This document shows positions 1-64,000 of a stretch of 64,000 nucleotides of DNA, in pieces. The notes beneath the pieces are model-generated. The model had not been told where the DNA came from. It did no database searches and saw only the letters and a list, made by a program, of their open reading frames with translations. Positions within the stretch are counted from its first letter, which is position 1. The number at the start of each line of letters is the position of its first letter. The DNA comes from an uncultured delta proteobacterium (lineage in GTDB: Bacteria > Desulfobacterota > Desulfobacteria > Desulfobacterales > JAFDCJ01), in NCBI GenBank assembly GCA_963769935.1, contig CAVYNY010000009.1, positions 315,671 to 379,670 of the forward strand, read 5' to 3'. The translations under genes and the position numbers were made by a program.

Positions 1-399
1 TTGCTTGAGTGTTTTGCTGTAGCGCCGGGACAGGCCGGTATGGCCTTTAAGTGCTGTTGCAATTTCAGGCCGCTCGGCATGATTATCCATCACCCGGGGT
101 GATTCACGGGAGTCGCCCACGACTTGCCCGTCGGGCAATATGACGGTGATGCGGGTGGCGGATTTTTCGCCGATTTCCTTGCAGACGGCGTCCACTGCGG
201 CAGCATCCAAAGGCGTCAGGTGGGCGGTGATTTGCTTTTCGACCAGTACGGCGCGGATTTTCAGATCCGCTGCGGTCTGGTCCATGAAAAAATGGTGCAG
301 CGAACTGGAGGCATACCAGCTGACCGCCAATACCGAGAGCACCGTGATCAGCAGATATGAAGGAAACAGCTGCCAGATCAGTCTTTTTTTCCTATTCAT
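1..399 (-). CDS. phoR: PhoR-like sensor histidine kinase, 5' part (runs off window)
   Basis: Manual translation from ATG at 399: MNRKKRLIWQLFPSYLLITVLSVLAVSWYASS..., N-terminal TM helix; overlaps the stop of the upstream PhoB-type regulator. Confidence 0.7.
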   Translation of the reverse strand, partial: MNRKKRLIWQLFPSYLLITVLSVLAVSWYASSSLHHFFMDQTAADLKIRAVLVEKQITAHLTPLDAAAVDAVCKEIGEKSATRITVILPDGQVVGDSRESPRVMDNHAERPEIATALKGHTGLSRRYSKTLKQ

Positions 400-1090
400 T
401 GTTTTCTTTGAACCGATATCCGACACCTCGGACGGTTTCAATGTACCGGCTGGATGGACCCAGTTTTTTTCGCAATCCCACGATTTGGACGTCCACGCTG
501 CGGTCGGTAACCGGGTAGTCGTCACCGCGCACGGCATCCACAATGTGGCTGCGGGTAAACACCCACCCCGGTCGCCGGGCCAGAAGATACAGCACCTGAA
601 ACTCGGTATATGTCAAATCAACAGCCTGACCGGAGACCAGAACACTGCGCCGGCCGAGATCTATCTCCAGATCATAGATCCGAAGCATGGATACATCTCC
701 CTCATCCGGCTTGCCGGTTTTGCGGCGCAGGATGGCCCGCACTCTTGCAATCAGCACCCGGGGGCTGAACGGCTTGGTCACATAGTCATCGGCGCCCAGT
801 TCCAGACCGGTGACAATGTCGGCCTCCTCACCCTTGGCCGTCAGCATCAGAATCGGAAAATTCCCGGTCTTTGGGTCGCTTTTTAATTTTTTGGCCACAT
901 CCAGTCCGTCGATACCGGGCAGCATGAGATCGAGAACGACCAGATCAAACACTTCTGCCCGGGCCTTTTTCAGTGCATCTTCCCCGGTCAACGCCCCGGT
1001 AACCTGATACCCTTCTTTTACCAGATTGTATCTGATCAGCTCGAGGATATCCTCCTCATCTTCAACCACGAGAATCCGTTCTTTTGGCAT
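392..1090 (-). CDS. phoB: OmpR/PhoB-family response regulator
   Basis: REC domain (VVEDE, LDLMLP, KPF) plus winged HTH (TDRSVDVQI, IETVRGVGYRF). Confidence 0.8.
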   Translation of the reverse strand: MPKERILVVEDEEDILELIRYNLVKEGYQVTGALTGEDALKKARAEVFDLVVLDLMLPGIDGLDVAKKLKSDPKTGNFPILMLTAKGEEADIVTGLELGADDYVTKPFSPRVLIARVRAILRRKTGKPDEGDVSMLRIYDLEIDLGRRSVLVSGQAVDLTYTEFQVLYLLARRPGWVFTRSHIVDAVRGDDYPVTDRSVDVQIVGLRKKLGPSSRYIETVRGVGYRFKENNE

Positions 1091-1172
1091 CGCCTTGTCT
1101 CACCGTTTTGACAATGGAATTTATCTTGCTTTGTAATTTATTTTTTCCCGGTGAGCAATCTATTTCTTTATT

Positions 1173-1209
1173 GTTATCATAACGTTAGATTGCGGTTAAA
1201 TTTGTGATA
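1173..1209 (-). promoter_or_regulatory. Pho-box-like direct repeats
   Basis: TAAC on the minus strand (gtta at 1173, 1184, 1195; gata at 1206) with exact 11-bp period, upstream of phoB. Confidence 0.55.
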
Positions 1210-1354
1210 GCCTTTTGATGCGACAGACACAGCCGGCGGCACTAAAAGAAACACGGTGATAATTCCAGTTATTCCGGCACCGGCCGGAATTTGTTCAAAT
1301 TTCACACTTAATACTTTCAGTTGACTTTATAAATTATCGGGTTAATATTAAACC

Positions 1355-2611
1355 ATGATTAAACGAAAGTTGTTTTCAGAATTGGTGGGCCATCTTCCGC
1401 AAAAGGAGATGAGCCTGATAATCGGCCCCCGTCAGGCCGGCAAAACGACCCTGATGGAGATGTTGCAGGCACATCTGGAAAAGAGCGGTGAGCGCACGCT
1501 GTTTCTAAACCTCGACGTCGAGTGGGACAGACTTCATTTTGAATCTCAGGCAGCTCTTCTAAAAAAAATTGAATTGGAGCTGGGCCGACGGCGCGGTTAC
1601 GTTTTTATCGATGAAATTCAGCGCAAAGGTGATGCCGGTTTATTTTTAAAGGGCCTTTTTGATCTCAACTTGCCTTATAAATTTATCGTTTCCGGTTCCG
1701 GCAGCCTGGAGCTGAAAGAAAAAATCCATGAATCGATGGTCGGCCGCAAACGACTGTTTGAATTATCCACCCTGACCTTCGAGGAATTTATCAATCACCG
1801 AACGGACTATCGGTATGAAGAAAATATTGCCGAGTTTATGGCAATTGAAACGGACAATGCCCGGCAGCTGCTGTCTGAATACATGCAGTTCGGCGGGTAT
1901 CCCCGGATTGTTTTAGCTTTGGAACAAGTTGAAAAGCTTCGTCTCATCGATGAAATCTACCGCAGTGTCCTGGAAAAGGATATTGCCTATCTTTTAAAAC
2001 TTGACAAGCCTGATGTTTTCAGAGCGCTCATCAAGATTCTTGCCGGCCAGATCGGGCAGTTGATGAACTACACTGAGCTGGCATCGACATTGAATGTGTC
2101 TTTTGCCACTGTTAAAAACTACCTCTGGTATGCTCAAAAAATATTCATAGTGGAACTTATCCCACCCTATGCGCGCAATGTCAGAAAAGAAATCAGCAAA
2201 TCACCCGTGCCTTATTTTTGGGATTTGGGCCTCAGAAACTATTCCCTGGGACTGTTCGGACACCTTGAAAGCCCAATGGAAAAAGGGTTTGTCTTTGAAA
2301 ACCTGGTTTTTTTACTTTTAAGGCAAAAACTAAGATTCAAAGCCGCCAAGTTGAATTACTGGCGAACAAAGGATAAAGCCGAGGTGGATTTTGTGATCGA
2401 AGCCGGTAAAAGACTCATTCCGGTGGAGGTTAAGCATAAGCAGCTTAGACAGGATAAGGTGCCGGTATCCTTGCGCAGTTTCATCGACAAATACCAGCCG
2501 GAGCGAGCCTTTATTATAAATTTTGGTTTGAACAAAACCATTGAAATCAACCAGACAAAAGTTTGCTTTATGCCGTTTCATGAACTGCTGAGTCAAAGCA
2601 CGGTATTTTAA
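1355..2611 (+). CDS. AAA+ ATPase with DUF4143-type C-terminal domain
   Basis: Walker A GPRQAGKT, Walker B FIDEIQ, GGYP, YFWDLG, EVDFV..IPVEVK; TTGACT-N16-TAATAT ends 6 nt before the ATG. Confidence 0.85.
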   Translation: MIKRKLFSELVGHLPQKEMSLIIGPRQAGKTTLMEMLQAHLEKSGERTLFLNLDVEWDRLHFESQAALLKKIELELGRRRGYVFIDEIQRKGDAGLFLKGLFDLNLPYKFIVSGSGSLELKEKIHESMVGRKRLFELSTLTFEEFINHRTDYRYEENIAEFMAIETDNARQLLSEYMQFGGYPRIVLALEQVEKLRLIDEIYRSVLEKDIAYLLKLDKPDVFRALIKILAGQIGQLMNYTELASTLNVSFATVKNYLWYAQKIFIVELIPPYARNVRKEISKSPVPYFWDLGLRNYSLGLFGHLESPMEKGFVFENLVFLLLRQKLRFKAAKLNYWRTKDKAEVDFVIEAGKRLIPVEVKHKQLRQDKVPVSLRSFIDKYQPERAFIINFGLNKTIEINQTKVCFMPFHELLSQSTVF

Positions 2612-2878
2612 AGATCTCGACTTTAAACCGGCCCGCATCAAAGATCCGGTTGTCTGAGGTCCCTTTTTATGATGCACAAGGTTGATAAGGTCGTCGAGAA
2701 AGGTACCGAAAATTCCACCTACTAATGAATCACGCAAGCACCCCGGTGCCATTCTCTGGAGCTGCGCAGCTGGCAAAAATCCCAAAAAAAGACAGGATAA
2801 AATTCGTGCTTTATATATTTCGCGTTTTCGTGATAAAAAAAAATAGAAGATGTCCTTTCTTCTTAGGATCGCGATCAC

Positions 2879-4219
2879 TTGACCGGTAATGCGCCCCATA
2901 TTCTTCTGATCAATCCCTGGATCCACGATTTTGCCGCCTACGATTTCTGGGCCAAGCCTCTGGGACTGCTCATCATTGCAGGCCTGCTAAAGGCGCACGG
3001 CATTGCGGTTTCCTATATCGACTGTCTGGACCGTTTTCATCCCCGGGCCGCTAAAACCGATCCTGCGGCCAGATACGGCCGGGGTCCGTATCTTAAATCC
3101 CGCATCCCTAAACCGGCCGGGTTGGATGACGTCCGCCGTAAATTCTCACGCTACGGTATCAAACCGCAATGGTTCCAGGAAGATCTTCTTGGACTGGCCC
3201 CACCCGATCTTGTGCTGATCACCTCGCTGATGACATACTGGTACCCGGGGGTGCAGGAAACCATTGCAGCTGTCAGATCGGTTTTTCCGCATACGCCGAT
3301 CGTGCTGGGCGGCATCTATGCCCGATTATGCGCTGAGCATGCCGGAAGCAATTCCGGCGCCGATCATATCGCCGTCGAGCCGGCGGAAAAATGCTTAATG
3401 GCCCTGTTGTGTGACTTTACAGGCTACTCGGCCGCACCGGCATTTGATCCGTTAAATATGGATTCCTACCCCTACCCTGCCCTGGAATTGCAGACCAGGA
3501 TTAATTATGTACCCCTGCTGACCACCAAAGGCTGCCCGTTTAACTGTGCCTACTGCGCTTCCCGTTTTTTGGAGCCCAACCCCCTGCGGCGCAGTCCGGA
3601 ATCCGTTATTGAAGAGATCCGTTACTGGCACGGCCGGTATGGACTGATCGACTTTGTCCTGTACGACGACGCCTTTTTGGTGGATGCCGACCACCATGCC
3701 ATTCCGATGCTGGAAGGCATCTGCGCAGCCGGTCTCAAGGTTCGTTTTCACACGCCGAATGCGCTCCATATTCGCGGCATCACCCCCGCAACGGCCCGGC
3801 TGATGCACCGGGCCGGTTTTACGACCCTGCGTCTCGGATTGGAAACAGCTGAATTTGAACACCGCCTGAAACTTGATCAGAAAGTCTCTCAGCACGAGTT
3901 TAACCGAGCGGTGACCTGCCTGATCGAGGCCGGTTTTGACAAAAAACGGGTGGGCGCCTATCTGCTGGTCGGTCTTCCCGGCCAGAAACTAAGCGCTATT
4001 GAGTATTCCATCCGGGCCGTTTCAGAAAGCGGTATATCGCCGGTGCCCGCGTATTACACCCCCATTCCGCATACGGCGCTGTGGCCTGAGGCGGTAGCGG
4101 CATCCCGCTACGATCTTGCTTCCGATCCGATATTCACCAATAACGCCATCCTCCCCTGCCGCAAAGAACCGTTTTCCTGGGAACTGATTTCGCATTTAAA
4201 GGATTTGGCGGCGAAATAA
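2879..4219 (+). CDS. B12-binding radical SAM protein
   Basis: CxxxCxxC motif (GCPFNCAYC), N-terminal cobalamin-binding-like segment (PLGL, IVLGGIYA). Confidence 0.85.
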   Translation: MTGNAPHILLINPWIHDFAAYDFWAKPLGLLIIAGLLKAHGIAVSYIDCLDRFHPRAAKTDPAARYGRGPYLKSRIPKPAGLDDVRRKFSRYGIKPQWFQEDLLGLAPPDLVLITSLMTYWYPGVQETIAAVRSVFPHTPIVLGGIYARLCAEHAGSNSGADHIAVEPAEKCLMALLCDFTGYSAAPAFDPLNMDSYPYPALELQTRINYVPLLTTKGCPFNCAYCASRFLEPNPLRRSPESVIEEIRYWHGRYGLIDFVLYDDAFLVDADHHAIPMLEGICAAGLKVRFHTPNALHIRGITPATARLMHRAGFTTLRLGLETAEFEHRLKLDQKVSQHEFNRAVTCLIEAGFDKKRVGAYLLVGLPGQKLSAIEYSIRAVSESGISPVPAYYTPIPHTALWPEAVAASRYDLASDPIFTNNAILPCRKEPFSWELISHLKDLAAK

Positions 4220-4426
4220 AAATGAAAGATGCTTTGCCGCTGAAAAATATTTATCATGGTGTAGTTATGAAAAAATTGATATTTTCGTCAAACAGTGCTA
4301 ATTAATCTGCCCTGATAAGAAGCATTTGCAGGGTTGTGAACTGTTAGTTGAAAATAGAAGAAAGTCGTTTGATCGAAGATCCGACGGGTTAATAGCATTA
4401 TACTGCGCATGTTGAAGTAATGCCTG

Positions 4427-4530
4427 GTGGCAGTGGTTTTCAAATACGATTCTAAAGGGTGGTCCGACCGCGTTCATCGCGGTTGCCTCCAGCCCGCAGG
4501 GCTTACGCCCCGGAGGGAAAACCGCTCCCA
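4427..4530. repeat. REP-like inverted pair with a nested palindromic insert
   Basis: gtggcagtggttttcaaatacgat ... atcgcggttg[cctccagcccgcagggcttacgccccggagg]gaaaaccgctcccac. Confidence 0.5.
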
Positions 4531-4696
4531 CAAACTTTTTAAACTATTTTCAGGTTCCAAAGAAGTTTCTTTTTCGATCAGACCGGCCGCTTTCAGGCCG
4601 GCGGCGGCGCTGACACCTGACGCCCGAAACCTTTAAGTTTTTGACAGCCTGTTGTTTAAAACAAAGGCTCTGCCACAGTAAAGGAGAAAAATATTT

Positions 4697-6196
4697 ATGC
4701 TTCACCTGAAATCCGCCGATTTAAAAAAACAGGCGATGGAAATACTGGCAATTCCCGTATGTGAAGATAAAGATATCCATGCAGACCCGTTGATTAAGGC
4801 CGTCGTCCAAAAAGCACTGGCCCTCAAGGAGTTCAACGGAAAAAAGGACGAAGAAGTGACGCTTTACGATGTGCCGGATCTCAAGGCCCGGCGGGTAATC
4901 ATGTTGGGTCTCGGCAAAGCCGAGAAACTTGACCTGGAAGCCTTGCGCTGCATGGCCGGCAGGACGGTTAAAAGTTGCATCAAGAAAGAACTGGCCGACC
5001 TGTGGTTCGCGGTCCCCGCGGCGGCCGGGATCGGCCTTGAGATGGCGGCGGTTCTGGAAGCCATGCAGGAAGGTGCTTTGCTCGGCAATCATATATTTAA
5101 TAAGTACAAAGTAGAGAATAAAAAGACGGCCCTCAGGCAGATCATTTTTTTGACGACACCCCGGATCGTTAAAGATCTGCGCCGCCTGTGTTCCAGAGTT
5201 GCCGTTGTTTGTGAAGGAACCTGCCTGGCCCGCGACTGGATCAGTACCCCCTCCAACGAAAAGACACCGGAAAAATTTGCCCGGTCCATCGTCGAAATGG
5301 CTAAAAAACAGCGCCTTAAAATTCAGGTGCTCAGCGAAAACCAGCTGAAACAAAAAAAATTCGACGCCCTGCTGGCTGTGGCGGCCGGCAGCCAATGCAA
5401 ACCCGGCCTGGTCCTGCTGGAGCACACGGTACCGGGCGCCAAAAAGACAGTGGCCCTGGTGGGCAAAGGGGTGACCTTTGACTCAGGGGGTCTTAATATC
5501 AAAACCGGCGGCTCCATTGCCGATATGAAATCGGATATGTCCGGGGCGGCTGCGGTTGCGGCCACGTTGATCACCGCCGCCCGGTTAAAAACCAAAGTCA
5601 ACCTTATCGGCGCCATTCCCATTGTGGAAAATATGCCGTCGGGCCACGCCACCAGGCCCGGAGATATTATTCGAAGCTATGCCGGCAAAACCATCGAGAT
5701 CGGAAACACCGATGCCGAAGGACGCCTGATTCTGATCGATGCCATGGCTTACGTTCTAAAGCGGTACAAACCGCAAATGCTGATCGACCTGGCAACGCTG
5801 ACCGGGGCCTGTGTGGTTGCATTAGGGGAAAAGATTGCCGGGGTATTTTCCAATGACGAGCATCTGGCCGCTTCAATTGCGTCGGCGGGAGAAAAAACCC
5901 ATGAACGCTGCTGGCGCATGCCGCTGCCCGATGATTATAAGGAACTCTTGAAAAGCGATTTTGCCGACATCAACAACATGCCCAGCAGCCGCTGGGGAAG
6001 CGCCATCACCGCGGCGCTTTTTCTGGCCGAATTTGTGGGTGATACCCGCTGGGCCCATATCGATATCGCCGGCCCGGCCTATCTCAAAAATGAAAATGCT
6101 TACTGCGGACCCGGTGGGACGGGTTTTGGGGTAAGGCTGTTAACGGAGTTGCTGGAGGGGATGGTAAAGACAGAAGTTGAGAAGTTGAGAAGTTGA
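4697..6196 (+). CDS. pepA: Leucyl aminopeptidase (M17)
   Basis: LVGKGVTFDSGG, MKSDMSG, NTDAEGRL, ATLTGA, HIDIAG motifs. Confidence 0.95.
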   Translation: MLHLKSADLKKQAMEILAIPVCEDKDIHADPLIKAVVQKALALKEFNGKKDEEVTLYDVPDLKARRVIMLGLGKAEKLDLEALRCMAGRTVKSCIKKELADLWFAVPAAAGIGLEMAAVLEAMQEGALLGNHIFNKYKVENKKTALRQIIFLTTPRIVKDLRRLCSRVAVVCEGTCLARDWISTPSNEKTPEKFARSIVEMAKKQRLKIQVLSENQLKQKKFDALLAVAAGSQCKPGLVLLEHTVPGAKKTVALVGKGVTFDSGGLNIKTGGSIADMKSDMSGAAAVAATLITAARLKTKVNLIGAIPIVENMPSGHATRPGDIIRSYAGKTIEIGNTDAEGRLILIDAMAYVLKRYKPQMLIDLATLTGACVVALGEKIAGVFSNDEHLAASIASAGEKTHERCWRMPLPDDYKELLKSDFADINNMPSSRWGSAITAALFLAEFVGDTRWAHIDIAGPAYLKNENAYCGPGGTGFGVRLLTELLEGMVKTEVEKLRS

Positions 6197-6204
6197 GAAG
6201 TTGG
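6173..6204 (+). repeat. 8-bp tandem repeat (GAAGTTGA)x4 overlapping the pepA stop
   Basis: Three perfect units plus GAAGTTGG; degenerate 8-mer periodicity continues to about 6258. Confidence 0.85.
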
Positions 6205-6342
6205 GATACCAGGGGAAGATAGGAAGTTAGATAGCTGGTGAGTTCGTAAGTTCATAAGCACCAACCCAATTCACATAGTAAAGAATCCTGGCCCACAGGA
6301 CCAGGTTTGCAATGTTAGAATAAATGCCATCCCTTACCGGAT

Positions 6343-6927
6343 TCATCTTCGGCGCAGATTGGCAGCCGCGAAATCGCGCTGAATCCGGCTGGGTCTTCCC
6401 GTGATTCTTCTGGTTATATATTCAGGTACAACGCCGAGCGCGATGTACTTGGCCTGAACCTCCTCCGGCAGAAAAGTGAAATCCACCACCTTGCCGCGGC
6501 AGATGGGCGATCCGCATGCACACTGCATCACCAGCACGGGCTTGTACATGGTCGTGGAATAATCAAATCGAATCTCCTCGCCGCGTCCAATGGTTTGGAT
6601 GGCAACCAGTTTCGAGGTTTCGCCGTCCATAACAACTCCGGAATTGGGGTCACAGGAATGGTTGATATAGTCGTCGATCTCGCCGGACGGACCAAGGAAT
6701 ACATTGTCGCCCACCTGAAGATAATAGTCTTCATCCTGGCTGTGAATCGCCGGCATATCCCGACGCCGGATGAGCGGTCCTAAAAATGTGATGATTTCCT
6801 CGCCGGCAAAAATTCTCTCGCCGGCAAAAACGCCCCTTCCGATGGGACACTTCTGCAAAATCAACCTTTTCATACCGCGACAAATCTCCTTTGATGTCGG
6901 ATCAAAATCGTGCAGCCGAAAAATCAA
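6343..6927 (-). CDS. SET-domain protein-lysine methyltransferase with post-SET cysteines
   Basis: GRGVFA, NHSCDPN, EEIRFDY, CACGSPICRG; true start may be the ATG near 6873. Confidence 0.85.
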   Translation of the reverse strand: MIFRLHDFDPTSKEICRGMKRLILQKCPIGRGVFAGERIFAGEEIITFLGPLIRRRDMPAIHSQDEDYYLQVGDNVFLGPSGEIDDYINHSCDPNSGVVMDGETSKLVAIQTIGRGEEIRFDYSTTMYKPVLVMQCACGSPICRGKVVDFTFLPEEVQAKYIALGVVPEYITRRITGRPSRIQRDFAAANLRRR

Positions 6928-7097
6928 TTCATAAATTTAGTACAGAAAAAATAAATAGCAAGATTTAACCATATTTTTTATGCAGGAATGACGGCGGGGC
7001 TGAATCCGGCCTGCTCCCCGTCCTGTCGCGTCGTAGTTACGCTGCACGCGTGACGAAGTCGGAAGCCGGGCAGCTGAAGGAGGGAACCTTTTAAGGC

Positions 7098-7261
7098 TCA
7101 GATTTTCCCGGGTTCACCCTTCAAGAAAATGATCCGGTGGGCGTAGACCGGCCGGCGGTAGGCTTGCTTCTGGTGGAGGCATTGGACGGGGCAGGAATCC
7201 ACGCAGATGCCGCAGTAGACACAGGCAAAAGGGTCAGGATGGTGGCAAGTTCTTGTTCCAT
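7098..7261 (-). pseudogene. Small 4Fe-4S ferredoxin-like fragment (resembles the EchF C-terminus), frameshifted
   Basis: Manual translation DPFACVYCGICVDSCPVQCLHQKQAYRRPV...; one base out of frame with ATG at 7261. Confidence 0.6.
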
Positions 7262-7268
7262 GGTTCAC

Positions 7269-8228
7269 CTATCTGACGATCCAGACGGACCGATCGCGGC
7301 CCAGATAAATGACTTTATTGGTCACCCTTCCGATGAAAAATGATTGTACCTGCGATAAACCGCGTCTGCCCATCACGATCGTGCCGTAATTTTTCTTCCG
7401 GGCTTCATCGACGATGGCCGCAGCTCGCGATTGGACTCCGACAACAAGCTTGGATGAGATCCGATTTTCCTCGAAACCCGCTTGCATCAATTTTTTTTGG
7501 GCATCTTCCAAGCGGGCCGCGATATCGATTTTGGCATCGTCCACGAATTTTTGGGGTGAAAACAGGCCCTGATGTTCCTCCGCGGCCCTTTCACGGCCTC
7601 GAATCACATGCAGCAGACAGACGTTGAAAGCGGATGCGCCCAGGAAGGTTCCCACACAATCAACCGCGCGCAGGGCGCCGGGTGAGCCGTCAAAAGCCAG
7701 CAAGATGCCTTTTCCCACCGGCGCCCGCCCGGCCAGTATAAAGGGCAGAAAATCAAGCCTTTCGAGCAGCTTGTTGGCGATGCTGCCGATCACCAGCCCC
7801 TGCAGTGCGCCCATGCCGCGCCGCCGGGCCACAACTGCGTCATACCCCTCGCGGGCTTCTCTGATGATATCGCGGGCGATGCCCTGTTTCCGCTTCAGAA
7901 TTTTAACCTTAACGGCATCCTCCGGGAAACCGGCATTCAGAAGAATCGCCTTGGCATTTTGCATGTAGTCCCCGGCATTGCTCTTCTGCTGGACCTCCCA
8001 AGCCTGGACGGACATTACCGTTCCGGTGCTGCGGGGATCCCTTTTCAGGTCAAAATACGACTCGGGAACGCCGGCATACACGTGCATCAGCACCACCTGC
8101 ATTTGCTTAAAAGGTCTGATCTTGGCGATGTACCGCACCGTGCCCAGCGACCGTTCCGAACCGTCCAGCGGCAGAAGGATTTTAGGGGGGATTTGTCTTG
8201 CAGTCATTTCAATGTCCTTTCTAAGCAA
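7269..8228 (-). CDS. Tandem universal stress protein (2x USP)
   Basis: ILLPLDGS / ILLAFDGS and RRGMG..GSIANK / GRRGLS..GRVTNKV. Confidence 0.9.
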   Translation of the reverse strand: MLRKDIEMTARQIPPKILLPLDGSERSLGTVRYIAKIRPFKQMQVVLMHVYAGVPESYFDLKRDPRSTGTVMSVQAWEVQQKSNAGDYMQNAKAILLNAGFPEDAVKVKILKRKQGIARDIIREAREGYDAVVARRRGMGALQGLVIGSIANKLLERLDFLPFILAGRAPVGKGILLAFDGSPGALRAVDCVGTFLGASAFNVCLLHVIRGRERAAEEHQGLFSPQKFVDDAKIDIAARLEDAQKKLMQAGFEENRISSKLVVGVQSRAAAIVDEARKKNYGTIVMGRRGLSQVQSFFIGRVTNKVIYLGRDRSVWIVR

Positions 8229-8285
8229 GCAATTCGTTGAAGAAGTTACTACGGTGCTTTTAACAGGACACTGACAGTTTATTCG

Positions 8286-8302
8286 AGCAATAGGTATGCC
8301 AT
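8286..8302 (-). promoter_or_regulatory. Sigma-54 promoter for the USP gene
   Basis: TGGCATACCTATTGC = GG-N10-GC. Confidence 0.65.
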
Positions 8303-8588
8303 GGTAGACGGGGGAACATAAAAAATTTTAACTTATTACTATCATTATGAATTACTTGAATTTTCGAAGGCCGGTAACCGCTAATCTTCGCGGCAATCCT
8401 GTCGGACTATTTTACATGTTGCAAAAAAGATAGCCTATTTTTGGATTCGTGCCGGAAATTGCCCTGGGCATTTACATTTCAGCCCCGCCGGAGGCTGCGC
8501 TCTCAGCGGTGAGACACTTCATAAAAATGTGCTCGAATGTAATGAAGAGTTTCATATGAGGGGGCGGGCAATCGATGGGACTAAAAGA

Positions 8589-8616
8589 AAAAGGAGGGAT
8601 ATTCCCTCCTTTTTTT
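8589..8616. terminator. Intrinsic (probably bidirectional) terminator
   Basis: aaaaggaggga-tat-tccctcctttttttt. Confidence 0.7.
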
Positions 8617-8679
8617 GTGGCAAATTAATTTTTGTCTGATTAAGGATAATGTAACTAGAAGGGGTTGGCGCTGATCCCC

Positions 8680-8868
8680 CTACACACGTCCGCCATGTAC
8701 CCCGGGTTGCTCTTTTCTGTTTTTGGTCCACTTAGGGCTTTTCGGACTCGGCTCGCTGTAAGGTTCGGCCTTGATGCCTTCCTGGCGTTCTTTTTCTCCC
8801 TCTTGGACGCGATCACGGCATTCGCCTTTGCAATTGCCCGTCGTGTCTCTTGTTGGCATTTTTTTCAT
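8680..8868 (-). CDS. Small hydrophilic hypothetical protein (62 aa)
   Basis: SD AGGAGA before the ATG; terminator downstream. Confidence 0.55.
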   Translation of the reverse strand: MKKMPTRDTTGNCKGECRDRVQEGEKERQEGIKAEPYSEPSPKSPKWTKNRKEQPGVHGGRV

Positions 8869-8995
8869 GATATCGATCTCCTGCTTTAGGACTGGTTTGT
8901 TAAAGTTTGTATTGTCGCATCCGACAATGTTAAGTATACGTTATGCATCATTTGGGAAAAATCAAGTCAACCTTCCAGGCAAATTTGCCGCCCGA

Positions 8996-9796
8996 TCAAA
9001 ATCCCCGTATATTTCCGGTCGATTCCAAAAACTCCGGACGGCATAATTGTTCGATGATTGCTAAAAGCTCTTTGTGTTTAAAGGGTTTTTTAAGGGTCCT
9101 GGCACCCATGGCACGCGCCAAATCAATTTCCGCCTCATTGCCGTACCAGCCAAACCCGGAAACGACAATAATTTTTACATCCGGATATTGTTCTTTAATT
9201 GTTAGAACCGTTTCGATGCCTTCCTTCTTTGGCATGACGATATCGGAGATGATCAAATCAGCCGGGCATGCCGATTGACGGCGTATCCCGGCTTCTCCGT
9301 CGCAGGCTTCCATAACCTCAAAGCCCTGCGATTCCAGCATATGGCGCAGCATTTTTCGAAAACTTTCGTCGTCATCAATTATCAGGATGCGTTTGACGAC
9401 GATGGGGCAGGAATCTTTTGCCGATCGATCTATCTTTTCAAAGGCGGCCGCGGCGGATTTTAAAAGCACATCGAAGTCAAGCGGCTTTGAAAAATAATCG
9501 TTAAAACCGGCTTCAAGTATTTCTTCCGGCCCCAAAATCCCCGCATAGCCGGTTACGGCATAGATTATCGCCCGGGAGTCGTTCTCTCTTATCCGTTCGC
9601 ATAGGTCAAATCCGCTCATGGTCTCCAAGCCCAGGTCGATATACATGACCGGAAAATCCTCATGAGCTAAGATCTCAAGAGCCTCCTCTCCGGTGGCGGC
9701 CGAACCGACGGAATACCCCTTGCGGCTGAAAGCCATTTCGAACATTTCGCGAATAGAAGCTTCGTCATCGACAACTAAAATCTTTTTTGCATTCAT
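8996..9796 (-). CDS. Response regulator with two REC domains
   Basis: ILVVDDE...KP and ILIIDDD...SDIVMP...KPF. Confidence 0.85.
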   Translation of the reverse strand: MNAKKILVVDDEASIREMFEMAFSRKGYSVGSAATGEEALEILAHEDFPVMYIDLGLETMSGFDLCERIRENDSRAIIYAVTGYAGILGPEEILEAGFNDYFSKPLDFDVLLKSAAAAFEKIDRSAKDSCPIVVKRILIIDDDESFRKMLRHMLESQGFEVMEACDGEAGIRRQSACPADLIISDIVMPKKEGIETVLTIKEQYPDVKIIVVSGFGWYGNEAEIDLARAMGARTLKKPFKHKELLAIIEQLCRPEFLESTGNIRGF

Positions 9797-9835
9797 GGTT
9801 CTTTAACGATCTTGAGATTCTGCCCCCAAGTTCAA

Positions 9836-11011
9836 CTAATTATCAGCCTCGGCCGCCCGGTCTTTCTCGATCAGAACCGGCACCAATACGCGCACAGGTT
9901 CTTGAATGCCGGAATTTTGATAAAAGAGCTTTAAACGGTTGAGTGCAACCTCATTGAGCTCGCGTCCTTTGGAAATCAGCAACTGCCCTTTTAATGAACA
10001 CAGATCCTCCTCCAATATCATATGCGCCCTCAGCTCGGAAAATGCTGCTTCCCGGACCTGGTAGTTTTTTTCAACGCCGACGACCTGCTCCATGGCCTCC
10101 AGCACCTCCGGATCGTACCAGCCGTCCCGGCTCCTTAGTTCGGCCAGCGCCTTGCCTGGCATAACGCCTTTTGCTTCCAGCAGATCGAAATCCAGCGCTA
10201 CCTTTAAAATTCGGGCGCCCAACGGAATGGCGTCGCCCCGGCGCTTATCCTCCGGCTGGCCCGATCCATCATAGTGTTTTTCCTGGTATAAGATGATTTC
10301 GGCCACCGCTTCCATGCGCGGGATATTATTGATCAGGTCCGCCGATATCATGGGGTTCATGGTCAGGGTTTTGGTTTCCTCAGGACTCAAACTTTTACCG
10401 CTAAAGAGTTTCTGCATCGTATGCGCCGGCAGAAGGAACCACCCGATCTGAGAGAGCATGGCAGCGGTTTCGAGCTGCCAGAGGTTGGAAACCATCAGTT
10501 TTGTTGCGATTTCAGTCACATACCGCCTGATGCGCAGGGACCGGCCGAAGGCCTCCGGGTTGGCCATGGAGAGCAAATCGGTCATCACCTCGATGCCGCC
10601 TTTCAGCGTTTTTTCTAGAAGCTCCTTTTCGGCCGTAACCAGCCGGTATTGTTCAAGCCCGACAGTCAGAACCGAAATCAGCTCCTTTTCGGTGCAGGGT
10701 TTGGTCAGAAACCGGAATACGTTGCCTTCGTTGACGGCCTTGATGGCGGCCTTCAGATCCGCGTTGCCCGTCAGCATCATGCGGACTGTGTCCGGTGACA
10801 TTTCGCGCACCTTGGCCAGGAACTGGATTCCATCCATCAGCGGCATTCTCAGATCCGATACGACCGCCGCAAACGGCCCTTTTTCCTTAACCGCCGCCAA
10901 TCCTTCCTTGGGGCCGACAGCTATCTCAAGTTTAAATTTGTTGCCCAATTGACGTCGAATTGCATTCAAGACATTGGGCTCATCATCAACAAATAAGATA
11001 CGATTCATCAT
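9836..11011 (-). CDS. REC + HD-type phosphohydrolase-like response regulator
   Basis: LFVDDE, SDLRMP, FRFLTKP; degenerate HD-GYP-like region (LSQIG, QEKHYDGSG, IPLGARIL). Confidence 0.85.
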   Translation of the reverse strand: MMNRILFVDDEPNVLNAIRRQLGNKFKLEIAVGPKEGLAAVKEKGPFAAVVSDLRMPLMDGIQFLAKVREMSPDTVRMMLTGNADLKAAIKAVNEGNVFRFLTKPCTEKELISVLTVGLEQYRLVTAEKELLEKTLKGGIEVMTDLLSMANPEAFGRSLRIRRYVTEIATKLMVSNLWQLETAAMLSQIGWFLLPAHTMQKLFSGKSLSPEETKTLTMNPMISADLINNIPRMEAVAEIILYQEKHYDGSGQPEDKRRGDAIPLGARILKVALDFDLLEAKGVMPGKALAELRSRDGWYDPEVLEAMEQVVGVEKNYQVREAAFSELRAHMILEEDLCSLKGQLLISKGRELNEVALNRLKLFYQNSGIQEPVRVLVPVLIEKDRAAEADN

Positions 11012-12228
11012 GTTTTTTCCTCTTCGGAAATCATTTTAATATATTCAGCGCGCCAGATTTCGATTCGTTGGCTCAGGCCTAATTCGGCCAAATAGTCGGA
11101 ATCCATTCCACCCGGCGCGTCGCTGCTGCCGCTCCGGGAAAACGGATTGTCGTGCTGGAGGGCGTTAGCGATGTAAACGGCCGCCAGCGGAATAAACGTA
11201 TTCGCCGGGCAGTCTTGCGGGCGGTGATGAAAGGCGACTGCTTCGACAATAGGGTCGGGCAATCCCCACAACCCCAGCAGGTAAGCGCCAACCTCAGCAT
11301 GACCCGCCCCCAGGATTTGGATTTCGGCGTCTGCCAGATTCAATCCTTCGTGCTTCAACAGACCCTGGATCTCTTTGTATTGGTCCGGGTAATTGTCCAC
11401 CAATACCAGTTTGCCGATGTCATGCAGCAGCCCGGCCATGTAGGCATCATCCAGCAGCTGCTTGCCGACCGCTTCGGTCTTGGCGATATTCCTGACCAGT
11501 TGACCGGTTACCACACTGTGATTCCAAAGACTTACGATATCAAACATCGCCAGCTTGCTCGGATCGAATTTGGAAAAAACTTCCACCGTCAGCACCAGGG
11601 CTTTGACGGTATCCAACCCCAGTAGGCTGACGGCTTGGGAAGGATCGGTGATATGGCGCGACAGGGCAAAAAAAGCCGAATTGACCAACTGCAATACTTT
11701 GGTAGTCATACCCAGATCTTTGGCAATGATACCGCCGATTTTTTGAATGGATGCATTTGAAGAACTCAACTCTTCCACAATTTCGGCATACAGCGACGGC
11801 AGGCTCGGCAGCGAATCAATCTTCGAAACGACGCCCTTCAGGGTTTCCTGTGACAGCAGATCCCTCAGGGCACACGCACGGCTGATGGTACTTTTTAAGG
11901 CCTCGGCTTCGGCAGGTTTCGAAAGATACTGGTGGGCCGGACGCACGGATCGCAGTATCATTTCCTGATCTGAGTGACCGGAGAGGACAATTCGAACAAT
12001 ATGTGGATGGCGGCTTTTGATTTCGGTCAACAGCTGCGCACCGTCCATTTTCGGCATGCGCATGTCGGTGACGACCACATCGAAAGGCTCCTGTGCCAGC
12101 ATATCGAGAGCTTCAGGGCCGCTTTTCACAAACTGCATCTCCCACTCGGCGCGCGCGCTGTGCAGCATACGTCGGATGCTCTGCAGCACATTCGGTTCGT
12201 CATCCACAAAAAGAATGCGTCTTTTCAC
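11008..12228 (-). CDS. REC + HDOD domain protein
   Basis: REC domain; LPSLP, LVNSAFF, AGLLHDIGKL, WGLP..IVEAVAFHH. Confidence 0.9.
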   Translation of the reverse strand: MKRRILFVDDEPNVLQSIRRMLHSARAEWEMQFVKSGPEALDMLAQEPFDVVVTDMRMPKMDGAQLLTEIKSRHPHIVRIVLSGHSDQEMILRSVRPAHQYLSKPAEAEALKSTISRACALRDLLSQETLKGVVSKIDSLPSLPSLYAEIVEELSSSNASIQKIGGIIAKDLGMTTKVLQLVNSAFFALSRHITDPSQAVSLLGLDTVKALVLTVEVFSKFDPSKLAMFDIVSLWNHSVVTGQLVRNIAKTEAVGKQLLDDAYMAGLLHDIGKLVLVDNYPDQYKEIQGLLKHEGLNLADAEIQILGAGHAEVGAYLLGLWGLPDPIVEAVAFHHRPQDCPANTFIPLAAVYIANALQHDNPFSRSGSSDAPGGMDSDYLAELGLSQRIEIWRAEYIKMISEEEKT

Positions 12229-12249
12229 TGTTATTCACCTTTTCTTATT

Positions 12250-14653
12250 TCAGGTCGATTTCTCTTCAAGGGGCAGTTGAATTATAAAGGTGGTGCCTTT
12301 ACCAATTTCGGTTTCAAAACGGATCTCCCCGCCGTGTTTTTCGGCAATGACCGCATGCGATATAGCCAACCCCTGCCCGGTGCCGCGTCCGACTTCTTTA
12401 GTAGTGAAAAATGGATCGAATATCCGGCCCCGATTCTCTTCGACAATTCCGGTTCCGGTGTCGGACACCCGGATCTCGACCCAGCCGTCATTGCGGCAGG
12501 TGCGGATGCTAATCAAGCCTTTTTCTTCGGCGCCGTCTCCCACGACATCTGCGATCGCATGGGCGGCGTTGACGATCAGGTTTAAAATAACCTGGTTGAA
12601 ATCACCGGGCAGACAGGGCACCAGCGGCAGGTCGGCATCGAAATCGGTTTCCATCTCCGCCACGTACTTCCATTCGTTGCGTGCAACGGTGATGGTGCTT
12701 TGAATGGCTTTGTTTAAATCCACCATGGATTTTTCGTCGGATCCCGGATGTGAAAACTCCTTCATGGCCCGCACAATATCGGCCACCCGCTGGGCGCCCT
12801 CGAGGGTCTGCTCGATGGCCGGCGGTATTTCTTCCCGAATAAAGCCCAAATCGATTCTCTCAATCACTTCCTTGATTTCTTCCGACAATGACGTCCTCGC
12901 TTCATCGCTTTCGGCCGTTTGGATCAATTGCCCGATTTTGTCGAAAAGCATGTCTAAATCTCCGAATTTTTCCTGCAAAAAACGGGTGTTGTAAAGCACA
13001 TACTGGATGGGCGTGTTGATTTCATGGGCAATCCCGCCCGCCAAAGTGCCGATGGCCTCCATCCGTTGAGCCTGGCGCAGCTGGATTTCCAGGCAGCGTT
13101 CTTTGGTGACATCCCGTTTGACGGCGACAAAGTTGACAATTTCGCCGGACGGATTGCGGATTGGTGAGATCCGGGCCTCTTCTTCGTAAATGGTTCCGTC
13201 CTTTTTGCGGTTGGAAAGCCGGCCGGACCACACCCGTCCGCTGCGAATTGTCTCCCACAAAGATTTATAGAAGCCCGCCTCGTGCTTGCCGCTTTTTAAA
13301 ATGCGGGGGTTCTGTCCAATGGCCTCCCGGCGGCTGTAACCGGTGTGCTTCTCGAATGCCGGGTTGACATATTGAATCGATCCCCCGGCATCGGTGACGA
13401 TGATCATCTCATCGACCTGGGATATGGCGGTTGCCAGGTGGATACGGTCCGCCTCAGCTCGTTTGCGTTCGGTGATGTCCAGCATGACTCCGACCATGCC
13501 GGTTGGTTTTTCCCTATCGTCGATGATGGATGCTTTATAGAAAATGACATCATGCAGGCTGTTGTCGGCATACCTGACCCTGCTTTCATAGGATTGGATC
13601 GATTGGGCTGCCGGGTTGCTGATCAGCTCCATATCGGCTTTGTGATAGATGTCGGCCAGTTCCTTGGGCGCAAAGTCGAAAACCGTTTTGCCGATAATGT
13701 CGGCTCTGGATACACCGATAAACTTTTCGAAGGCGGCATTGCACAGCCGATAGACCCCCTCCACATTTTTATAATAATAAGGGTTCGGAATCGTGTCGAG
13801 GATCTGCTGCAAAAATTCAAAATTGCGGTGCAGGTCCTGGACTGCATTTCTGCGTTCGGTAATATCCTGCCCGATGCTGAGAATACCGGTCACCTCTCCC
13901 CGGTCGGATAAAATCGCCTTGTCGGTCCACGACATCCATACCCGTTCCCCGTTGCGTCGCATATTCTCATGTTCACTTTTAGCCGTTTTTTCCGGATGCC
14001 GGATAATATCCTGTATAAAAGCGTTCAGATCAAGGCCCTCGGAATCCACAGCCGGCACAATCGTTCCGACGATGAGGTTGGCCGAGAATTTCAGCTTCGC
14101 TGTAGCCGAAGAAATGCCGGGCGAATTCGTTGATAAAAGTCACACGGCCGGCAGTATCTAATTTCAGGATAATGCTGTTGGCGCTTTCGACCAGTTCACG
14201 GTATTTGGCTTCGCTTTGCTGCAGCTCATGGGTGCGGCGCTTGATCTCTTCTTCGAGGTGATTCCGGTGCCGGCGATTTTCAATGGCGAGCGAGCGCCGG
14301 TGCAAGGCATTAGCGACGCTGGTGAGAATCCGGCTGCGCTCGAGCGGCTTGGCGATGTAGTCATAAGCCCCGGCCGCCAAGGCAGTTTCGATCGTCAGCC
14401 GGTCGGCGGCGCCGGTTACCATTATCGCGGCCGTATCCGGATAGTCGGGCAGAATATCGCAAATGAAATCCAGACCGGATTCGCCGGGCATGTTTACGTC
14501 GCAAAGCAAAAGTTCAAAATCTTTGCAGGCTGAAAGTTGACGGGCCTCCGCGGCATTAGAGGCTGTTGTGCAGCGGTACCCATTGGGCTCGAGGTATTCC
14601 TTGAGCAGTATCTGAATGGAGACTTCGTCATCAACGATTAAGATATCTGTCAT
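12250..14653 (-). CDS. REC-PAS-PAS-PAS histidine kinase (frameshift near 14070)
   Basis: ORFs 14030..14653 and 12250..14058 join within a PAS domain; H-box GIAHEINTP, NAAHA, DPFFTTK, GTGQGL. Confidence 0.85.
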
Positions 14654-14656
14654 TTT

Positions 14657-14788
14657 TTATCTTTCTCCGGCGGGTCTGAATTCATCATATTTTCCGAATT
14701 TTTTTTGAACCGGAATAGCGGGTATATGGGATCGAATCATCACGACGACTATCATGAATCCAAGCGCCAATTTATATTTGATTTTCAT
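14657..14788 (-). pseudogene. Truncated N-terminus of a membrane sensor-like protein
   Basis: MKIKYKLALGFMIVVVMI.. resembles kinase/MCP TM1, then ends. Confidence 0.3.
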
Positions 14789-14822
14789 GCTGACTTTCTT
14801 TTTGAGGTTATACAGCCTCGCC

Positions 14823-15245
14823 TCATAGGGCGGCATGCAATATCGCCGGATAATTTTTCTTAAACCGCTCATAAGAACCTAAATAGATTACTCCGGCCCT
14901 TCTCAAACTTACCTCTGTTTCCTGATTCAGATTGTCAAAAAGCCCAATTATTTTTGCCGAAGGAAAGGATCTTCGCAAACTGCTGAATAAATTTTCATTT
15001 ATTTTTCGATTGAGTGAATCGGTAATAACGATCAAGCCGAAATTGTCACTTGCGCATGACGTTGGTCGGTCGTCCGGTCCTTCAATTCTCGTTATAGTGG
15101 GAAAAAACTCAGCCAGTATTTTAACCAATTCGTAAATTTTTGTCCCCTGCCTTCCCACCACCAGCACGTTTTGAAAACCTGCTTTTTCCATCCACCCTGC
15201 CCCAGGTTCATTGCATGTTTCTTCTACTAAATGATTTTTGCTCAC
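14823..15245 (-). CDS. Hypothetical protein, degenerate receiver-like fold
   Basis: Flavodoxin-like alternation (VLVVG, LIVITD, KIIGLFD); preceded by a sigma-54 promoter. Confidence 0.55.
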   Translation of the reverse strand: MSKNHLVEETCNEPGAGWMEKAGFQNVLVVGRQGTKIYELVKILAEFFPTITRIEGPDDRPTSCASDNFGLIVITDSLNRKINENLFSSLRRSFPSAKIIGLFDNLNQETEVSLRRAGVIYLGSYERFKKNYPAILHAAL

Positions 15246-15301
15246 GGTTTCCCCTAATCTTACCCAGCGACATAACTCATTGTAACTGCCCCAATACGGA
15301 A

Positions 15302-15318
15302 AGCAACATCCATGCCGC
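15302..15318 (-). promoter_or_regulatory. Sigma-54 promoter
   Basis: CGGCATGGATGTTGCT = GG-N10-GC. Confidence 0.65.
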
Positions 15319-15380
15319 TTCAGCCAACTTTGTATCTATCTGATATTTAATATAATTTTTCATAAAGGAAGAACCGGGAA

Positions 15381-15427
15381 CTATCATATTGATAGAAACA
15401 GGCGGCCGGGTCTATCAAAATGATAGA
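15381..15427. promoter_or_regulatory. Two palindromic enhancer (UAS) sites CTATCA-N3-TGATAG
   Basis: CTATCATATTGATAG (15381) and CTATCAAAATGATAG (15412), 31 bp apart. Confidence 0.7.
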
Positions 15428-15576
15428 ATGATTTAGGACAGAAACGTAATTTAACCCTGAATACAGGGAAGTGATGAAATTACAGCAATAATCTCTTCGT
15501 CGATATAAACTGCAGGAACAAAAGGAAGTGAAATTCGAATATTAAGATTCAGACCGAATTGTTAAATCCAAAATCG

Positions 15577-17010
15577 TTAAATCCGAATTCCGTATCTCTT
15601 AATTTTTCTGTAAAGTGTTGCTTCGCCGATGCCGAGCAGCCGGGCAGCCCCTGAACGACTATTACTGCTTTTTGCCAGAGCATTCCTGAGCGCGGCTATT
15701 TCAAAAGCCTGCAGGCTGTCATCGGCCGGAAGGTTCAAATCAGGATTAGAACATATTGGGCGGGCATATAGGTGCTGGGGAAGATCTTCAGGGCGGATCA
15801 TATCCGCTTTGCCGAGAGCCACCGATCGCCGTATGATGTTTTCCAGTTCCCGAACATTGCCCGGCCATTCATAATTTTCAAGGCACATCAGTGCTGCTTG
15901 AGAAATATCTTTCACGGGTGAAAGGTCCGTCCCAAAGCGGGTTAAAAAATATCTTGCCAGCAAAGGAAGATCTTCCTTCCGGTCTCGCAGGGGGGGTACT
16001 TTGATGGTCAGAACGTTTATGCGGTAAAAGAGATCCTCACGAAAATTTCCCTGACTAAGCTGTTCACTCAGATCTCGATTGGTGGCGGCCAGGATGCGGA
16101 CGTCCACTGGATGATTTCGGCTGCTGCCGACCGGTCGTACTTCTTTTTCCTGCAGGGTTCGCAGCAGCTTGGCCTGGATGGCCGGGGAAAGTTCGCCGAT
16201 TTCATCCAGGAACAACGTACCCTTGTCAGCCGCGCGAATCAGACCCAGGGTTGATGTATGCGCGCCGGTAAAGGCGCCTTTGACATGACCGAAAAGCTCG
16301 CTTTCGATCACTGTATCGCTGATGGCTGCACAATCAACCGGTAAAAAATTATGTTTTGACCTGGTGCTGTGTTGATGCAACGCCCGAGCTACCAACTCCT
16401 TGCCTGTGCCGGTTTCAGCCTGGATCAAGACGGGGGAATCCGTCCTGCCGGCGTCCGCTATCAGTTCTTTTAATTTCAGCATGGTCGTCGAATTGCCGAC
16501 CAACTCGGGAAAAACAAACCTATTTTTGATCTCTTCGCGCAGCCTTTGATTTTCTTGTTTTAACTCCCAAAATTTAAACAGTTGAGCCACGCGCAGCCGC
16601 AACTCCTCCGGTGAAAAGGGCTTTTCTAAAAAATCGTCCGCGCCCATCTTGATGGCGGCCACCGCCTTTTGAACCCCTCCCTCACCAGTCAGTATGACAA
16701 CCATCAGGGCCGGGTATTGCTTGCGGATTCGCTTTAAAAGCTCAAAACCGTCCATCTGCGGCATTGCCAGATCGATCACGGCCGCATCGACTTGGATCTT
16801 CTCTAACAGCGCCAGCGCTTCCTGACCGTCGCCGGCTGTACGGATGCGATAATCTTCTTCGGCAAATGTCTCCTCCAGCAGCCGCAGCATCGATGGTTCA
16901 TCATCGACAAACAGCAGGCAAAAGGCAGCGGATTGATGGTCGTCGCTAATTGATTGTTGGTTGGAAAAATCGAAATTCTTTTTCATTTTTGGACTATTTT
17001 CTCTTTCCAC
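15577..17010 (-). CDS. Sigma-54-dependent (NtrC-family) response regulator
   Basis: REC; ETGTGKE, GAFTGA, FLDEIGE, WPGNVREL, Fis-type HTH. Confidence 0.95.
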   Translation of the reverse strand: MERENSPKMKKNFDFSNQQSISDDHQSAAFCLLFVDDEPSMLRLLEETFAEEDYRIRTAGDGQEALALLEKIQVDAAVIDLAMPQMDGFELLKRIRKQYPALMVVILTGEGGVQKAVAAIKMGADDFLEKPFSPEELRLRVAQLFKFWELKQENQRLREEIKNRFVFPELVGNSTTMLKLKELIADAGRTDSPVLIQAETGTGKELVARALHQHSTRSKHNFLPVDCAAISDTVIESELFGHVKGAFTGAHTSTLGLIRAADKGTLFLDEIGELSPAIQAKLLRTLQEKEVRPVGSSRNHPVDVRILAATNRDLSEQLSQGNFREDLFYRINVLTIKVPPLRDRKEDLPLLARYFLTRFGTDLSPVKDISQAALMCLENYEWPGNVRELENIIRRSVALGKADMIRPEDLPQHLYARPICSNPDLNLPADDSLQAFEIAALRNALAKSSNSRSGAARLLGIGEATLYRKIKRYGIRI

Positions 17011-17048
17011 CCTGGACCGATCTTCCGGTTGTATGGTTGAATTGAGTT

Positions 17049-17828
17049 TTAGGCTTCATCCAACACCTCCCGGACTTTCGCGGCCAAAGCCTGGGTCGAA
17101 AAAGGCTTCTGGATGAAGGGAAGCCCTTCTTCAAGCACACCGCGCTGGGCGATGACGTCGTCGGTGTACCCGGACATGTACAGTACCTTCAGATTCGGGT
17201 ATTTTTGAGCTGCTTTCTCATACAGTTGCCTGCCATTCAGTCCGGGCATAACCACATCGGTCGACAGCAAGTGCACGGGGGCATCGTGAGATGCCAATGT
17301 CCTCAGCGCTTCATCGCTGTGGTTGGCCGAAATGACCGTGTATCCCCGTTGCCTTAATATGAGGTGGGTCAACCGGCATGGCGTCGGAGGCGTTGACGGC
17401 CAGGTTCATGATCACCTGTTCCAATTGTCCGATATCGGCCATGACAGGCAGGAGACCGGGTGAGGAGACGGTTTTTATCTCGACATCTTCCGGGATCGTA
17501 CGCCGCAGCAGGTTTTTAAAATTTTCAATGGTCGCGTTAATGTCCACCGTTCTGAATTCCAAGGTCTGATTGCGGCTGAAGACCAGCAGCTGACGCAACA
17601 GATCCCGCGTAAGGTTTCCGGCTCTGAAGATTTCGTTCACCAACTCGCGCCGATTGTCGTTTTGCCCCAAACCTTCCAGCAACATTTCGCTGTAGCCGGG
17701 GAATTGATCACTTTAAGGACTTCAAAAACCATCAGCTGCTCCTGTTCAACGAGCTGATGCTCAAATTCGGCCCGTTCTAGTTCCTGGACTCTTTTTTCCA
17801 GTTCTTCATAGGTTGGCTTTTTAAGCAT
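17049..17828 (-). pseudogene. Hybrid histidine kinase remnant with internal deletions
   Basis: Three fragments: MLKKPTYEELEKRV start, partial HisKA/HATPase (QLEQVIMNLAVNASDAMP), C-terminal REC; H-box and G-boxes missing. Confidence 0.75.
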
Positions 17829-17930
17829 GGTAAATGCCCTTGTTTTTAAAACGTTACTCAGGATGGCCCGTTTTAAACCCGCTTGGGCTCCATATGCCGT
17901 CGCCTGAAATCAATCATCAATCAACAATCA

Positions 17931-20589
17931 TCAATTCTGCCCGTCCAGCACTCGCCGGATAACATGTGCCAGTTCGTGAGTGGTTATCGGTTTTAATAGA
18001 AATGCCCGGATGCCCGCAGCTTTGATGCTTTCGCCGTTGATATTTTCGCTGAAGCCGGTGCTTAAAATGATAGGGAAATCGGGGCGTATCGCCAAAAATT
18101 CCCGAGCCAGATCAGTACCCGTCATATTGGGCATGGTCATATCAGTCACAACCAGATCGAAATCATCGGCTTTGATCTTGAAAAGCTCCAGCGCCTCGAT
18201 GCTGCTGGTGCGGGTCGTAACCTTGTAGCCCAGCTGCTCCAACATTTGCCGGCCGATATCCACCAGCGGTTTTTCATCGTCGATCAAAAGAACGTGTTCG
18301 TCCCCGACGGGCAGCGGTCCTTTGATCTTGGCTTCAGGCCGGCTGGGTTTTTTGGCAATAGGAAAGTACACATGAAACGCGGTGCCCTTATCAGGCTCGC
18401 TGTCGACTTTAATAAATCCGCCATGCCCCTTGACGATGCCGTCAACGACGGCCAGCCCCAGGCCGGTTCCCTCCTCCTTCGCTTTAGTTGTAAAAAAAGG
18501 ATCAAAGATTTTCTCCATCACATCGGCGGACATGCCTTGGCCGGTATCACATACTGTCAACAGCCTGATAGGCTCCCGAAGCGGCTCCCGGCATAACTAT
18601 CCGCCAGTGAGGCCGTCAAATCAACAGAATATCCTTCAGGCTCACCGAAAGCAGACCGCCATTTTCCCGCATGGCATGGGCCGCATTGGTGCACAGATTC
18701 ATCAGGATCTGGTGAATCTGGGTCGGATCCGCAATCACGGTGTCGTCGCTGTCAACTCCTGGGCGAATTTCAATCGTCGCCGGCAGGGATGCCCTCAGCA
18801 GCTTGAGCACTTCCTTTACGATCAGCTTGATTTGAACCGGCTGCATCTTCTGTTCGGTCTGGCGGCTGAACGTCAGGATCTGTTTGACCAAATCTCGGGC
18901 ACGTACACCGGCATTTAATATCTCCTGCAGGTGATCTTTCAACTTCTCATCATTTTGAACCTTGTCAAGCGCAATCTCCGAATACCCGATGACCGCCGAT
19001 AAAATGTTGTTGAAGTCATGGGCGATACCGCCGGCCAAGGTGCCGATGGCCTCCATCTTCTGGGCCTGGCGCAGCTGTTTTTCCCTCCTGATTTCATCGG
19101 TGACATCCCGTTTGACGGCTACATAATGGGTGATTTTGCCGGCCGCGTTTATCACCGGTGAAATGGTTGCATCTTCTTCGTACAGGCTGCCGTCTTTTCT
19201 TCGATTGACGAAATGCCCTTTCCACATGCTGCCTTGTTCGAGATTGGCCCACATGGATTGGTAAAAGGATCGGTCATCTTTGCCGCTTTGAAGGATTCTG
19301 GGGTTTTGCCCGATGAGCTCTTCCTTTGTATATCCGGAAATTTTTTCGCAGATCGGGTTGACATATTGGATGCTGCCGTTCAGATCGGTTATCAATACGC
19401 TCTCGGAAGCATGCTCGATGGCGGCCGCCAGCAGAATGCGCTCCGCTTCCGCTTTTCTGCGCTGGCTGATATCGCGGAAAAAAGCGAGTGTGACCGTATC
19501 GCCCTGGTAGGAGGTCTGGGCAATGGAGACCTCGATGAAAATCATGTCGCCATTTTTTTTGATTCCCCTGCATTCGTATCTTGACGGCACCGGGCCGTTT
19601 TTGGCCCTGCGGTCCACAATCTCGCGCACCCAGTCTCGGTCATCGGGATGCACCAACTGCACAGAGGGGCGGTTTAAAATCTCTTCGGCCTGCGCATAAC
19701 CGAAAATTTCAAGATATTTTGGATTGACATAAACATGAATATCACCTTTCAGAATCGCAATGCCGTCATTGGAGTATTCTATGGCGGTTCGGTAGCGCTC
19801 CTCGGATTCCGCCAAGGCTTGCTCGGCCCGAATGCGCTCGGTTTCATCAGTGTAAATGGCCACGATCTCCCCGGTAGGGAGCTTGTAGACATAGTTGTCG
19901 CGCCAGCCGGATGTCCGCTGACCCTCGTAGTAAAATACAGGGGGTTTTTCCGGTTTTCCGGTCGACCACACTCGCTGAAAGACCTCAAATAGCCCGCATT
20001 TCTTTATCCCGGCAAAGACTTCTGAAACCGGCTTGCCGATAGCTTCATGGCGCCTGATATTTTCTATCTTTTCGCAGCCCTTGTTAACATCAACAATTAT
20101 GAAATCGTTGCTATCATCGATCGCTTTATAAATGGTAATGCCGTTGTTGGTGTGATCAAATATCCCCTTGAACCTTGCTTCACTTTCCCGCAATTCAGTT
20201 TCGGTTTTTTTTCGTTCAACCGCATACTGAAGAGTGCTGGTTAGCAACCATCTGTTCAATTTGCTTTTCACAAGGTAATCCTGCGCCCCAGCCTGTACGG
20301 CCGAAATCCCTGTTTTTTCGTCATCGTTGCCGGTAAGTACGACGATCGGCATGGCGGACACGGCTTCCCTGACTGCCCGGAGCGTGTCGAGACCGTCGCT
20401 GTCGGGCAGATTCAGATCCAGCAACACCAAATTCACGAAATCGCGCCCGAGATTATGGATTGCCTCAGACAAGCGGGTCACCCAGACGATTTCAAAGCTC
20501 ATCGTCTCGGTTTGCGACAGCATCTCCCGGATGAGGTCGGCGTCCCCGGGATTATCTTCAACCAGGATTAACTTCAGATGGGTGTTCAT
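17931..20589 (-). CDS. Hybrid REC-PAS-HisKA-HATPase-REC kinase (frameshift near 18600)
   Basis: GIAHDFNNIL in 18616..20589; DTGQG, FFTTK, GTGLGL and REC in 17931..18560. Confidence 0.85.
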
Positions 20590-21044
20590 TATTTCCTTCC
20601 GCCGGGCGGCAACACGACGATGCTGAGCCAGAACTCTTTGATCGATTTGACCACTCGGCTAAACTGGCTGAAATCGATGGGTTTGGTGATATAGCAGTTC
20701 GCATGCAAGTTGTAGGACTTGAGCACGTCTTCCTCGGCCCGGGAGGTCGTTAAGACCACCACCGGAATGCGCTTGAAGTCTTCGTCGTTTTTGATCTCGG
20801 CCAGAACCTCCCGTCCGTCCATTTTCGGCAGATTCAGGTCCAGCAAAATCAGATCGGGCCGGGCGGCAGCGCTATATTCGCCTTCACGTCTCAAAAAAGA
20901 AAGCGCGGCTTCGCCGTCTTCGACCACCCAGAGTTTATTAAGCACTTTGCTGTTTTCTAAAGCATCCTGCGTCAGCTCAACATCCCCGGGGTTGTCTTCA
21001 ACCAGTAGAATTTCGATCGGTTTCACCAATTGTGTATTTTTCAT
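20589..21044 (-). CDS. Single-domain response regulator (Rcp1-like)
   Basis: [29 protein letters not shown]. Confidence 0.9.
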
Positions 21045-22912
21045 TTTTTACATCTCCTTTTTTGGCAGCCGCCAGGGTGAAGTGAAAGGTGGCGCCTTTC
21101 CCCGGCTCGGACTCGAACCAGATCCGGCCGCCGTGCCGCTCGATGATTCGCTTGCAAAGCGCCAGGCCGATGCCTGTACCCGGGTATTCCCGCTGGGTAT
21201 GCAGGCGCTGGAAGATCACAAAGATTTTGTCCCCGTACTTTGCATCGATGCCGATGCCGTTGTCGCGAACGGAGAAAATCAAGTTGGGGTCCTCGGCTTT
21301 GGCGGAGACGTGGATTAAGGGGGGCGACTCACCGCGAAACTTGATGGCGTTGCCGATAAGGTTTTGGAAAACCTGGGCAAGCTGGACGGAGTCGGCCCTC
21401 ACCTCCGGCAGGTTATCGTTGGTCACAATTGCCCCCGACTCGCGAATCACGGCTTCCAGGTTGACGATTGCGGCGCCCAAGGCGGAGCCGGAATCAACCG
21501 GCTCAAAGGCAGCGCCGCGCGTCCTTACCCGCGAGAAAGCCAACAGATCGTTGATTAATCGCTGCATGCGCTTGGAGCCGTCCACCGCATAGTTGATGTA
21601 TTTTTTTGCCTTCTCATCCAGTTGGCCATCGTAGCGCTGCTCCAGCAGCTGGGTGTAGCTGGATACCATACGCAGAGGCTCCTGCAGGTCGTGCGAGGCC
21701 ACGTAGGCAAACTGTTCCAGCTCCTTGTTCGAGCGGCCGAGTTCGGCCAGCGTCTTTTTGAGCTTCTCCTCCGCCCTCATGCGCACGGCAGCTTCTTTTA
21801 TCAATTCGTCGCGGGACACCACCGTCTCTTTGAGCTGCTTGTCATCCGGTTAAACGCTCGGACAGTTCACCGATCTCATCACTCCCGGATGTCCCGACAT
21901 TGTAGCCCAGATTCCCACAGCTGATCTCTTCGGTGCCTTCAACCAGGCGGCTGACCGGCCGTGTAATCGTGCGCGCGATGACTGCCCCCAGCAGGGCCGC
22001 CAATAGTGCGACAGCGATCCCGACGCCCCCAATCGTTTTCTGCAGAGCGGATATGGGGGCGAACGCCTCCGCCTGGTCGATCTCGGTTATGAGAGCCAGG
22101 TCCCAGTCCGGCATCCAATGGTAGGCGCCGATGACCGGGACACTGCGGTAATCAGCATAAAAGCCGACCCCGTCCTTGCCGGCCAGCGCGGCCCGGACCC
22201 CTTCCGTTTGGACCGATTTTTTCAGGGCATAGTCCCGGCCGAATCTGGGTTCGGTGATGAAGAAGTTAAACTTGTTGACCAGGTAGGTGTCCTCGGAGCG
22301 GCTCAAGTCGCTGCGCTTTCCCACGATCCCGGAAAGCTCGCTGAGATCGAGGCGCCCGGCAAGCACGGCGGCCGTTTTGCCCAAGCTGTCCATTATCGGT
22401 GTGCTGATGGTCATAGCCGGCTGCTGCAGTGTCATGGCATAATAGACATTTTGGATAAAGGTACGATTTCTGCCGTTTTTAAAAAAAGATTGATCATCCA
22501 GGTATTTTCCTACTTGCCGTTTGTCGGTGGAAATAAGAAGCCGCCCGCTGCCGGCCTCCAGAATGAACACTTCAAAAAATCCCGACCCCTTGACGACCGG
22601 CAGCAGATAATCTGCCACGATGCCTGTAAGTTCGGCCGTCTGTGTCGGGTTGGAGGCGTCATAGGCTTCTAATTTGCCGGCCAGGTCTTTCTTAAGAAAG
22701 GGACGATTTGCCAGGATCTCCAGGGTGCGAACGTTGTCGCGCACCCATCTTTCGAACTCGGCCTCCTTGTAAATGTTGGTGGAGATCAGGTGGTTGATGG
22801 TCTGCTGCTCGATGGTGGTCCGGCTGTTGCGGTAAGACAGCCAGCCGACAGTGAAGATCGGGACTACAGAAAACAGGATAAAGAACAGCGACAGCTTGGC
22901 GGCCAGTTTCAT
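20998..22912 (-). CDS. Membrane Cache-HAMP histidine kinase with Cph1-type kinase core (frame break near 21840)
   Basis: TM-periplasmic-TM-HAMP in 21842..22912; [24 protein letters not shown] in 20998..21822. Confidence 0.85.
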
Positions 22913-23919
22913 TGCGTGTTGCCTCCATATATCGCCTCTAAAAACTGCATCGTGTAAACCTGGCTCACATCAGGAAGCGGTGAGGGCAGGATTCCCTGTT
23001 CCAACAAAATGCGGTGCATTTCTTGCCAGCGGTCGGCTTTCATCCAGCCGATCTGATCTTCGCCGGTGTGCACCAGCGGAAGGAGGGCTTCCATCATTGC
23101 TGTTTGGAGCTCGGCATTGGGGTTGCGGGCATACTTAAGAGTAGCGGCTGCGGCGGACTCGGGATCACCGACGGCATCGCGCCAGCCCTTCAGGGTGGCT
23201 CGCAAAAATCGTAGTACAAGCTTCGGTTTTTGGGTGATCATCTGTTCGTTTGTCACCAGGGTGTCGGAATAAAAGCGCACCCCGTAGTCACCCGGCCAGA
23301 CAAGGTTGAGTTTATAGCCCTTTTGGCGCATTCTGATGACGCCGCCGGTAATATAAGCCGGCGTGACATCCACCCGGCTGCTGTAAAAGCTCTCGTACTC
23401 CGGATCGTACGGAACAACGTTGACCTTGGATGCGTCCAGCCCGAGCTCTTTCATCATTGCGTAAAACTGAAATTGCAAATCCTGGATGGCGCCGCCGGTG
23501 CCGCCGACGGCGATGATCTTGCCGGTAAAATCTGCCGGGCGGACGAGGCCGGAATCGGCCATGGAGACAAATACCACCGCGCTGCGCCGGTAAAGTGCGG
23601 CAATAGCGGTAACGGGCTTCCCCTGGCTGCGTTTTTTCAAAACATTTTCCGGTGCCACCACGGCGAAATCGGCCTGCCCGGAAATAACCGGCTTGACGAT
23701 GTCGATGCCATATCCACCTTCCAGAAAGTTGACTTTAAGATTTTCTGCCGCATAGTAGCCTTTTTCCTGCGCGACATAAAAACCGGCAAACTGGGCCTGG
23801 TGAAACCATTTCAACTGCACCGTCACCTCATCCGGCGGCTTTTGATCCTGTGGTTTAGCGCAGGCCACGGTAACGGCGGACAGCAGCAGTATTAAAAGCG
23901 TTCGCATGATAATGCGCAT
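22909..23919 (-). CDS. NMT1/THI5-like substrate-binding lipoprotein
   Basis: Lipobox TVAC; QLKWFHQAQFAGFYVA..KGYY; FLRATLKGW. Confidence 0.85.
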   Translation of the reverse strand: MRIIMRTLLILLLSAVTVACAKPQDQKPPDEVTVQLKWFHQAQFAGFYVAQEKGYYAAENLKVNFLEGGYGIDIVKPVISGQADFAVVAPENVLKKRSQGKPVTAIAALYRRSAVVFVSMADSGLVRPADFTGKIIAVGGTGGAIQDLQFQFYAMMKELGLDASKVNVVPYDPEYESFYSSRVDVTPAYITGGVIRMRQKGYKLNLVWPGDYGVRFYSDTLVTNEQMITQKPKLVLRFLRATLKGWRDAVGDPESAAAATLKYARNPNAELQTAMMEALLPLVHTGEDQIGWMKADRWQEMHRILLEQGILPSPLPDVSQVYTMQFLEAIYGGNTQ

Positions 23920-24355
23920 TTTAGGGCTCCCTTTATACGATTTACGAAATCACGTTCGATTGAGTTAAACATCTGGTTTGAACACAGCGAAGGCTGGTGT
24001 GCGGAGAGCCCGCTGTAGAAAGCGGAGGTCATCAGCGGCAGCGGATAGGCCGGCACAAATCCGAGCGTCATGCGATACCGATGGATTCCCCAAGCCAATT
24101 TCGAAATCAAACCAATGATCTTGAGAACACTTATTTGTAATGGCGGTCAACAACCAAACAAGAACTATAAATATCATTTTTTCCCGGTCGGCTCATCAGA
24201 CCACAATGATCCTGCGGCACCCCTGAGCCGCATCAAGGTGGATATAACTTCGCGATGGCGACCCATTTTTAATAGTTCGATATTATTAATAATTATAAGC
24301 TTCAACGCTATGAATAGGAAAGAGGGGTTTTTATGGTAGATTTTGGGTATAAAAA

Positions 24356-26459
24356 CTACCCATTAAGGTTGGATAGAAGATAAGCCCGGAGATTCTTCGC
24401 CTTGTTTTGGATGCCGATTTTCTTGCGGATATTCTTGCGATGCGTATTAATCGTCTGCCAGGAAAGGTTCAGCAGTTCGCTGATTTCCTTGGAGGTTTTG
24501 CCCTGCATCACCAGGTTGGCGACCTGCAGCTGCATGTGGGTCAACTTATAATGCCTGGAGGACAGCTTATCGGCATAACGGCATCACAACTTCCTTTAAA
24601 TTTGTATCCGCGATGTCCAAATAAGACTTTTGCCTTTTTGATAAACGGCTCTTTTTGAGCTTTTCGAGATACGGTTCGACGAGTTCCTTGATGTTGGCCA
24701 GCAATTGTTCTTTAAGTTTTTCGCGGTCCTCCTCTCTTTTTTTCAACAGAACGCGCAAGGTGGTGTTGATGTCTTCAAGCTCCGCGGTTTTGTCCTGCAA
24801 CTCCCTCTCCCTTTTTTTCAACAAACTTTCCTTCTCCCTGAGGTCGGTGACGTCGCAAAGCAGTCCGAATACTCTCACCGGCTTGCCTTCCGCATCATAC
24901 CCGGGTTCCGCAATCGAATGCACAACCCGCTGCGATCCGTCGGGACGCAAATATACAGATACTCCAAATCCACCTTTTCTCCGGTGCTTATTGCCGTTTC
25001 GATGGCATTTTTAAGCATGTCGCGATCTTGCGGATGGACCAAATGCATAAAATGTTTCCAGGTAGGTTTAAATTGAGCCGGATCCTGTCCGAAAATGCGA
25101 TACGTTCCTTTTGACCAGGCGGCTGTATTTTCGATCAAATTTCGATCCCAGTGGCCGAATTGTCCGATTTCCTCGGCTCGAAGGTGCCGCATCTCTCTAT
25201 CCTGCAGCATCTTTTCCGCCAGTTTTTCCTTGGTAATATCTAGATGCGCTACCACCACCCGTGGAGAATCACCGTCCATAAACCGGGTTGCCCGCATGTT
25301 GAACCAGCGTTTTTCAGTGGGACTGTGACACGGATAATCCAAGAGTAAAGACATCCTGCCGAAAATCCAAAAGCGCCTTAAGCCCGTTCAATGCCTCCTG
25401 CGCCAAGGGTGCATCTTCACCCTCGGCGGATTCGCAAACCTTCAAATAATTTGTCCCCAGGCCATGGTCGGATAGATTCAGCTGGTTGGCTTCAGCAAAG
25501 CGGCGCCAGGCCTCATTTACAAAAATAATCACTCCCGATTCATCCAGGATGGCGATATGGGACCGCAATGCATTGATGGTTGATTGCAGAAAGCGTTCCG
25601 ACCGGTAAAGCGCCTCCTCCTGCCGTTTTTGTTCGGATACATCCCGGACAAAAACTGAAATTCCCTGTTTTGTGGGATAAGTACTGATATCAAAAATACG
25701 CGGCCTGTCTTTTATGCGGAATTCAGCTGAGATGTTCCGAGGCCGTTTAGTTTTCAACACCTTCAGATAAATATCTTCGATGGCGGTTCCTTTAATTTTG
25801 GGGAAAATTTCGTAAAGGGATTTACCCAACGCCTTGACGGCTGGAATCCCCGTCAGTTTCTCGGATGCTCGGTTCCAATAGGTGTATCTCAGATTCGAAT
25901 CCAATGAAAAAAATACGTCGGCAATGCTTTCGGCAAGTTCCCTGAACTGGGCTTCACCGGCTCGCAGAGCCTGCTCCAGCTTTCGCTGTTTATCAATCTC
26001 TTGCTTGAGATGCGCATTGATCTTTTGTAGTTCAATCTCACGCGCTTCATCCAGTTTCTCGAGATGCCGGTCGTGCCTTTCCAATTCCCCCATCATGTGC
26101 TTTTGATCACTGATATCAAGTATATGGACGGCCCGGTACAACACCTTGCCGGTGTCATCTTTGACCGCCGTGGCATCCACCAGCACCGGAAAAACGGAGC
26201 CATCCTTGCGAATGTGCATCGATTCATAGATGTGATAACCCTTTTCATGAATAATACGCGTGTAATACGGTAATTTTTCCCGCTCCGCGGGAGCAATAAC
26301 ATCAGCAATCGGCCGCCCGCTGAGTTCCTCTTCAGTATAGCCGTGCATGCGCGCAAAGGCAGGATTCATCAATTCCAAAGCGGTGCCGTCGGCACTGAGG
26401 ACAACGACTCCCCACGCGATACCTTTATTCCTCTCGAAACCTTTGACTGGTGCATCCAT
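24356..26459 (-). CDS. Multi-PAS LuxR-family regulator (several frameshifts; possibly pseudogene)
   Basis: Four collinear ORFs: PAS domains, LEDINTTLRVLL coil, LuxR HTH (GKTSKEIS..TINTHRKNIRKK). Confidence 0.75.
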
Positions 26460-26969
26460 CGGTGAATTGACTGGATATCGGCTGCTTTTTTTTGACAGCG
26501 TCTTCCGGACTGCTATAATTGGTTTTCATGGCCTGAAATCGCCGGTCCAGCTTGTACGGGCATGCCCGGCAAGTATCCTCGGTTATTAATATTTTTAATT
26601 AATGGTGTCGCAACCGTACCCTTGGATTAAAATTCTAAAATCGCGATCGATTCATGCCTCGTGATTAAATTCGCAGGGTGAAGCCAGTGTAAGAGGAATC
26701 CGGAGAGGTCGAAATAACCCATGAGGTGAATATACCTAAGAATAATCACATTAACTAATTGGGCAAGATAAGAATAATCCCACCGGACAGGCAATGGTTT
26801 ACGTTCGACCGGCATTCGCCCGCAACAGCATCCGACTTAAATTCCGCCGTCTCACAAGCATTCCTTAATTCCGGACCTGATCAGATAACCGATATGCAAA
26901 AACTGGAATATTTCACTTAAGTTAAAAAAATCTTAGCCAATAATAAACCTTGGAAGGAAACCTGGGAAA

Positions 26970-29747
26970 ATGTCCCGAATTTTGGGTCGTTGATGATGAG
27001 CACGGAGTACGGAAGTTACTGCAGGATATCCTTGCAATCAAAAGGATACGAATGCATGACAGCAGGCGACACCGCTGAGGCACGCAATTTACTGAACGAT
27101 CATCAAATCGATCTGGTTCTATGCGATATTCATATGCCCGGCGAATCCGGCCTGGATTTTCTGCGCAATATCCTGCCGGAGTATCCGGAGACAGCCGCGA
27201 TGATCATAACCGGAGACAGCGACAAACAAATGGTCGACGCGGCACTGAAGATCGGCGTTTATGACTACATCGATAAGCCCATCGAGCGCGATCGACTCCT
27301 GATCAGCGTTGCCAACGCCCTGCATCGTCGCGAGCTCGAGATTCAAGGCCGCCTTTATCAGAACCGGCTCGAAGAAGAAATCGCCCACCGGACTCAAGCT
27401 TTTCAGGAAAGTGAGGAGCGCTTTCGATCCCTTTTTGAAAACTCTAAAGATATCATATTTATTTTCTCAAGAGACGGCCGGCTTTTAGAAATCAACGAGG
27501 CGGGACTGGAGCTTTTCGGGTACAGCAAGGAAGAAACAAGAACCCTGTCGGCCACGGACTTTTTCCAGAAATCGATCCGATTTTAACATGCTCTTCAGAA
27601 AAATAAGAAGGGACGGATTTGTCAAAGATTTCTTTAATGATATCAAATGCAAGGACGGAAGGTTGGTTCCGACGATTATCACGGTGTCGACCCGGCGCGA
27701 CGGCACCGGCAATATAATAGAATTTCAGGGAATTTTAAGAGATATCACCCGCGAAAGAAAGTCCCGTAAAAAACTAAAGGCCAGCGAAGCCAAATATCGT
27801 GAACTGGTTCAAAGCGCCAATTCGATCATTCTGAAACTGGATACCGCCGGGCGTGTGACATTTATCAACGATTTCGCCCAGCATTTCTTTGGCTATTCCG
27901 AGACTGAAATTCTCAACCAATCCGCCATCGGAACAATAGTGCCGGCCATGGATTCCGACGGCCTCGACCAGGCGGCTATGGTAAAGGGTCTTGTTCTTGA
28001 TCCGGAAAAAACAACCATTAATGAAAATGAGAATATGCGGCGCAACGGTGAACGGATTTGGGTATCGTGGACCAACAAGCCAATCCTCTCCGATCAGGGT
28101 GAGATCACCGGCATTCTGTGCATTGGACAGGATATCACCGAACGGAAAGGGCCGTCCAGGCCCTGCACCGCAACTATGATTTTTTGCAGCAGCTGATCGA
28201 TAAAATTCCAAGTGCCATTTACTATAAAGATGTCGACGGGATCTACGGTCTGTGCAATACAACCTTCGAAGCGGCTGTCGGATTACCCAAAACCGAAATC
28301 ATAGGTAAAACGATTTTTGACCTTGTCCCCAAGGAGTTGGCCGATACATATAGCGCGTTCGATAAGGAGCTGCTGTAGCAAACCGGGGACCCAATCCTAT
28401 GAAGGCCGGATCGAAGTATGCAGCGGCCGGAAATACGATGTCATAATCAATAAAGCGACGATCACAAATGATGCGGGTATACCGATAGGCATCGTCGGCG
28501 TTATACAGGATATCACCGAACGCAAACGGGCTGAAAATGAGCGTATTCAACTATCCACCGCAATTGCTCAGGCAGACGAAATGTTTCTTGTAACCGATGT
28601 CGAGGGCCTGATTGTGTATGTCAACCCGGCTTTCGAAAAGTACACCGGCTATCGTCGCCGGGAGGTCATTGGGCAGACTCCCCGCCTTCTGAAAAGCGGC
28701 AAACAGGATGACGCGTTTTACGAATCGATGTGGAATGAACTCCTCAGTGGACGAGTCTGGTCGGGGCATTTGACCAGCCGCAAAAAGGACGGCACTTTTT
28801 TGGAAGAAGAAGTTCGCATCTCGCCGATTCGGGATCAGGCCGGCAAAATTGTCAACTTTGTCGCCATCAGACGGGACGTCACCAAGCAGATGGCCATGGA
28901 GCGGCAGCTGCGGCAAGCTCAACGGATCGAAGCCATCGGCTCCCTGGCAAGCGGAATTGCGCACGAAATTAACACACCCATCCAATATGTGCTTTATAAT
29001 ACACGTTTTTTGCAGGAAAAATTTGCAGAGTTGAACCCGCTTTTCGATCGAATTAGAGAACTCATCCAAGCGAGTGAAAGCACCGAACAGATGGTGGCCC
29101 TACTGAATGAAATCGGGGAATTTGCCGACAAAATCGATTTGAATTTTATTCGAGCAGAAATTCCGCCGGCCATTGAGCAGACCTTAGAAGGTGCCGACCG
29201 GGTGGCGGATATTGTACGGTCCATGAAGGAATTTTCACATCCGGGATCCGATAATAAATCTATGGTGGATCTGAACAAGGCCATCCAAAGCACCATCACT
29301 GTGGCACGCAACGAATGGAAGTACGTGGCTGAGTTGGAAACCGACCTGGATCCCGACTTACCGCTGGTACCCTGCTTTCCCGGTGATTTTAATCAGGTTC
29401 TATTAAACCTGATCCTAAATGCGACCCATGCGATCGCCGATGTGGTGGGTGATGGTTCCGAAAAAAAGGGATTAATTTCCATCCAGACCAGGCGGAATAA
29501 CGGTTGGGCCGAAATCCGGGTGGCCGACAGCGGCACGGGTATTGCTGAAGAGAATCGGGCGCGTATCTTCGATCCATTTTTTACTACCAAAGAGGTCGGA
29601 CGCGGCACAGGCCAGGGATTGGCCATAAGCCACGCGGTCATCGTCGAAAAACACTGCGGGATGTTAAGTTTTGAGACCGAAATCGGTAAAGGCACGACTT
29701 TTCAAATTCAGCTGCCGCTTGAAGAAAAAATAGAAGCACCCAGGTAA
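26970..29747 (+). CDS. REC-multi-PAS histidine kinase, paralog of 12250..14653 (multiple frameshifts)
   Basis: ATG at 26970; ORFs 26990, 27588, 28118, 28317 collinear; GIAHEINTPIQYVLYNTRFLQEKF identical to the paralog. Confidence 0.85.
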
Positions 29748-29885
29748 GGATAAAATCTTTAAAGGCCACGGTCAATCCTGTCTGCTCCCTGACGGAGCGG
29801 GAATAACCTGCTCAACTCATTCTGCAGGAAAGAGTTGACCTTGCCGCGATGAATTTATCCGGACGATTTCAGAAGGAAAAAATCC

Positions 29886-31049
29886 ATGACGAATCGAGTC
29901 CTATTTGTTGATGATGAGCCCAATGTATTGCATGCAATTCGGCGTCAATTGGGCTGCAAATTTAAGCTTGAGACGGCCATCGGCCCTCAGGAGGGCCTGG
30001 CAGCCGTCACCGAAAAAGGGCCGTATGCCGTGGTTGTATCCGACTTGCGAATGCCGCTGATGGACGGCAATCAATTTCTGTCTAAGGTGCGCGAGATAGC
30101 GCCGGATACGGTTCGCACGATGCTGACGGGCAATGCGGATCTGAATGCCGCCATTGCAGCCGTCAACGAAGGCAATGTATTCCGCTTTCTGACCAAACCC
30201 TGCGCCGAAAATGAGCTGATCTCGGTTTTGACGATCGGGCTTGAACAATATCGCCTTATCACGGCCGAAAAGGAACTGCTGGAAAAAACCGTTAAAGGCA
30301 GCATCGAGGTCATGACCGATCTTTTGTCCATGTCCAACCCGGAGGCATTCGGCAGATCTCTGCGAGTTAAGCGTTATGCGACCGAAATAGCGAAAAGTTT
30401 GGAAATTTCAAATATATGGCTGCTTGAAACTGCCGTAATGCTTTCCCAGATAGGTTTTTTTCTTTTGCCGTCCCATACGCTGCAAAGGCTCTATCAACGC
30501 AAGTCGCTAACCGCCAAGGAGATCAAGACCCTGAATATGAACCCCATGATTTCAGCGGACTTGATTAACAACATCCCGCGCATGGAGGACGTGGCCGAGA
30601 TTATTCTGTACCAGGACAAGCACTTTGACGGCACCGGCCAACCGGAAGACAAATGCCGGGCAGAGGCCATTCCAGTCGGGTCAAGAATCCTCAAAGTAGC
30701 CTTGGATTTCGATTTATTGGAAATACAGGGAACGACCCGCGGCAAGGCCTTGTCTGAACTCAAAAATCGATCCGGTTGGTATGATCCTGAGGTTCTTGAG
30801 GAACTGGAGAAGGTGATCGGAATTGAACACAATCTTCAAATGAAATCGATCAAGGTTTCACGACTGAGATCGCACATGATCCTGGATGAAGACGTCCACT
30901 CGATCACGGGCCAGTTACTCATTTCCAAGGGACAGGAACTGAATGAAGCGGCGCTCAATCGTTTGATGCATTTCCATAAAAATTCAGGAATCCGCGAACC
31001 TGTGCGGGTCTTGGTCGGCGCTCAACCCGAAGGTAAAGAAAATAAATGA
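29886..31049 (+). CDS. REC + HD-type response regulator, paralog of 9836..11011
   Basis: Same architecture with long identical stretches (e.g. MNPMISADLINNIPRME). Confidence 0.85.
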   Translation: MTNRVLFVDDEPNVLHAIRRQLGCKFKLETAIGPQEGLAAVTEKGPYAVVVSDLRMPLMDGNQFLSKVREIAPDTVRTMLTGNADLNAAIAAVNEGNVFRFLTKPCAENELISVLTIGLEQYRLITAEKELLEKTVKGSIEVMTDLLSMSNPEAFGRSLRVKRYATEIAKSLEISNIWLLETAVMLSQIGFFLLPSHTLQRLYQRKSLTAKEIKTLNMNPMISADLINNIPRMEDVAEIILYQDKHFDGTGQPEDKCRAEAIPVGSRILKVALDFDLLEIQGTTRGKALSELKNRSGWYDPEVLEELEKVIGIEHNLQMKSIKVSRLRSHMILDEDVHSITGQLLISKGQELNEAALNRLMHFHKNSGIREPVRVLVGAQPEGKENK

Positions 31050-31238
31050 TACACAGCCCGGCTTGGCGAGGACGTTCCTATTATTCCGGGTTTGGAGTAT
31101 ATATAGTATTTATGCGCCCGCCTAAAGTAATCCATGTCGAAATAGAATAAAATTTGCTCGCCCAGGCAGGTATCCCCGCAGCGTCGGCTCGGACAGGGAG
31201 CATGGCGACTTCCCAAGCGGACTAGGCCCTGCTCCGGC

Positions 31239-33536
31239 CTAAAGGTCCAAAACTTCCCGGACCGTTCGGGCCAGGCTTTTTGGGGTGAATGGTTTCTGGA
31301 TAAAATTGACATCGCGATCCAAGATGCCGTGATGGGCGATGATATTGTCCGTATAGCCCGACATGTAAAGCACCTTCAGCTTCGCCCGCTCCTTAGTGAT
31401 TTGCTCCGCCAGTCGACGCCCGCTTGTCTCAGGCATGACCACATCGGTCAGCAGCAAATCAATGACCCCGGTATGCCGGCGGCTCACCGCCAGGGCCTCT
31501 TCACCGCTTCGCGTATCCAAAACGGTGTAGCCATAGCTCTGCAGCGCCGTGCGGGTCAATTTTCGAACCGCATCATCATCCTCGGCAATGAGGATGGTCT
31601 CCGAGCCGGATGCAGCCTTATCTTCAGCCGGTTTTCGCTGCAGCGGCTCCGCATCCTGTTCGATCCTGGGCAGATAGATCTTGAAGGCCGCGCCTTGGCC
31701 GGGCTCGCTGTAAACCCAGATATAACCGCCGCTTTGTTTGACGATCCCGTAGACCGTGGCCAATCCCAGGCCGGTGCCCTTGCCTTTTTCCTTAGTGGTG
31801 AAAAACGGTTCAAAGATCTTGGCTGAAATCTCTTTATCCATTCCAACACCGGTGTCGCTGACGGCCAACATGACATAGGAGCCGGGCTCCAATTCAATTC
31901 CATGCTGGTACGCATAGGTTTCATCCAAAAACACATTCTGGGTCTCAATCGTCAGCTTGCCGCCTTGGGGCATCGCATCTCGGGCATTGACGGCCAGATT
32001 CATTACCACCTGCTCGATCTGCCCGGGGTCCGCCTTTACTCGGCCCAGGTTGGGACTGAGTGCTGTTCTCAGCTCAATATCTTCACCAATGAGCCGCCCG
32101 AGCATCTTTTCAAAGTCGAACAATATATGGTTGAGATCCAAAACTTTCGGCCGCATCACCTGTTTACGGCTGAAGGCCAAAAGCTGCCGGGTAAGAATGG
32201 TTGCGCGCTGGCCGGCCTTATATATTTCATCCAGCTTTTCCCTGACCGGGTGGTCCCGTTCGAGTTTTTCTAAAATGAGTTCGGAAAACCCGATCACGAC
32301 CGACATCAGGTTATTAAGATCGTGAGCAACCCCGCCGGCAAGCCGGCCGACCGCTTCCATCTTCTGCGACTGGAAAAACTGCTCTTCGATCTTCTTCTGC
32401 TCCGTCAAGTCTTCATAAATGACAAGTTGTTCGCCGGCCTCCGTTCCCACTGAAAAAAATTTAATAATTTTTTGCGAACCGTCTTTGCAGGTTACCGTAA
32501 ATGTCTGGGGGACCATCTTAGCAGTATCCGAATCCGCATGGTAGGAAACCCATGAGGCTATCACCTGCTTCCTGTAACCTTCGTCCGGAAAGGCATTTCT
32601 GAACCAATCGCCGCCGGTAGGCACTTCCTCCAGGGTATATCCGAAAAGCTCACTGAATCGCGGGTTGATGTATTGGTAGGCACCCTCTTTTCCGATAATG
32701 GACAGCCCCAATGGTGATTCCTCTACCAGCAGGCGAAATTTTTCCTGTTCCATCCGCAGCGCTTCCTGCGCCTCCCGCTCAAGGGTCCGATCGCGAAAAA
32801 CCAGAACAACGCCCATGATCGCCTGGGCCGTGTCCCTGATCGGTGCGCCGCTGTCGGCGATTGGTATTTGTTTTCCGGTTCGGGAAATGAGGATCGTGTG
32901 ATTGGCCAGTCCCACTATCGCCCCCTCTCTTAAGACCCTTTGCACCGGGTTGTCGCAGGCTTCGCGGCTGTATTCATTCACTATATGAAAGATCTCCGAC
33001 AGCGGCTTGCCGATAGCTTCATCCTGCTGCCAGCCCGTCAATCTTTCGGCCGTTGGGTTCAGAAAGCTGACGATGCCCTGGGGATCGGTGGCGATTACCC
33101 CATCGCCGACGCTTTTTAAAGTGGTGGCAAACCATTCTTGGCTCTCTTTTAATTTACGATCCATCCGGTGTTTGTAGAGTGCAATTTCAACGGCAACTTT
33201 CAGCTCTTTTTCAGCAAAAGGCTTAACGATATAGCCGTACGGTTCTGTCTTCATTGCCCGCTGCAGGATATCTTCGTCGGCATAGGCTGTAAGATACACA
33301 ACCGGTAAATTCAGCTGATCCTTTAATACCCCTGCGGCCTCGATTCCGTTCATTTTGCCTTTGAGCATAATATCCATCATCACCAGACCGGGTCTCATTT
33401 CCGCTGCCGTTGCGGCGACTTCTTCACCGGACGGAATAATTGCACAGACATCATACCCCATCTTGTTTAGGCTGAGCTTAATGTCTTCTGCAACAATCCG
33501 ATTGTCTTCAACGATCAGAATATTTTCCTTGAACAT
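31239..33536 (-). CDS. Hybrid REC-PAS-PAS-HK-REC kinase
   Basis: [23 protein letters not shown]-terminal REC. Confidence 0.9.
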
Positions 33537-33590
33537 TATATTACTCCCCGGAAATCATGCTCGGGTACTAACAGAGCATGCTAGGTTGGC

Positions 33591-35786
33591 TCATGTTCTG
33601 GATCGCTCAAATGTGATCATAAATTCGGTGCCCCCGGCGCTGACGACCTGCACGTCGGCGTTAAGTTGCTCAGCCAGCATCTGCACTATATGCAGGCCCA
33701 GAGTGGGGGACTGTCTCCAGTCAAGGCTATCCGGCAAGCCGATGCCGTTGTCGCCTACGCCCAGCCGCACTCGTCCTTGCGCTTCGCTGCGCAGCGAAAC
33801 GGTCACCCGGCCGTTGTCGCGGCCGGCAAAGGCATGCTTCAGCGCGTTGCTGAACAGCTCGTTTAGAATCAGCCCGCAAGGAACGGCCGTGTTCACGGGC
33901 AGCGCGACCGGTTCCAGGTCCAGCTCCAGCTCGAGGCTCGTTTCAGTCGTCTCGTGGGCATGCCGGATGTAGTTGAGCAGGCTTCGGGCGTAGTCGGCAA
34001 ATTCGATATGGGCCAGATCGGTCGACTGATACAGCTTCTCGTGCACCAGGGCCATGGAACGCACCCGGTGGGTCACATCCCTGAGTATATCCCGCAGGGC
34101 GTCATCCTGCAATTGGTTGGTCTGCAGGGACAACAAACTGGAAATGACCTGCATATTGTTCTTCACCCGATGATGAATTTCCCTAAGCAGCACTTCCTTT
34201 TCCTGCAGAGAAACGCTGAGGCGCTCCCTGCTTTCGCGCAATTCCCTTTCTTCGTTTCGTTGTTTTGTGACATCTCTGAACACCAAAACGACACCGTACA
34301 AATTACCTTCGTCATCCTGAATGGGAGCGCCGCTGTCATTAATGGGGATTTCCTTTCCCTTTTTATTAATTAGAACCGTATGATTGGCCAATCCTACAAC
34401 TTTTCCCGATTTGATGACTTCAGCGACCGGATTTTCAATCTTTATTCGTGTATGTTCGTTTATTATGGTAAAAGCCTCGTCGAGGGGTTTATTGATCACC
34501 GCTTCCATGCCGCATCCCAAAATCCGTTCCGCCACCGGATTCATAAATGTGACTGCAGCCTCCTTATCCGTTGTGATTACGCCGTCTCCGATACAAGACA
34601 ACGTGGTATACAAACGATTCCTTTCCACTCGCAGGGATTTTCCCAGTGCCATGAGCGCTGCATTTTTTTCCTGAAGTTCCTTTCTTGAAAATATCAATTT
34701 TTCGATCATGCTGGTGAAGGCTTGGTTTAGAATTTTAACCTCGGTGTAAAATGATTGGACGGGGTTGCTTTTGAACTGCTCGAGATTATCCATTTCGATT
34801 TGTTTTACATTCTCTGCCAGGTCGACCAATGGCTGTGCCGTTCTTTTTGACAACACGAAGGTAACACCAATGCCGATAAGCAATACGACGGCGCCTGCTG
34901 AGATGGAAGTCAGAATCAGAAAATAAACGGGTTTGCGTATTTCATTTTTAGAGGCCACGGCCACTACGGCAAGTGGATATCCGGAAAAAGGATGGGCTTC
35001 CAGATCAATGGATTGATAAGAAGCAGGAATGTCCGACCACTTTTGCCAGTTGCGGCTCGCCTCGATGAAATTCTGTACCTCAATCTCATCTCCGACAAGG
35101 CTTGGTGTCCAGATTTGTTGATTGCTTTTTACAAGCAGCGCAACAAACCCATTTTCCCCCACCTTGGCATCCTTGAATAATATGCTCTGAAGCTTCTCCG
35201 GATTGATTGATACAGCGAGATACTTTCCCGGTACAGGCCGTCCATTCTTAACAAACGGGCGCTTTATGAATATCAAGGTTTGCCGGGAAACAGATGAGAT
35301 TGGAAGATCAAAAGCAAAACAGGTCAAATCAGGGTCATTGAGAAGCTGCTTGAGCATTGCATCCGAATTCGAAGCTTGCAATCCTTTGAATTTGTTGGAA
35401 AGGTCGTAAGAGATCTCACCGTTATCGGTCAGCAGAATATTTTCAACCCAATTCTTATTGGTTTTTATGCGGGAAAAAAAGGTATGCAGTCCCGGAGTTG
35501 AAATAACGGCAAGTTCCGGGTTGCTGTAAAAAACGTCGACAATTGGTTGGGAAGCCCATAAATCAAGATTGATTTGACGCAGTTCAATAAAGCCGGCAAG
35601 ATTGTAGACACTTTGCTTCAGCATTTGAGAAAGCTCTCTCTGAGAGTTCTCCTTTAAGATCCTGCTGGATTTCCACGTTGTAAAAAAGGTCAATGAACAT
35701 ATAATCACAAATATCAGGGCGGTCGTTAAAAAAATCAGATGAACTTTGATGGAATTTTTATCCGAAAATATAGCTGGAATTTTCAT
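33591..35786 (-). CDS. Membrane HAMP-PAS histidine kinase, HisKA_2 type
   Basis: EIHHRVKNNMQ, ELFSNALKHAF, DNGIG; two TM helices. Confidence 0.9.
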   Translation of the reverse strand: MKIPAIFSDKNSIKVHLIFLTTALIFVIICSLTFFTTWKSSRILKENSQRELSQMLKQSVYNLAGFIELRQINLDLWASQPIVDVFYSNPELAVISTPGLHTFFSRIKTNKNWVENILLTDNGEISYDLSNKFKGLQASNSDAMLKQLLNDPDLTCFAFDLPISSVSRQTLIFIKRPFVKNGRPVPGKYLAVSINPEKLQSILFKDAKVGENGFVALLVKSNQQIWTPSLVGDEIEVQNFIEASRNWQKWSDIPASYQSIDLEAHPFSGYPLAVVAVASKNEIRKPVYFLILTSISAGAVVLLIGIGVTFVLSKRTAQPLVDLAENVKQIEMDNLEQFKSNPVQSFYTEVKILNQAFTSMIEKLIFSRKELQEKNAALMALGKSLRVERNRLYTTLSCIGDGVITTDKEAAVTFMNPVAERILGCGMEAVINKPLDEAFTIINEHTRIKIENPVAEVIKSGKVVGLANHTVLINKKGKEIPINDSGAPIQDDEGNLYGVVLVFRDVTKQRNEERELRESRERLSVSLQEKEVLLREIHHRVKNNMQVISSLLSLQTNQLQDDALRDILRDVTHRVRSMALVHEKLYQSTDLAHIEFADYARSLLNYIRHAHETTETSLELELDLEPVALPVNTAVPCGLILNELFSNALKHAFAGRDNGRVTVSLRSEAQGRVRLGVGDNGIGLPDSLDWRQSPTLGLHIVQMLAEQLNADVQVVSAGGTEFMITFERSRT

Positions 35787-35788
35787 AG

Positions 35789-36673
35789 TTAATGCTGAGT
35801 AGGCTCGGGCGTAGAAGTGACAAATAAAATGAATTCACCCAACGTCAAACCAATATATTCCTGCCAGTTTTTGTTTAACTGCGAATCCGGTGAATTTTTT
35901 TGAACTTCAAAAAAATTGTGGACCGCTTCCTGCAGGTCCTTGTCTTCTTTGCGAAAACACCAGCCGTATTCAGTTATCTCGCCTGTCGGAAAAGCAACCT
36001 TCGCATTTTTTGCAAAATTTTTGACGGCCCAAAGCGCGCCGTCTGCACCTGCAACGGCAAAATCGACTTTTCCTGAGTCCACGGCTTTGATCGCCTGTTC
36101 CTGCGGCATGAATTTTAATTTTATCGGGTCCTTTTCGAATAGGGCCTTATTTTGCTCTTCCAGCCAGTTATGAAAGGAAGTTCCTTCCATAACGGCAGCA
36201 GTTTTGCCGGCCAGATCATTTAAGCCCCTGAATTCCTCAACCCTGCTTTTATTTATGATGATTGTATTGCGGGATATAAATAAAAGAACGTACGCCATTT
36301 TTTTTTCACGCCATTCCAGCCTAACCAAATCATTGGGATAAAAATCACATTTACCCGAGGCCAGAGGTTCCGGAGTATATGTGCCTTCCTTCACGACAAC
36401 GCCTTCCTGATTGAGGAACTGATCGTTCCATTTTTCAAACCGAATATATTTTGCCTGAATATCGTTTCCAAGGTACGCTACGAAAGCCATGGCATTTTTT
36501 TGATAAAAATCCTGGCTCGATCCGGCAAGACAAATACGAATTTCTTTGCTTTCCCTGATTTCTGCCAAAGACCTTCCGTATGCCGGGGGGGCTGAATTTC
36601 CTGTCAGCTGCCAACAAATACAAGTGACGATGACAATTAAAAATATTTTTAATTGAGATTTTTCCACTGTCAC
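35789..36673 (-). CDS. Periplasmic solute-binding protein (family 3-like)
   Basis: Signal peptide; RSLAEIRES, LAGKTAAVMEGTS, GKVDFAV. Confidence 0.75.
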   Translation of the reverse strand: MTVEKSQLKIFLIVIVTCICWQLTGNSAPPAYGRSLAEIRESKEIRICLAGSSQDFYQKNAMAFVAYLGNDIQAKYIRFEKWNDQFLNQEGVVVKEGTYTPEPLASGKCDFYPNDLVRLEWREKKMAYVLLFISRNTIIINKSRVEEFRGLNDLAGKTAAVMEGTSFHNWLEEQNKALFEKDPIKLKFMPQEQAIKAVDSGKVDFAVAGADGALWAVKNFAKNAKVAFPTGEITEYGWCFRKEDKDLQEAVHNFFEVQKNSPDSQLNKNWQEYIGLTLGEFILFVTSTPEPTQH

Positions 36674-36904
36674 CCCCTTGAGGTGGTAATCGGCTTTAAA
36701 ATCGTCGCTCCGTTTTGATCATTCGGCCCGATGCCTGTTTAGTCGGGGTAAGCCGGATTTGCCCTGCCATGCAAAGTCTTTTTGCTCTTGCCATGGGCAT
36801 TCAAAACAGTTCGCTGTTTGGCACCCAAAATATCATATCGCTTCCATTTTAGTACTGTTTTCGATAATTTTGCAATTAATTTCAGTTTCTCATGTTAGAG
36901 ATTG

Positions 36905-37804
36905 TTATGATTTTACGGGCGTCTCGCAATGCAGGAAAGCGTCTTTTTCGAGTTCCATGGGTGTCACCGGCTCTCCATAAAAATCAAAGGGCGGCCGAAT
37001 TTGTTTGCCGCCCAGCTTTTCTATGATTCCTACGGTCACGTCTCTCGCTTCTATTATGATTTTGTCGGCAGCACCGGCGAATAATCCTGTGATTGATTCA
37101 ATCGCCATGCTTTTTCCGATTCCGAGACCACGAAATTCTTTATCTACTGCAAATCGCCCCCAGTGCCACTGCCCGGATTCCTTCCATGCTGCCACGACAC
37201 CAATCACCTCCTCGCCGACCCTGACACACCACCATTTCGGACTTTTGTCTTCCGATATTGGTACAAGATGCCCTGGAATATTCTGCTCATTTGAAAAAGT
37301 TTGTACGAGCAATTCCATTGCCGAATCGAAATAGGCATCCCGCAGGGGTTCAATTCGCACTCTTTTGAGGTTTGTCGCGAGATTACTGCGAAGAGCGGAT
37401 AAGCGTAAGAGCCTCAATGCGTCGTATATCTTTATCCACGAATTTTCGTCACAGCCGGCGAGGAGACTATCAACCGTACTGTTGGCAGATTGCTCGGCAC
37501 GGCTTAGAGCCGAATTTCCCGCTGGCAGAATTTGGACGTTCTTGGTCCTTTTGTCGTCACTATTACTCACGATGCGGAGGTATTCTCTTTTGCGCAGAGC
37601 AGTCAGCGTCCTGCTGAGTGATGCCTTGTCAAGGCCAAGCTGCATTTGCAGCTCCGCAAAAGGCGTCGACCCATTCTTGCTTATATAGGTAAGGATATGT
37701 GCTTGGCTGAGTGTCATTCCCGAATTCAGGCAATTCCTGTTCAGCAAGCCTAATTCGCGTACCAAATGCCGCAGTTCCGTCCTTATCCGTGCAGTCGGTG
37801 TCAT
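36905..37804 (-). CDS. MarR-HTH / GNAT acetyltransferase fusion
   Basis: LDKASLSR..DKR wing; GRFAVDKEFRGLGIG acetyl-CoA motif. Confidence 0.85.
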   Translation of the reverse strand: MTPTARIRTELRHLVRELGLLNRNCLNSGMTLSQAHILTYISKNGSTPFAELQMQLGLDKASLSRTLTALRKREYLRIVSNSDDKRTKNVQILPAGNSALSRAEQSANSTVDSLLAGCDENSWIKIYDALRLLRLSALRSNLATNLKRVRIEPLRDAYFDSAMELLVQTFSNEQNIPGHLVPISEDKSPKWWCVRVGEEVIGVVAAWKESGQWHWGRFAVDKEFRGLGIGKSMAIESITGLFAGAADKIIIEARDVTVGIIEKLGGKQIRPPFDFYGEPVTPMELEKDAFLHCETPVKS

Positions 37805-37852
37805 GACGATACTCCTGTCCGGTTTTCAACTGCGCATGTGTTACACCACACT

Positions 37853-37867
37853 GTTGATACAATCAAC
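37853..37867. promoter_or_regulatory. Probable MarR autoregulatory operator
   Basis: GTTGAT-N3-ATCAAC palindrome about 50 bp upstream of the gene. Confidence 0.55.
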
Positions 37868-37892
37868 TATAATTTTAGGGGCCATTCGATCA

Positions 37893-38867
37893 TCAGATAA
37901 ACGTCCGGGAAGCTTTCTTGAGTAAATCAAGCAGATCGAATACGCGCGCATAGTATTGGTCGCGAATCTTCAGCCGGGATTCTTCATTTCCTCTTAATTG
38001 CCCCTCCAGGCTGTCAATTAATCTGAGCAGTCTTCGTTTGTGAATGCCGAGTCTGGATTGGACGGGATCCGTAACAATACCGGAAAACGAGGTGAGTACA
38101 GCCAAGGCCATTACAACCGCACCGGTGGAGGCAACAAGGAGACCGGTTGAGGCGGCGGCCGGAAAAACGGTATAGTAAAAGCCTCCCAGGGTGGGGCCGA
38201 GGATAAAATTGGAAACGGCTATTTGTTGAGCAATTACGGCTGCCAGTGTGCTGCCGGCCGTTAAAGATCCCGGTGTTATTTGGCCGAACGCCGCAACCCC
38301 GGTCGACAACGCGATAATATTGCCGGCCAGATCAGCGGCGGCTGTTCTGCTTTTGGAGTATTCGGTCAGATTTTTTTCCAGGGCAGCCTTATAGCGGGGA
38401 TTTTTTGATTTAGAATATATTCTTGCAAGTTCGTTCGTAAACAAGGACGCAATTTGCGGCTGATCGAGAATCTCAGCCAACAAGGCATCTTTATGAGATG
38501 TGCGGCCTTTCTGAGAGTAGGGCAGCTCAAGCAGGTCGGTAAAAATCAACCAGTTGATTTCTTTTTGAACCCTGGTTTCAATACCGGGCGGTATTCCATC
38601 GATCCGGCGCGGAATTTTATCCAGCCCAAGCTTCTTTAATAATGCTGATGATACCTTCAGGCTCAGGTATGGGACACTCCATGCCACATTCAAAGGCACC
38701 TTGTAAAGGTCGGCGCCGAATGCTTTTTTATTCAGATGCAAAGCGCCTCTGAATGAAAAATACTTCCTGATGAATTCCGGCACCCTTTCTTTGCGTGAAC
38801 GGATATAATTGGCAATGGCCCTGTCAAAAGCCAATTGGCTGCCTTCATCCGTATCTTTGGCTTTCAT
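37893..38867 (-). CDS. Hypothetical membrane-associated protein (DUF6635-like)
   Basis: 324-aa ORF with Gly/Ala-rich hydrophobic region; DPVQSRLGIHKRRL; family name recalled, not searched. Confidence 0.6.
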   Translation of the reverse strand: MKAKDTDEGSQLAFDRAIANYIRSRKERVPEFIRKYFSFRGALHLNKKAFGADLYKVPLNVAWSVPYLSLKVSSALLKKLGLDKIPRRIDGIPPGIETRVQKEINWLIFTDLLELPYSQKGRTSHKDALLAEILDQPQIASLFTNELARIYSKSKNPRYKAALEKNLTEYSKSRTAAADLAGNIIALSTGVAAFGQITPGSLTAGSTLAAVIAQQIAVSNFILGPTLGGFYYTVFPAAASTGLLVASTGAVVMALAVLTSFSGIVTDPVQSRLGIHKRRLLRLIDSLEGQLRGNEESRLKIRDQYYARVFDLLDLLKKASRTFI

Positions 38868-38871
38868 TACA

Positions 38872-39462
38872 TCAAACCTTTGATCTTAGAAGTTTGATTC
38901 CCTCCTCGCGCGCCTGGAGGATTCGCTTGATATCAACGCCCTTCAGCTCCTTGCGCAAAAGGATGCGATCCTTCAAAGCTTTTCGATACCGCAGGTATTC
39001 ATCCTTCGCCGAAATGTTGGGTGTGACGGTTTCCGTATGAAGGAACCGGTCTACCGGCCGGTTCTTCCCGTTGTCATTTCCTTCCGTCAAATCGACCCGA
39101 TAATCCTGGAAGCCCAGGAAGCAGTGCACCATCGGCACATAAGGCAGGTTGAATTTATCGAGAATATCCGTTGTACCGGTGACGATATCTTCGGTCATCC
39201 CGTAGATGCCGATGTTCTTGACGATCGGCAGAGCTAATTCCTCGGCCAAGGTAGCAATTACCGCATGTTTGGTCGTGCAGCTTCCCCGGCCCTCTTTGAA
39301 TAAAATCAAAAGGTCGTCACGGTCGCTGTTGTAACCATAAGGGAGTTGATGGACGTGCCGGCATGCGTCGATAAAACCCGTGACCCCCATTCGTAAAAAT
39401 TCCTTGGAAATCACCCCCGGACCGCTGATACCGGCAGCCGGCAGGATATCGTAACTATCCAA
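38872..39462 (-). CDS. Hypothetical protein with transglutaminase-like Cys motif
   Basis: LPYGYN...GRGSCTTKH, later H and D (VHCFL, RVDLT). Confidence 0.6.
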   Translation of the reverse strand: MDSYDILPAAGISGPGVISKEFLRMGVTGFIDACRHVHQLPYGYNSDRDDLLILFKEGRGSCTTKHAVIATLAEELALPIVKNIGIYGMTEDIVTGTTDILDKFNLPYVPMVHCFLGFQDYRVDLTEGNDNGKNRPVDRFLHTETVTPNISAKDEYLRYRKALKDRILLRKELKGVDIKRILQAREEGIKLLRSKV

Positions 39463-39560
39463 TATTATAAATCCTTTATTATAGATCCTTGTCAGACTTA
39501 GAAAAAACTTGAATCATACTGTCAGAAAATATAAGACAAAACCGCATTGAATTCAAATTT

Positions 39561-39929
39561 TTGAATACAGAACTAACATTAATAGAGGAAACACTCGCTC
39601 AGCGTGAGGTATGCAACCCCAAGAGTCTAAATAAACCTATGGTAAAGAAGCTTAAATCCGGACCGTTGGGCGGCGATCAGCAACTTGGTTCTATGATTAC
39701 AGAAGGCTTGATCGATGTTATGATATTTTTCTGGGACCCAATGCAGCCGCATCCACACGATGTTGATGTTAAAGCACTTTTACGAATTGCGGTTGTTTAT
39801 AATATCCCGATCGCCTGTAACCGATCGACAGCCGATTTTATGATCTCCTCACCATTGATGAAAGATAAATATGAACCGGTTCTGAACGATTATTCAAAGC
39901 ACATGGAAAGGGAGTTAACGACGGACTAA
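39561..39929 (+). pseudogene. mgsA: Methylglyoxal synthase, 5'-truncated
   Basis: [30 protein letters not shown] present; N-terminal AHD and ATGTTG motifs absent. Confidence 0.75.
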
Positions 39930-40396
39930 AAATCCGTATTCGGCATCATCTCGAAATTTTTGCAGGCAATCAGGTAACGATAACCATATTCAATTACCGG
40001 CTCCTTGCGCTGATTTGTAACATTGCACTTGATTGAAGCAAACCCACGGTCTGGTTTACTCCGTGATCTTCGCAACTCCGTCCACCAGGCATTTACGGAA
40101 AGAACGTCGCCAGGCCGGACCGGATTGAACATTTTGGCCTCATGCATACCGACCCCGCTTAGGATTGCGACATTCCCCTGGGCCTCAACAATCGCCCGGG
40201 TGCAGGCTGAGAGAGTATGAAGGGAAGATGCAACCAATCCGCCAAAAAGAGATTCACTCGCCGCGATTTCATCAATATGGAATAGTTGAGGATCAAATTT
40301 TTTCCCGAAATCGATAATAGCCTCGCGCGTCATTACGACAGGTTGACAATGTAGATGTTCTCCATCCTTCAAATCATCGAAATATCTCTTTTTCAT
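39926..40396 (-). CDS. MaoC-like dehydratase
   Basis: [26 protein letters not shown]. Confidence 0.85.
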
Positions 40397-40494
40397 AATG
40401 AACGTTTAAACTATCTCAGATATTTGAAAACGCGCGTTCCCCCCCAAAACCGAGTTCATCACATGGTTCGGCTTTCAACGCTATTTTTTCACCC

Positions 40495-41592
40495 CTACTC
40501 AAATATCGTTTTGAGCCGTCTTTCTTTCTCAAACCGCTCAAGAGCCAACTGGATCAATCTATCAATTAACCCGGTGTATGAAATACCACTGGCCTCCCAA
40601 AGCCTCGGATACATGCTTATGGCCGTAAATCCCGGAATGGTATTGATTTCGTTGACCACGATCTTGTTGTTGGTTTTGAGGAAAAAATCAACTCTCCCCA
40701 ATCCCTCGCAAGATAATGTCTTGAAGGTATCGATTGCCAATTGTTGAATCCGTTTGGTGATTTCCCCGGATACTTTAGCCGGAATCTCCAGAAGGGCTCC
40801 TTTCTCATCAATATACTTGGCTTCGTAGGAATAAAATTCATGGGTTGGAACGACCTCCCCTGGAACCGAAGCCATAGGATTATCATTTCCCAGAACAGAG
40901 CACTCAAGCTCTCTTCCTTCGATATGCTGTTCGATCAGAATCTTATTATCATATTCAAATGCGAGTCCAACGGCGCTATCATATTCTGATTTTTTTCTTA
41001 CTTTACTCACACCGACGGACGATCCAAGATTGGCCGGCTTTACAAAAAACGGGGTCCCCAACTTCTCTACGATAGATTTGTAAGGCGGCAAATCCTCGTT
41101 CACTTTCAAAGCGATAAATTTGGGAATCGGTATTTTGGCATCCCGCAATAAACGCTTCATAACATCTTTATCCATTCCAACCGCCGACCCTAAAACACCT
41201 GCACCCACAAATGGAACGCCGGCCAGCTTTAATAAACCCTGAACCGTCCCGTCTTCACCGAATGGACCATGTAGAATGGGGAAAACCACATCGACGCTCC
41301 CCTTGAAATCGGATTTGGCAAGATTAGAAAGCTTCCCATTATTTTGGGGGATCAATGCCACGCGATCGCCGGAGCGATTCAGCTTGATTTGCTTGGGGTT
41401 GTTGGAATGCAGAAGGAAGTTTGAGCTTTTATTCAAAAGCCATCTGCCTGATTTGTCGATACCGATCAGGATGGGATTATATTTTTCCTTATCGATGGCA
41501 TCAATCACATTCTTGGCTGATTGAAGAGATACTTCATGCTCGGCCGACTTCCCGCCAAATATTATACCGACATTAATCTTGTTCCTCTTCAT
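40495..41592 (-). CDS. ddlA: D-alanine--D-alanine ligase (DdlA type)
   Basis: GGKSAEHEVS, HGPFGEDG, GSSVG, FYSYEAKY, NEINTIPG. Confidence 0.95.
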   Translation of the reverse strand: MKRNKINVGIIFGGKSAEHEVSLQSAKNVIDAIDKEKYNPILIGIDKSGRWLLNKSSNFLLHSNNPKQIKLNRSGDRVALIPQNNGKLSNLAKSDFKGSVDVVFPILHGPFGEDGTVQGLLKLAGVPFVGAGVLGSAVGMDKDVMKRLLRDAKIPIPKFIALKVNEDLPPYKSIVEKLGTPFFVKPANLGSSVGVSKVRKKSEYDSAVGLAFEYDNKILIEQHIEGRELECSVLGNDNPMASVPGEVVPTHEFYSYEAKYIDEKGALLEIPAKVSGEITKRIQQLAIDTFKTLSCEGLGRVDFFLKTNNKIVVNEINTIPGFTAISMYPRLWEASGISYTGLIDRLIQLALERFEKERRLKTIFE

Positions 41593-42373
41593 AACTGATT
41601 CTCCTTATTAGAACCTGAGAAAAGTTGAGGTCTTGACATATGAAAAAGCACCGGCATAGTCCGACCGGCTGTGAAAACGCATGTTAAGCATTTTCCTCAA
41701 GTATCCAATCCAAGGTCGAAAATTCAGTCTTGATGTGTTGAATCGTCTGTTGAGCAACTTCATCTCCCGCCTTGGCCCTCACCCCATCAATAAAAGTCTG
41801 TAAAAAACCGACGGATTCCCAAAGCTGTATTCTATTCAGCCATTGGTTAGCTTAAAATGCAAGTTGTTTTTTTGAACGATATAACTTCGAGAAAAAAAAA
41901 GGAATATTGCGGACGCCAACAATTTAACACCAGTTACTATTCGCAACCGAAGTCCCACCTCGTCAGCAGCATCACACAATGACTCATGTTCTAAAGGTTT
42001 AGTAACAAAAGGAACAAATAAAATTTCAAATGACTTGGCAGCTTTGCGGTGATTGTCGGCACCAAGACCCTCAAAAACCGCCCAGATAGCCAATGCCGGT
42101 TGATTTTTTTGTTAGACATTTTTTTGAGAACTTTTAGCTCGGCCGACCGCATCCGATTGAACACACGCCATCTCATACAGCATTGTTGCACCAACAAGAG
42201 CAGTATTCCCGGTGGGGTCATTGACCCCGGTTTATAATCATGGCAAAATAGTAACATTACTTTTGAGACTGTTCAAGGTTTGAAACGCTTTTGTAACCCA
42301 GCTTGTTTGCAAGAGGCAGTGTGGAAAAGCTGGCAGTAGTTTGAAGTTAGTCAACAGTAGTGGAATTATATAG

Positions 42374-42761
42374 ATGAGGATATTCAAGGGATTTTTGTGC
42401 GTCTTAATCTTTTTTGACTGTACTTGAGTGCAGTAGCGTTCCTCCGAAGAGGGATTCAAATTGGATTGGGTACACCGAGTCGGGAAAGGCCTCCTATTAT
42501 GCAATGAAGTTCCATTTAAAGAAAACAGCGAGCGGTGAACTTTATGATAAAACCAAAAAAACTGCTGCTCACAAGAAATTACCGTTTGGAACAAAAGTTA
42601 AAGTCATAAATATAAAAAACCGTAAGAGCGTCATAGTAATCATCAATGATAGAGGGCCATTTGTGAAAGGTCGAATCGTTGATTTATCAGATTCAGCATT
42701 TAGCAGCATTGCTAATTTAAATGCTGGTGTTATTGAAGTAAAAATTGAGGTCATCGAATAG
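42374..42761 (+). CDS. rlpA: RlpA-family septal lytic transglycosylase (homopolymer frameshift near 42410)
   Basis: GKASYY, TAAHKKLPFGT, INDRGPF, DLS; signal peptide restored from ATG at 42374 if one T is removed. Confidence 0.85.
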
Positions 42762-42766
42762 CTGCG

Positions 42767-42991
42767 CTATATATCAGGGGCATCATCCGGACAGACGCTT
42801 GACCATTTGCTTACTCTTACGTAGCCTTTTCGGCGTTCGCTCTCCTGCCTTCGATCTTTGCCACTTCGTCTTTCTACTCCGCCATTTTCAAAATAATCTG
42901 CATTGTAGATTTCTCGCCTATCCTCCCCGGAACGGCGATCAAGGTATGGATCGCTTACTCTTGCATCTCCCAAAGTCTTAACGATTTCCAC
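42767..42991 (-). CDS. Small protein with repeated (D/E)RR motifs
   Basis: DRRSGEDRR..ERRSGKDRRQESERR..WSSV. Confidence 0.6.
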   Translation of the reverse strand: MEIVKTLGDARVSDPYLDRRSGEDRREIYNADYFENGGVERRSGKDRRQESERRKGYVRVSKWSSVCPDDAPDI

Positions 42992-43442
42992 TTCTTAGTC
43001 ACTCCAGTCTTTATCTTTTGTAATGCGACCCGATTATTTTTGACATCTTCTTGTGCATAGGCATGCAAAATTCATGCAAATTTTGGTGGTTAAAGAAGGC
43101 TAAGGAATAACAGGAAGATATGTACCTATCAGGATAAGTTCTGGAGACCCGGTGTGAAGTAAATTTCATAAAGCTTGGGAACTCTATTTCACATTTAGCA
43201 GATCTTTGTAATGTAAGGCAGAAGAGGGAAAATGGGACCAAAGCTTGAACGGTGAATAGCAGTTAGCATTTTGTGCAAGCAACAATTCTCTCCGGAGCCG
43301 AAAAAGAGACCCAAGATTTTCTGCTCGATGGTATCTTGAAAACCGGTCAATTAAAGAATTAAAATATTTGAGCAACAACCCGTTAAATATTAATTTTCGA
43401 TTACGAATATTTAATGGGTGACCCTTTGCTCTTCTCATCGTA

Positions 43443-43940
43443 TCAACGAATGCGCTCAGGCAGCCGGTTGCGGCGAGGCAGCGGCGTCACAATATCTTCT
43501 CCTTCTTGTGCACGCCGCTCGTATTGACGGACCTGTTCGCGGTCTCGGACATACGGATCCACGATAACACCTTCGGCAGTGTCATCGGATTCGGAAGAGT
43601 CGTTCTGAACTACCGGGGATTCCGGTTGGCTTCCTGCCTGCTGATCGGTCTGTGATGCTTGCTGTTCCGAATCTTGGTTCAGGACCACTTGCTGTTCCTG
43701 CATGTTATTTTGATCGGCCGCTTCATCATATGGGATCGCCTCTTGTTCATTAACAATTTTTACGCCCGGCGGCGGCGGTTCATTGGTAAAATGCTTCACT
43801 CCGTCTTTGTCAATCCATTGATAGATTTGACCAGCTTCGAGGGATGTCCACAGGCAAAACGCCGAGAATAATAAAATTAAAGGTATCAGTCTTTTCATAT
43901 TCTTCAACTCCTTACCATAATTAGACAGGAAAACTAACAC
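43443..43940 (-). CDS. DUF4124 domain exported protein
   Basis: Signal peptide then IYQWIDKDGVKHFTNEPP; true start probably MKRL near 43898. Confidence 0.8.
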   Translation of the reverse strand: MLVFLSNYGKELKNMKRLIPLILLFSAFCLWTSLEAGQIYQWIDKDGVKHFTNEPPPPGVKIVNEQEAIPYDEAADQNNMQEQQVVLNQDSEQQASQTDQQAGSQPESPVVQNDSSESDDTAEGVIVDPYVRDREQVRQYERRAQEGEDIVTPLPRRNRLPERIR

Positions 43941-44267
43941 GCCATAGGTCGGTGACCATCCCTCATAATCGTACTGGGGTGGATCGCCGTCGTGGTCGGA
44001 AGGGATTGTAGCAAGCTTGGCTCAGTCCAATGTTGTGAAATATAAATTAGGGTTACCGACCGCAACTGTCAATCCTCACGCATGAAATACGATGTCAATT
44101 CTTCGCAGGCGTCAAACGGATGATGATACGATGCATGTCACCGGGGGCATATGTCTTCGCTGAAGCTACGCCGCACAAGTCTATTCTGGCTTTACGGGGC
44201 AGGCGTTTATTCATCAAATCTCAATAACCATTCAAACATAGAAATAGAACGGATGTCCCCATGGTCC

Positions 44268-45022
44268 CTACATGTGGCTTTGTATAAATTTCAGGATTTC
44301 GCCGGCAATCACTTCTTTATCATGGTCGAGGGTGGCCACGTGATAAGAGTTTTCCAGCCAGAGCAGGCGTTTGTCTTGGGCCCCGATGTTATCGATGATA
44401 TAGGGCGCATTTTCAGGCACCACGATATGGTCGTCGCGCGATTGGATCACCAGGGTCGGGCAATTTACCCGGGCAGCAGCTCGCGCGTGACGCTCATCAG
44501 GGCATAGATCTGACGGATGGCCGGCACCGGAACATCCTGGTAGGCCAGTTCGGTGACGCCGGGTTTTTTGATATCGCCGCCGACGCCGGGAACGGTGGCG
44601 GGCGCTTCGGCCATAAAGGCCAGGCCGGCCAGGTCCGGATTGTTGATAAACACCGCGCCGCTGATGGGGATGGCGCCCCGGATAATATCCGGATACATCG
44701 CCGCCATATACAAGGTCAAGGTTCCCCCCATCGAAAGGCCGGTCATGAAAATCCTGGAGCAGCGCTCCCGCAGTTTTTGCAGGCCGGCTTCCACACTTCT
44801 GATCCAATCTTCCGCCGAAGATCGCGCCATGTCCTCCACCGAGGTGCCGTGCCCCTTCAGCCGCGGCCCGCATACGGTCAACCGACCTTCATTTGCCAGA
44901 AATTCGCCCAGAAAGCGCATGCTCTGAGTGGTTCCGGTAAACCCATGGGAAACCAGGCACCCGACGTCGCCGCCTTCGAAATAGAATGGCTCGGCCCCCC
45001 TCATTATCTGTGGCTCAGTCAT
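44268..45022 (-). CDS. Carboxylesterase / monoacylglycerol-lipase-like alpha/beta hydrolase (frameshift near 44470)
   Basis: HGFTG, GLSMGG, DHIV, SYHV across two ORFs. Confidence 0.85.
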
Positions 45023-45076
45023 TTTTAATTGCCTCCTTTTGGATTGGTTTTTGCATTCTGAAAGTTAAAATCTCAC

Positions 45077-45122
45077 TTACGTAAAGCCGTCGTCTTCACG
45101 CCGTCTGTTCCACTGGTTCGCA
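45077..45122 (-). repeat. Truncated attC (5' half), distal end of array
   Basis: TGCGAAC..gaacagacggcgtgaagac..tttacgtaa, homologous to attC 56362..56466, immediately after the relE stop. Confidence 0.7.
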
Positions 45123-45282
45123 TCAGCGATAAATATCCTTCCGGTGGCCGACATTTTACAACCCAGACTGTCATTTCATCATCTTGTATAGAATATAAAA
45201 TCCGATATCGCCTTTGCCGCAACCGATACCTCTGTTGCCCTGTCAATTTTTCGCATCCCGGGGGACGAGGATCTTCTCCAAG
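45123..45282 (-). pseudogene. RelE/ParE toxin, 3' remnant
   Basis: DPRPPGCEKLTGQQRYRLRQRRYRILYSIQDDEMTVWVVK(VGHRKDIYR*). Confidence 0.8.
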
Positions 45283-45293
45283 CAGGAGACATA

Positions 45294-46130
45294 GGGGTCG
45301 CATCTCAAATATTAAGTATTTTCCTTCTGATTCGATCCTCCCGCCCCTTAAGCTTTCGATCCGCCTCAAGTTTTTTCGCGATCCGGTCATGCCGTGCCGC
45401 GATTCCAGCTCCGGAGATGTCGAACCGTCTGCCCAAGGCGACACCGGTTTCTCCCGTCAATTCCCTGCAAAGATAAATCGCCACATCCCGGGCTAAATTC
45501 CTCTTTTTCCCTTTTTGTAGGATGCTTTCTATCCCGCAACCGAATTCGTCGGAAACCGCTTCAATAAGATCATCGGGCGTTGGGCGGGGTTTCAGGATTT
45601 TCAGTTGCGGGATCTCCTTGCTGTTCGATTCCTTGCTTAAAAATGTCTTCTTCACCCAGTTTACGAAATCGACTCGCCCCAAAACAACACCGCCCACGAC
45701 GTCATCGGACGGATTCTCAATCTTTATGTTTTCGACCGACTCGACAAAATCACGGTATCCTTTTTTCGCGGTGTTCCTGTCCTCTCCGAACAGCGACAGT
45801 AACCAGTCCGTCTCCAGCCATTCCGGAGACTCAACATAGCCGCTTAAAGCCCGGTAGCTGCTCCATGGATAGTCTCTGCAATGTTCAACCATCCTCGCCC
45901 GCACCGGATTCAGATGGATATATCGCGACAGGTGCTTTAAATATTCATCCGCGTCCACCAGCACGGCTTTGAAGCGCCCTTGGAACAGATGACCGAAGCG
46001 TCTTCGTTTGCGATTGAAATACACCGAATAACCGACGTTGATCCATTTGATCGCCTGACTCAGGTTCGCATGCGGAGTTTCTATCAAAAAGTGATAATGC
46101 GTGCTCATCAGGCAAAAGGTATGGGCGATT
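45294..46130 (-). mobile_element. 5'-truncated Y1/HUH (RAYT-like) transposase with DnaA-like C-terminal HTH and its GACCCC end
   Basis: CLMSTHYHFL, GHLFQGRFKA, RYIHLNP, YPWSSY, ARDVAIYLCRE; stop followed by GATGCGACCCC|TAT. Confidence 0.85.
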
Positions 46131-46164
46131 TGGATCTTTGATTGTTTTGTCTTTAGAAATATTC

Positions 46165-46355
46165 TGCTCAGTATGTAATTTATCAAAATCTTCTTGAAAA
46201 ATTGCTTTATCTTCATTTTGCCTGATGAATTCAGCAACGCCTGATTTCTCGAGCGCCTCTTTAAGAACCGGTGTTTTTGTAAATTTGCGTTGCACTGCAC
46301 GGGCAGCACACCATACTGAGAAATTGTGTCGATGTTGGAAATGAGAATAATTCAT
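46165..46355 (-). pseudogene. 3'-truncated cassette gene (hypothetical)
   Basis: MNYSHFQHRHNFSVWCAARAVQR.. starts just after an attC, then fuses to the transposase fragment. Confidence 0.55.
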
Positions 46356-46732
46356 TTATTTGCCATATCGCTGCTCTTCAGAAGGCGCGTTTTTTTGCGA
46401 TCCGCTGGAAAAGCTTGTTGGGCCGTTGAGATATTGGCTTGAACGGCTTCTGCATGCAATTTTAAACCAAGTGCGCGCATAACTTTAAGTATTGTGTCAA
46501 AACCAGGGCTTCGTTCCCCAGACAGTGCCTTGTAAAGACTCTCGCGCGATAAGCCGGCATCACGCGCCACTTGTGACATACCTTTAGCCCGGGCTATATC
46601 TCCAAGAGCTTTTGCAATAAAAGCAGCGTCACCTTGCGCTTCCTCAAAACAGGCTTCAAGATAAGCGGCCATTTCCTCCGGGTTGCGAAGGTGTTCGGCG
46701 ACGTCATACTTAGTCGTGATAGTCTTAGCCAT
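46352..46732 (-). CDS. Addiction-module antitoxin (HI1420-like HTH)
   Basis: ALGDIARAKGMSQVARDAGLSRESLYKALSGERSP; ORF reads through the attC. Confidence 0.9.
   Translation of the reverse strand: MAKTITTKYDVAEHLRNPEEMAAYLEACFEEAQGDAAFIAKALGDIARAKGMSQVARDAGLSRESLYKALSGERSPGFDTILKVMRALGLKLHAEAVQANISTAQQAFPADRKKTRLLKSSDMANK
46363..46423 (-). repeat. attC site (R' mutated GTT>GAT)
   Basis: GCCCAAC aagcttttccagcgg...cttctgaagagcagc GATATGG. Confidence 0.7.
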
Positions 46733-46741
46733 GATACACTC

Positions 46742-47032
46742 CTATATATTCCTTGCGAGACGTAGGGCGGTTTTTATATCCTTGGCTTGCGTATTTTTGT
46801 CGCCGCCAGCCAGCAAAATTACCACCTTTTGTCCTTGTTTTTTAAAATACACCCGATATCCAGGTCCATAATCAATCCGCAATTCTGAAACGCCTTCACC
46901 AACCGGCTTCACATCTCCAGGATTTCCAGCTGCCAATCTTTCTATCCGCACAAGGATTCGAGCACGTGCGCGGATGTCATGCAACCCATCAAGCCATTTA
47001 GCGAAAATTTCTGTCTTGCGAATTTCAATCAT
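46742..47032 (-). CDS. Addiction-module toxin (HI1419-like, RelE superfamily)
   Basis: GNPGDVKPVGEGVSELRIDYGPGYRVYF, LLAGGDK. Confidence 0.9.
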   Translation of the reverse strand: MIEIRKTEIFAKWLDGLHDIRARARILVRIERLAAGNPGDVKPVGEGVSELRIDYGPGYRVYFKKQGQKVVILLAGGDKNTQAKDIKTALRLARNI

Positions 47033-47038
47033 GATAGT

Positions 47039-47067
47039 ATTGTAGCCATACGGCTACATAATGTCAA
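47039..47067 (-). promoter_or_regulatory. TA promoter with operator
   Basis: TTGACA-N17-TACAAT overlapping the TGTAGCC-N4-GGCTACA palindrome. Confidence 0.8.
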
Positions 47068-47089
47068 TGGGGATTTTCATGCATATTGA

Positions 47090-47194
47090 AGCCAACGTTT
47101 GGCGTGAGCAGCGGCCCAAATAAATACCAAGCTTGCACGGCATTTACGAAAATCCTCGATTTTCACGCCGTCTGCTCCAGTCGCATGGTTATAA
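47090..47194 (-). repeat. attC site
   Basis: TTATAAC...tggagcagacggc...gccgctgctcacgccaaac GTTGGCT. Confidence 0.85.
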
Positions 47195-47207
47195 CCGAAC
47201 TGGTGGT

Positions 47208-47522
47208 TTAGGCCGCATTAGAACTAAGAACCTGCACCTCTTTTTCAAGACGCTCTGCAAGGAGATCCTCCGTTACTTCAAGGTCAAATCGGTTTTGGAG
47301 ATTTAGCCAAAATTGAGGTGGCATTCCAAAGAAACGCCCTAAACGCAAGGCTGTATCCGCTGAGATGGACCGTTTCCCATGAACAATCTCGTTAATGCGT
47401 CTTGGAGGCACACTTATATCTTTGGCAAGTCTATATTGACTAATACCCATTGGGTTAAGAAATTCCTCAATAAGAATTTCTCCAGGATGAATGGGAGGTA
47501 GTTTTTTATTTTTCATGATCAT
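47208..47522 (-). CDS. higA: HigA antitoxin
   Basis: PIHPGEIL, RINEIVHGKRSISADTALRL, FWLNLQ. Confidence 0.93.
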   Translation of the reverse strand: MIMKNKKLPPIHPGEILIEEFLNPMGISQYRLAKDISVPPRRINEIVHGKRSISADTALRLGRFFGMPPQFWLNLQNRFDLEVTEDLLAERLEKEVQVLSSNAA

Positions 47523-47525
47523 CTC

Positions 47526-47807
47526 CTAAAGATAATCTGCAATTTCAACATCATACGCATCACCGGTTTCCCATTTGAAACAAATTCTCCACTGATCGTT
47601 TATGCGAATGCTATGTTGACCTTTTCGGTCTCCTTTTAATGCTTCCAATCTGTTTCCAGGTGGAACGCGCAATGTATTTAGTTCGGTAGCTGCATCCAAA
47701 ATAACCAATTTCCTGCGCGCAAGATGCTGAATATTTTCCGGTAATTTTTTGGAAAGAATTCTATTAAAGATTTTTTCAGTTTCTTTACCCCGGAAGTTTT
47801 TTATCAT
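47526..47807 (-). CDS. higB: HigB toxin
   Basis: PPGNRLEALKGDRKGQHSIRINDQWRICF. Confidence 0.93.
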   Translation of the reverse strand: MIKNFRGKETEKIFNRILSKKLPENIQHLARRKLVILDAATELNTLRVPPGNRLEALKGDRKGQHSIRINDQWRICFKWETGDAYDVEIADYL

Positions 47808-47813
47808 AGTAAG

Positions 47814-47848
47814 ATATTAACGCAACTCGTTAATAACGTCAAGCGTTA
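47814..47848 (-). promoter_or_regulatory. higBA promoter with two operators
   Basis: TTGACG-N17-TAATAT; tandem TAACG-N5-CGTTA palindromes. Confidence 0.8.
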
Positions 47849-47918
47849 AGTTTAATGAGATGAATTTTGGGAAATATCAATACAGTGGGAATATCTTTTA
47901 AAGCGTGATTTTAGGTGG

Positions 47919-47978
47919 TTATAACGCGCCGGTTCAGCGGTGGCGCCCAGCGCCGCCCGCTGCAACCGATTGTTCGAC
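47919..47978 (-). repeat. attC site
   Basis: GTCGAAC aatcggttgcagcgg...ccgctgaaccggcgc GTTATAA. Confidence 0.9.
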
Positions 47979-49229
47979 GGCCCGATATACGGCGCTCCCG
48001 CGCTGATCCTGCACGAGGTCATTTGCGGCGACGACATGCTGAATTGCGTCAGCTGTCATCGAATACCTCGTGACGGTTTCGCCGGCGAGGCGTACCGCCA
48101 AGGGCGGGGAGAGCAGGGCGCGTGCCGCAACGATCGCAAGTGGAACCAGACTTGGGAGGTCATGGGGCACGGGAGTAAGACAATCACGACTTCCTTTGTA
48201 CGGACCTCGATGTGCAATTAGCCGAACGAACTCACCAAGCACTGCCTTCCGCGTCTTAACGTAGGCAGCGGTCCCAAGCAAGACCGCTAATGAACTGTGC
48301 GTGCGGACACCAGGTCGTCCAACTCGCAAACCCGCTATTTCCTCTTCGCGAGAGAGCGCGAGCTGAAGTTCGGGCAGGTTGACGCCGCTTGCCGCAGCGT
48401 TGCCCGGCTCCACCGTCCGCGGGTTGCACTCGATGTAGAGGTGGTCCTCGCCTCGAAACATGTAGTCGAGCGTGAGCCCCCCATGCCAACGGAGTCGATT
48501 ACCCAGAACAGCCACGTCGTGCCGTGCGAACGCGTGGTCAATCCCAACCCGTCCGGCTGCGCTCGGGCCAATTCCCACTGCGGTTTGAGTGCTCGTATGA
48601 ACGGCGACGAGACGCCCGCGATCAAACAGTGCCTGCACCTGCGCGTACTCTCCATCAGCGGCGGCCTGAACCATGATGGGGCCGCCATGCTCGGCGGAGT
48701 GAAGCGATTCCCAGGCTCGTGTCGCATCAAGGCTGTTTGTGACTTTGCGCACACCAGACCCAGCCGTGCTGAATGAAGTCTTGAGGTAGAAAGGCGTGGC
48801 CCAGCCGGTAAGCTTCCCGGGCACGTCGACCACCTGCCACTTCGGCTGCGGGAGCCCTGCCTCATCCAGTAGGCGGGCGAATTCAATCTTGCTTTGGACA
48901 CGAGAGAACGCCTCGGCCGAGGCGATGGCGATCCGAACGCCTTGGCCGAGCCGCGATCGCCCAACGGCGAACAACCACGCCTGTTCGTGCGTCGGCAGAA
49001 GAACGTCGAAGGCACCTGTGGCGAGCAAGTCGTTAACCACCTTGAGGTAGCCAAGTGGATCTTTCGCCGCGGGAGGGCAGCGATGCACGCGCTTCGTCCA
49101 CCGACTAAAGCGGCAGATGCAGGCTGGGTCGGGATCGACGATCTCAATGTGATGGCCTGCAGGCCCCAGAACACTCAGAAACTCCCGTGCTGTCAGGCTA
49201 GATCCTTCAGAGAACAATATGCTAGCCAC
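47934..49229 (-). CDS. ATP-grasp fold protein (cassette)
   Basis: LLPTHE, SKIEFARLLDEAGLPQP, YLKTSFSTAGSGV, YIECNPR. Confidence 0.8.
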   Translation of the reverse strand: MASILFSEGSSLTAREFLSVLGPAGHHIEIVDPDPACICRFSRWTKRVHRCPPAAKDPLGYLKVVNDLLATGAFDVLLPTHEQAWLFAVGRSRLGQGVRIAIASAEAFSRVQSKIEFARLLDEAGLPQPKWQVVDVPGKLTGWATPFYLKTSFSTAGSGVRKVTNSLDATRAWESLHSAEHGGPIMVQAAADGEYAQVQALFDRGRLVAVHTSTQTAVGIGPSAAGRVGIDHAFARHDVAVLGNRLRWHGGLTLDYMFRGEDHLYIECNPRTVEPGNAAASGVNLPELQLALSREEEIAGLRVGRPGVRTHSSLAVLLGTAAYVKTRKAVLGEFVRLIAHRGPYKGSRDCLTPVPHDLPSLVPLAIVAARALLSPPLAVRLAGETVTRYSMTADAIQHVVAANDLVQDQRGSAVYRAVEQSVAAGGAGRHR

Positions 49230-49287
49230 GTTGCCTCCGGGCCGAGGTGCAACCGTTCGTGTTGTCGAACATGTCTTACCTCAAGGC

Positions 49288-49350
49288 GTCGAACGCCGCT
49301 TTTCAGCGGGCGCGCGCTTTTTGCGCTCCGCTGCAAAAGCTTTGTTATGT
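49288..49350 (-). repeat. attC site
   Basis: ACATAAC aaagcttttgcagcgg...ccgctgaaaagcggc GTTCGAC. Confidence 0.9.
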
Positions 49351-50205
49351 GTGCTCATGGGATAGTTCATTGCGAAAGAAATCTCCCAAGTCTTCCTTGC
49401 CACAAGAGGGCCCCACCATATTTCTCGTGATGACCGTCAGCGTGAATTCCGCCTGCCCATAAATTCTCTCTGGCGTGAGCTTCCTGACGAGCCACAGGAG
49501 GATTTTTGCGAAAAACACCGGGATGCATGTGACCTTTGGTTTGGTGCCCAGAGCGGCGAACGCTTCATGCGCAATTTCTCGATGCTTGAATATCACTGGA
49601 CCTCCAAAGCTCAGTTCCTGATCATCAAGATCAATTGCATCGATACATTTACCAGCAACATCCTTTCCGGATATCGGATTGATACGGAAGTCCCCTCGAC
49701 CGAAGAGGAAGACCCGACCGCTCTTGGCCATGTCCAAAAACGCGCGCATGTCCGAGAAATAACCGTTCGGGCGAATAATGGTGTAGTGGATGCCAGACCT
49801 ACGGAGTTCGCTGACAAAGCGCTCTTTCGCTTGAACAATCATAAGATCCGGCATCTGGTCAGCGTGCAGCACGGACACGTACACAAATTTCTTCACTCCG
49901 CAACTGAGAGCTTCCTTGAGAAGATTGAGGTTTCCCTGATAGTCGACATCCCGATAGCGAAGACCATCTTTTTGTCGGGTAATTCCGATGGCCGAAATAA
50001 CTATATCAATGTCCTGTGCAATCCCAGCCAAGGTGGACGGCTTCGTCACTTCTCCGACGAACACCTCATCAATCGCTGGTCGGGCTTGTGACAACTTCTG
50101 TTCGGAGCGAGTTAAAGCGCGTATCGCGTACCCTCTCTCCTTTGCTTCCTCAAGCAAGAAGTTGCCGAGATATCCTGTTGCTCCGGCTATTAGTACTTTT
50201 GGCAT
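49345..50205 (-). CDS. Atypical SDR / NAD(P)H-binding oxidoreductase (cassette)
   Basis: GATGYLG, DVDYQGN, IIRPNGYF; stop lies in the attC R'' box. Confidence 0.85.
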   Translation of the reverse strand: MPKVLIAGATGYLGNFLLEEAKERGYAIRALTRSEQKLSQARPAIDEVFVGEVTKPSTLAGIAQDIDIVISAIGITRQKDGLRYRDVDYQGNLNLLKEALSCGVKKFVYVSVLHADQMPDLMIVQAKERFVSELRRSGIHYTIIRPNGYFSDMRAFLDMAKSGRVFLFGRGDFRINPISGKDVAGKCIDAIDLDDQELSFGGPVIFKHREIAHEAFAALGTKPKVTCIPVFFAKILLWLVRKLTPERIYGQAEFTLTVITRNMVGPSCGKEDLGDFFRNELSHEHT

Positions 50206-50221
50206 GAGTCGGAGTCCTTAC

Positions 50222-50327
50222 ACATAACGTTGGCGGATAACCAGCGGGCTTACAGCTTTTCAAGCTTGCACGGCATTTCCGGTAAAGCGCATCAGTTATC
50301 CCGTCTGGTTGATCCGCCTGGTTATGA
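50222..50327 (-). repeat. attC site
   Basis: TCATAAC caggcggatcaaccagacggg...cccgctggttatccgccaac GTTATGT. Confidence 0.9.
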
Positions 50328-50723
50328 ATTGTCCCACGGTATTAGAGAATATACTATCAAGATAATGCCAACGCCAATTAATAAAAGACCAGTACTGCTT
50401 GGAATATGAACTCTGTATTTATAGTCCCATTCTTCAAAATAATAAATTAGTCCTCCGGGGATTAGCATCAGTCCCATCAAAAGCGTTTGATACTTTGCTT
50501 TAGGGAAATTTGATGGAAAATTTAATTGTATAGAGATTTTGGACTTATCTGCAAATACAAATAGAGGGATGAAAAAAACAAATATGAATAGAGGAAAAGC
50601 CAAAAGGGAGAAACCAAATACGGCGCCAGATCCATATGCTATTGCAGCTAAAATAAAGGCCACTATCCAAAGAGCTATCCAGCTCCAGAAAATAAGAGTC
50701 CATCTATTTTTTATTTTAGCCAA
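50322..50723 (-). CDS. Hypothetical 4-TM membrane protein (cassette gene 2)
   Basis: Four hydrophobic segments; stop in R'' box; start overlaps the upstream stop. Confidence 0.7.
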   Translation of the reverse strand: MAKIKNRWTLIFWSWIALWIVAFILAAIAYGSGAVFGFSLLAFPLFIFVFFIPLFVFADKSKISIQLNFPSNFPKAKYQTLLMGLMLIPGGLIYYFEEWDYKYRVHIPSSTGLLLIGVGIILIVYSLIPWDNS

Positions 50724-51156
50724 TTTTTTCCATAGTTCCTATCGGCTTCGTTCTGTAAATGAGATAGAACCAAAACCCATTCCACAGCCCTAAAGCCAAA
50801 AAGGAAACCAAACGGACAGTTGAAGATGGAGGACCTTGAGAAAACCCCCAAGCAAAACTATTTGCGGAATAAATGGCACTGATTACAAGAATAACCAATG
50901 CCATTTTCCTTGCCCACACTTTCTTGCAAAGAATACCTATCCCTGAAATTAGAAAAAAAATATTCATTACATTTTCTCTTGCGTATGAACCTACTTTGTA
51001 GGCAAACGATTTCGCTTGAAACTCTGGATGGTGTGGGCCAAGTCCAGTTAAAGGCCACAAAATTCCAAGACCACCGGCAATGATAAGATAAATCGCTGCT
51101 ATTTTAATTCCTTTTGTAGGAACCACGCTCCGTTTGTTTTGGTTATCGTCGTGCAT
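50716..51156 (-). CDS. Hypothetical 4-TM membrane protein (cassette gene 1)
   Basis: Four hydrophobic segments; ATG about 20 nt after the R' box. Confidence 0.7.
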   Translation of the reverse strand: MHDDNQNKRSVVPTKGIKIAAIYLIIAGGLGILWPLTGLGPHHPEFQAKSFAYKVGSYARENVMNIFFLISGIGILCKKVWARKMALVILVISAIYSANSFAWGFSQGPPSSTVRLVSFLALGLWNGFWFYLIYRTKPIGTMEKIG

Positions 51157-51177
51157 TTACATTCCTATTTTTGTACT

Positions 51178-51239
51178 GGCTAACGCTACGGCTGAGAGGC
51201 GCGAGGTAACGAGCGTCCGACTCCAGCCGATTGATACTT
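51178..51239 (-). repeat. attC site (R'' degenerate)
   Basis: ..aatcggctggagtcggacgctcg...cgcgcctctcagccgtagc GTTAGCC. Confidence 0.75.
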
Positions 51240-51261
51240 AAAGCATCACCTTCATTACGGT

Positions 51262-51690
51262 TTAATCGTATGCTGGATAATTTGTATCTGGGATGTGTGA
51301 ATGTTCTATAATTTTCCATTCACCATCGACTTTTTGCACCAAATACCAAAATTTTGTCTTCGGGTTCTTTTTTGCCGGATGTCTCATTTTCACCTCGACA
51401 ATTAGTTCCACGGCATCCTTTTCAATGGCAAGTCCGGAATATGAGGTTGTTCCGGCTCTGTCCGTATTGGTTGAACGAATAATACTGTATTCAATCCACC
51501 AATTTTCTAGACTTCCCTCAAATCCTATAGGATAAAAGCATTTAGATAAAACGTCTCGATCACCATAATTTTCGAAATACGTTTTCAGCGTGTTTTCAGG
51601 TGATGAAAAGTCCACCAAAGGCTGAGCGCTTGCAATACTAAACTGAACAATTGCAAGGCATAGCGATAATATGAATAGGTTTGCCTTCAT
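51262..51690 (-). CDS. Exported hypothetical protein, NTF2-like (cassette)
   Basis: Signal peptide from MKANLF; SPENTLKTYF and WYLVQKVDGEWKII are typical of NTF2-like small proteins. Confidence 0.65.
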   Translation of the reverse strand: MKANLFILSLCLAIVQFSIASAQPLVDFSSPENTLKTYFENYGDRDVLSKCFYPIGFEGSLENWWIEYSIIRSTNTDRAGTTSYSGLAIEKDAVELIVEVKMRHPAKKNPKTKFWYLVQKVDGEWKIIEHSHIPDTNYPAYD

Positions 51691-51699
51691 ATAATTGAA

Positions 51700-51952
51700 A
51701 CATAACGCCGCCTTCACCAGTTCATCTGGTGAAAGGCGTGGTTGGGAATTTTGGTCAATAAACTCAAACAGGTTATCGCTATAAACAAAACGAGCTGTGA
51801 AGAATGAAGGCCTACCCCCTTTTTCCAGGCCTTAGACAGATGATTGCTTAAACCGCTCTTTTTAAGTCCAAAAATATCGCTCTAAGACCAAAAAATGGCC
51901 ATATTTTTGACCTAAACCCGCATCAAATAAGCATCCAGTTTGGTCCGACCCC
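51700..51952 (-). repeat. 253-bp non-coding module, copy 1 (GGGGTCGGACC end + 48-bp attC at 51700..51747)
   Basis: Ungapped match to 59713..59965. Confidence 0.9.
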
Positions 51953-52069
51953 TAATCGACAATCCAGAAAGAAAGCCGAACGCATGATTCATGGGCACCC
52001 CTCCGGGCCGGCTCCTATTGCGGCACCTCCGCTCGGCATGGATGCAGGCGCCTTTTCGCTGTTATTTCG

Positions 52070-53422
52070 TTACTTCACCACCGTGGCGATTTTCGACCGT
52101 ACGGGAATGTTCACGGAATTCAGCCCAGGCGTCTGGCCGTGCAGGTCGAACTTGAGCTTCACCTGAGGCCGGAAGATCAGGCAGTGCGTGGAGCCGCCGA
52201 AATGGAACATGCCGAGTTGATCGCCTTTGCTCACACGTTGCCCCACTGACACAGTAATTTCGTTCGAGGAAACCTCCGCCATGCCTACGAAGAGGACCGC
52301 CATCAGGCCGATGTCCGGATTGTCCGCTTCGATGAAGATCAACGCCCTGCTCGCAACCTGGGTTATGTATCCCTGCGACTCGTTGGGCCCCGCCGGATCG
52401 AACCCCACCGACAAAGCTTCGGCATAGTACGATCCGTCGATCAGCCGGGTCTTCACGATCCTTCCGCTGACCGGACTGTGCCAGCGGTGGTAGCTCAAAG
52501 CACTGAGAAAGGCCTGATAAATCGTACCGCCTTCGAATTGCCCGATAAGGGGATCACCAGCCAGCATGTGGTAAAGTGAGTAAGGTTGTGATTTGATCCA
52601 GAATGTGTCGCTCCCCTTCACGTCCCTGGCGAGCCGGTAGGGAGCCGACTCGCAGGCGTTGGCAATGACCGCTTCGTCCATGGGGGAGGCCACCGGCCGT
52701 CGGCCTTTCCGGAACCGGCGAGTGAAAAAGTCATCCCAGGAGGTGAATCCGTAGTAGGGCTTTTCCGGATCGCACTGAAAATCCTCGACGAAGGTCGGCA
52801 TCGCTTTTTTCGCGTCCCGGCCGAACCATCCGGTTTCGGGATTGTCATTCAGGACGTATCGAGACTCTTTCGACTTTAGGAACTCGCCCCATTGATCCAG
52901 AATCTTTTTTATCTGGCTGTTCACCTTTGGATTCAGGAAAACGGTCGTCCCTGCCGGAGTCGCCATGGGCCAGTTGATGATGGCATTAATGGGAAACCCG
53001 ACCAGACCCGTCTGGTTGAATTCAGGGGCCTTGGTCATGATCTGGTTGATGAGCTGCAGCATGAGCCGGTAGTCCCTGATCTGGGGCCGGCCGGTGGGGT
53101 CTTTGCGGTACTCGGGGGTGTTGCTGGGAACCTGCTCGAACATTTGAGTAAAGAGCATGAGGAGCTCCGGGTCGCTTTCGATAAGGTTCTTGAACTCCTG
53201 AACGACAAGCGCCAGGGGCTGGGCTTTGTCATTGGTTTCCAGGACGAGGTCTTTAACCCATTGATTCAGGACTTGCTGATCGGAGGGCTGCCACTGGCCG
53301 ACCTGGTAGGGAACCGGCTTTTCGGTTGCATGAGGGCTTAACTGCTGCGCCGCCGCACAACAAAAAACTGACAGGTGCAGGAGTGCAACACTTAGTAAGA
53401 TCTTCTTCAATATACTCGACAT
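52070..53422 (-). CDS. Phosphatidylserine decarboxylase family protein with signal peptide
   Basis: DFFTR, SYHRWHSPV, GMAEVSS, FHFGGST autocleavage motif. Confidence 0.9.
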   Translation of the reverse strand: MSSILKKILLSVALLHLSVFCCAAAQQLSPHATEKPVPYQVGQWQPSDQQVLNQWVKDLVLETNDKAQPLALVVQEFKNLIESDPELLMLFTQMFEQVPSNTPEYRKDPTGRPQIRDYRLMLQLINQIMTKAPEFNQTGLVGFPINAIINWPMATPAGTTVFLNPKVNSQIKKILDQWGEFLKSKESRYVLNDNPETGWFGRDAKKAMPTFVEDFQCDPEKPYYGFTSWDDFFTRRFRKGRRPVASPMDEAVIANACESAPYRLARDVKGSDTFWIKSQPYSLYHMLAGDPLIGQFEGGTIYQAFLSALSYHRWHSPVSGRIVKTRLIDGSYYAEALSVGFDPAGPNESQGYITQVASRALIFIEADNPDIGLMAVLFVGMAEVSSNEITVSVGQRVSKGDQLGMFHFGGSTHCLIFRPQVKLKFDLHGQTPGLNSVNIPVRSKIATVVK

Positions 53423-53527
53423 ATGCCATTCTCCTTGTTGAAATTAAAGATTCGGCGGCCCGGGGGGGCCACAGTAACATATTGATGAATTTTCATGCGA
53501 AAACTGGCCGATTAAGAGGCATGGATA

Positions 53528-53758
53528 TTAGGGGACGTTCCCCGGATTCTCGGATTTGACCTCTCCCAAATGCTGCCATCTGTGCTCCTCGATGATTTGC
53601 CGTCCTCTCGTCGTAAATTCGCTTGCCGTAGAGTACGCGATGTTTAGTTTTTTCGATATCCAGACCGCGCTCATCCACAGCTCTCGCGTCCTCCAATAGC
53701 ATAATATGCTCCGAGCTTTTACCGCTCTTCGTTGCTTTCCGCCCGTTATTATTTCAGG
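53528..53758 (-). pseudogene. 3' remnant of a RAYT-like transposase with terminal repeat
   Basis: Translates GGKQRRAVKARSILCYW..ISKKLNI..SENPGNVP*, homologous to the 3' end of 54264..55301; GGGGACGTTCC at 53531. Confidence 0.85.
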
Positions 53759-53771
53759 TGCAAAATAATAA

Positions 53772-53815
53772 GGAGCGCAGCGGATGAAAATTCATAGTGC
53801 AGCGACTTGTTCGAG
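53772..53815 (-). repeat. Truncated attC (5' half)
   Basis: CTCGAAC aagtcgctgcac...ccgctgcgctcc, then abuts the transposase remnant. Confidence 0.55.
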
Positions 53816-53842
53816 TGGCCATACATTATTAGATTGCAGCAA

Positions 53843-54250
53843 TTATTTCACATCAATCGTCTCATTAATATTTAAAAAGGTTAAAACGACCTTAGCAAAT
53901 TCGATAGGTGCTTCAGTTATCAAATGGTGAGTTCCATTTTTGAATTGAACCAGCCATGCCCCAGGAATTGCGGAAGCGAGAATTTTTGAACTTTCAATTC
54001 CGACTATGTGATCCGAAGTTCCAACAATAAACATGACCTGATTAGAAATGGAAGGTAGTTGATCCATTGGGGTCTTCCAATGAATTGTAGCTAAAAGTTG
54101 CCGTATTACGGTTGGGTTGTCAGGTGTTTTACCTGTTAAAGCTTTAGCGACTTCACATCCATCTGCAGAGGTCGCGTGGATAATTGCTTTATTAAAATAG
54201 TCCGGATACTCCAGTAATAGTTCTTGGGTGATCACACTTCCCAGGAAGGG
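53843..54250 (-). pseudogene. Alpha/beta hydrolase, 5'-truncated cassette gene
   Basis: Begins at the nucleophile elbow (LGSVITQEL); GTSDHIV, GTHHL. Confidence 0.7.
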
Positions 54251-54263
54251 ATTATGAAGGGCA

Positions 54264-55301
54264 TTAAGGGACGTTCCTCGGATTTTCGGATTTGTTCTCT
54301 TCCAGGAGATTCCATCCGTGCTCTTCGACTATTTTCCGTCCTCTCATCGCGGATTCGCTCGCCGTCGAGGCTGCGATGTTCAGTCTTTTCGATATCGAAA
54401 CCGCGCTCAGCCCGAGTTCTCGGGTCCCCCAATAACATAGCACACTTCGAGCCTGTACCATTTTTCGTTGCTTTCCGCCAGTCAATAACTCCTTGAAAGT
54501 AAGACCGAATAAACCAAGCACGCGATCCACCAACCAGTCAAAGTCGTACCCCAATTCTCGGATTCTATACTTTCGATCTAAATTCTCTTGAGCAGCCTTT
54601 AATACGGTCTCGACGAAATCCCCCTGGCCAAGGATGCGTTCATCACCTTTCATCCTGCTCTCATCGTTGCGCATGGCCCTCAATGCGGACCACCCTCCGG
54701 CGCTTCTCACCAACCCACCTCCCGTCAACTCGGGCCGGCGTCCCGCCGCAACCCCCTTCTTTACAAACTCAAGATAAAGCCTGCGGGCTTCCGGGACCTT
54801 CTTTCCAAAAAGATTAAGGATATAATCAACATCCTGAAAGCGAGGCTCGTTCTTTCCCATCAAAACGCAATGTCCGCAGTAAGGGTATTTATTTAACATT
54901 TTTATATCCTTCACGATTCTGGCTCGCAAGGGATTCAAGTGAATATAGCGCACCAGTTCCAACAGGTATGGATCTTCTTGACATAATACGGACTTGTATC
55001 GATTCTGGAACAAGTGACCATGGCGACGATGACGCCGATTGAAACTCACTGCATATCCGGTCAAAAGTTTACGCATTACCGTGGCAATAGGGGCGGTACC
55101 TGTCCTCAATAATAAGTGGAGGTGATTTGTCATAAACGCCCATGCAAAACAGGGCGTCTGACTGTCCGACAGGATATCGCCAAGTCGATCTAAAAAATCA
55201 TCACGATCGGGATCATCAAAAAAAATCTTTCTTCGATTAATCCCCCTCACGATGATATGGTGCAAGGCTCCAGGAGCATCTATACGGGCTTTTCTTGGCA
55301 T
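54264..55301 (-). CDS. Y1/HUH transposase (RAYT-like) with C-terminal DnaA-like HTH
   Basis: LHHIIVRG, HUH in MTNHLHLL, GHLFQNRYKS, LVRYIHLNP, ARSVLCYWGTRELG. Confidence 0.92.
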   Translation of the reverse strand: MPRKARIDAPGALHHIIVRGINRRKIFFDDPDRDDFLDRLGDILSDSQTPCFAWAFMTNHLHLLLRTGTAPIATVMRKLLTGYAVSFNRRHRRHGHLFQNRYKSVLCQEDPYLLELVRYIHLNPLRARIVKDIKMLNKYPYCGHCVLMGKNEPRFQDVDYILNLFGKKVPEARRLYLEFVKKGVAAGRRPELTGGGLVRSAGGWSALRAMRNDESRMKGDERILGQGDFVETVLKAAQENLDRKYRIRELGYDFDWLVDRVLGLFGLTFKELLTGGKQRKMVQARSVLCYWGTRELGLSAVSISKRLNIAASTASESAMRGRKIVEEHGWNLLEENKSENPRNVP

Positions 55302-55359
55302 GCCATTTCAATAACAAATAATTCGTCTCCTGTAAACCGTAAATCCGAGGAACGTCCCC
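54267..55359 (-). mobile_element. RAYT/TIRYT-like element bounded by 23-bp inverted repeats
   Basis: (A/G)GGGACGTTCCTCGGATTT(T/A)CGG at 54267..54289 and inverted at 55337..55359 (21/23 match). Confidence 0.85.
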
Positions 55360-55497
55360 TATAGCCCTCCCCTTGAAGCCTATCAATGCGAAGCAACTAA
55401 ATCCTAGTAAAGTGCAATTAAGCCAATCCAATTTAGAACAGTCATAATATTCGGAATTAGCGTGTTTCTATTTAAAGTTACTATCTATGTCTCATAC

Positions 55498-55626
55498 TCA
55501 TAACGTGGAAGTGAGGGGCCGGGCAGGGATTGCCTAAACTCTAAATAATGACCACAACCTGCTGAAAAACAATAGTTGTAAAAATGGCACGGCTTTGCCC
55601 GTTCCCTCTCCACTGATTTGTTCTGC
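55498..55626 (-). repeat. attC site
   Basis: GCAGAAC aaatcagtggagagggaacgggc...gcccggcccctcacttccac GTTATGA. Confidence 0.88.
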
Positions 55627-55629
55627 ATC

Positions 55630-55860
55630 TCAGTGAGTCTTAATATGGTTGTTAAATTTTTCCGCCAACTCCAAAATTGAAAGTTGAAGGCCTGCTATCT
55701 TTTGAATTGCCCAAGCTTGAAAAATTTCATCCTTACGATTCTTGTCATTAGGATGCTCTTCAATATACGATTGATAATGCGCATGGAATTCATAGATTAG
55801 GTCCTCAGTTTTTGCATCAACTCTTTTTAAACTTTCCGCTAATTTATCAGCACTTGACAT
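55630..55860 (-). CDS. Small hypothetical protein, 76 aa (cassette)
   Basis: SD AAGGGAG, ATG at 55860, fills the space between two attC sites. Confidence 0.7.
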   Translation of the reverse strand: MSSADKLAESLKRVDAKTEDLIYEFHAHYQSYIEEHPNDKNRKDEIFQAWAIQKIAGLQLSILELAEKFNNHIKTH

Positions 55861-55884
55861 GTGTTCTCCCTTTAAATGTTGGTA

Positions 55885-55951
55885 GCAGAACGTAGGCTTC
55901 AGCGGGAGCGGCCGCTTTTTGGCCGCGATCCGCTGAAAGCCATGGTTCTGT
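55885..55951 (-). repeat. attC site
   Basis: ACAGAAC catggctttcagcgg...ccgctgaagcctac GTTCTGC. Confidence 0.9.
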
Positions 55952-55957
55952 GCTCTT

Positions 55958-56352
55958 TTATATCTGATATTCTTCGATAAAATTCGGCTCTCCAATCTCC
56001 TTGGTAAATGCCGATTTTGCCTTCAAATGCAATTTTTTCCCATACATGGTGAAAAGAACCAACTCCATTTTGCGATCAGTTTGAAATGGCAATTTCATCA
56101 TATTTACCGATTTATTGCCATCAATGATGAAGAATCCATAATCAATATCATTTGGCAAATCATCAGGGAACTCGATGACAGTTACCCCTAAACAAATAAG
56201 CTCAATTTTCTGAACCAGCCGGTTCCTTTGCTAATTCCGGGTGTACCTCCGCTATGGTGAACATAAGCTTCATCAAAATAAAGAATTGCCTCATCGTTGG
56301 TAACTTTAATTTCTTTTAAAGTAGAATCGTGAAATTCAATTTCTCTGTTCAT
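55958..56352 (-). CDS. Hypothetical protein, about 130 aa (cassette; frameshift near 56210)
   Basis: MNREIEFHDSTLKEIKV...GTGW then IELICLGVTVIEFPDDLPNDID...EEYQI*. Confidence 0.65.
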
Positions 56353-56361
56353 GATTTACAC

Positions 56362-56466
56362 ACAGAACGTCCTGCGATGAGCAGCGGCCCAATTTCAGAC
56401 AAATTTTGCAAGGCCTTTACGTAAAACCGCAGTCTTCACGCCGTCTGCTCCACCGACTGGTTGGGC
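56362..56466 (-). repeat. attC site
   Basis: GCCCAAC cagtcggtggagcagacggc...gccgctgctcatcgcaggac GTTCTGT. Confidence 0.9.
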
Positions 56467-56467
56467 G

Positions 56468-57892
56468 TTATTGCAATTCAAGACATTTTCGCAACCCGTA
56501 GTGAACCGAACATTTCTTTCTAACCCTAAACCTTTTTGTCGGTTCTCTATATTTGAAATCAGGAGTCGTCCTATCTGGCGAGTCAAAAATTCCAATCGCA
56601 CTAAAATCAAAGAGCTTACCCAGAATGTTATTTACAGATGTATCAGACTGAATACTCGCCTTTTGGAAGTACCTGTTTATATCTTTGGCATAAAAGGAAC
56701 TTTTTCCATGATCGCGAATAGCCTCAAGAACTGACTCTATATCAGGCACAAGCGCAGACACTTCATCGACCAGTTCATCTCGAAACCAGTCACTATATTC
56801 GGTTTCGGCAGCGATGAATGCTTGCCGATTCGCAATAGAGAGCTGCTGTTTTCGACAAACACGCTGAAGGCATTTTGTGAATTCAATAACATCTCGAGGT
56901 CTGAGGAATGTTCTAGCAAGTAACCAGGAAAAGGGCTTAACATTCCCTCTAATTTTATCTTTAGTTGTGATACGTCGCCAATAGTCCGTAGCTTCATTAG
57001 GTACCTGGTCCATTGAGGCACCAATGCGCAAGTTGATCATATTAAAAAGGGATGATGTCATAGGTGAACCATGCCCTATAGACCAGTCGATATCTAACCG
57101 CCTATCCTTGATTTTATTTCTATCAGAATACTGCAGTTTTTTATATATATCATCTCGCAAGAGCGCAACAGCTCTTATTGTCTTGTGATTTGCCTCACAA
57201 GTTGAATTAATCTGATCTAACGCCTTTAGCAAACCAATTAGTATATCGTTATAATCATCAGGCCTTGCCTCATAAATATCATCCAATTCATCGCAAAACA
57301 GAATATATTTATTTGCAAGATTTGCAGATCGTATCAGACATTCCTCTAAGCTATCAAGGTACCGCAGTAAGTCTATTTCTTCTTCTCTATCCTTAGTTTT
57401 TTTAACAACATGCGCTTCAACAACCTTTACACGGAGCTTCATACCCTTTTCAATTGTTGATGACAGGTAGTCAACTGCCTTTGCCTTAAGGTCAGGGCAA
57501 TTCAATTCTAAAAATGCAGACAGCTGTTGACTCTCAACCGGTGGGACAGACTGGTCGCGAATCACCAATTTCGACAACTCAAGAAGTAGGATATATCGCC
57601 ATACTGGAACGAACTTTGAAGCCCCAGCGAAGCGTGAATCCTGAAACTTATCGATAAGACCAAGAGGTATGTCTCTGCCGGAAATCACATCAGCTATTTG
57701 GTCATATGTATTTATTGAGGTTTTAATTATGTATGTAGATATAGCTGTTTTACCAGAGCCTTTTCTTCCAACAATCAAATGTATTTTACCGTCAATAACT
57801 TTTTTGACCTCACCCGTGTCATAAAAGTAGCGCTCTAAATTATCATACTTTGCTTCATTAGATCCAAAATCTATCACTCGTATATCGTACAT
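56468..57892 (-). CDS. P-loop ATPase (FunZ/Sll1717-like) (cassette)
   Basis: Walker A GRKGSGKT, Walker B LFCDELDD, LLRDDI, RTFLRPRD; SD AGGAGG before ATG 57892. Confidence 0.8.
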   Translation of the reverse strand: MYDIRVIDFGSNEAKYDNLERYFYDTGEVKKVIDGKIHLIVGRKGSGKTAISTYIIKTSINTYDQIADVISGRDIPLGLIDKFQDSRFAGASKFVPVWRYILLLELSKLVIRDQSVPPVESQQLSAFLELNCPDLKAKAVDYLSSTIEKGMKLRVKVVEAHVVKKTKDREEEIDLLRYLDSLEECLIRSANLANKYILFCDELDDIYEARPDDYNDILIGLLKALDQINSTCEANHKTIRAVALLRDDIYKKLQYSDRNKIKDRRLDIDWSIGHGSPMTSSLFNMINLRIGASMDQVPNEATDYWRRITTKDKIRGNVKPFSWLLARTFLRPRDVIEFTKCLQRVCRKQQLSIANRQAFIAAETEYSDWFRDELVDEVSALVPDIESVLEAIRDHGKSSFYAKDINRYFQKASIQSDTSVNNILGKLFDFSAIGIFDSPDRTTPDFKYREPTKRFRVRKKCSVHYGLRKCLELQ

Positions 57893-57923
57893 ACTGCCTC
57901 CTGAAAAAATCAAAGGGATTCAA

Positions 57924-58051
57924 GCCCAACGGGGCGTTTCACCTGCCGGCGGTGGGCTTTAACAATAAAGCTCGGATTGAAAAATCGAATACAAATCGAA
58001 TGTTGCAGGCCGCAAGATATAGCCGGTCAGAGTGCAAACGCATGGTTAGGA
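57924..58051 (-). repeat. attC site
   Basis: TCCTAAC catgcgtttgcactctgaccggc...gccggcaggtgaaacgcccc GTTGGGC. Confidence 0.9.
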
Positions 58052-58066
58052 ATTTTCTCAAACTTT

Positions 58067-58381
58067 TTATATGTTAAAGAAATTTTTTTTGATTATTCTC
58101 AGTCCACAATGGACGCATTCATTTCTAAATGGATTTAACAAACCCCAAAAACCTTGAAAGTACCTCTCACAGCGAGGGCACTTGGTAAAAGAAAAATAAA
58201 AATATAGAAAAAATCAACGAGATAGCAAAAAGAAAATATACTAACTTAACGGCAAAATAGTTATTCTCGACAAAATTTAATATAAACATAATCGGCATCA
58301 AAATAAGAAAAAGAAAAACAGGTAGACGTTTCCTTCTCCTTAATTTTTTAATGCCGATAGTAAATCAGACTCATCTGTCAT
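58067..58381 (-). CDS. 2-TM protein with C-terminal zinc ribbon (cassette; two homopolymer frameshifts)
   Basis: Reconstructed MTDESDLLSALKKLRRRKRLPVFLFLILMP..TKCPRCERYFQGFWGLLNPFRNECVHCGL; absent from the ORF track. Confidence 0.6.
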
Positions 58382-58391
58382 ATGGCGATAT

Positions 58392-58522
58392 TCCTAACGG
58401 TTGAGTTGTGGGGCCGGGAAGCAATGAATTAGTGAAATTAAAAATGGCACATAATTGGTATCAACCACGACTTTGAAAAAAGCCACGGTTTTTCCCGGAC
58501 CCACACCAGCGAATTGTTGGGC
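58392..58522 (-). repeat. attC site
   Basis: GCCCAAC aattcgctggtgtgggtccgggaa...ttcccggccccacaactcaacc GTTAGGA. Confidence 0.9.
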
Positions 58523-58530
58523 AACCCTAC

Positions 58531-59686
58531 TTACCCAGCCTTGGACGACGCTTCGTCGCCGCATATGATACCCGCTGCCTCGATCAGCTGGACCCATTCG
58601 TCGCTGACCTTTCTGGCTTCCAACATCACCATCAATCCCTGCCGTAGTCGCCTCAAAACAGGCCGGAGGTCTCGCGACATTTTCTCGATAGGCGCGATGG
58701 CATCAATCATCCCTTTAGCAGATCCGAGCCCCTCACGAGAAGCTGCAGACATGGTTCGAATTGCCTCGAAGAATTCACACACTCCCGCCTTCGCTTCGGG
58801 CTCGCGCTCGATCTCGGACGCGGCATGCTCGATTATGGTACGGAATCCCAGGTCAACTTCGTGGAGCTGTGATGCGAATTCGTTACCGAAGGATCGGATA
58901 CGCTCGACCGGGTCAGTTAGATGACGGGCAACTCCCCTAGCGAACGACCAGTCGTGCAGCAAATCCCTTACCTTGGTTCTCGCGACCCTGGATGTCCGCC
59001 GTGGCCTCCTGCATTGTCTGTCCGATCAGTTCGATATCCTTTCCAATCGCGGTGATCGTCTCGACAAGCCTCGGAAGCGCGTCTTCCGCCGCAGCAATTC
59101 GATCAATGAACCCAGGTGATTCATCCGCGCCTTCGGAACCACCCTCCTCGACTTCCAGGACACGGGCAGCGATATCGACACCTTCAACCTGTCGATTAGC
59201 CTCAACTATCCTCGCCGCTAGCCGCGCTACGGCCTTCCGATAGTTTCCCGACGAGGTCTCTTCAAACCGCAGCTCGCGCCAGTCGTCCCACTGGAACGCC
59301 TGGACAACTGCCAGTAGATCGTCCTGCGGAGATTCGTCGTGAAGGCCGGCCACATCAAGGTAGAGCAATGGGAGCACGAGCTCCTTGATTCCAAGATTTG
59401 TTGCCTTTCTGGAGAAAAACTGCAGTTCCCTACGACATTCAGGGCTCATGAAGTACCTGGGCGTCAGCACTGGTATGAAGAAAGCAACTGAAGCAAGGCT
59501 GGAGTCGATTTTGTCCTTCCAATTGTCGCCCCATTTGATCGCGTCCTGGTCCAGAAATAGTTCGAGGGCTTCACCCGTTAGCATCTCAAATTGGCCCTTT
59601 ACGTCTTTTGCCAGTCTTGAGATTCGGCCGCCTTCGGCCTCGTCATCGGCGTGGACGTAAGACCAGAATCCTTGTAAAGTCGCCAT
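58531..59686 (-). CDS. TIR-domain protein with helical C-terminal domain (cassette; frameshift near 58945)
   Basis: GFWSYVHAD, LFLD..IKWGDNW, FFIPVLTPRYFMSPECRRE; two collinear ORFs fill one cassette. Confidence 0.85.
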
Positions 59687-59712
59687 AGAACTTCTCTGAC
59701 TTTCGTGGGTCA

Positions 59713-59965
59713 GCCCAACGCCGCCTTCACCAGTTCATCTGGTGAAAGGCGTGGTTGGGAATTTTGGTCAATAAGCTCAAGCAGGTTATCGCTATAAACA
59801 AAACAAGCTGTGAAGGATGAAGACCTACCCCCTTTTTCCAGGCTTTAGCCAGATGATTACTTAAACAGCTATTTTTAAGTCCAAAAACATCGCTCTAAGA
59901 CCAAAAAACGGCCCTATTTTTGACCTAAACCCTCATCAAATAAGAATAGAGCTTGGTCCGACCCC
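59713..59965 (-). repeat. 253-bp non-coding module, copy 2 (GGGGTCGGACC end + 48-bp attC at 59713..59760)
   Basis: Ungapped match to 51700..51952. Confidence 0.9.
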
Positions 59966-60119
59966 GAATCACACTGCTGGTAAAGACCGAACATTTCCGA
60001 CGATCTGAGCAAACAACTGGTCACCACTGATTGCGGATCCTTGAGACTCTGTTTGTACAAGAGCAATTCTCGAACCACAGCGGACTATTTGATCCAACAC
60101 TGTCTAAGCGCCTAACGGA

Positions 60120-61865
60120 CTATAGGTTCAGAGCTTCTATGTTGTCGACTCCGAACCAGTCGCCGACCGTCTGCATGGCCGCGGCGGAAAGCTCTTGTGT
60201 AAAGAGAACGGCCAGACGCCTCTTCGGCCTCGAACAGGTGACGTAGAAGAGATTCCGATTGCGCTCGAAGGCGGCTTCTTTGTTGGCAGGAATCTGTGCG
60301 CCCTGTCCCGCCAATTCGAGCATCTCGTTGAAGTTATACCTGTTCCAGCCTCTGCCGACGACGACGAGGACGTTCTCGAACTCGGCACCCTTGACGCCGT
60401 GCTTCGTCTCGAACGGAGAATGGCCCGACAGGTAGCGGCACAGGGCGACGATTTCCCGGTACGAAACGGCCCGGAGGTCGCCGAGCTCCTTCAGCGCTCG
60501 CGGCATGTCCTCGCCGGCCTCCGGGTCGAACTCCCGCAATTCGCGTTCGCGCCGCTCGACGGCATCGGGAACCCTCGGCCGGCGCACCGCAAGCAAATGA
60601 TCCACCACGTCGCCGACCGTCGCGCTGGCTCTCAACTCGATGAGCCTGTCCATGGCCTCGGACCATTTCTTCTTGTCGGCCTGAGCGCGGATCGCCGGCA
60701 CGTTGGAACCGAGTGCACGGAACATCTCCCCGTACTTCTTGGAGAGGTAAGCCTCACAGGCCGGCTCCAGAGCGTCGGCGAAATAGGCGATATGCGGATG
60801 CTCCTTGTTCGTGAAGGACTCGTTGAACGCGAAGACCGTCGGAATGCTGGGATATCCCTGCTTGCCGGCAAGCACGCGATGGGTGAGCATCAAGATCTTG
60901 GTGGTCTCGGGAGACAGATCCCAGCCGTCTTCGCCAAGACGATCGAGGACGGTCTGAAGCGCCCGGTCTGCGGCTTCGGTAGGAAGGTCTCCGCCCCAGT
61001 GGCCGCCGGTCTGACGGGCACCTGTCCAAGTGTTCGTATGAAAGATGCGGATGCTGCCCTGTTCGTTCGGATCGACGACGAATTGAGGCAGTTCGGGCCT
61101 CATGCGGTTCAGGCATTCGACGACCGTCGAAACCGACCGGAAGTTCGCCTGCTTGCCGACGACCGTCAGGCTTGGATGCTCGATCTTTCCGCATCCGTCG
61201 CCATAGATTTTCTGCCAGTGGTCGCCGAAGAAGCCGAATTGTGGCGATCCCTCCTGTCCGAGGAAGTGGGTCTTGATCGAGTCGATCCAGTCGGCGTTGG
61301 TGTCCTGATACTCGTCGATCAATATGATCGGGTACTTGTCCGCCAGGATGCGCCTGAACTTGGCGTTGTCCATGAGAGCGATAGTCAGGATAAGAACGTC
61401 GTCGTGATGGATGGAGACACGACGGTCGTTGATGCTTCTGTGCCCAAGCTCGTACTCGACGGCACGCTCGCCGAGGTCGCCGACTTCGGCGATCCTGTCG
61501 GGCCAGTGCTGGAGCTGCGGCAGCCGTTCCCGGAGTTGTCTTTGGAAACCGCTGATGAGCGACCAGCAGAATGCGTGGATCGTATTGCAATAGATGAGCG
61601 GGCTCCGGTCGGTCCGGGCGTCGATCTCGTCCTTCGCCACGTTGGTGAAGGTGATGCACGCGATCTTCTGATGCCGCTGCGGCAGAATGTGCTCGTAGCG
61701 GTCCATGAGGAAGTGGAGCGCCTTGACGAGCGTGTAGGTCTTTCCGGCGCCAGCGCCGGCTTCGACGAGGAAGCTCTCTTTGCGCTCAAGGCAGCCATAC
61801 ACCTCAGCGAGGGCTTTTTGGCTGGCCTCTTCGGCCGGGTTCAATTGTTCCACGACCTCAGCCAT
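60120..61865 (-). CDS. gajB: UvrD-like helicase, Gabija GajB
   Basis: AGAGAGKT, ITFTN, LIDEYQD, FGDHWQKIY, NFRS, TKHGVKGAEF, FYVTCSR; start overlaps the gajA stop. Confidence 0.85.
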   Translation of the reverse strand: MAEVVEQLNPAEEASQKALAEVYGCLERKESFLVEAGAGAGKTYTLVKALHFLMDRYEHILPQRHQKIACITFTNVAKDEIDARTDRSPLIYCNTIHAFCWSLISGFQRQLRERLPQLQHWPDRIAEVGDLGERAVEYELGHRSINDRRVSIHHDDVLILTIALMDNAKFRRILADKYPIILIDEYQDTNADWIDSIKTHFLGQEGSPQFGFFGDHWQKIYGDGCGKIEHPSLTVVGKQANFRSVSTVVECLNRMRPELPQFVVDPNEQGSIRIFHTNTWTGARQTGGHWGGDLPTEAADRALQTVLDRLGEDGWDLSPETTKILMLTHRVLAGKQGYPSIPTVFAFNESFTNKEHPHIAYFADALEPACEAYLSKKYGEMFRALGSNVPAIRAQADKKKWSEAMDRLIELRASATVGDVVDHLLAVRRPRVPDAVERRERELREFDPEAGEDMPRALKELGDLRAVSYREIVALCRYLSGHSPFETKHGVKGAEFENVLVVVGRGWNRYNFNEMLELAGQGAQIPANKEAAFERNRNLFYVTCSRPKRRLAVLFTQELSAAAMQTVGDWFGVDNIEALNL

Positions 61866-63910
61866 CTTGAGCCACCGCTGCTTCGGGGGCGTCGGCGGCG
61901 GCTGCCTGGACGATCGCCGCGTCCGCATCAGGAATGCCGCCAGCCGCCAGCCATCTCAATCCGTCGAGGATATAGCCGGGCGCGGTCCAGCCAGTTTCGT
62001 CGATAGCGTATTTGAGGGCGAATTGGGACTTCTTGATCTTGTCGAGCTTGTCCCATGCGCACTGGGCCTGCTCTTCGGGCGTGGCGCCTTCGATACCGAA
62101 CATCGCCGGATTCGCCAGCATGAACGCGTCCTCGAAGGTGCGGCCGCACGGACCGCCTTCGGCCTCGGGCCGTTGAAAGGCGATGCGCCGGAGTTCCTTG
62201 ACCTTGGCCGCGTCGTCTTTCGCCAGAAGGGCCTCGGGCGAGCAGTCGCCATCTCCGAACCAAGTGTTGAGACAGGCGTTGCTCGTGGCCGTTCCCTCAT
62301 GCACCGGACAGGCGGCCCCGCCGGCGGCAGACGACGGAGTCGAGGTCCGTGATGATGAGGGTCCGCAGCTCCAGAAAGTCGAGAAGGTCGAAGAATATGT
62401 GCGCGTAGGCGCCACCGACTTCCATGGTCGTCATGTACTGGCTGGACAGCTTGGGCGCGTCGGGCTCGGCCTCCTCCAGCTTTTCGATGATCACTGGCAA
62501 CAGCAGGCGCTCGCTGGTGCCTTCGATCAATATGGCCTTGTCGGCGAAGAACAGGTCGCAGCGAGTCAGCGTCAGATACTGGTGGAGAAACCTTCTGTGG
62601 TCTTCCGGCGTTTCGCGCAGCCCCTCGCGCAGGTCCTTGATCTCGGTCTGGCGAACGCCACCGGCGGCGGTCGGGAGGAAATACCGGATCGCCTCGAAGC
62701 CGGCGGCGTTGGCGACGTGGGAGGAGTGCGTCGATACGATGAACTGGACCGGCCAGGGCAAGGGAGCGCCCTCCTGGTCGCTGAGCTGTTGAGCGATCTT
62801 CGATACCTGGCGGATGAACACTTCCTGCATCTGGGGATGCAGGTGGGCCTCGGGTTCCTCGATGAACACGAGGTGGACGCCGGGAGCGTTCGGTTCCGCG
62901 CGGAAAGTGCGATAGAAACTGACGATCCGAAGCAGGATGAAGATGAGATTGCGTATTCCGAGGCCGGTATAGGATTCCGGCAGCAGGATTCCGTGATGGC
63001 CCGCGTATCTCACCTTGGTGTGGCGTGAAAGGAGGCGTTCCACGTCGAGCGTCGTCTCCGTCTCCAACTCGGAACCGTCGAGGCCGGGATAGCCGAACGT
63101 GCGCAAGGTCGGCATCAGCTTCCGCAGCTCGTCTTTGAAGCCGCCCTCGATCGTTTGCTGAATGTCGCGCACGGCCTCTTGCAAAGCTTGAGCGATGGCT
63201 TGGTCGGCCTGATCGGCGGTCGGCGATTTCGCGGCGGTGAAGAGACCTTCCAGGATTTTGGCCAGAACGTCGGTGTCTCTCGACGTGTCGTCGTCGAGCC
63301 CGCGTTGGGCGTTCACGAAACCCGTCTTCAGGAGTGACCGGAGCGCACTCACGGTCATCTGCTTGCGGTTGGTAGCGTCGTTAGGGTCTTCGGCCCATAT
63401 GCTGGCGACGAAGAGAGCGGGCACGCGCTCGCGGAGCAGTTGGAAGAAGGCGAGCCGGTCCTCGTCGGTCAGGTCGCCGGCCGGCTGATCGGCGAACAGC
63501 GACTCGATGGCGCCGTCGCGCAACTCGTAGCGCGCCACGACGAGCGCTTCGTTGCAGTCGGGGTCGAGGTCGATGACGAAGTCGCTGAGAGGGCCAAGCT
63601 CGGGCTGTTCGGGATCGTATCGGAACAGGAGTCGCAGCTCGATGCTCGGAATCAGAGCGCGAACCTCATCGTCTTGCCGGCCCGCGTTCTTGGCCTTGAG
63701 CGCTTCGCAAAAGCCGTCATATGAGGCGTTCGAGAAGTCTTCGATCTGGAATTTCGGGTTCTGATCTACGAGAAACCGGCGGATGGCCTCCGAAAGCGAT
63801 GTCTTGCCGCTGTTGTTGCGGCCGACGACGAGAGTCGTTTGGTCTTCCAGCACCAACTCCACGTCGGCCAGAAGCCGGAAGTTTCTGACCGTGACTTTGT
63901 GGATGTGCAT
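61858..63910 (-). CDS. gajA: OLD-family ABC-ATPase/TOPRIM nuclease, Gabija GajA (frameshift near 62330)
   Basis: GRNNSGKT, IEEPEAHLHP, STHSSH, LFFADKAILIEG..E, ITDLD. Confidence 0.88.
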
Positions 63911-63942
63911 GTTGGTCCCTTACGATCAGTTAAGATTTTGCC

Positions 63943-64000
63943 ACATAACGTTTCCGGGTGAGGTGCGGCCCTCGATCCATAGCGAACCAAAAGCCTATAC
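63943..64000 (-). repeat. attC site, 3' part (continues beyond window)
   Basis: ..gggccgcacctcacccggaaac GTTATGT, 32 bp before the gajA ATG; same style as other attC 3' arms. Confidence 0.7.

Follow-up and report, generated by a model that had tools for sequence, protein, structure and literature searches.

A cassette array interrupted by TIRtron elements and without an intact assembled integrase in an uncultured delta proteobacterium

Positions 45077-64000 of the window, a stretch of 64,000 nucleotides at the end of a contig (C9) of an uncultured delta proteobacterium, are an integron cassette array, mostly of the ordinary type. Very probably, the array was built by the integrase IntI and later interrupted by TIRtron elements, and it is accompanied by no intact integrase gene in the assembly. 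An earlier note, made from the letters alone, had counted 16 attC sites or remnants of 48-131 bp in this region, and these resolve into 11 complete sites and five remnants, all on the minus strand:

45077-45125, minus: attC remnant, left half, at the distal end of the array (alignment score 58, shuffle maximum 33)
46363-46423, minus: decayed attC, R' mutated (alignment score 60, shuffle maximum 30)
47090-47194, minus: complete attC, 105 bp (R'/R'' chain; leave-contig-out model)
47919-47978, minus: complete attC, 60 bp (R'/R'' chain; leave-contig-out model)
49288-49350, minus: complete attC, 63 bp (R'/R'' chain; leave-contig-out model)
50222-50327, minus: complete attC, 106 bp (R'/R'' chain; fold; leave-contig-out model)
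51178-51239, minus: decayed attC, R'' mutated (alignment 24, shuffle 31; fold z -2.6; model score 19.1)
51700-51747, minus: complete attC, part of the TIR + 48-bp attC unit 51700..51957
53766-53815, minus: attC left half, loop fused to a TIRtron remnant (alignment 48, shuffle 30)
55498-55626, minus: complete attC, 129 bp (R'/R'' chain; leave-contig-out model)
55885-55951, minus: complete attC, 67 bp (R'/R'' chain; fold; leave-contig-out model)
56362-56466, minus: complete attC, 105 bp, of the ~105-bp family (R'/R'' chain; leave-contig-out model)
57924-58051, minus: complete attC, 128 bp (R'/R'' chain; leave-contig-out model)
58392-58522, minus: complete attC, 131 bp (R'/R'' chain; leave-contig-out model)
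59713-59760, minus: complete attC, 48 bp, part of the TIR + 48-bp attC unit 59713..59970
63943-64000, minus: attC right half, R' GTTATGT, truncated by the contig end (alignment 30, shuffle 30)

The complete sites (48-131 bp) carry R''-L''-L'-R' boxes and an extrahelical base, with five to seven of the seven L-box positions paired after one bulge. A custom-built scoring model trained on 15 sites, all from other contigs (C9 left out), recovers 11/11 of them with scores of 22.2-42.7; eight of the 11 score at least 24, a level reached by 0.25 matches on average in 60 shuffles of 45001-64000, among which the best score is 31.7. Bottom-strand folding gives z-scores of -0.4 to -6.6. The palindromes, whose failure to score or fold had been named in advance as the argument against attC, all score, but two of the 11, those at 55498 and 56362, fold no better than shuffles. 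Among the remnants, the alignment score at 51178 does not exceed the shuffles, and the right arm of 63943-64000 scores 13.8 against a 99.9th percentile of 8.7. Each of the eight R''/R' links proposed earlier is complementary at 7/7 positions, which makes eight of the 15 adjacent pairs versus 4/112 non-adjacent ones. The GC content between sites ranges from 0.29 to 0.61, in line with the reported change of base composition from cassette to cassette. An Rfam scan returned one weak irrelevant match and nothing related to attC, and a MAFFT alignment of 12 attC sites was of too low quality for a covariance model. Local GC skew is weak and mixed with regard to the orientation of the array relative to replication.

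The left-hand part of the array carries the following genes:

45160..45283, minus: RelE/ParE toxin gene, 3' remnant, cut at a TIRtron end
46352..47032, minus: cassette of a RelE/ParE-family (HI1419) toxin and an HI1420 antitoxin (TIGR02683 and TIGR02684 over cut-off)
47208..47807, minus: HigB-HigA toxin-antitoxin cassette
47934..49229, minus: ATP-grasp-like protein cassette, GC 0.61 (weak NCBIfam matches)
49345..50205, minus: NAD(P)H-binding SDR-like oxidoreductase cassette
50322..51156, minus: two membrane-protein ORFans (no family match)
51262..51690, minus: 142-aa ORFan with a signal-peptide-like N-terminus (no family match)

The right-hand part carries larger cargo:

55630..55860, minus: 76-aa ORFan cassette (second copy in the array on contig C18; cluster of 10 proteins)
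55958..56352, minus: ORFan in two frames (no family match)
56468..57889, minus: P-loop ATPase of the Sll1717 family, whole (NF047389, 294 bits, cut-off 75; atlas)
58059..58376, minus: short hydrophobic ORF that is spread over two frames and has CxxC motifs
58531..59686, minus: gene for a TIR domain (Pfam TIR_2) and a four-helix bundle, split by a frameshift near 58940-59025
60120..61862, minus: gajB, UvrD-like, whole (PADLOC GajB, E 5.3e-265)
61858..63910, minus: gajA, OLD-family ATPase-Toprim nuclease, split (PADLOC GajA, E 1.5e-238 for one piece and 1.3e-45 for the other)

The presumed defence and toxin-antitoxin cargo is borne out by Gabija and by two adjacent type II toxin and antitoxin gene pairs, both whole, between attC sites; such pairs would stabilise the array. 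The adjacent gajA and gajB genes, identified by PADLOC and Pfam with strong PADLOC matches to one subfamily, are the one recognised system that the suggested search for defence systems brought out among about 15 inter-attC units. They follow the order of known Gabija (GajA-GajB; PMC10681800), from which the present system differs in that a single extra base interrupts gajA in the assembly. The extra base, at about 62331-62334, is absent from the relatives L058, L061 and L065 and from sequencing run X5, gajA is whole in relatives, and the gene has a mosaic make-up, with different close relatives matched along its length. If the frameshift is an assembly error, Gabija is predicted to give phage defence. 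Relatives in three other phyla share 89-94% DNA identity, and since they share the R' boundary or carry a matching attC, the Gabija unit is judged from these alignments to be a true 3.9-kb cassette. The alignments with L065 (92.7%) and L061 (89.4%) begin at 63950, beside the G of R', and a complementary R'' is found after gajB in L058 and L061. In the window, Gabija has lost its own attC and has the TIR + 48-bp attC unit in its place, up to which its 3' tail resembles the non-cassette copies L059 and L060. One- or two-gene defence cargo and type II toxin-antitoxin pairs are known from integron cassettes, and, as far as these accounts go (10.1101/2024.07.02.601686; 10.1101/2024.07.02.601719), the present case differs in its host, which is neither a Vibrio nor an enterobacterium, and in its Gabija cassette, whose size stands out in a class said to be streamlined. 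Neither main text, supplements aside, mentions Gabija by name.

The protein with the TIR domain has 664 homologues, the best of about 380 aa, and ends in a C-terminal four-helix bundle without a family match. An invariant Glu lies at what we take to be the catalytic position. The protein shares the TIR fold with stand-alone bacterial TIR proteins (Thoeris ThsB/ThcB) and the TIR domain of PDC-S66, but differs from them in the bundle and in having no conserved partner in 80 loci. Among defence models, the TIR domain alone matches, below cut-off; assignment to Thoeris or another named TIR system was rejected, there being no full-length match and no neighbour family in more than three of 80 loci. 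An atlas search with the C-terminal part gave no usable match, and its fold matches, MukF (Z 11.4, rmsd 3.7, 154 aligned) and syntaxin (Z 10.9), are below the level that the search tool calls meaningful for bundles. Search listings of the literature contained nothing on Sll1717.

Decay in the array is patchy. The earlier picture of a decayed left and an intact right end does not hold, as there is no left-to-right gradient: 47090-50327 is a perfect cassette chain with whole ORFs despite lying leftward, and the right end has four ORFs split by frameshifts and lacks the native Gabija attC. At 58360, in the CxxC ORF, sequencing run X7 contains an additional base. The listed runs include none of this organism, and none of those examined contained more than 13% of the sequence's words; neither excised cassette circles nor RNA were observed. 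Because frameshifts also split host genes outside the array, among them secA and a sensor kinase, those in the array are possibly assembly errors. It is unlikely that the region is a general variable island of cassette remnants, transposons and stray genes, a relic array with no special defence role. Such an island would suit the one recognised defence system, the decarboxylase (below), SDR and ATP-grasp genes, which are not defence genes, the split ORFs in four of six right-hand units, and the DDE and IS110 elements within 2-4 kb of attC clusters (3/14 cases); however, two runs of perfect cassette chains persist, the toxin-antitoxin pairs are whole, and the wholeness of gajA in relatives and the split genes outside the array also weigh against it.

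The array is of CALIN type within this assembly, as had been foreseen for the case of a missing intI. No TIGR02249 match over cut-off, indicating an intact intI, is found in the assembly, whose completeness is 96.7%; four intI remnants lie on other contigs, each without the middle of IntI owing to large internal deletions. Since every intI gene found is broken, the array is likely frozen unless a recombinase is supplied from outside. On the other hand, the last position of the contig, 64000, falls within an attC, so that unassembled DNA may contain an intact intI-attI. The expectation of attI and intI beyond 64000 stands in so far as they are outside the window, but the assembly stops there and no intact intI occurs elsewhere in it. 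That the region is the distal part of a complete, active sedentary integron, with intI-attI in the gap and the frameshifts as assembly errors, is rather unlikely, though the contig end, the split host genes and the intact IntI (TIGR02249 over cut-off) in 7/23 genomes of the same genus fit it. The deletions in all four assembled intI genes are not single-base errors, and among the mapped clusters the one array that continues past a contig end with matching orientation, that of C17, sits behind a deleted intI; no overlap between the C17 and C9 ends was found, though the orientation fits.

A recent movement of cassettes, also expected of an active integron, is suggested by the 76-aa cassette (55885>55498), which is duplicated with exact boundaries at C18:77957-78350, intact, among different neighbours and with an identical ORF. 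Both this cassette in two arrays and the Gabija boundary common to L061 and L065 fit movement as a unit with crossover at R' G|TT. In the preferred account, a frozen array without an assembled integrase, cassettes were likely inserted singly by past IntI recombination at R' GTT, and the array could still be shuffled by IntI in trans, given the intact IntI of the genus. The genome holds 13 attC clusters on 11 contigs, and the ~105-bp family (e.g. 56362-56466) occurs at 21 places on 11 contigs. As to the suggestion of many donors, some cassettes are indeed foreign, Gabija being shared across phyla, but the heterogeneity of attC, partly a matter of a few families recurring in this genome, is by itself no evidence of it. 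The accounts of CALINs and sedentary chromosomal integrons (PMC4889954; Xanthomonas with inactivated intI, 10.1101/2025.06.18.660453) describe the same co-oriented attC cluster with no intI close by, heterogeneity among the sites, interruption by IS, multiple clusters in one genome and deleted intI. CALINs, intI inactivation and toxin-antitoxin or defence cassettes have been described already in these sources and in 10.1101/2024.07.02.601686.

The array is not the continuous 19 kb that had been supposed, since TIRtron (Y1) transposons, together with a gene that is not a cassette, break it up at 51.7-55.5 kb. The elements concerned, with their relatives elsewhere in the array, are:

45294..46123, minus: 5'-truncated TIRtron of a second family, end repeat kept
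51700..51957, minus: another copy of the TIR + 48-bp attC unit (identity 92.5% across 254 bp)
52070..53422, minus: phosphatidylserine-decarboxylase-family (PSD) gene (Pfam PSDC and PS_Dcarbxylase)
53523..53746, minus: 3' remnant of a further member of the 54264..55358 TIRtron family, end repeat kept
53843..54235, minus: alpha/beta hydrolase gene, C-terminal half, cut at a TIRtron end
54264..55358, minus: complete TIRtron, 18-bp perfect inverted repeats at 54268 and 55358
59713..59970, minus: TIR + 48-bp attC unit (TIRtron left end about 59855-59965, cassette tail of ~95 bp, attC 59713-59760)

The complete element encodes a Y1 (HUH) transposase with a DnaA_C-like tail (54264-55301; Pfam Y1_Tnp and Bac_DnaA_C); PF01797 is over cut-off in both TIRtron transposases and PF08299 in one, being weak in the other. 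These domains, and inverted repeats starting with GGGG, are those of TIRtrons or TIRYTs of TnpA-Y1 subclass 2.1 (PMC3733652, PMC6006769), unlike which the present repeats lack the final AS and a left end is fused to attC. The motif GGGGWS is found in all three families here, its final two letters differing from the published GGGGWSAS; some TIRs are unrelated to that motif according to PMC3733652. Three TIR ends abut a truncated relE, a truncated hydrolase and a lost attC. The ends of these elements, which would have interrupted the array later, likely caused the adjacent deletions, although TIR ends at breakpoints are no proof that the transposase made the breaks. The PSD gene stands between two TIR ends and is not a normal cassette; it has a close match in five of 401 genomes of the order, this one included, and no TIR motif lies beside its relatives in 4/4 cases examined.

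Elements that target attC, e.g. IS1111-attC and group IIC-attC introns, occupy a constant position within or next to attC sites in different hosts. In this genome 18/52 Y1 pieces lie within 3 kb of attC (3.1% of random places; 1/14 for other IS), yet their positions vary, and in relatives one of 28 TIRtron loci has attC within about 1.5 kb and none of 20 loci with the same TIR does, by a model whose sensitivity is low in other genomes. General targeting of attC by TIRtrons is thus not supported in relatives.

The TIR + attC unit of ~255 bp occurs in three copies in this genome (89-93% identity) and a fourth in genome G408. The upstream DNA of the copies differs and meets the unit at the TIR or no more than about 12 bp from it, and in four sequencing runs cover of the unit extends from the R' crossover to the TIR and no further, with contigs bridging its attC and TIR parts in two of the four. 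It is quite improbable that TIRtron transposases attach the minimal 48-bp attC to other genes, on their 3' side, by joining the TIRtron left end to new DNA, a TIRYT in trans thus making upstream genes excisable cassettes. The unit would then be a cassette-making module, a route of cassette genesis or repair, by which the Gabija operon and the decarboxylase gene would have been given a new attC. The copies with their different upstream DNA, the cover, the Gabija tail and the Y1 pieces near attC speak for it. Against it are the scarcity of attC at relatives' TIRtron loci, the PSD gene without a complete upstream attC, the shared R' boundary by which Gabija was already a cassette, the 48-bp attC found alone behind other genes, and the one proven TIR of the unit; a second, inner TIR may lie at 59812-59832. 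Moreover, cassette duplication by IntI with adjacent deletions gives the same pattern. In the array reading preferred here, the unit likely spread within a cassette before TIR-bounded deletions brought new upstream DNA up to it. Two stacked transposase 3' ends were rejected as an explanation of the unit, as a Y1 gene is beside the repeat in one of 20 relatives' loci, and there upstream of its start. No earlier description of a TIRtron left end fused to attC, and no link of TIRYT or RAYT to attC, was found in a literature search largely of papers outside subscription; PMC3733652 nowhere uses the word integron.

PMC8618304 describes the first gain of attC by cassettes as an open question, for which mobilisation of the TIR + attC unit by TIRYT, if it takes place, would offer a testable route. 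The ~380-aa family with the TIR domain and helical bundle is a ready candidate for phage tests, as is the Sll1717 ATPase. The array adds an environmental example to the known theme that integrons store defence and toxin-antitoxin genes, and one Gabija cassette lineage in four phyla, at 89-94% DNA identity, is a concrete example of a large defence system that moves as a cassette.

The attC array at 45077-64000 (minus strand) is real and of a known kind: several reports already describe CALINs, arrays whose intI is dead, interruption by IS, and cassettes carrying TA or defence genes (PMC4889954; 10.1101/2025.06.18.660453; PMC8618304; 10.1101/2024.07.02.601719; PMC5371416; 10.1101/2024.07.02.601686; PMC10681800). 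The 16 attC sites or remnants of varied length claimed in the earlier note are confirmed, with the reservation that two remnants do not exceed shuffles by alignment.

47090-59760, minus strand: 11 complete attC sites (48-131 bp), all within these limits
45077, 46363, 51178, 53766 and 63943: five attC remnants

A position model whose 15 training sites all come from contigs other than that of the window (C9) recovers 11/11 complete sites with scores of 22.2-42.7. Eight reach at least 24, where 60 shuffles give 0.25 such hits on average; one site lying elsewhere than in the array scores 25.4. For two complete sites, folding is no stronger than in shuffled sequence. Three remnants far exceed shuffles when aligned to complete attC sites of the genome (58 vs 33, 60 vs 30 and 48 vs 30); those at 51178 and 63943, which do not, are backed by folding and arm scores, and 63943 additionally by the boundary of the Gabija cassette. 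All eight R''/R' links named previously are complementary at 7/7, as against 4/112 non-adjacent pairs; the remaining seven adjacent pairs are not, in a count where remnant coordinates are off by 1-2 bases. The GC content between sites (0.29-0.61) agrees with the reported shift in composition from cassette to cassette.

Cargo of the array, from right to left
60120-63910, minus strand: Gabija (gajA 61858-63910, gajB 60120-61862)
58531-59686: TIR-domain protein; then a small hydrophobic ORF, Sll1717 ATPase, two ORFans
54264-55358: whole TIRtron, 18-bp inverted repeats
then: hydrolase half, PSD-family gene, three ORFans, SDR, ATP-grasp-like gene, HigBA, HI1419/HI1420 pair
45294-46123 and 53523-53746: TIRtron remnants, the truncated TIRtron being followed by a relE remnant

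Of about 15 units, one is a recognised defence system, two more are defence candidates and two are whole TA pairs. The available text of one survey counts 783 defence systems in integron cassettes, shorter than elsewhere and never of more than two components (10.1101/2024.07.02.601686). A decayed left end and an intact right end, as proposed earlier, are not borne out: 47090-50327 is a perfect chain with whole ORFs, and ORFs are split in four right-hand units. Outside the array, secA (several frameshifts; G000:C9:23834-26200, same contig of the genome under study, G000), a hybrid sensor kinase (26921-29744) and an esterase (44268-45022), each of these two split by a frameshift, indicate that indels are patchy across the assembly (8.0 Mb, 41 contigs; completeness 96.7%, contamination 5.4%), and the right-hand splits therefore prove neither decay nor intactness. 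The gene content of this genome hints at a deltaproteobacterium. The three outside splits are assembly errors or pseudogenes; the gradient fails whether splits are errors or real. Of 32 housekeeping motifs, 25 were matched, 24 of these families having a full-length ORF. At 9000-36000, response regulators, PAS kinases and a sigma-54 activator are densely clustered, several of them being fragmented.

An intI or attI to the right of the window could not be found, since position 64000 of the window (G000:C9:315671-379670) is the final base of C9, and none of 18 TIGR02249 matches in G000 exceeds the cut-off, which is exceeded in 7/23 same-genus genomes. Four main intI remnants were measured against the whole IntI of a relative.

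Contig C17: residues 1-178 and 341-365
Contig C20: residues 223-363
Contig C13: residues 51-183 and 258-363
Contig C16: residues 246-363

The middle part is missing from each, and it presumably carries the catalytic Lys, as placed by motifs. Across G000, attC clusters number 13 and are spread over 11 contigs; a ~105-bp attC family occupies 21 places. A second copy of the 76-aa cassette 55885>55498, at C18:77957-78350, has the identical ORF, exactly matching boundaries and different neighbours, which is a direct sign of cassette movement. At G000:C17:217801-224035, a deleted intI precedes a plus-strand array with a TIRtron that carries a group II intron-like ORF; the end of C17 cuts this array within an attC-like sequence, and the array of the window could be its downstream continuation. 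A second integron-like locus (G000:C13:559634-572111) has a deleted, frameshifted intI and a divergent array whose cassettes include a PIN-type TA.

At E<=0.001, 664 proteins belong to the family of the TIR protein (top matches ~380 aa), and the Glu of its SPECRRE stretch is invariant in 40 aligned. The model of a homologue, P0004 (pLDDT 78), combines a TIR fold with long helices and best matches TIR domains (Z 11.9, rmsd 3.5, 145 aligned). Among 80 metagenome loci, attC lies directly upstream in 3/71 and directly downstream in 4/62 with enough flank (two of the loci being near-duplicates; one hit in shuffles), and no neighbour family occurs in more than three. The protein is a putative stand-alone abortive NADase, a guess about evenly poised. 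In a TIR-rich metagenome array (L189/L190), a small TIR-like pair is followed by the TIR-helical cassette and another large TIR-domain gene.

The TIRtrons fit TIRYT/subclass 2.1 as far as the available text of its descriptions goes (PMC3733652; PMC6006769). Their ends adjoin a 5'-cut relE, a 5'-cut hydrolase and, via a remnant, a half attC, a pattern that adjacent deletions would leave. In G000, 18/52 Y1 pieces have an attC within 3 kb, against 3.1% of random places (57 attC sites at the threshold used; seven in a shuffled genome) and 1/14 other IS. Targeting of attC is not needed to explain this, as shared islands account for the proximity: attC occurs within ~1.5 kb in only 1/28 loci of relatives' TIRtrons, and in 0/20 loci bearing the terminal inverted repeat (TIR) of the unit described below. 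Third-family TIRtrons, some with tandemly duplicated ends, lie between attC sites at G000:C35:20300-23404 and C20:221835-222947, one directly ahead of a HigBA pair. Identical IS110-family transposases occur at G000:C11:455992 and C15:147517, one of them 3.5 kb away from an attC within an array.

Copies of the TIR + 48-bp attC unit
59713-59970: copy beside Gabija
51700-51957: second copy in the window (92.5%)
C20:223547-223813: copy on another contig (89.2%)

The outer ~110 bp of the unit recurs as a dispersed repeat across the order; in 1/20 loci it stands just upstream of the start of a Y1 gene, and it is therefore read as a left TIR. The whole unit occurs in 1/22 other same-genus genomes (G408, 95%), where a group II intron-like end is joined just inside the TIR. 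Three places (L254 of G408, ~900-1400; G000:C17:220454; G000:C11:462600-463100) show an end of this kind immediately inside the left repeat of a TIRtron, which suggests that these introns insert at TIRs. The attC folds well (-18.6 kcal/mol, z -6.6) and shows an R box, a spacer, an L box containing a single bulge, and a loop of 5 nt; two or three extrahelical bases are usual according to one account (PMC2727003). In four runs from four studies, cover of the unit begins at 59712-59720 and ends at 59964-59971, and contigs join its two parts in two of them; the 48-bp attC is also found alone behind other DNA. Active grafting of the unit onto new DNA by TIRYT is improbable; duplication of a cassette and a subsequent TIR-bounded deletion explain the pattern more simply. 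The unit occupies the place of Gabija's own attC, so that excision would still release Gabija and the unit together, as a single piece of 4.2 kb.

Among 80 loci with a GajB relative, a scan of low sensitivity (five shuffle hits overall) flagged attC directly adjoining the operon in two (L058, L061); a third (L065) was recognised on visual inspection, and none was seen in the other 77. Gabija DNA is 92.7% identical in L065 (Porticoccaceae) and 89.4% in L061 (Chlorobiota), both alignments starting at 63950, one base ahead of the R' G; L058 (Caldilineales) shares only the 3' part (93.9%). In L058 and L061, attC with complementary R'' lies ~80 bp past gajB. The closest relative varies along the window's operon and its 3' tail resembles L059/L060 (up to 59997/59983), indicating a mosaic. 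One extra base in gajA near 62331-62334 is absent in L058, L061, L065 and sequencing run X5. At L058 3725-5164, a different gene start replaces the 5' part of gajA and the downstream attC is retained. The TIR + attC unit is worth follow-up, as is a Gabija cassette common to several phyla.

Follow-up and report, generated by a model that had tools for sequence, protein, structure and literature searches.

The attC cassette array and its six ends

The window, that is, the whole stretch of 64,000 nucleotides analysed here, contains an attC cassette array in which six element ends lie at 45294, 51952, 53531, 54267, 55359 and 59965. All six end sequences reported by the first-pass annotation were present at these positions; the motif given there, G(A/T)CCCC, fits five of them, but the end at 54267 reads GTCCCT|TA. 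The features are as follows.

45077..64000, minus strand: attC cassette array with about 15 attC sites or remnants, extending past the contig end
45077..45125, minus strand: first half of an attC, at the distal end of the array
45125..45282, minus strand: 3' remnant of a relE-type gene (residue 34 onward of an 85-aa homologue), with a frameshift near its end
45285..45293, minus strand: tail of 9 nt beyond the repeat, resembled by those of the other family-B copies
45294..46123, minus strand: TIRtron family B, right end and 5'-truncated Y1 gene with a Bac_DnaA_C tail
51700..51952, plus strand: 254-nt unit of a 48-nt attC (51700-51747), a spacer and a likely solo end of ~110 nt terminating in GGTCCGACCCC
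52070..53422, minus strand: phosphatidylserine-decarboxylase-family (PSD) gene, intact
53531..53770, minus strand: second family-A element, right end and ~220-240 nt
53772..53815, minus strand: first half of an attC
53843..54244, minus strand: 3' half of an alpha/beta hydrolase gene
54245..54266, minus strand: tail and stutter of two imperfect 11-nt units
54267..55359, minus strand: intact TIRtron of family A, inverted repeats around an HUH/Y1 gene
54264-55301, minus strand: 345-aa HUH/Y1 gene (H60, H62, Y119; C-terminal DnaA-like HTH)
55360..55372, plus strand: 8-nt tail and 5-nt C-rich stutter
55373..55445, minus strand: cassette gene for a small membrane protein, codons 1-25, frameshifted in the assembly
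59713..59965, plus strand: second copy (93%) of the unit of attC and likely solo end
60120..63910, minus strand: OLD-family ATPase/TOPRIM and UvrD pair

The attC sites were located with a home-made PWM-plus-pairing detector, which gave 0 matches at a score of at least 26 in 1.3 Mb of shuffled sequence; a strict attC finder overlooked most sites, a covariance model with 4 base pairs was set aside, and an Rfam scan gave no match. By this detector the sites are co-oriented with matched core and inverse-core boxes, as in a cassette array or a CALIN (an attC cluster without integrase), and the toxin-antitoxin cassettes add to the likeness; unlike a CALIN, three or four intervals here are chimeric where they meet TIR ends, and one gene lacks an attC. 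The ends had been described as a second shuffling layer over IntI, a wording that goes beyond the data: the assembly (a 96.7% complete draft in which the array runs off the contig end) holds just four IntI remnants, the best scoring 164 bits against the TIGR02249 cut-off of 265 bits. Start and attC boxes matched at 7/7 positions in 8 of 11 end-free cassette intervals, and in none of the three scorable intervals that contain ends. Half attCs, frameshifts and inner truncations away from any end also occur in the array.

Comparison with intact homologues confirmed the three gene truncations that had been noted beside the ends. The relE-type gene keeps residues 34-76+ of its 85-aa homologue, and its homology begins at 45282, which leaves 12 nt to the end. 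The hydrolase fragment covers residues 139-271 of its 271-aa homologue, to which it is 89% identical (identity to a second homologue, of 304 aa, is 92%); homology begins at 54244, 23 nt from the end, and a search of the assembly did not recover the 5' half. Codons 1-25 of a 67-aa homologue match the gene starting at 55445, the match stopping at 55373, 13-14 nt from the end. Thus all three truncations map 12-23 nt from an end, rather than away from the ends; the boundary is not at CCCC| as first drawn, since the breaks lie ~5-13 nt outside CCCC, beyond a short tail. The two flanks of the intact element indeed belong to different genes, with no target duplication. The proposal that every end marks a rearrangement junction held through gene truncation at 45294, 54267 and 55359, but no flank-side truncation was found at 51952, 53531 and 59965, where the signs of a junction are indirect: different partners, a missing attC and mismatched cassette ends. 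Bare-motif enrichment failed as a check, with GWCCCC occurring 39 times in the window versus 57.8 expected, i.e. below chance; the non-random part is the ~25-bp repeat behind the motif, which has homologues throughout the genome.

The family-B copy at 45294..46123 is 98% identical to a copy on contig C11, and its start directly follows ...CC within the broken upstream cassette gene. The partial copy at 53531..53770 is 78-80% identical to the intact family-A element, and its inner junction adjoins the half attC. Between two inward-facing ends sits the PSD gene, without an attC of its own. The unit at 59713..59965 has a 12-nt tail in common with a copy on contig C20, and the OLD/UvrD pair, which we take to be Gabija-like, has a cassette start mismatched to the attC now closing that cassette. 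Contigs from other sequencing runs bridge the junctions at 51952, 53531 and 54267, which are therefore real and not assembly artefacts; at 45294 the other-run coverage reaches just 20 nt on one side, and no bridging contigs for 55359 and 59965 were among the matches listed.

Family identity of the ends and the transposase

The ends at 45294, 53531, 54267 and 55359 are parts of TIRtrons, and those at 51952 and 59965 are likely solo ends of a TIRtron-related kind. The earlier assignment to HUH elements was borne out: PF01797 (Y1_Tnp) was the sole Pfam family matched by the 345-aa family-A protein, H60, H62 and Y119 were invariant across 17 sequences, and the top structural match was 4ER8 (REPtron/TnpAREP; E 4.5e-6). 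HUH motif and catalytic tyrosine are separated as in TIRYT proteins (58-67 aa), the family-B copy has the DnaA-type HTH as a C-terminal Bac_DnaA_C domain, and family-A profile positions 246-321 match DnaA domain IV. The arms of the intact element form inverted repeats of 35 nt that are 86% identical, tails included, and an inverted-repeat pair surrounds the gene in 80 of the 132 related loci with room for one.

TIRtron/TIRYT is already a named family, described in the accessible text of Di Nocera, De Gregorio & Rocco 2013 (PMC3733652) as an HUH/Y1 transposase with a DnaA-type tail and inverted repeats of ~25 bp; it corresponds to subgroup 2.1.2 of TnpA_Y1 subclass 2.1 in Quentin et al. 2018 (PMC6006769). 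The elements here share with that description the RAYT-like HUH/Y1 gene, the C-terminal DnaA-type HTH, inverted repeats beginning GGGG-W-S and scattered solo repeats. The published repeats start GGGGWSAS, in the majority of members and not in all, whereas those here start GGGGACGT, GGGGTCGC and GGGGTCGG; GGGGWS matches five of the six window ends, and the final two positions of GGGGWSAS do not match. Placement in subclass 2.1.2, assigned from domain layout alone, is putative. The accessible portions of PMC3733652 and PMC6006769 give no cut site, tail past the repeat, junction stutters, adjacent deletions or attC link.

Other HUH systems resemble the elements in part. For REPtrons (TnpAREP, RAYT), the parts of PMC3333891 available describe cutting at a short site that lies outside the structure recognised, strand transfer and a model of tandem amplification, all as proposed for the elements here; the protein here, however, is about twice as long, carries an HTH and scores 62.7 bits, under the 80-bit NCBIfam REP_Tyr_transpos cut-off, its flanks show long inverted repeats, unlike the GTAG-tagged REP hairpins that flank REPtrons, and several recent near-identical copies occur per genome. 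IS200/IS605 elements (IS608, ISDra2) have the same Y1 HUH fold and likewise produce no target duplication, yet the same text describes them as one-strand elements with subterminal hairpins and no terminal inverted repeats (PMC3333891). The present elements have inverted ends that behave alike, and their flanks are often lost or duplicated; at 345 aa, the protein also contrasts with the short TnpA of that group. IS91/ISCR elements transpose one-endedly by a rolling circle, from oriIS/terIS ends. They share an HUH enzyme, an association with cassette arrays and, as proposed here, a single end that mobilises or rearranges adjoining DNA (PMC7923331, second-hand and in part), but belong to another protein family, PF01797 being the sole match here, and have oriIS/terIS in place of symmetric inverted repeats.

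Homologues of the ~110-nt ends terminating in GGTCCGACCCC (51952 and 59965) were found across the order, and no Y1 gene lay within ~1.5 kb in any of 12 homologous loci. Attribution of these ends to the C35-type family was not supported, as alignment gave no match to C35. Across 401 genomes the attC half and the end half were found separately, and the fusion was confined to this genome (3 copies) and one other, G008, whose copy is without the terminal motif; an end-plus-attC unit of wide distribution was thereby ruled out.

Junctions in related genomes and populations

Analysis of related ends revealed tandem duplications at the junction in 21 of 158 (13%), compared with 6/1331 flank, 3/1738 interior and 3/600 random GWCCCY controls (0.2-0.5%). 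The duplications range from 7 nt to several kb, with stutters of 7-65 nt and kb-scale ones that stop at the tail, and of 43 second copies, found among 286 ends, 39 begin between +4 and +10. Duplications thus occur at the ends besides deletions. Target duplications showed no excess in 78 elements versus 770 mismatched pairs. An uninterrupted counterpart of the flank was found for 58 of 463 ends, the first shared base lying at +5 to +12 in 37 of the 58. Of the 23 counterparts at least 95% identical, 19 shared a molecule with the end, and every one of these also shared its strand, 15 of them upstream and 4 downstream; two genomes in which the modules are co-oriented in any case account for 13 of the 19. 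Microhomology at the junctions was short and variable (0-3 nt). A C was common to both sequences at the junction in 12 of 23 cases, no excess over a null in which the donor alone ends in C (p=0.43), and immediately preceded the junction in 11 of 15 (p ~0.005), a hand count made after seeing the data.

In the complete genome of Desulfosarcina alkanivorans PL12 (G411), four 99.6%-identical copies have tails in common, and comparison of the flanks of the four revealed none that rejoin. Of the orthologous loci L086 and L185, one lacks a ~442-nt gene that the other has, the break lying 10-11 nt beyond the left end, and for four junction-broken genes the other half was never on the opposite flank (0/4). 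The earlier view that the elements cause deletions or swaps rather than simple insertions is backed, as regards loss or swap next to an end, by these comparative data and by the population data below, but not as a general rule: among intact relatives, 51 of 55 flanks with a homologue leave the gene uncut, and one element (L111) lies in conserved synteny between genes that adjoin each other in this genome, the conserved blocks being 146 versus 179 nt apart. Among intact elements, destructive joins are thus the less common outcome. Apparent synteny at L158 was rejected as a paralogue fragment, and searches of plasmids (4 distant records) and viral contigs (2 weak loci) gave no filled/empty pairs.

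Near-identical populations vary at the same ends. One other-run contig, otherwise without differences, lacks one 11-nt stutter unit at 54245; a left end of another run (637 nt, one difference, 99.8% identical) diverges past 55367, being joined at C20:37847 to sequence from within a shikimate-kinase-like ORF that is intact on C20; and another end is joined to C15:149131. The distant joins show 0-2 nt of homology. Each variant stems from a single contig of low depth (loose ends of 20 nt and 185 nt), which may be chimeric. A loose end at 54760, seen in three runs, was discarded as a variant, being accounted for by another partial copy on C10.

Proposed single-end joining and rival explanations

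We consider it moderately probable that these TIRtron parts and likely solo ends each act alone, through a predicted nick and a same-strand join. The transposase would nick the repeat-to-flank strand ~5-12 nt beyond GTCCCY, usually after C, and the freed 3' end would be joined to another nick, also on that strand. Were the target further out, the result would be an adjacent deletion, as at relE, the hydrolase and the 55445 gene; were it further in, a tandem duplication of between 7 nt and several kb. A near-clean insertion would follow where both ends were used at a single site. The family, the breakpoints, the stutters, the flanks that do not rejoin and the strand bias are observed; we infer the transposase as maker of nicks and joins, and the preference for C, partly by likeness to TnpAREP, for which the available text of PMC3333891 gives cleavage outside the hairpin and strand transfer in vitro.

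Clean two-end insertion, after which homologous recombination of near-identical copies, together with normal decay of a dispensable region, left the flanks mismatched, seems rather unlikely, even though most intact relatives leave genes uncut, synteny is kept at L111, co-oriented near-identical copies that could recombine exist, and any insertion predicts a break at the element's true end. Under it, the four copies in D. alkanivorans would require at least 8 insertions and 4 deletions, because no left flank complements any right flank; the window ends, just 78-80% alike or unrelated, are poor recombination substrates; and neither the stutters and kb-scale duplications ending at the tail nor the single-end gene loss in L086/L185 is explained. 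We give still less weight to a transposase that only nicks, leaving the duplications and deletions to the host polymerase, which would slip or switch template at the free 3'-OH over 0-3 nt of microhomology. The short, variable microhomology and the 7-65 nt stutters, which fit re-priming, agree with this, and a 3'-OH-primed amplification model has been proposed for BIMEs (PMC3333891, in the part available); joins kilobases away or to other contigs with 0-2 nt of homology would nevertheless come about more easily by enzyme-catalysed strand transfer, and there is the hint of a target-side C preference. That the ends are passive fossils, the truncations being chance deletions in a decaying array, is very improbable: the motif is short and common, and the array has its half attCs, frameshifts and inner truncations away from ends, but the three gene breaks are all 12-23 nt from an end, the stutter rate is 13% versus under 1% in controls, and the near-identical population variants are located at ends. 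This explanation is already largely refuted by the stutter-rate, flank-counterpart and same-strand-target results.

If the single-end joining model is correct, TIRtrons would be a local, IntI-independent source of rearrangement, deleting, duplicating and fusing genes in cassette arrays and other modular loci. The predicted substrate is a single end, nicked ~5-12 nt past GTCCCY in the strand that runs from repeat to flank, probably following a C. Within TnpA_Y1, only one group is larger than subclass 2.1, which occurs in 14.9% of strains according to the accessible text of PMC6006769. In the literature searched, with most subscription papers outside its scope, no experimental work on this subclass was found; at title level, work on adjacent deletion or one-ended events, RAYT/TnpAREP since 2019, RAYT-integron/Rhs, attC/CALIN/IS200 and cassette genesis did not yield the end behaviour, and the available parts of PMC5581495 and the RAREFAN preprint do not cover it.

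The behaviour of the ends is not specific to integrons. Proximity of attC to ends is strong in this genome (17/41 loci) and weak elsewhere (5/57), where the detector, trained on this genome and fetched loci, is therefore probably less sensitive. It is conceivable, if improbable, that TIRYT is a one-site HUH recombinase whose single end is attC-like, excising and re-inserting adjoining DNA, building arrays, importing genes and donating attC. If so, the end-plus-attC unit would give attC to new genes, a route to new integron cassettes, non-cassette genes such as PSD would be drawn into integron arrays, and TIRYT would build its own oriented gene arrays, as in genome G415, where 32 of 32 ends are co-oriented over 135 kb.

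TIRtron ends in the cassette array

The first-pass annotation had read six G(A/T)CCCC ends in the array; all lie at their positions, but the one at 54267 reads GTCCCT. Every one has homologues at other sites of the source assembly.

45294, part of a 5'-truncated family-B TIRtron
51952, solo end of ~110 nt fused to a 48-nt attC
53531, part of a second family-A fragment
54267 and 55359, ends of the intact family-A element
59965, solo end of ~110 nt fused to a 48-nt attC

The hexamer (GWCCCC) did not hold up as the signal itself, being rarer than chance (39 observed vs 57.8 expected); the non-random part was a longer repeat, with 54258–54292 and 55334–55368 complementary at 86%. The 345-aa ORF between these repeats belongs to PF01797 with H60/H62/Y119 invariant, its C-terminal region matches DnaA domain IV, and its best fold match was TnpAREP 4ER8; it scored under the RAYT equivalog cut-off. 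TIRtrons, as described in PMC3733652, are RAYT-like Y1 genes (TIRYTs) with terminal inverted repeats; since this Y1/DnaA-type protein lies between such repeats, the element is a TIRtron/TIRYT, corresponding to subclass 2.1 in PMC6006769. The family is already known. Among 160 related loci, mainly from Desulfobacterales records, the repeat pair was found in 80 of the 132 with room for it, mostly 53–65 nt upstream of the start codon. The unit of attC plus solo end occurs in three copies in the source assembly with three different partners. No Y1 gene was found within ~1.5 kb at 12 loci homologous to the 51952 and 59965 ends, so their likely assignment draws on sequence likeness.

Both other family-B genes of the assembly (C11:462678 and C17:222819) carry, ~85 nt upstream of the start codon and inside the left end, a sequence that resembles a group II intron 3' terminus. 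At C17:223278, a join to the end of a different TIRtron family lies inside a family-B gene, and therefore some inner truncations arise at ends; those at 46123 and ~53770 in the window are not at repeats, and both follow CC. Among the toxin/immunity-type modules of a Pseudomonas aeruginosa record (L279) were three Y1 transposase genes that are shorter and have GGGGACAG as inverted ends:

14239–14931, shorter Y1 gene
16538–17230, shorter Y1 gene
22170–22862, shorter Y1 gene

Position of the break

The gene truncations noted beside three of the ends were all borne out by intact homologues. Homology of the relE remnant begins at 45282 (residue 34 of an 85-aa homologue), 12 nt outside CCCC; that of the hydrolase begins at 54244 (residue 139 of 271), 23 nt outside CCCT; and the gene starting near 55445 matches over codons 1–25 of 67, the match ending at 55373 and the break lying 13–14 nt outside CCCC. 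A search of the source assembly did not find the missing 5' half of the hydrolase. Junctions 51952, 53531 and 54267 were spanned by contigs from other runs; one contig of run X1 has a single extra base at 55409, inside the truncated 55445 gene.

Across 172 ends, a G-poor tail follows GTCCCY. Junction tandem duplications were present at 21 of 158 ends, compared with control rates of 6/1331 in flanks, 3/1738 in interiors and 3/600 at random motifs; in a wider set they occurred at 43 of 286 ends, the second copy beginning at +4 to +10 in 39. An uninterrupted flank counterpart was available for 58 of 463 ends, and for 37 of these the first base in common fell between +5 and +12. These duplication starts and first shared bases place the functional end a few bases outside the repeat. 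The reported lack of target duplication at the intact element was upheld; across 78 elements, target duplications did not exceed in length those of 770 mismatched pairs. Evidence for a C preference at targets was weak: the shared first base was C in 12 of 23 junctions (p=0.012 against background and 0.43 against a null in which C is required of the donor only), and the preceding base was C in 11 of 15 by a post hoc count.

Proposed flank exchange at single ends

HUH chemistry yields a 3'-OH and a 5'-phosphotyrosine. TnpAREP cleaves outside its hairpin and transfers strands (PMC3333891). We infer, as the probable reading, a single-end nick-and-join model in which each TIRtron end would be nicked within its tail and then joined to another nick made elsewhere in that strand; an outward target would give a deletion, an inward one a duplication, and both ends at one site an insertion.

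The claim that these elements cause adjacent deletions or swaps rather than simple insertions stood in part: one-sided joins, lost genes and non-rejoining flanks were found, but 51 of 55 intact-element flanks with a homologue were unbroken. In a complete genome (G411), four copies at least 99.6% identical lie within 40 kb and share tails, every end being joined to a different site in paralogous modules with a C-rich overlap of 0–3 nt; with all but one left target identified, no left flank continued into any right flank. Of the 23 junctions whose counterpart was ≥95% identical, 19 were on the same molecule and all 19 on the same strand (15 upstream, 4 downstream), 13 of these 19 coming from only two genomes. 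Locus L174 contains a clean 864-nt duplication that stops at the left tail. A gene of ~442 nt distinguishes the orthologous loci L086 and L185, and the break lies 10–11 nt outside the left end. Around 61 intact elements, a junction-broken gene lay on four flanks, its other half opposite in none, and Pfam analysis of 96 flank frames gave two or three further one-sided broken genes.

Clean insertion followed by recombination is an unlikely source of these patterns, even though recombination between copies could mimic the non-rejoining G411 flanks and the unbroken majority fits it; synteny with another sequence was seen for 7 of the 61 elements, and the only empty site among them to be informative, L111 vs C10, would fit a near-clean insertion between genes. 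Nicking by the transposase with host repair appears slightly less likely still, and chance decay very improbable.

Junction variants, suggested as a check in reads and sought here in contigs of a near-identical population, also bear on single-end nick-and-join. Three differences lay at ends, each in a single low-depth contig: one lacks an 11-nt unit of the tandem duplication at 54245; a 637-nt left-end contig runs into sequence uninterrupted in the source assembly within a shikimate-kinase-like ORF on C20; and a loose end at 55366 matches C15:149131, ambiguous as to which copy's end it is. The window adds base-level evidence that flanks are exchanged by individual ends, together with a strand rule and the variants seen in near-identical populations; a search with little reach into subscription journals found no published account of such exchange by TIRtrons.

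The four G411 copies (L282–L284, G411:C1:6868001-6928000) bound paralogous modules, truncated at the 5' side, of a large gene with Ig/CAP domains; they also flank a gene with Rhs repeats, accompanied by a primase-integrase block. In G415:C1:1275001-1410000 (L288–L294), all 32 TIR ends that were detected, which belong to several repeat families, are co-oriented over 135 kb, with many solo ends of ~25 nt between gene modules and one full-length TIRYT gene with no left end detected.

Relation to attC sites and IntI

Minus-strand cassettes closed by attC sites fill the window from 45077 to its end, which is the contig end of C9. The assembly has many small attC clusters dispersed genome-wide (54 sites with score ≥26) and four IntI remnants, none of which reaches the 265-bit threshold of the family (the best scores 164 bits); an assembly gap could hold an intact IntI for this array.

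C20:456416-456848, broken IntI gene
C16:347677-348523, broken IntI gene
C13:559634-560334, broken IntI gene
C17:217801-218256, broken IntI gene

The proposed enrichment near attCs was seen in the source assembly, where 17 of 41 TIRtron loci lay within 3 kb; 2000 random placements averaged 1.2 and never exceeded 6, and 2 of 20 other IS lay that close. It was weak in other genomes (5 of 57 intact elements), all as scored by a home-made detector biased to the source assembly. The same biased detector found no attC in the G411 cluster or the 135-kb G415 cluster. Rather than being a dedicated target, cassette arrays are apparently one kind among several modular regions tolerant enough for such joins to persist.

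Cassette boxes were mismatched in end-holding intervals (0 of 3 scorable match) compared with 8 of 11 perfect in other window intervals; 50327–51184 holds two ORFs with mismatched boxes and no TIR end. The phosphatidylserine-decarboxylase-family gene (52070–53422) is a candidate captured gene because it lacks an attC, lies between two facing ends and has a homologue in genome G027 (71%) with no attC nearby. Two intact toxin-antitoxin pairs (46352–47807) and the relE remnant (45125–45282) lie at the distal array end. The cassette at 55502–55913 has a 97% identical copy in the C18 array with different neighbours. An OLD plus UvrD pair (60120–63910), presumably Gabija-like, forms a cassette of 4 kb in which the original attC seems to have been replaced.

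Follow-up and report, generated by a model that had tools for sequence, protein, structure and literature searches.

Two transposase end families joined to a short attC site in a duplicated, ORF-less module

The way in which integron gene cassettes acquire their attC sites is described as largely unknown in the available text of PMC5371416, and a 253-bp module that occurs twice in the window (the whole 64,000-nucleotide stretch of DNA analyzed here) bears on this question. A sequence-only reading had taken it for a donor that grafts a ready-made attC onto captured genes. In the module, which has no ORF, a 48-nt attC is fused to two end sequences of TIRYT elements (Y1 HUH transposases); the parts are nested from outside to inside as a ~109-nt TIR-A, a 24-nt TIR-B left end and the attC (Table 1). 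Its longest ORF spans 24 codons, in line with the earlier statement that it holds no gene. Copies 1 and 2 align without gaps over the 253 bp with 21 mismatches in total; our recount agrees with the 18 mismatches reported for the 205-bp body (minus-strand positions 1-205). As also reported, the attC is identical before the crossover (no mismatch in positions 206-249) and homology ends at G|TT, the remaining three mismatches lying past it at positions 250, 251 and 253.

Table 1. Coordinates of the features discussed, numbered from the first letter of the window.
Feature	Position	Strand	Remarks
Module copy 1 (TIR-A + TIR-B + 48-nt attC)	51700..51952	-	pairwise alignment
Module copy 2 (TIR-A + TIR-B + 48-nt attC)	59713..59965	-	pairwise alignment
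TIR-A copy 1	51844..51952	-	~109-nt terminal repeat, MARAKRH-class TIRYT family
TIR-A copy 2	59857..59965	-	
TIR-B copy 1	51796..51819	-	degenerate left end of second TIRYT family
TIR-B copy 2	59809..59832	-	
Mini attC copy 1	51700..51747	-	48 nt; crossover G at 51706
Mini attC copy 2	59713..59760	-	48 nt; crossover G at 59719
Phosphatidylserine-decarboxylase-family (PSD) gene, intact	52070..53422	-	between two outward-facing TIR-A-family ends
Degenerate TIR-A-family right end, internally deleted	53462..53530	+	terminus faces PSD gene
GGGGACGTTCC-type TIRYT element, 3' remnant and right end	53531..53740	-	
Complete TIRYT element, GGGGACGTTCC ends	54262..55359	-	345-aa Y1 gene 54264-55301
129-nt attC	55498..55626	-	nearest attC upstream of copy 1; brackets ~3.8-kb composite segment
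Gabija gajA (split near aa 526) and gajB	60120..63910	-	
Spacer between gajB and module	59966..60119	-	154 nt, lower GC (47%)
attC right arm cut by contig end	63943..64000	-	crossover G at 63949, ~40 nt before gajA start

Six full copies of the module were recovered, three in the source genome (the third is C20), one in a relative and two on metagenome contigs. They are 90-92% identical and their flanks are unrelated, which bears out the expectation of further copies behind different upstream DNA and speaks for a portable unit; copies extending upstream into one conserved cassette were looked for and not seen. The best-conserved part is the 13-nt TIR core (0.03, compared with 0.12 for TIR-A positions 14-109). 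No further full copy was detected in 401 genomes of the class (two candidates scored per genome), plasmids gave no match to the module, and a search of the window for RNA families returned none. Identity as a REP or REPIN was rejected, as the module is not a GTAG-tagged short palindrome and its 109-nt end folds weakly (z -2.1 and -0.7). Head-to-head doublets of the TIR-A end are present at two loci (L007 and L009).

TIR-A and TIR-B both belong to Y1 transposase families of the TIRYTs, little-studied tyrosine transposases described with the TIRtrons by Di Nocera et al. (2013; PMC3733652) and, in the available text, equivalent to TnpA-Y1 subclass 2.1 of Quentin et al. (2018; PMC6006769). TIR-A reads GGGGTCGG, one mismatch away from the TIRtron consensus GGGG[AT][CG]A[CG]; the TIR-B family fits this consensus, the module's own TIR-B copy being degenerate. 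The same 11-12-nt end as in TIR-A stands on both sides of the MARAKRH-class genes at L114, L117, L121 and L135; of the 38 transposase loci of this class, at least four are bounded on either side by GGGTCGGACCA, and in two of these the frame is unbroken. Autonomous Y1 transposase genes with the module's end exist, as the cognate transposase predicted earlier would require. An intact relative resides in the source genome itself, with two mismatches in its 12-nt end, and TIR-B stands before Y1 genes at five loci (L087, L169, L172, L173 and L178). TIR-A was nearer to right than to left ends in 13 of 22 cases, which does not distinguish a left from a right end. The claim that the module terminus is of the same class as that of the RAYT-like elements in the window failed, because those elements end in GGGGACGTTCC or GGGGTCGCATC and the TIR-A family lies elsewhere; the complete TIRYT element near the PSD gene is not cognate to TIR-A. 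The module contains no Y1 HUH transposase gene and is therefore non-autonomous. No inverted closing TIR was found within the 253 bp or downstream of copy 1; in G008, an inverted end of the same family follows 3.1 kb downstream.

At its inner end, the module carries an attC whose R and L boxes pair in a hairpin that leaves a single base extrahelical (z -4.7 and -6.8). Measured from R'' to R', it spans 48 nt, below the 56/57-141 bp given in the available text of PMC5371416. Across 22 mini-attC variants, 94.5% of cells are paired and eight variants show an A-T/C-G switch, although the search pattern itself fixed many columns. The DNA past the crossover differs in all six module copies, the flank change at G|TT expected of an attC, and contigs from public runs break on this side mostly at 51701-51706. 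Two loci (L030 and L033) have 437 nt upstream in common and diverge after GTT. Of 201 genomes from the order, 100 encode a full IntI.

The outer boundary is slightly less sharp than had been proposed. Homology starts exactly at GGGGTC between copies 1 and 2, but copy 2 and C20 share 10 nt outside the TIR; more generally, the breakpoint lies at GGGGTC or within ~12 nt of it, public-run contigs reaching 0-8 nt beyond. Such shared outside bases (also 5 nt in four run contigs, and up to ~12 nt overall) could represent inherited flank instead of target choice. GAT-N-N precedes the TIR in three of six module copies vs. 10 of 115 other ends, counts too few to separate a target preference of the module from inherited flank. 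A GG(A/G)ATAT-like outside flank is common to 21 of 31 GGGGAC-type ends, as would be expected with sequence-guided joining. A general overwriting of attC left arms was rejected, since a plausible left arm was found at one of 11 junctions (G022), at the 95th percentile of the background.

Fusion of a TIR with an attC is recurrent, as indicated both by the association of mini-attCs with TIR-B and by a second, independent family. Among 22 mini-attCs in other genomes, which were picked by attC pattern alone and come from related genomes that are not independent samples, 12 are preceded on the same strand by TIR-B at a distance of up to 130 nt and none is followed by it; the corresponding figure for ordinary attCs with a TIR-B end just upstream is three of 58. 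TIR-B with mini-attC also occurs without TIR-A. The second family consists of the 25-nt left end of an intact TIRYT (C15), 16 nt and a 128-nt attC, with five copies in the source genome and one in a relative. Of 68 matches to the TIR pattern, 24 are at most 5 kb away from an attC, a zone that makes up 2.6% of the genome, and seven of 11 Y1 genes are within 2.1 kb of one. An ATG-initiated ORF starts within 100 nt past the crossover of 14 of the 22 mini-attCs vs. seven of 29 TIR-B ends picked without regard to attC. Where 3 kb of sequence was available upstream of a TIR-B unit, an attC was detected there in one of eight cases at the strict threshold; as the detector recovers nine of the ~14 sites in the array of the window at this setting, absent upstream attCs may be misses.

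The two copies in the window follow different genes. Copy 1 had been described as the sole attC downstream of the 1.35 kb PSD gene, and no attC arm above background occurs within 200 nt upstream of it; the PSD gene is not the only passenger, however, as the ~3.8 kb back to the previous attC also include a complete TIRYT element, a fragment of a gene and remnants of TIRs. For copy 2, too, the 200 nt upstream contain no attC arm that exceeds background, and the spacer to gajB yielded neither a homologue nor an attC arm. The possibility that an attC is hidden behind the PSD gene or gajB was rejected (folding z ~0, arm scores at background). PSD-gene pieces are present in two runs (X1 and X2), none of which, among the pieces listed, bridges the PSD gene to the module. 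A run contig joining 55362 to 59808 was left out, as it has 29 letters only on one side.

We lean toward reading the module, from its sequence relationships, as a portable attC whose outer end would be rejoined by TIRYTs in trans and whose inner end would be recombined by integron integrase. TIRYT elements would settle in cassette arrays, where internal deletion could remove the transposase gene and bring the left-facing end beside an attC, TIR-A being added later outside TIR-B. Single-strand cleavage and transfer by a TIRYT at GGGG, or a few bases outside it, would then attach the unit to new DNA, in many cases the remains of other TIRYT elements, while IntI would insert or swap cassettes at G|TT, so that the unit would mainly serve as a landing site at which arrays are started or re-capped. 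Where it landed downstream of an existing attC, the DNA between (here the PSD gene) would formally become a cassette, as a by-product. The available literature text contains no demonstration that a TIRYT cleaves its TIR. Several observations weigh against a portable attC: no empty site showing a new insertion was found, R' is damaged in two of the six copies, the integron-integrase matches in the source genome are all fragments below the cut-off, and only ~1-3 of 34 TIR-B ends picked without regard to attC have one inside, so most TIR-B ends are unfused. A broader possibility, which we advance tentatively, is that TIRYTs deliver ready-made attCs, and that a unit behind a gene founds an array downstream while IntI excises the upstream gene as a cassette. 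If true, this would be a two-enzyme, DNA-only path to cassette genesis that arose repeatedly in relatives of sulfate reducers.

It is doubtful that the module is a dedicated donor, with TIRYTs grafting it onto the 3' ends of ordinary genes and IntI excising the new cassettes. Some of the case for gene capture survives: the intact PSD gene (GC 56% vs. 39% in the neighboring cassette) lies between outward-facing ends of one family and its four closest homologues all lack a convincing attC nearby, the single close homologue of Gabija that 301 genomes yielded (74%) is located outside any array, the end-passenger-end layout is repeated at C20 (VapBC) and G008 (dehydrogenase), and two units flank a 1.3-kb two-ORF segment in L045. 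Excision by IntI between an attC and nearby genomic sites is possible according to the available text of 10.1101/2022.09.11.507474. A dedicated role fits poorly with the ordinary cassette start of Gabija, which lies ~40 nt past the right arm of a normal attC and is not separated from it by a TIR, and with the upstream neighbors of the six copies, three of which are TIRYT debris and one too short to judge. Related TIR and mini-attC units mostly follow ordinary chromosomal DNA, lack an upstream attC and have a cassette-like ORF downstream, and passenger plus module were found at no second array position in 23 genomes of the genus or four runs. The composite segments measure 3.8 and 4.2 kb, whereas poor recombination of long cassettes is described in the available account of 10.1101/2024.07.02.601686.

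We give somewhat less credence still to passive debris, that is, a remnant of an ORF-less cassette copied only by IntI, whose 5' edge was set by deletions or homologous exchanges between TIR copies. The bases shared outside some TIRs, single run contigs broken inside the module (51736-51874), the numerous TIR copies in arrays and one family-C copy that starts 79 nt past an attC right arm, much like an ORF-less cassette, would all suit such an origin. On the other hand, fusions are known with at least three TIR families, the TIR interior faces the attC in every case, units stand alone behind housekeeping genes (e.g., pfkB, a tRNA synthetase and an ABC permease), and the 200 nt upstream of the five full copies tested contain no attC right arm above background, which speaks against a cassette with a 5' G|TT start. 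Quite improbable is a promoter cassette or attI substitute in which the TIR left end lends the TTGACA transposase promoter to downstream genes and spreads by selection for expression. TIR-B ends do carry TTGACA oriented to the downstream ORF, and ORF-less promoter-bearing cassettes are already known (PMC8876359, available text); the module, however, reads TTCACA, a search of it for sigma-70 promoters found none, and an attI origin of its middle was rejected because similarity to 30 intI-adjacent regions stayed within the shuffled range.

Known links between mobile elements and cassettes include IS1111-attC elements, the intron model of cassette formation, and ISCR/IS91-like one-ended transposition beside class 1 integrons by Y2 rolling-circle enzymes encoded in cis. 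The portable attC proposed here resembles the last in that an HUH enzyme end would move adjacent DNA from a single cognate end, but with a Y1 TIRYT in trans. Whereas group IIC-attC introns and IS1111-attC insert into attC, the module's transposase end carries an intact attC along. According to the available text of the respective papers, these introns are, as is proposed for the module, mobile, attC-associated and credited with a proposed role in cassette formation or expression (PMC3001079, PMC8876359), the latter also mentioning ISCR1 promoters; TIRtrons share GGGG(A/T)-type terminal inverted repeats framing Y1 HUH genes and repeats occurring as singlets or dimers (PMC3733652); and ORF-less (promoter) cassettes within arrays likewise end in an attC (PMC8876359, PMC11014356). 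The module departs from TIRtrons in having no transposase, no closing TIR, nested ends of two families and an attC interior, and from ORF-less cassettes in its 5' edge, a TIR instead of a G|TT crossover, and in having no detected promoter. With integron attCs, including those of CALINs and SALINs, it shares the R''/L''/L'/R' hairpin described in available accounts, flank exchange at G|TT and a cassette-like ORF start downstream; its length, single extrahelical base and upstream transposase end instead of a gene set it apart. A link between TIRs and integrons is absent from the available text of PMC3733652 and PMC6006769 ("integron" has no match in the latter), and we found no literature description of TIR-attC fusions, although the supplementary TIR tables of both papers could list the end family.

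Many attC sites are solitary (PMC5371416; 10.1101/2022.09.11.507474, available text), and TIR-attC units may offer an origin for such sites and for integrase-less arrays. They also suggest a first candidate activity for TIRYT enzymes, and provide defined substrates, the TIR with cognate transposase genes and the attC with natural flank variants. The 48-nt attC, if active, would be shorter than the published range. Viral contigs contain six matches to the mini-attC pattern.

The two copies of the 253-bp module (51700..51952 and 59713..59965, minus strand) align without gaps and differ at 18 positions of the 205-nt body, as the sequence-only reading had counted by hand. Their attC sites are identical up to the G|TT crossover, with three mismatches beyond it, and the longest ORF spans 24 codons, in line with the claim that the module is non-coding. 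Both copies belong to a cassette array on the minus strand, where our detector reported 9 to 12 attC sites; it reported no attC in the first 40 kb of the window. Beyond the last attC arm the contig continues for 50 nt, and all matches in an integron-integrase search of the assembly were fragments under the family cut-off. Besides a third copy in the source genome (G000; Table), the only other full copy among 61 genomes was in the related genome G008, the remaining matches covering just module positions 1 to about 110 or just the attC. A metagenome scan added two full copies (loci L028 and L029), and 401 class genomes, with two candidates scored per genome, added none. The six full copies are 90-92% identical and all sit between unrelated flanks, as had been predicted, rather than running past GGGGTC into one conserved cassette. 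The sharp start claimed for the module was partly borne out: among the ends listed for contigs of four public runs from four studies, most departures from the module fall within 51701-51706 or at 51952 or 51957, single contigs depart at 51690, at 51698 and inside it, and copy 2 and the C20 copy have 10 nt in common outside GGGGTC. Thus, the 5' edge lies near, and not always at, GGGGTC.

TIR-A, which spans module positions 1-109, is repeated at dispersed sites, either singly or as head-to-head doublets. The anticipated Y1 transposase with the same end exists, as GGGTCGGACCA flanks both sides in at least 4 of 38 MARAKRH-class Y1 transposase loci. Because each end of these loci is an imperfect repeat of ~110 nt, the left end is indistinguishable from the right. 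Contig C35 of G000 encodes an intact relative whose HUH motif and YIDLN tyrosine can be read in the sequence (79.1 bits against NF047646, cut-off 80). These are TIRYT/TIRtron elements, a class described in PMC3733652 and PMC6006769. The TIR of the G008 copy is interrupted by a group II intron remnant (RF02005), and remnants lie in or adjoining TIR-A-type ends in two genomes (L002:770-1500; L047:1430-1545), suggesting that such ends are group II intron targets.

TIR-B (positions 134-157) matches the left end of a second TIRYT family, located before Y1 genes in five loci. Since TIR-B is joined to an attC without TIR-A at L031 and L083 (degenerate in L047), TIR-A is likely a later addition. The motif TTCTT(G/C)ACA within TIR-B (window 51796-51805; family L162-L191) resembles a DnaA box by the consensus in PMC6006769. 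A Bac_DnaA_C domain is present in some TIRYTs (window 45305-46309), and the motif may be a binding site. Positions 206-253 form a 48-nt "mini" attC, shorter than the 56/57-141 bp that PMC5371416 gives for attC sites.

Searching species genomes by the attC pattern alone yielded 26 loci, most of them from Desulfobacterota according to the record titles. De-duplication left 25 sites, and removal of three lacking the R'' AAC left 22, one of which is a full module counted above. By a TIR-B profile built from 34 ends picked without an attC criterion (threshold, 99% of background), 12 of the 22 have TIR-B at most 130 nt upstream in the same orientation, 2 have it on the other strand and none has it downstream. 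Ordinary attCs had a match within 250 nt in 3 of 58 cases, and only about 1-3 of the 34 ends contain an attC. A second family of ~170 bp joins the left end of an intact TIRYT (first 25 nt) to a 128-nt attC, with five copies in G000 (one truncated) and one in the related genome G022, and offers a cleaner substrate for testing than the 253-bp module; locus L238 belongs to this family. Additional TIR-attC neighbours occur at L047 and L184. Cassette arrays are rich in TIRYT genes and ends: 7/11 TIRYT (Y1) genes of G000 are within 2.1 kb of an attC, and 24/68 short-pattern TIR matches are within 5 kb of one, a zone that makes up 2.6% of the genome. The TIR-attC fusion is real and recurrent and combines two known parts, a TIRYT end and an integron attC; searches of mostly open-access literature listed no description of it.

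Locations of the third module copy and of the second TIR-attC family
Feature	Location	Genome
Third module copy	C20:223555-223796	G000
Second TIR-attC family sites	C17:223278 (+), C13:571943 (+), C38:121320 (-), C10:16248 (+), C11:196484 (-)	G000
Intact TIRYT with the second family's left end	C15:145426	G000

The module had been proposed to graft attCs onto ordinary genes as a dedicated gene-capture system, which is possible. The phosphatidylserine-decarboxylase-family (PSD) gene (52070..53422, minus strand) fits: TIR-A at 51952 and, on the other side, a degenerate end of the same family at 53462 flank the gene and point away from it, and its four closest homologues (201 genomes) have no convincing attC (one candidate, score 18). 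The sole close homologue of Gabija (gajA/gajB, 60120..63910, minus strand; 301 genomes) also lies outside any array. However, gajA begins ~40 nt past a strong attC right arm, which scores 18.6 where the 99% background level is 11.9, and no TIR separates the two, so that Gabija looks like a cassette with a normal start and a replaced 3' end. Moreover, TIRYT remnants lie upstream of the module at C20, G008 and L028, and the bracketed segments measure 3.8 and 4.2 kb; long cassettes recombine poorly (bioRxiv 10.1101/2024.07.02.601686).

The module is likely a portable attC. In favour of a landing site, a unit that starts or re-caps arrays, are the upstream neighbours of other units (including pfkB, an ABC permease, a tRNA synthetase in divergent orientation and a methylase in reverse orientation), the rarity of upstream attCs (one of the eight TIR-B units with 3 kb of upstream DNA at the strict threshold, with one weak candidate added at the loose one), and the ATG ORFs within 100 nt after the crossover (14/22 mini attCs, against 7/29 control ends and 7/12 attCs of the window array).

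The structure, copies, boundaries, cognate genes and recurrence of the module are observed, and the mechanism is inferred. By analogy with IS200/IS605 and TnpA-REP chemistry (described in part in PMC8266576), a TIRYT would cut and rejoin single strands at the GGGG end; by analogy with integron biology, IntI would act at the module's G|TT. The outside flank is common to 21 of 31 GGGGAC-type ends, and short tandem duplications cross the GGGG boundary of TIRYT ends (L109, L111, L112, L057, L067 and C20 of G000); together these are compatible with single-strand rejoining but no proof of it. Observations of excision involving an attC and genomic sites close to it (bioRxiv 10.1101/2022.09.11.507474) mean that, in principle, DNA upstream of a newly delivered attC could be excised through it.

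gajA is split near residue 526 (window 61858-63910), as is a TIR-domain gene (58531-59686); both splits are frameshifts or assembly errors. At L035 and L040, the mini attC directly follows a toxin-antitoxin gene, like a normal cassette site. The 128-nt attC that terminates an apparently ORF-less cassette (window 57927-58393) resembles the mini attC at its ends and is possibly the long parent form. At C11:200441 (minus strand) of G000, the broken attC of the preceding gene is joined to a mini attC that carries ~60 nt of sequence resembling the module. L030 and L033 have 437 nt in common 5' of the mini attC and differ in the genes after G|TT and in the DNA further upstream. Six viral contigs (L192-L197) match the mini-attC core pattern, with an attC-like site in at least L196.

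Follow-up and report, generated by a model that had tools for sequence, protein, structure and literature searches.

The 48-bp hairpin which occurs twice in the window (the whole 64,000-nt stretch of DNA that was analysed) is best read as an attC site that would be recombined by an integron integrase and would also spread, as a module capped by transposase terminal repeats, behind unrelated genes; we put the probability of this combined reading at about 0.6. The first part of it, that the hairpin is a working minimal attC, is very probable from the comparative sequence evidence.

Fold, length and family of the 48-bp site

59713..59760 (minus strand): 48-bp attC, copy A, with R'' TCCCAAC, a 5-nt spacer, L'' bulged at 16, A at position 23 (T on the bottom strand), a 9-nt centre, L', spacer and R' G|TTGGGC
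51700..51747 (minus strand): 48-bp attC, copy B, the same as copy A up to GTT and then ATGT

The minus strand of copy A is letter for letter the sequence quoted in the first-pass annotation. The exact 43-nt core was found again in copy B at 51704-51746 (0 matches in 100 shuffles), and there are two exact copies of the site in the window and four copies in the whole genome. Comparison of the two window copies confirmed that they are identical up to GTT and diverge only beyond it, as had been claimed. The DNA upstream of them is also alike over about 205 bp (alignment of 254 nt at 92.5%), and this shared stretch was overlooked earlier together with the transposase end-repeat module. The genomic copy on contig C11 has a different bulged base, and its following R'' matches as well. 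The copy on contig C20 has lost the bulge and the GTT and is probably dead.

The R'' and R' boxes, the 5-nt spacers and the bulged L''/L' stem described earlier were all recovered from the letters of the strand. A fold of -18.6 kcal/mol is predicted for the bottom strand (z -5.95), none of 200 shuffles being equally good; in it the R box is followed by a spacer without pairs and by an L stem that has a single bulged base and ends in a loop of 5 nt. The R'' and R' boxes with AAC and GTT can pair, and R'' TCCC is off RYYY at its first base. The extrahelical base is present on the R''-L'' arm of the L''/L' stem and is A on the bottom strand in the window site, where it stands inside an A run, so that its position is ambiguous (pair probabilities 0.66 and 0.33).

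With 48 bp and 9 nt between the L boxes, the site has no apical stem and is indeed shorter than the natural range, which is given as 57-141 bp in passages of four papers (PMC3053210, PMC5027507, PMC5737091, PMC12901181) and as 55-141 bp, the L boxes being 14-102 nt apart, in a passage of another (PMC7370490). The range is descriptive, these passages show no mechanistic requirement for it, and the sub-range length is a variant feature. Assembly collapse of a longer attC, which the first-pass annotation had raised, is excluded by public metagenome contigs (four runs, two studies) that span the 48-bp site gap-free and by 110 other distinct sites. At 59717, where GTT ends, several of these contigs start or come loose from the window sequence; window regions without contig cover were given no weight.

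For the family search, a 40-nt pattern with 23 fixed bases was used. It matched 23 GTDB loci (0.02 expected, by arithmetic), 22 with deltaproteobacterial titles and one from Verrucomicrobiota, and 112 metagenome stretches, 80 with long flanks and 32 with about 300 nt. Merging of identical 25-nt flanks gave 113 distinct sites and 77 cores; the counts of shared-upstream pairs and of repeat orientation refer to the first 90 sites, and the other family counts to 113. By these comparisons the 48-bp hairpin is a member of a conserved putative attC family of fixed length and not an accident. The family is patchy, since a variable-loop pattern was found in 6 of 401 genomes of a phylum sample, this draft genome included. 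The family pattern had no match in viral contigs, and Rfam gave none within positions 41000-64000 of the window. Longer attC of 57-73 bp carry the same L box, and to judge from that box the short site is this longer attC type minus the apical stem. Six other attC-like hairpins of 48-51 bp have different L boxes (L038, L045, L072, L110, L114, L126), so that very short attC are not confined to one family. No natural attC of 48 bp was found in the open-access literature; the supplementary attC lists of IntegronFinder and HattCI may hold some, and short sites may sit unremarked in published attC tables.

Covariation was scored only at the positions left free by the search pattern. The sites are related and come from one pattern, and therefore the following counts and shuffles overstate independence and significance. 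Watson-Crick pairs (offsets from AAC) were present at 16:24 in 70 of 77 cores (35.3 shuffled), at 7:32 in 70 (52.4 shuffled), at 6:33 in 68 (48.5 shuffled) and at the loop-closing 19:22 in 73 (60.7 shuffled), and in each case 0 of 2000 shuffles reached the observed value. The spacer pairs 3:36, 4:35 and 5:34 did not covary above shuffle, as is expected of an unpaired spacer. The first bulge on the bottom strand is A in 58 of the 77 cores, C in 15 and G in 3. Position 23 is also retained: six pairs beyond the first bulge the bottom strand has a T, in the loop or at its foot, a conservation that is preset because the search pattern fixes this position. Here the fold program, which does not model one pair with a 2-nt loop, draws a plain 5-nt loop. 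Loops of 2 nt can form in DNA, and the covariation at 19:22 (T-A in 66 of 77 cores, C-G in 7) suggests a single closing pair, so that T23 may be an extrahelical base, followed by that pair and a loop of 2 nt. The single extrahelical base reported earlier is thus right as regards the bulge at 16 and incomplete, as T23 is kept and the loop-closing bases covary.

These results bear on the view that the hairpin is an inactive deletion relic of a longer attC, its junctions being older than the deletion or produced by homologous recombination. Such a relic would agree with a length below the 55/57-141 bp quoted in passages of PMC3053210, PMC7370490 and PMC12901181, with decayed arrays and the failure to find a full-length IntI in this genome, and with the dead copy on C20. 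We consider it very improbable, because the length stays the same, and stem pairs covary, across several families of bacteria, breakpoints fall at GTT behind identical short sites, and six sites with unrelated L boxes reach 48-51 bp too.

The earlier suggestion that standard models may miss the site is doubtful. A proxy covariance model, made from 24 ordinary sites of 59-74 bp with hand-set structure (two training sites share the L box), gave both copies 31.6 bits with an E of about 4e-6; 7 other natural attC matches in the window scored lower. The default minimum attC size of IntegronFinder is 40 bp. Only the central region of 14-102 nt stated for HattCI in the passage of PMC7370490 would exclude a 9-nt centre.

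Cassettes and junctions at G|TT

58392..59716 (minus strand): cassette behind copy A, with a TIR_2-domain ORF at 58937-59686 and an overlapping ORF at 58531-58962
58392-58522 (minus strand): 131-bp attC at the end of the TIR cassette, with R'' GCCCAAC at 58516-58522
51178..51703 (minus strand): cassette behind copy B, with ORF 51262-51717 (no Pfam match) and a damaged attC without R''
60120..63975 (minus strand): Gabija, with gajA split into 62297-63910 and 61928-62263, and gajB at 60120-61928
52070..53422 (minus strand): phosphatidylserine decarboxylase (PSD) gene upstream of copy B
51975-52067: weak attC-like remnant after the PSD gene, followed by the outer terminal repeat
45305-46309: Y1_Tnp and Bac_DnaA_C ORF

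It had been claimed that GTTGGGC complements the R'' GCCCAAC of the following cassette and is a footprint of real recombination. The complement was found for copy A (58516-58522) and fails for copy B, whose next attC (51178-51239, 17.7 bits in the covariance model) has no R''. Furthermore, a match between R' and the next R'' shows only that the downstream unit is a cassette, and as proof of recombination the single footprint counts for little. The functional minimal attC proposed with it nevertheless appears well supported, by the comparative evidence and not by this argument.

Among 16 pairs of sites with 150 nt of upstream DNA in common, 14 differ downstream, and in 11 of these 14 identity ends 0-1 nt past GTT. 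The R'' of the next attC is the exact complement of R' in 11 of 17 sites, the count being limited to sites where the detector found a following attC (permutation mean 1.5, 0 of 10000 reaching the observed value). Three loci, L089, L139 and L164, have the upstream gene and the 48-bp site in common. L089 is the empty allele, and L139 and L164 each carry one different cassette with a 60-bp attC between the 48-bp site and the sequence that follows GTT in L089. The ends in this comparison share about 7 nt, which is too short for a chimeric join to be a likely source of these alleles; any integron route to them takes the 48-bp site as partner. Taken together, these comparisons make recombination at the G|TT of the 48-bp site well supported. 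In L089, L139, L164 and L144, small cassettes with 48- or 60-bp attC adjoin a phage-like integrase ORF (388 aa in L089, by eye), and the array near this ORF is possibly virus- or satellite-borne.

In addition, 23 sites have R'' of the ordinary type and no repeat, with a stop codon in or beside R'' in several of them. In L201 the 48-bp site lies mid-array about 6.5 kb from a full-length intI, and the following R'' matches. The intI of that locus (1664-3300) is co-oriented with its cassettes and has an attI-like G|TT just downstream of the gene; L048 has a similar arrangement after an intI fragment. An exact R'' at the gene end was present in only 14 of 67 sites with at least 900 nt downstream, which indicates that many arrays are decayed. 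A permutation model, in which downstream cassette ends are cut at R'', was unsupported (7 full and 7 unfolded attC among 14), and several of the 'unfolded' attC of that test look complete by eye. A palindromic non-coding stretch from GGCGACTGCGTCGCC was seen after the G|TT of different attC (L095, L096, L124, L145, L103, L067, L115), and in L103 it makes an ORF-less unit with the 48-bp site at its end.

Full-length IntI was not found in the 41 contigs of this draft genome (best 164 bits against a cut-off of 265). The intI of this genome is present in broken pieces only, and at 64000 the contig ends within the array. IntI above the cut-off was found in 7 of 9 other carrier genomes tested. For the sites of this genome, IntI would be supplied in trans or encoded in an assembly gap.

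The 3.8-kb Gabija defence system upstream of copy A looks like a cassette: at the contig end, the 3' arm of an attC and G|TTATGT (63943-63949) stand before its start. No native attC or expected R'' was found after gajB, so that copy A serves as the de facto attC of Gabija. The gajA gene (61928-63910, minus strand) is split into ORFs of 537 and 111 aa (profile about 680), and gajB is intact-looking. In the TIR cassette, two overlapping ORFs in different frames, the TIR_2 ORF of 249 aa and one of 143 aa (58531-59686, minus strand), are possibly one frameshifted gene. At 45305-47807 (minus strand) there are two toxin-antitoxin cassettes (HigBA, Gp49/HI1420) and the Y1_Tnp and Bac_DnaA_C transposase ORF, the 5' end of which is apparently fused to or truncated by cassette sequence. 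In L121, the stretch 2292-663 nt before the site holds a gene for a prismane/hybrid-cluster protein of 543 aa; this gene has a 63-bp attC before it and a near-matching R'' at its end, and may be a cassette gene.

The repeat module upstream of the site

59761..59837 (minus strand): inner or core module, made up of a conserved spacer and a terminal repeat of the TIRYT type, which lies at about 59808-59837 and points to the attC
59838..59965 (minus strand): outer part, consisting of the other terminal repeat, GGGGTCGGACCAAG, and of what is left, in inverted orientation, of the 3' end of a MARAKRHYIPG-type TIRYT element
51748..51952 (minus strand): leader of copy B with the same two layers; homology to copy A ends at the outer terminal repeat
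54264..55301 (minus strand): gene for a Y1 transposase of the TIRYT type, flanked by its own terminal repeats, which are of another kind (GGGGACGTTCC type)

Both window copies terminate a 249-bp non-coding repeat (59717-59965 and 51704-51952), which is capped in two layers by terminal repeats of the TIRYT (Y1 transposase) type. The inner repeat starts about 75 nt before the site; repeat and spacer are common to 8 other loci, mostly without the outer layer. The outer layer, from GGGGTCGGACCAA onwards, is similar to the 3' end, in inverted orientation, of a Y1 transposase element of this genome, with alignment scores of 71.5 against the TIRYT 3' end on C20 (shuffle maximum 48.5) and 50.5 against that on C11 (shuffle maximum 43); a stretch of C35 was also tried and gave no match (27.5). 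Passages of PMC3733652 and PMC6006769 give GGGGWSAS as the consensus of TIRYT terminal inverted repeats. The terminal repeats of the family fit this type, as do those flanking the Y1 loci of L187 and of this genome, and the window's own repeats deviate from the consensus by 1-2 bases. In L187 the same repeat type stands just before the start of a TIRYT-like gene (by eye). No cognate TIRYT with the inner repeat was found among the 11 Y1 matches of this genome, and the plasmid collection gave no match to the 128-nt module.

An inward-reading repeat was found upstream of 50 of 90 sites, mostly at 45-49 or 73-77 nt, and an inverted repeat within 110 nt upstream at none of the 90. Downstream matches to the inverted repeat are weak or belong to separate mini-elements. 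The repeat stands before 60 of the 113 short sites, compared with 2 of 41 ordinary attC of the same loci and 0 of 53 in this genome. For T1, the commonest repeat type in the family, 40 modules have 38 distinct left flanks, and conservation extends only 12 nt to the left of the repeat core. In 40 of 42 cases the nearest upstream gene is co-oriented. Upstream genes, with 50 of the 61 listed ORFs scanned, are of cassette type (Mrr, RhuM, Fic, PemK) and metabolic (peptidase M3, EamA, CCG Fe-S, DUF4125). From these patterns the module likely spreads behind unrelated genes and supplies them with an attC.

The T1 repeat also bounds two-ended mini-elements, which carry no attC hairpin, and in L121 a T1 mini-element interrupts an attC of which the sister locus L081 has the intact form. 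In L068 the module begins within the expected R''. Ten repeat-linked sites have a further site upstream of them, and no more than 4 of these still show, close to the repeat, the R'' that the cassette in between should have, so that insertion into an attC is not the rule. In L086, DUF4125 and the module stand behind an apparent operon partner, which we take to be DUF4037, and in L036 and L063 only the tail of the partner gene is present. This arrangement would fit the capture of a chromosomal gene and also a plain deletion. A non-coding repeat of about 300 nt from GTT was seen upstream of the DUF4125 module (L036) and right behind the 48-bp site (L131, L044, L097). Elsewhere (G431:C2:1845052-1869306), four T3-type repeats in one orientation lie within 25 kb, each followed by GTGA-rich simple repeats and no attC.

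Searches for a complete element gave negative results. No element with two repeats enclosing an attC was found among 90 sites or among 23 repeat matches in 10 genomes, and no two-ended or palindromic attC-centred element in 251 genomes of one order (3 with a match); the same searches returned no 'right half' of a repeat-attC element. A pre-insertion allele was found neither for the PSD 3' end (0 of 22 relatives) nor for the DUF4125 end (0 of 37 relatives).

In the proposed mechanism, the bottom strand would fold, as predicted, into the R box, the unpaired spacer, the L box with the bulge at 16, six pairs and T23 at the foot of the 5-nt loop. IntI would cut at G|TT and, as the junctions suggest, excise cassettes behind the site or insert them there as whole units. 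An inward TIRYT repeat precedes more than half of the sites at a constant spacing, its left edge being sharp and the left flanks unrelated. The module may be joined to gene ends, often in or near an older attC, by a TIRYT (HUH) reaction at the outer end of the repeat, and the joined module would then act as a replacement attC and as a landing site for further cassettes. The partner repeat would be lost when IntI reshuffles the DNA behind G|TT, and this is the least secure step.

The same attC could work without the module being mobile, a reading that we regard as unlikely. The module would arrive at the 3' end of an IntI-mobile cassette, and one-ended deletions from the outer end of the repeat would remove the cassette body and create varied left flanks. 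The missing two-ended element and empty site favour this course of events, and so do the repeats which pile up upstream in one orientation (window copies, L049, L068, L124, L201), a strand bias that agrees with array orientation, and upstream native attC, which in some loci are whole and separated from the repeat by a short stub (L045, L090, L179) and in others are cut (L068, L121). However, an intact parent cassette is absent among the 113 sites, several copies per genome stand behind different genes (L068, L081/L121, L090, G425), and the modules of DUF4125, peptidase M3, EamA and CCG Fe-S have no attC detected upstream in the examined DNA. Transposase joining with later loss of the partner is preferred over cassette arrival with one-ended deletion.

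An attI or array head was suspected first and then rejected, as sites lie mid-array and copy A stands behind the Gabija cassette. In the corresponding rival, the hairpin would be a double-stranded attI-like array head with the repeat as its promoter, and no folded single strand would recombine. Different DNA behind G|TT at a common upstream locus (L036/L063/L086), an R'' fixed as YYCC-AAC and not matched to the cassette start, and TTGACA often within the repeat are in line with it. It is quite improbable in view of the compensatory changes and the kept bulge (palindromic and covarying), ordinary cassette-end placement within the same family, and the mid-array sites, copy A after Gabija included. 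In addition, intI directly adjoins none of the 113 sites, three loci having a match 1.4-2.6 kb off, and no cassette-facing promoter was found inside the leader: the two promoter matches in 59600-60200 lie upstream in the gajB end and on the opposite strand.

The tight linkage to TIRYT repeats, together with the recognition of hairpins by HUH enzymes (a passage of PMC8266576), also raises the question of whether the hairpin is the attC-mimicking right end of a TIRYT element, so that the transposase and not IntI makes the G|TT junction. This is scarcely probable, because a cassette with matching R'' is often found behind G|TT, 23 sites of the ordinary type have neither repeat nor YYCC R'', the L box is that of the longer attC, and the hairpin is missing from the two-ended mini-elements that have the same repeat.

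Relation to known systems and meaning

The 48-bp site resembles short attC of mobile integrons, of the attCaadA7 type (T-N6-G), as presented in passages of Bouvier 2009 (PMC2727003), Larouche and Roy 2011 (PMC3053210) and Nivina 2016 (PMC5027507), in its AAC/GTT with crossover at G|TT, its 5-nt spacers (2 paired and 3 unpaired), the bulge at 16 and T23 six pairs on. Unlike that type, it has no stem past 23 (at most one pair and a 2-nt loop), the first bulge of the family is mostly bottom-strand A, and R'' is usually YYCC-AAC. In the passages cited, T-N6 spacing is described as most efficient (PMC3053210), a change of the bulge G16 to A is tolerated at small cost, and R' remains the place of recombination when the two T bulges are absent (both PMC2727003). 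The apical GC stem and the region of the second bulge raise efficiency in the tested sites (passages of PMC5737091 and PMC7439510), and the activity of the 48-bp site is therefore perhaps low or modest.

As in TIRtrons or TIRYT elements, described in passages of Di Nocera 2013 (PMC3733652) and of Quentin 2018 (TnpA-REP subclass 2.1, PMC6006769), the repeats are near GGGGWSAS, and the same repeats surround Y1 transposase genes and two-ended mini-elements in these genomes. Here, unlike in those elements, a single repeat without partner is fused to an attC at a fixed distance. Integrons are unmentioned in the passages of these two papers, and the word 'integron' has 0 matches in PMC6006769. A fusion of TIRYT repeats to attC was not found in the open-access literature. 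In the IS1111-attC elements and group IIC-attC introns, a coding element is inserted into an attC. With these systems and with delta-attI cassettes, as presented in part of PMC12901181, the module has in common that mobile ends meet attC and that a foreign recombination site replaces the cassette's own attC; delta-attI cassettes leave an attI fragment, whereas the module brings a complete short attC of its own. SALINs and CALINs formed by cassette insertion at attG (a passage of Loot et al., 10.1101/2022.09.11.507474) likewise have attC, single or in clusters, away from an integrase, but the left edge of the module is a transposase repeat, not a GWT crossover, and the module is ORF-less.

A bolder reading, which we offer tentatively and hold to be possible rather than probable, is that the TIRYT repeat with the minimal attC, about 100-125 bp, is a mobile attC donor. 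An HUH transposase would plant it behind chromosomal genes, IntI would capture those genes as new cassettes, and integrase-less arrays would be seeded in this way. If true, this would provide a DNA-based route to the creation of gene cassettes. With a working 48-bp site, the lower size limit of natural attC would move from the 55-57 bp quoted in the cited passages to 48 bp. The apical stem, which is thought to help IntI load against SSB, would then be dispensable, and the stemless 48-bp attC would offer a design rule for synthetic sites. Overall, the module would link two single-strand DNA systems, HUH transposase and IntI, and it is a testable candidate for how genes acquire an attC and for the origin of integrase-less attC sites.
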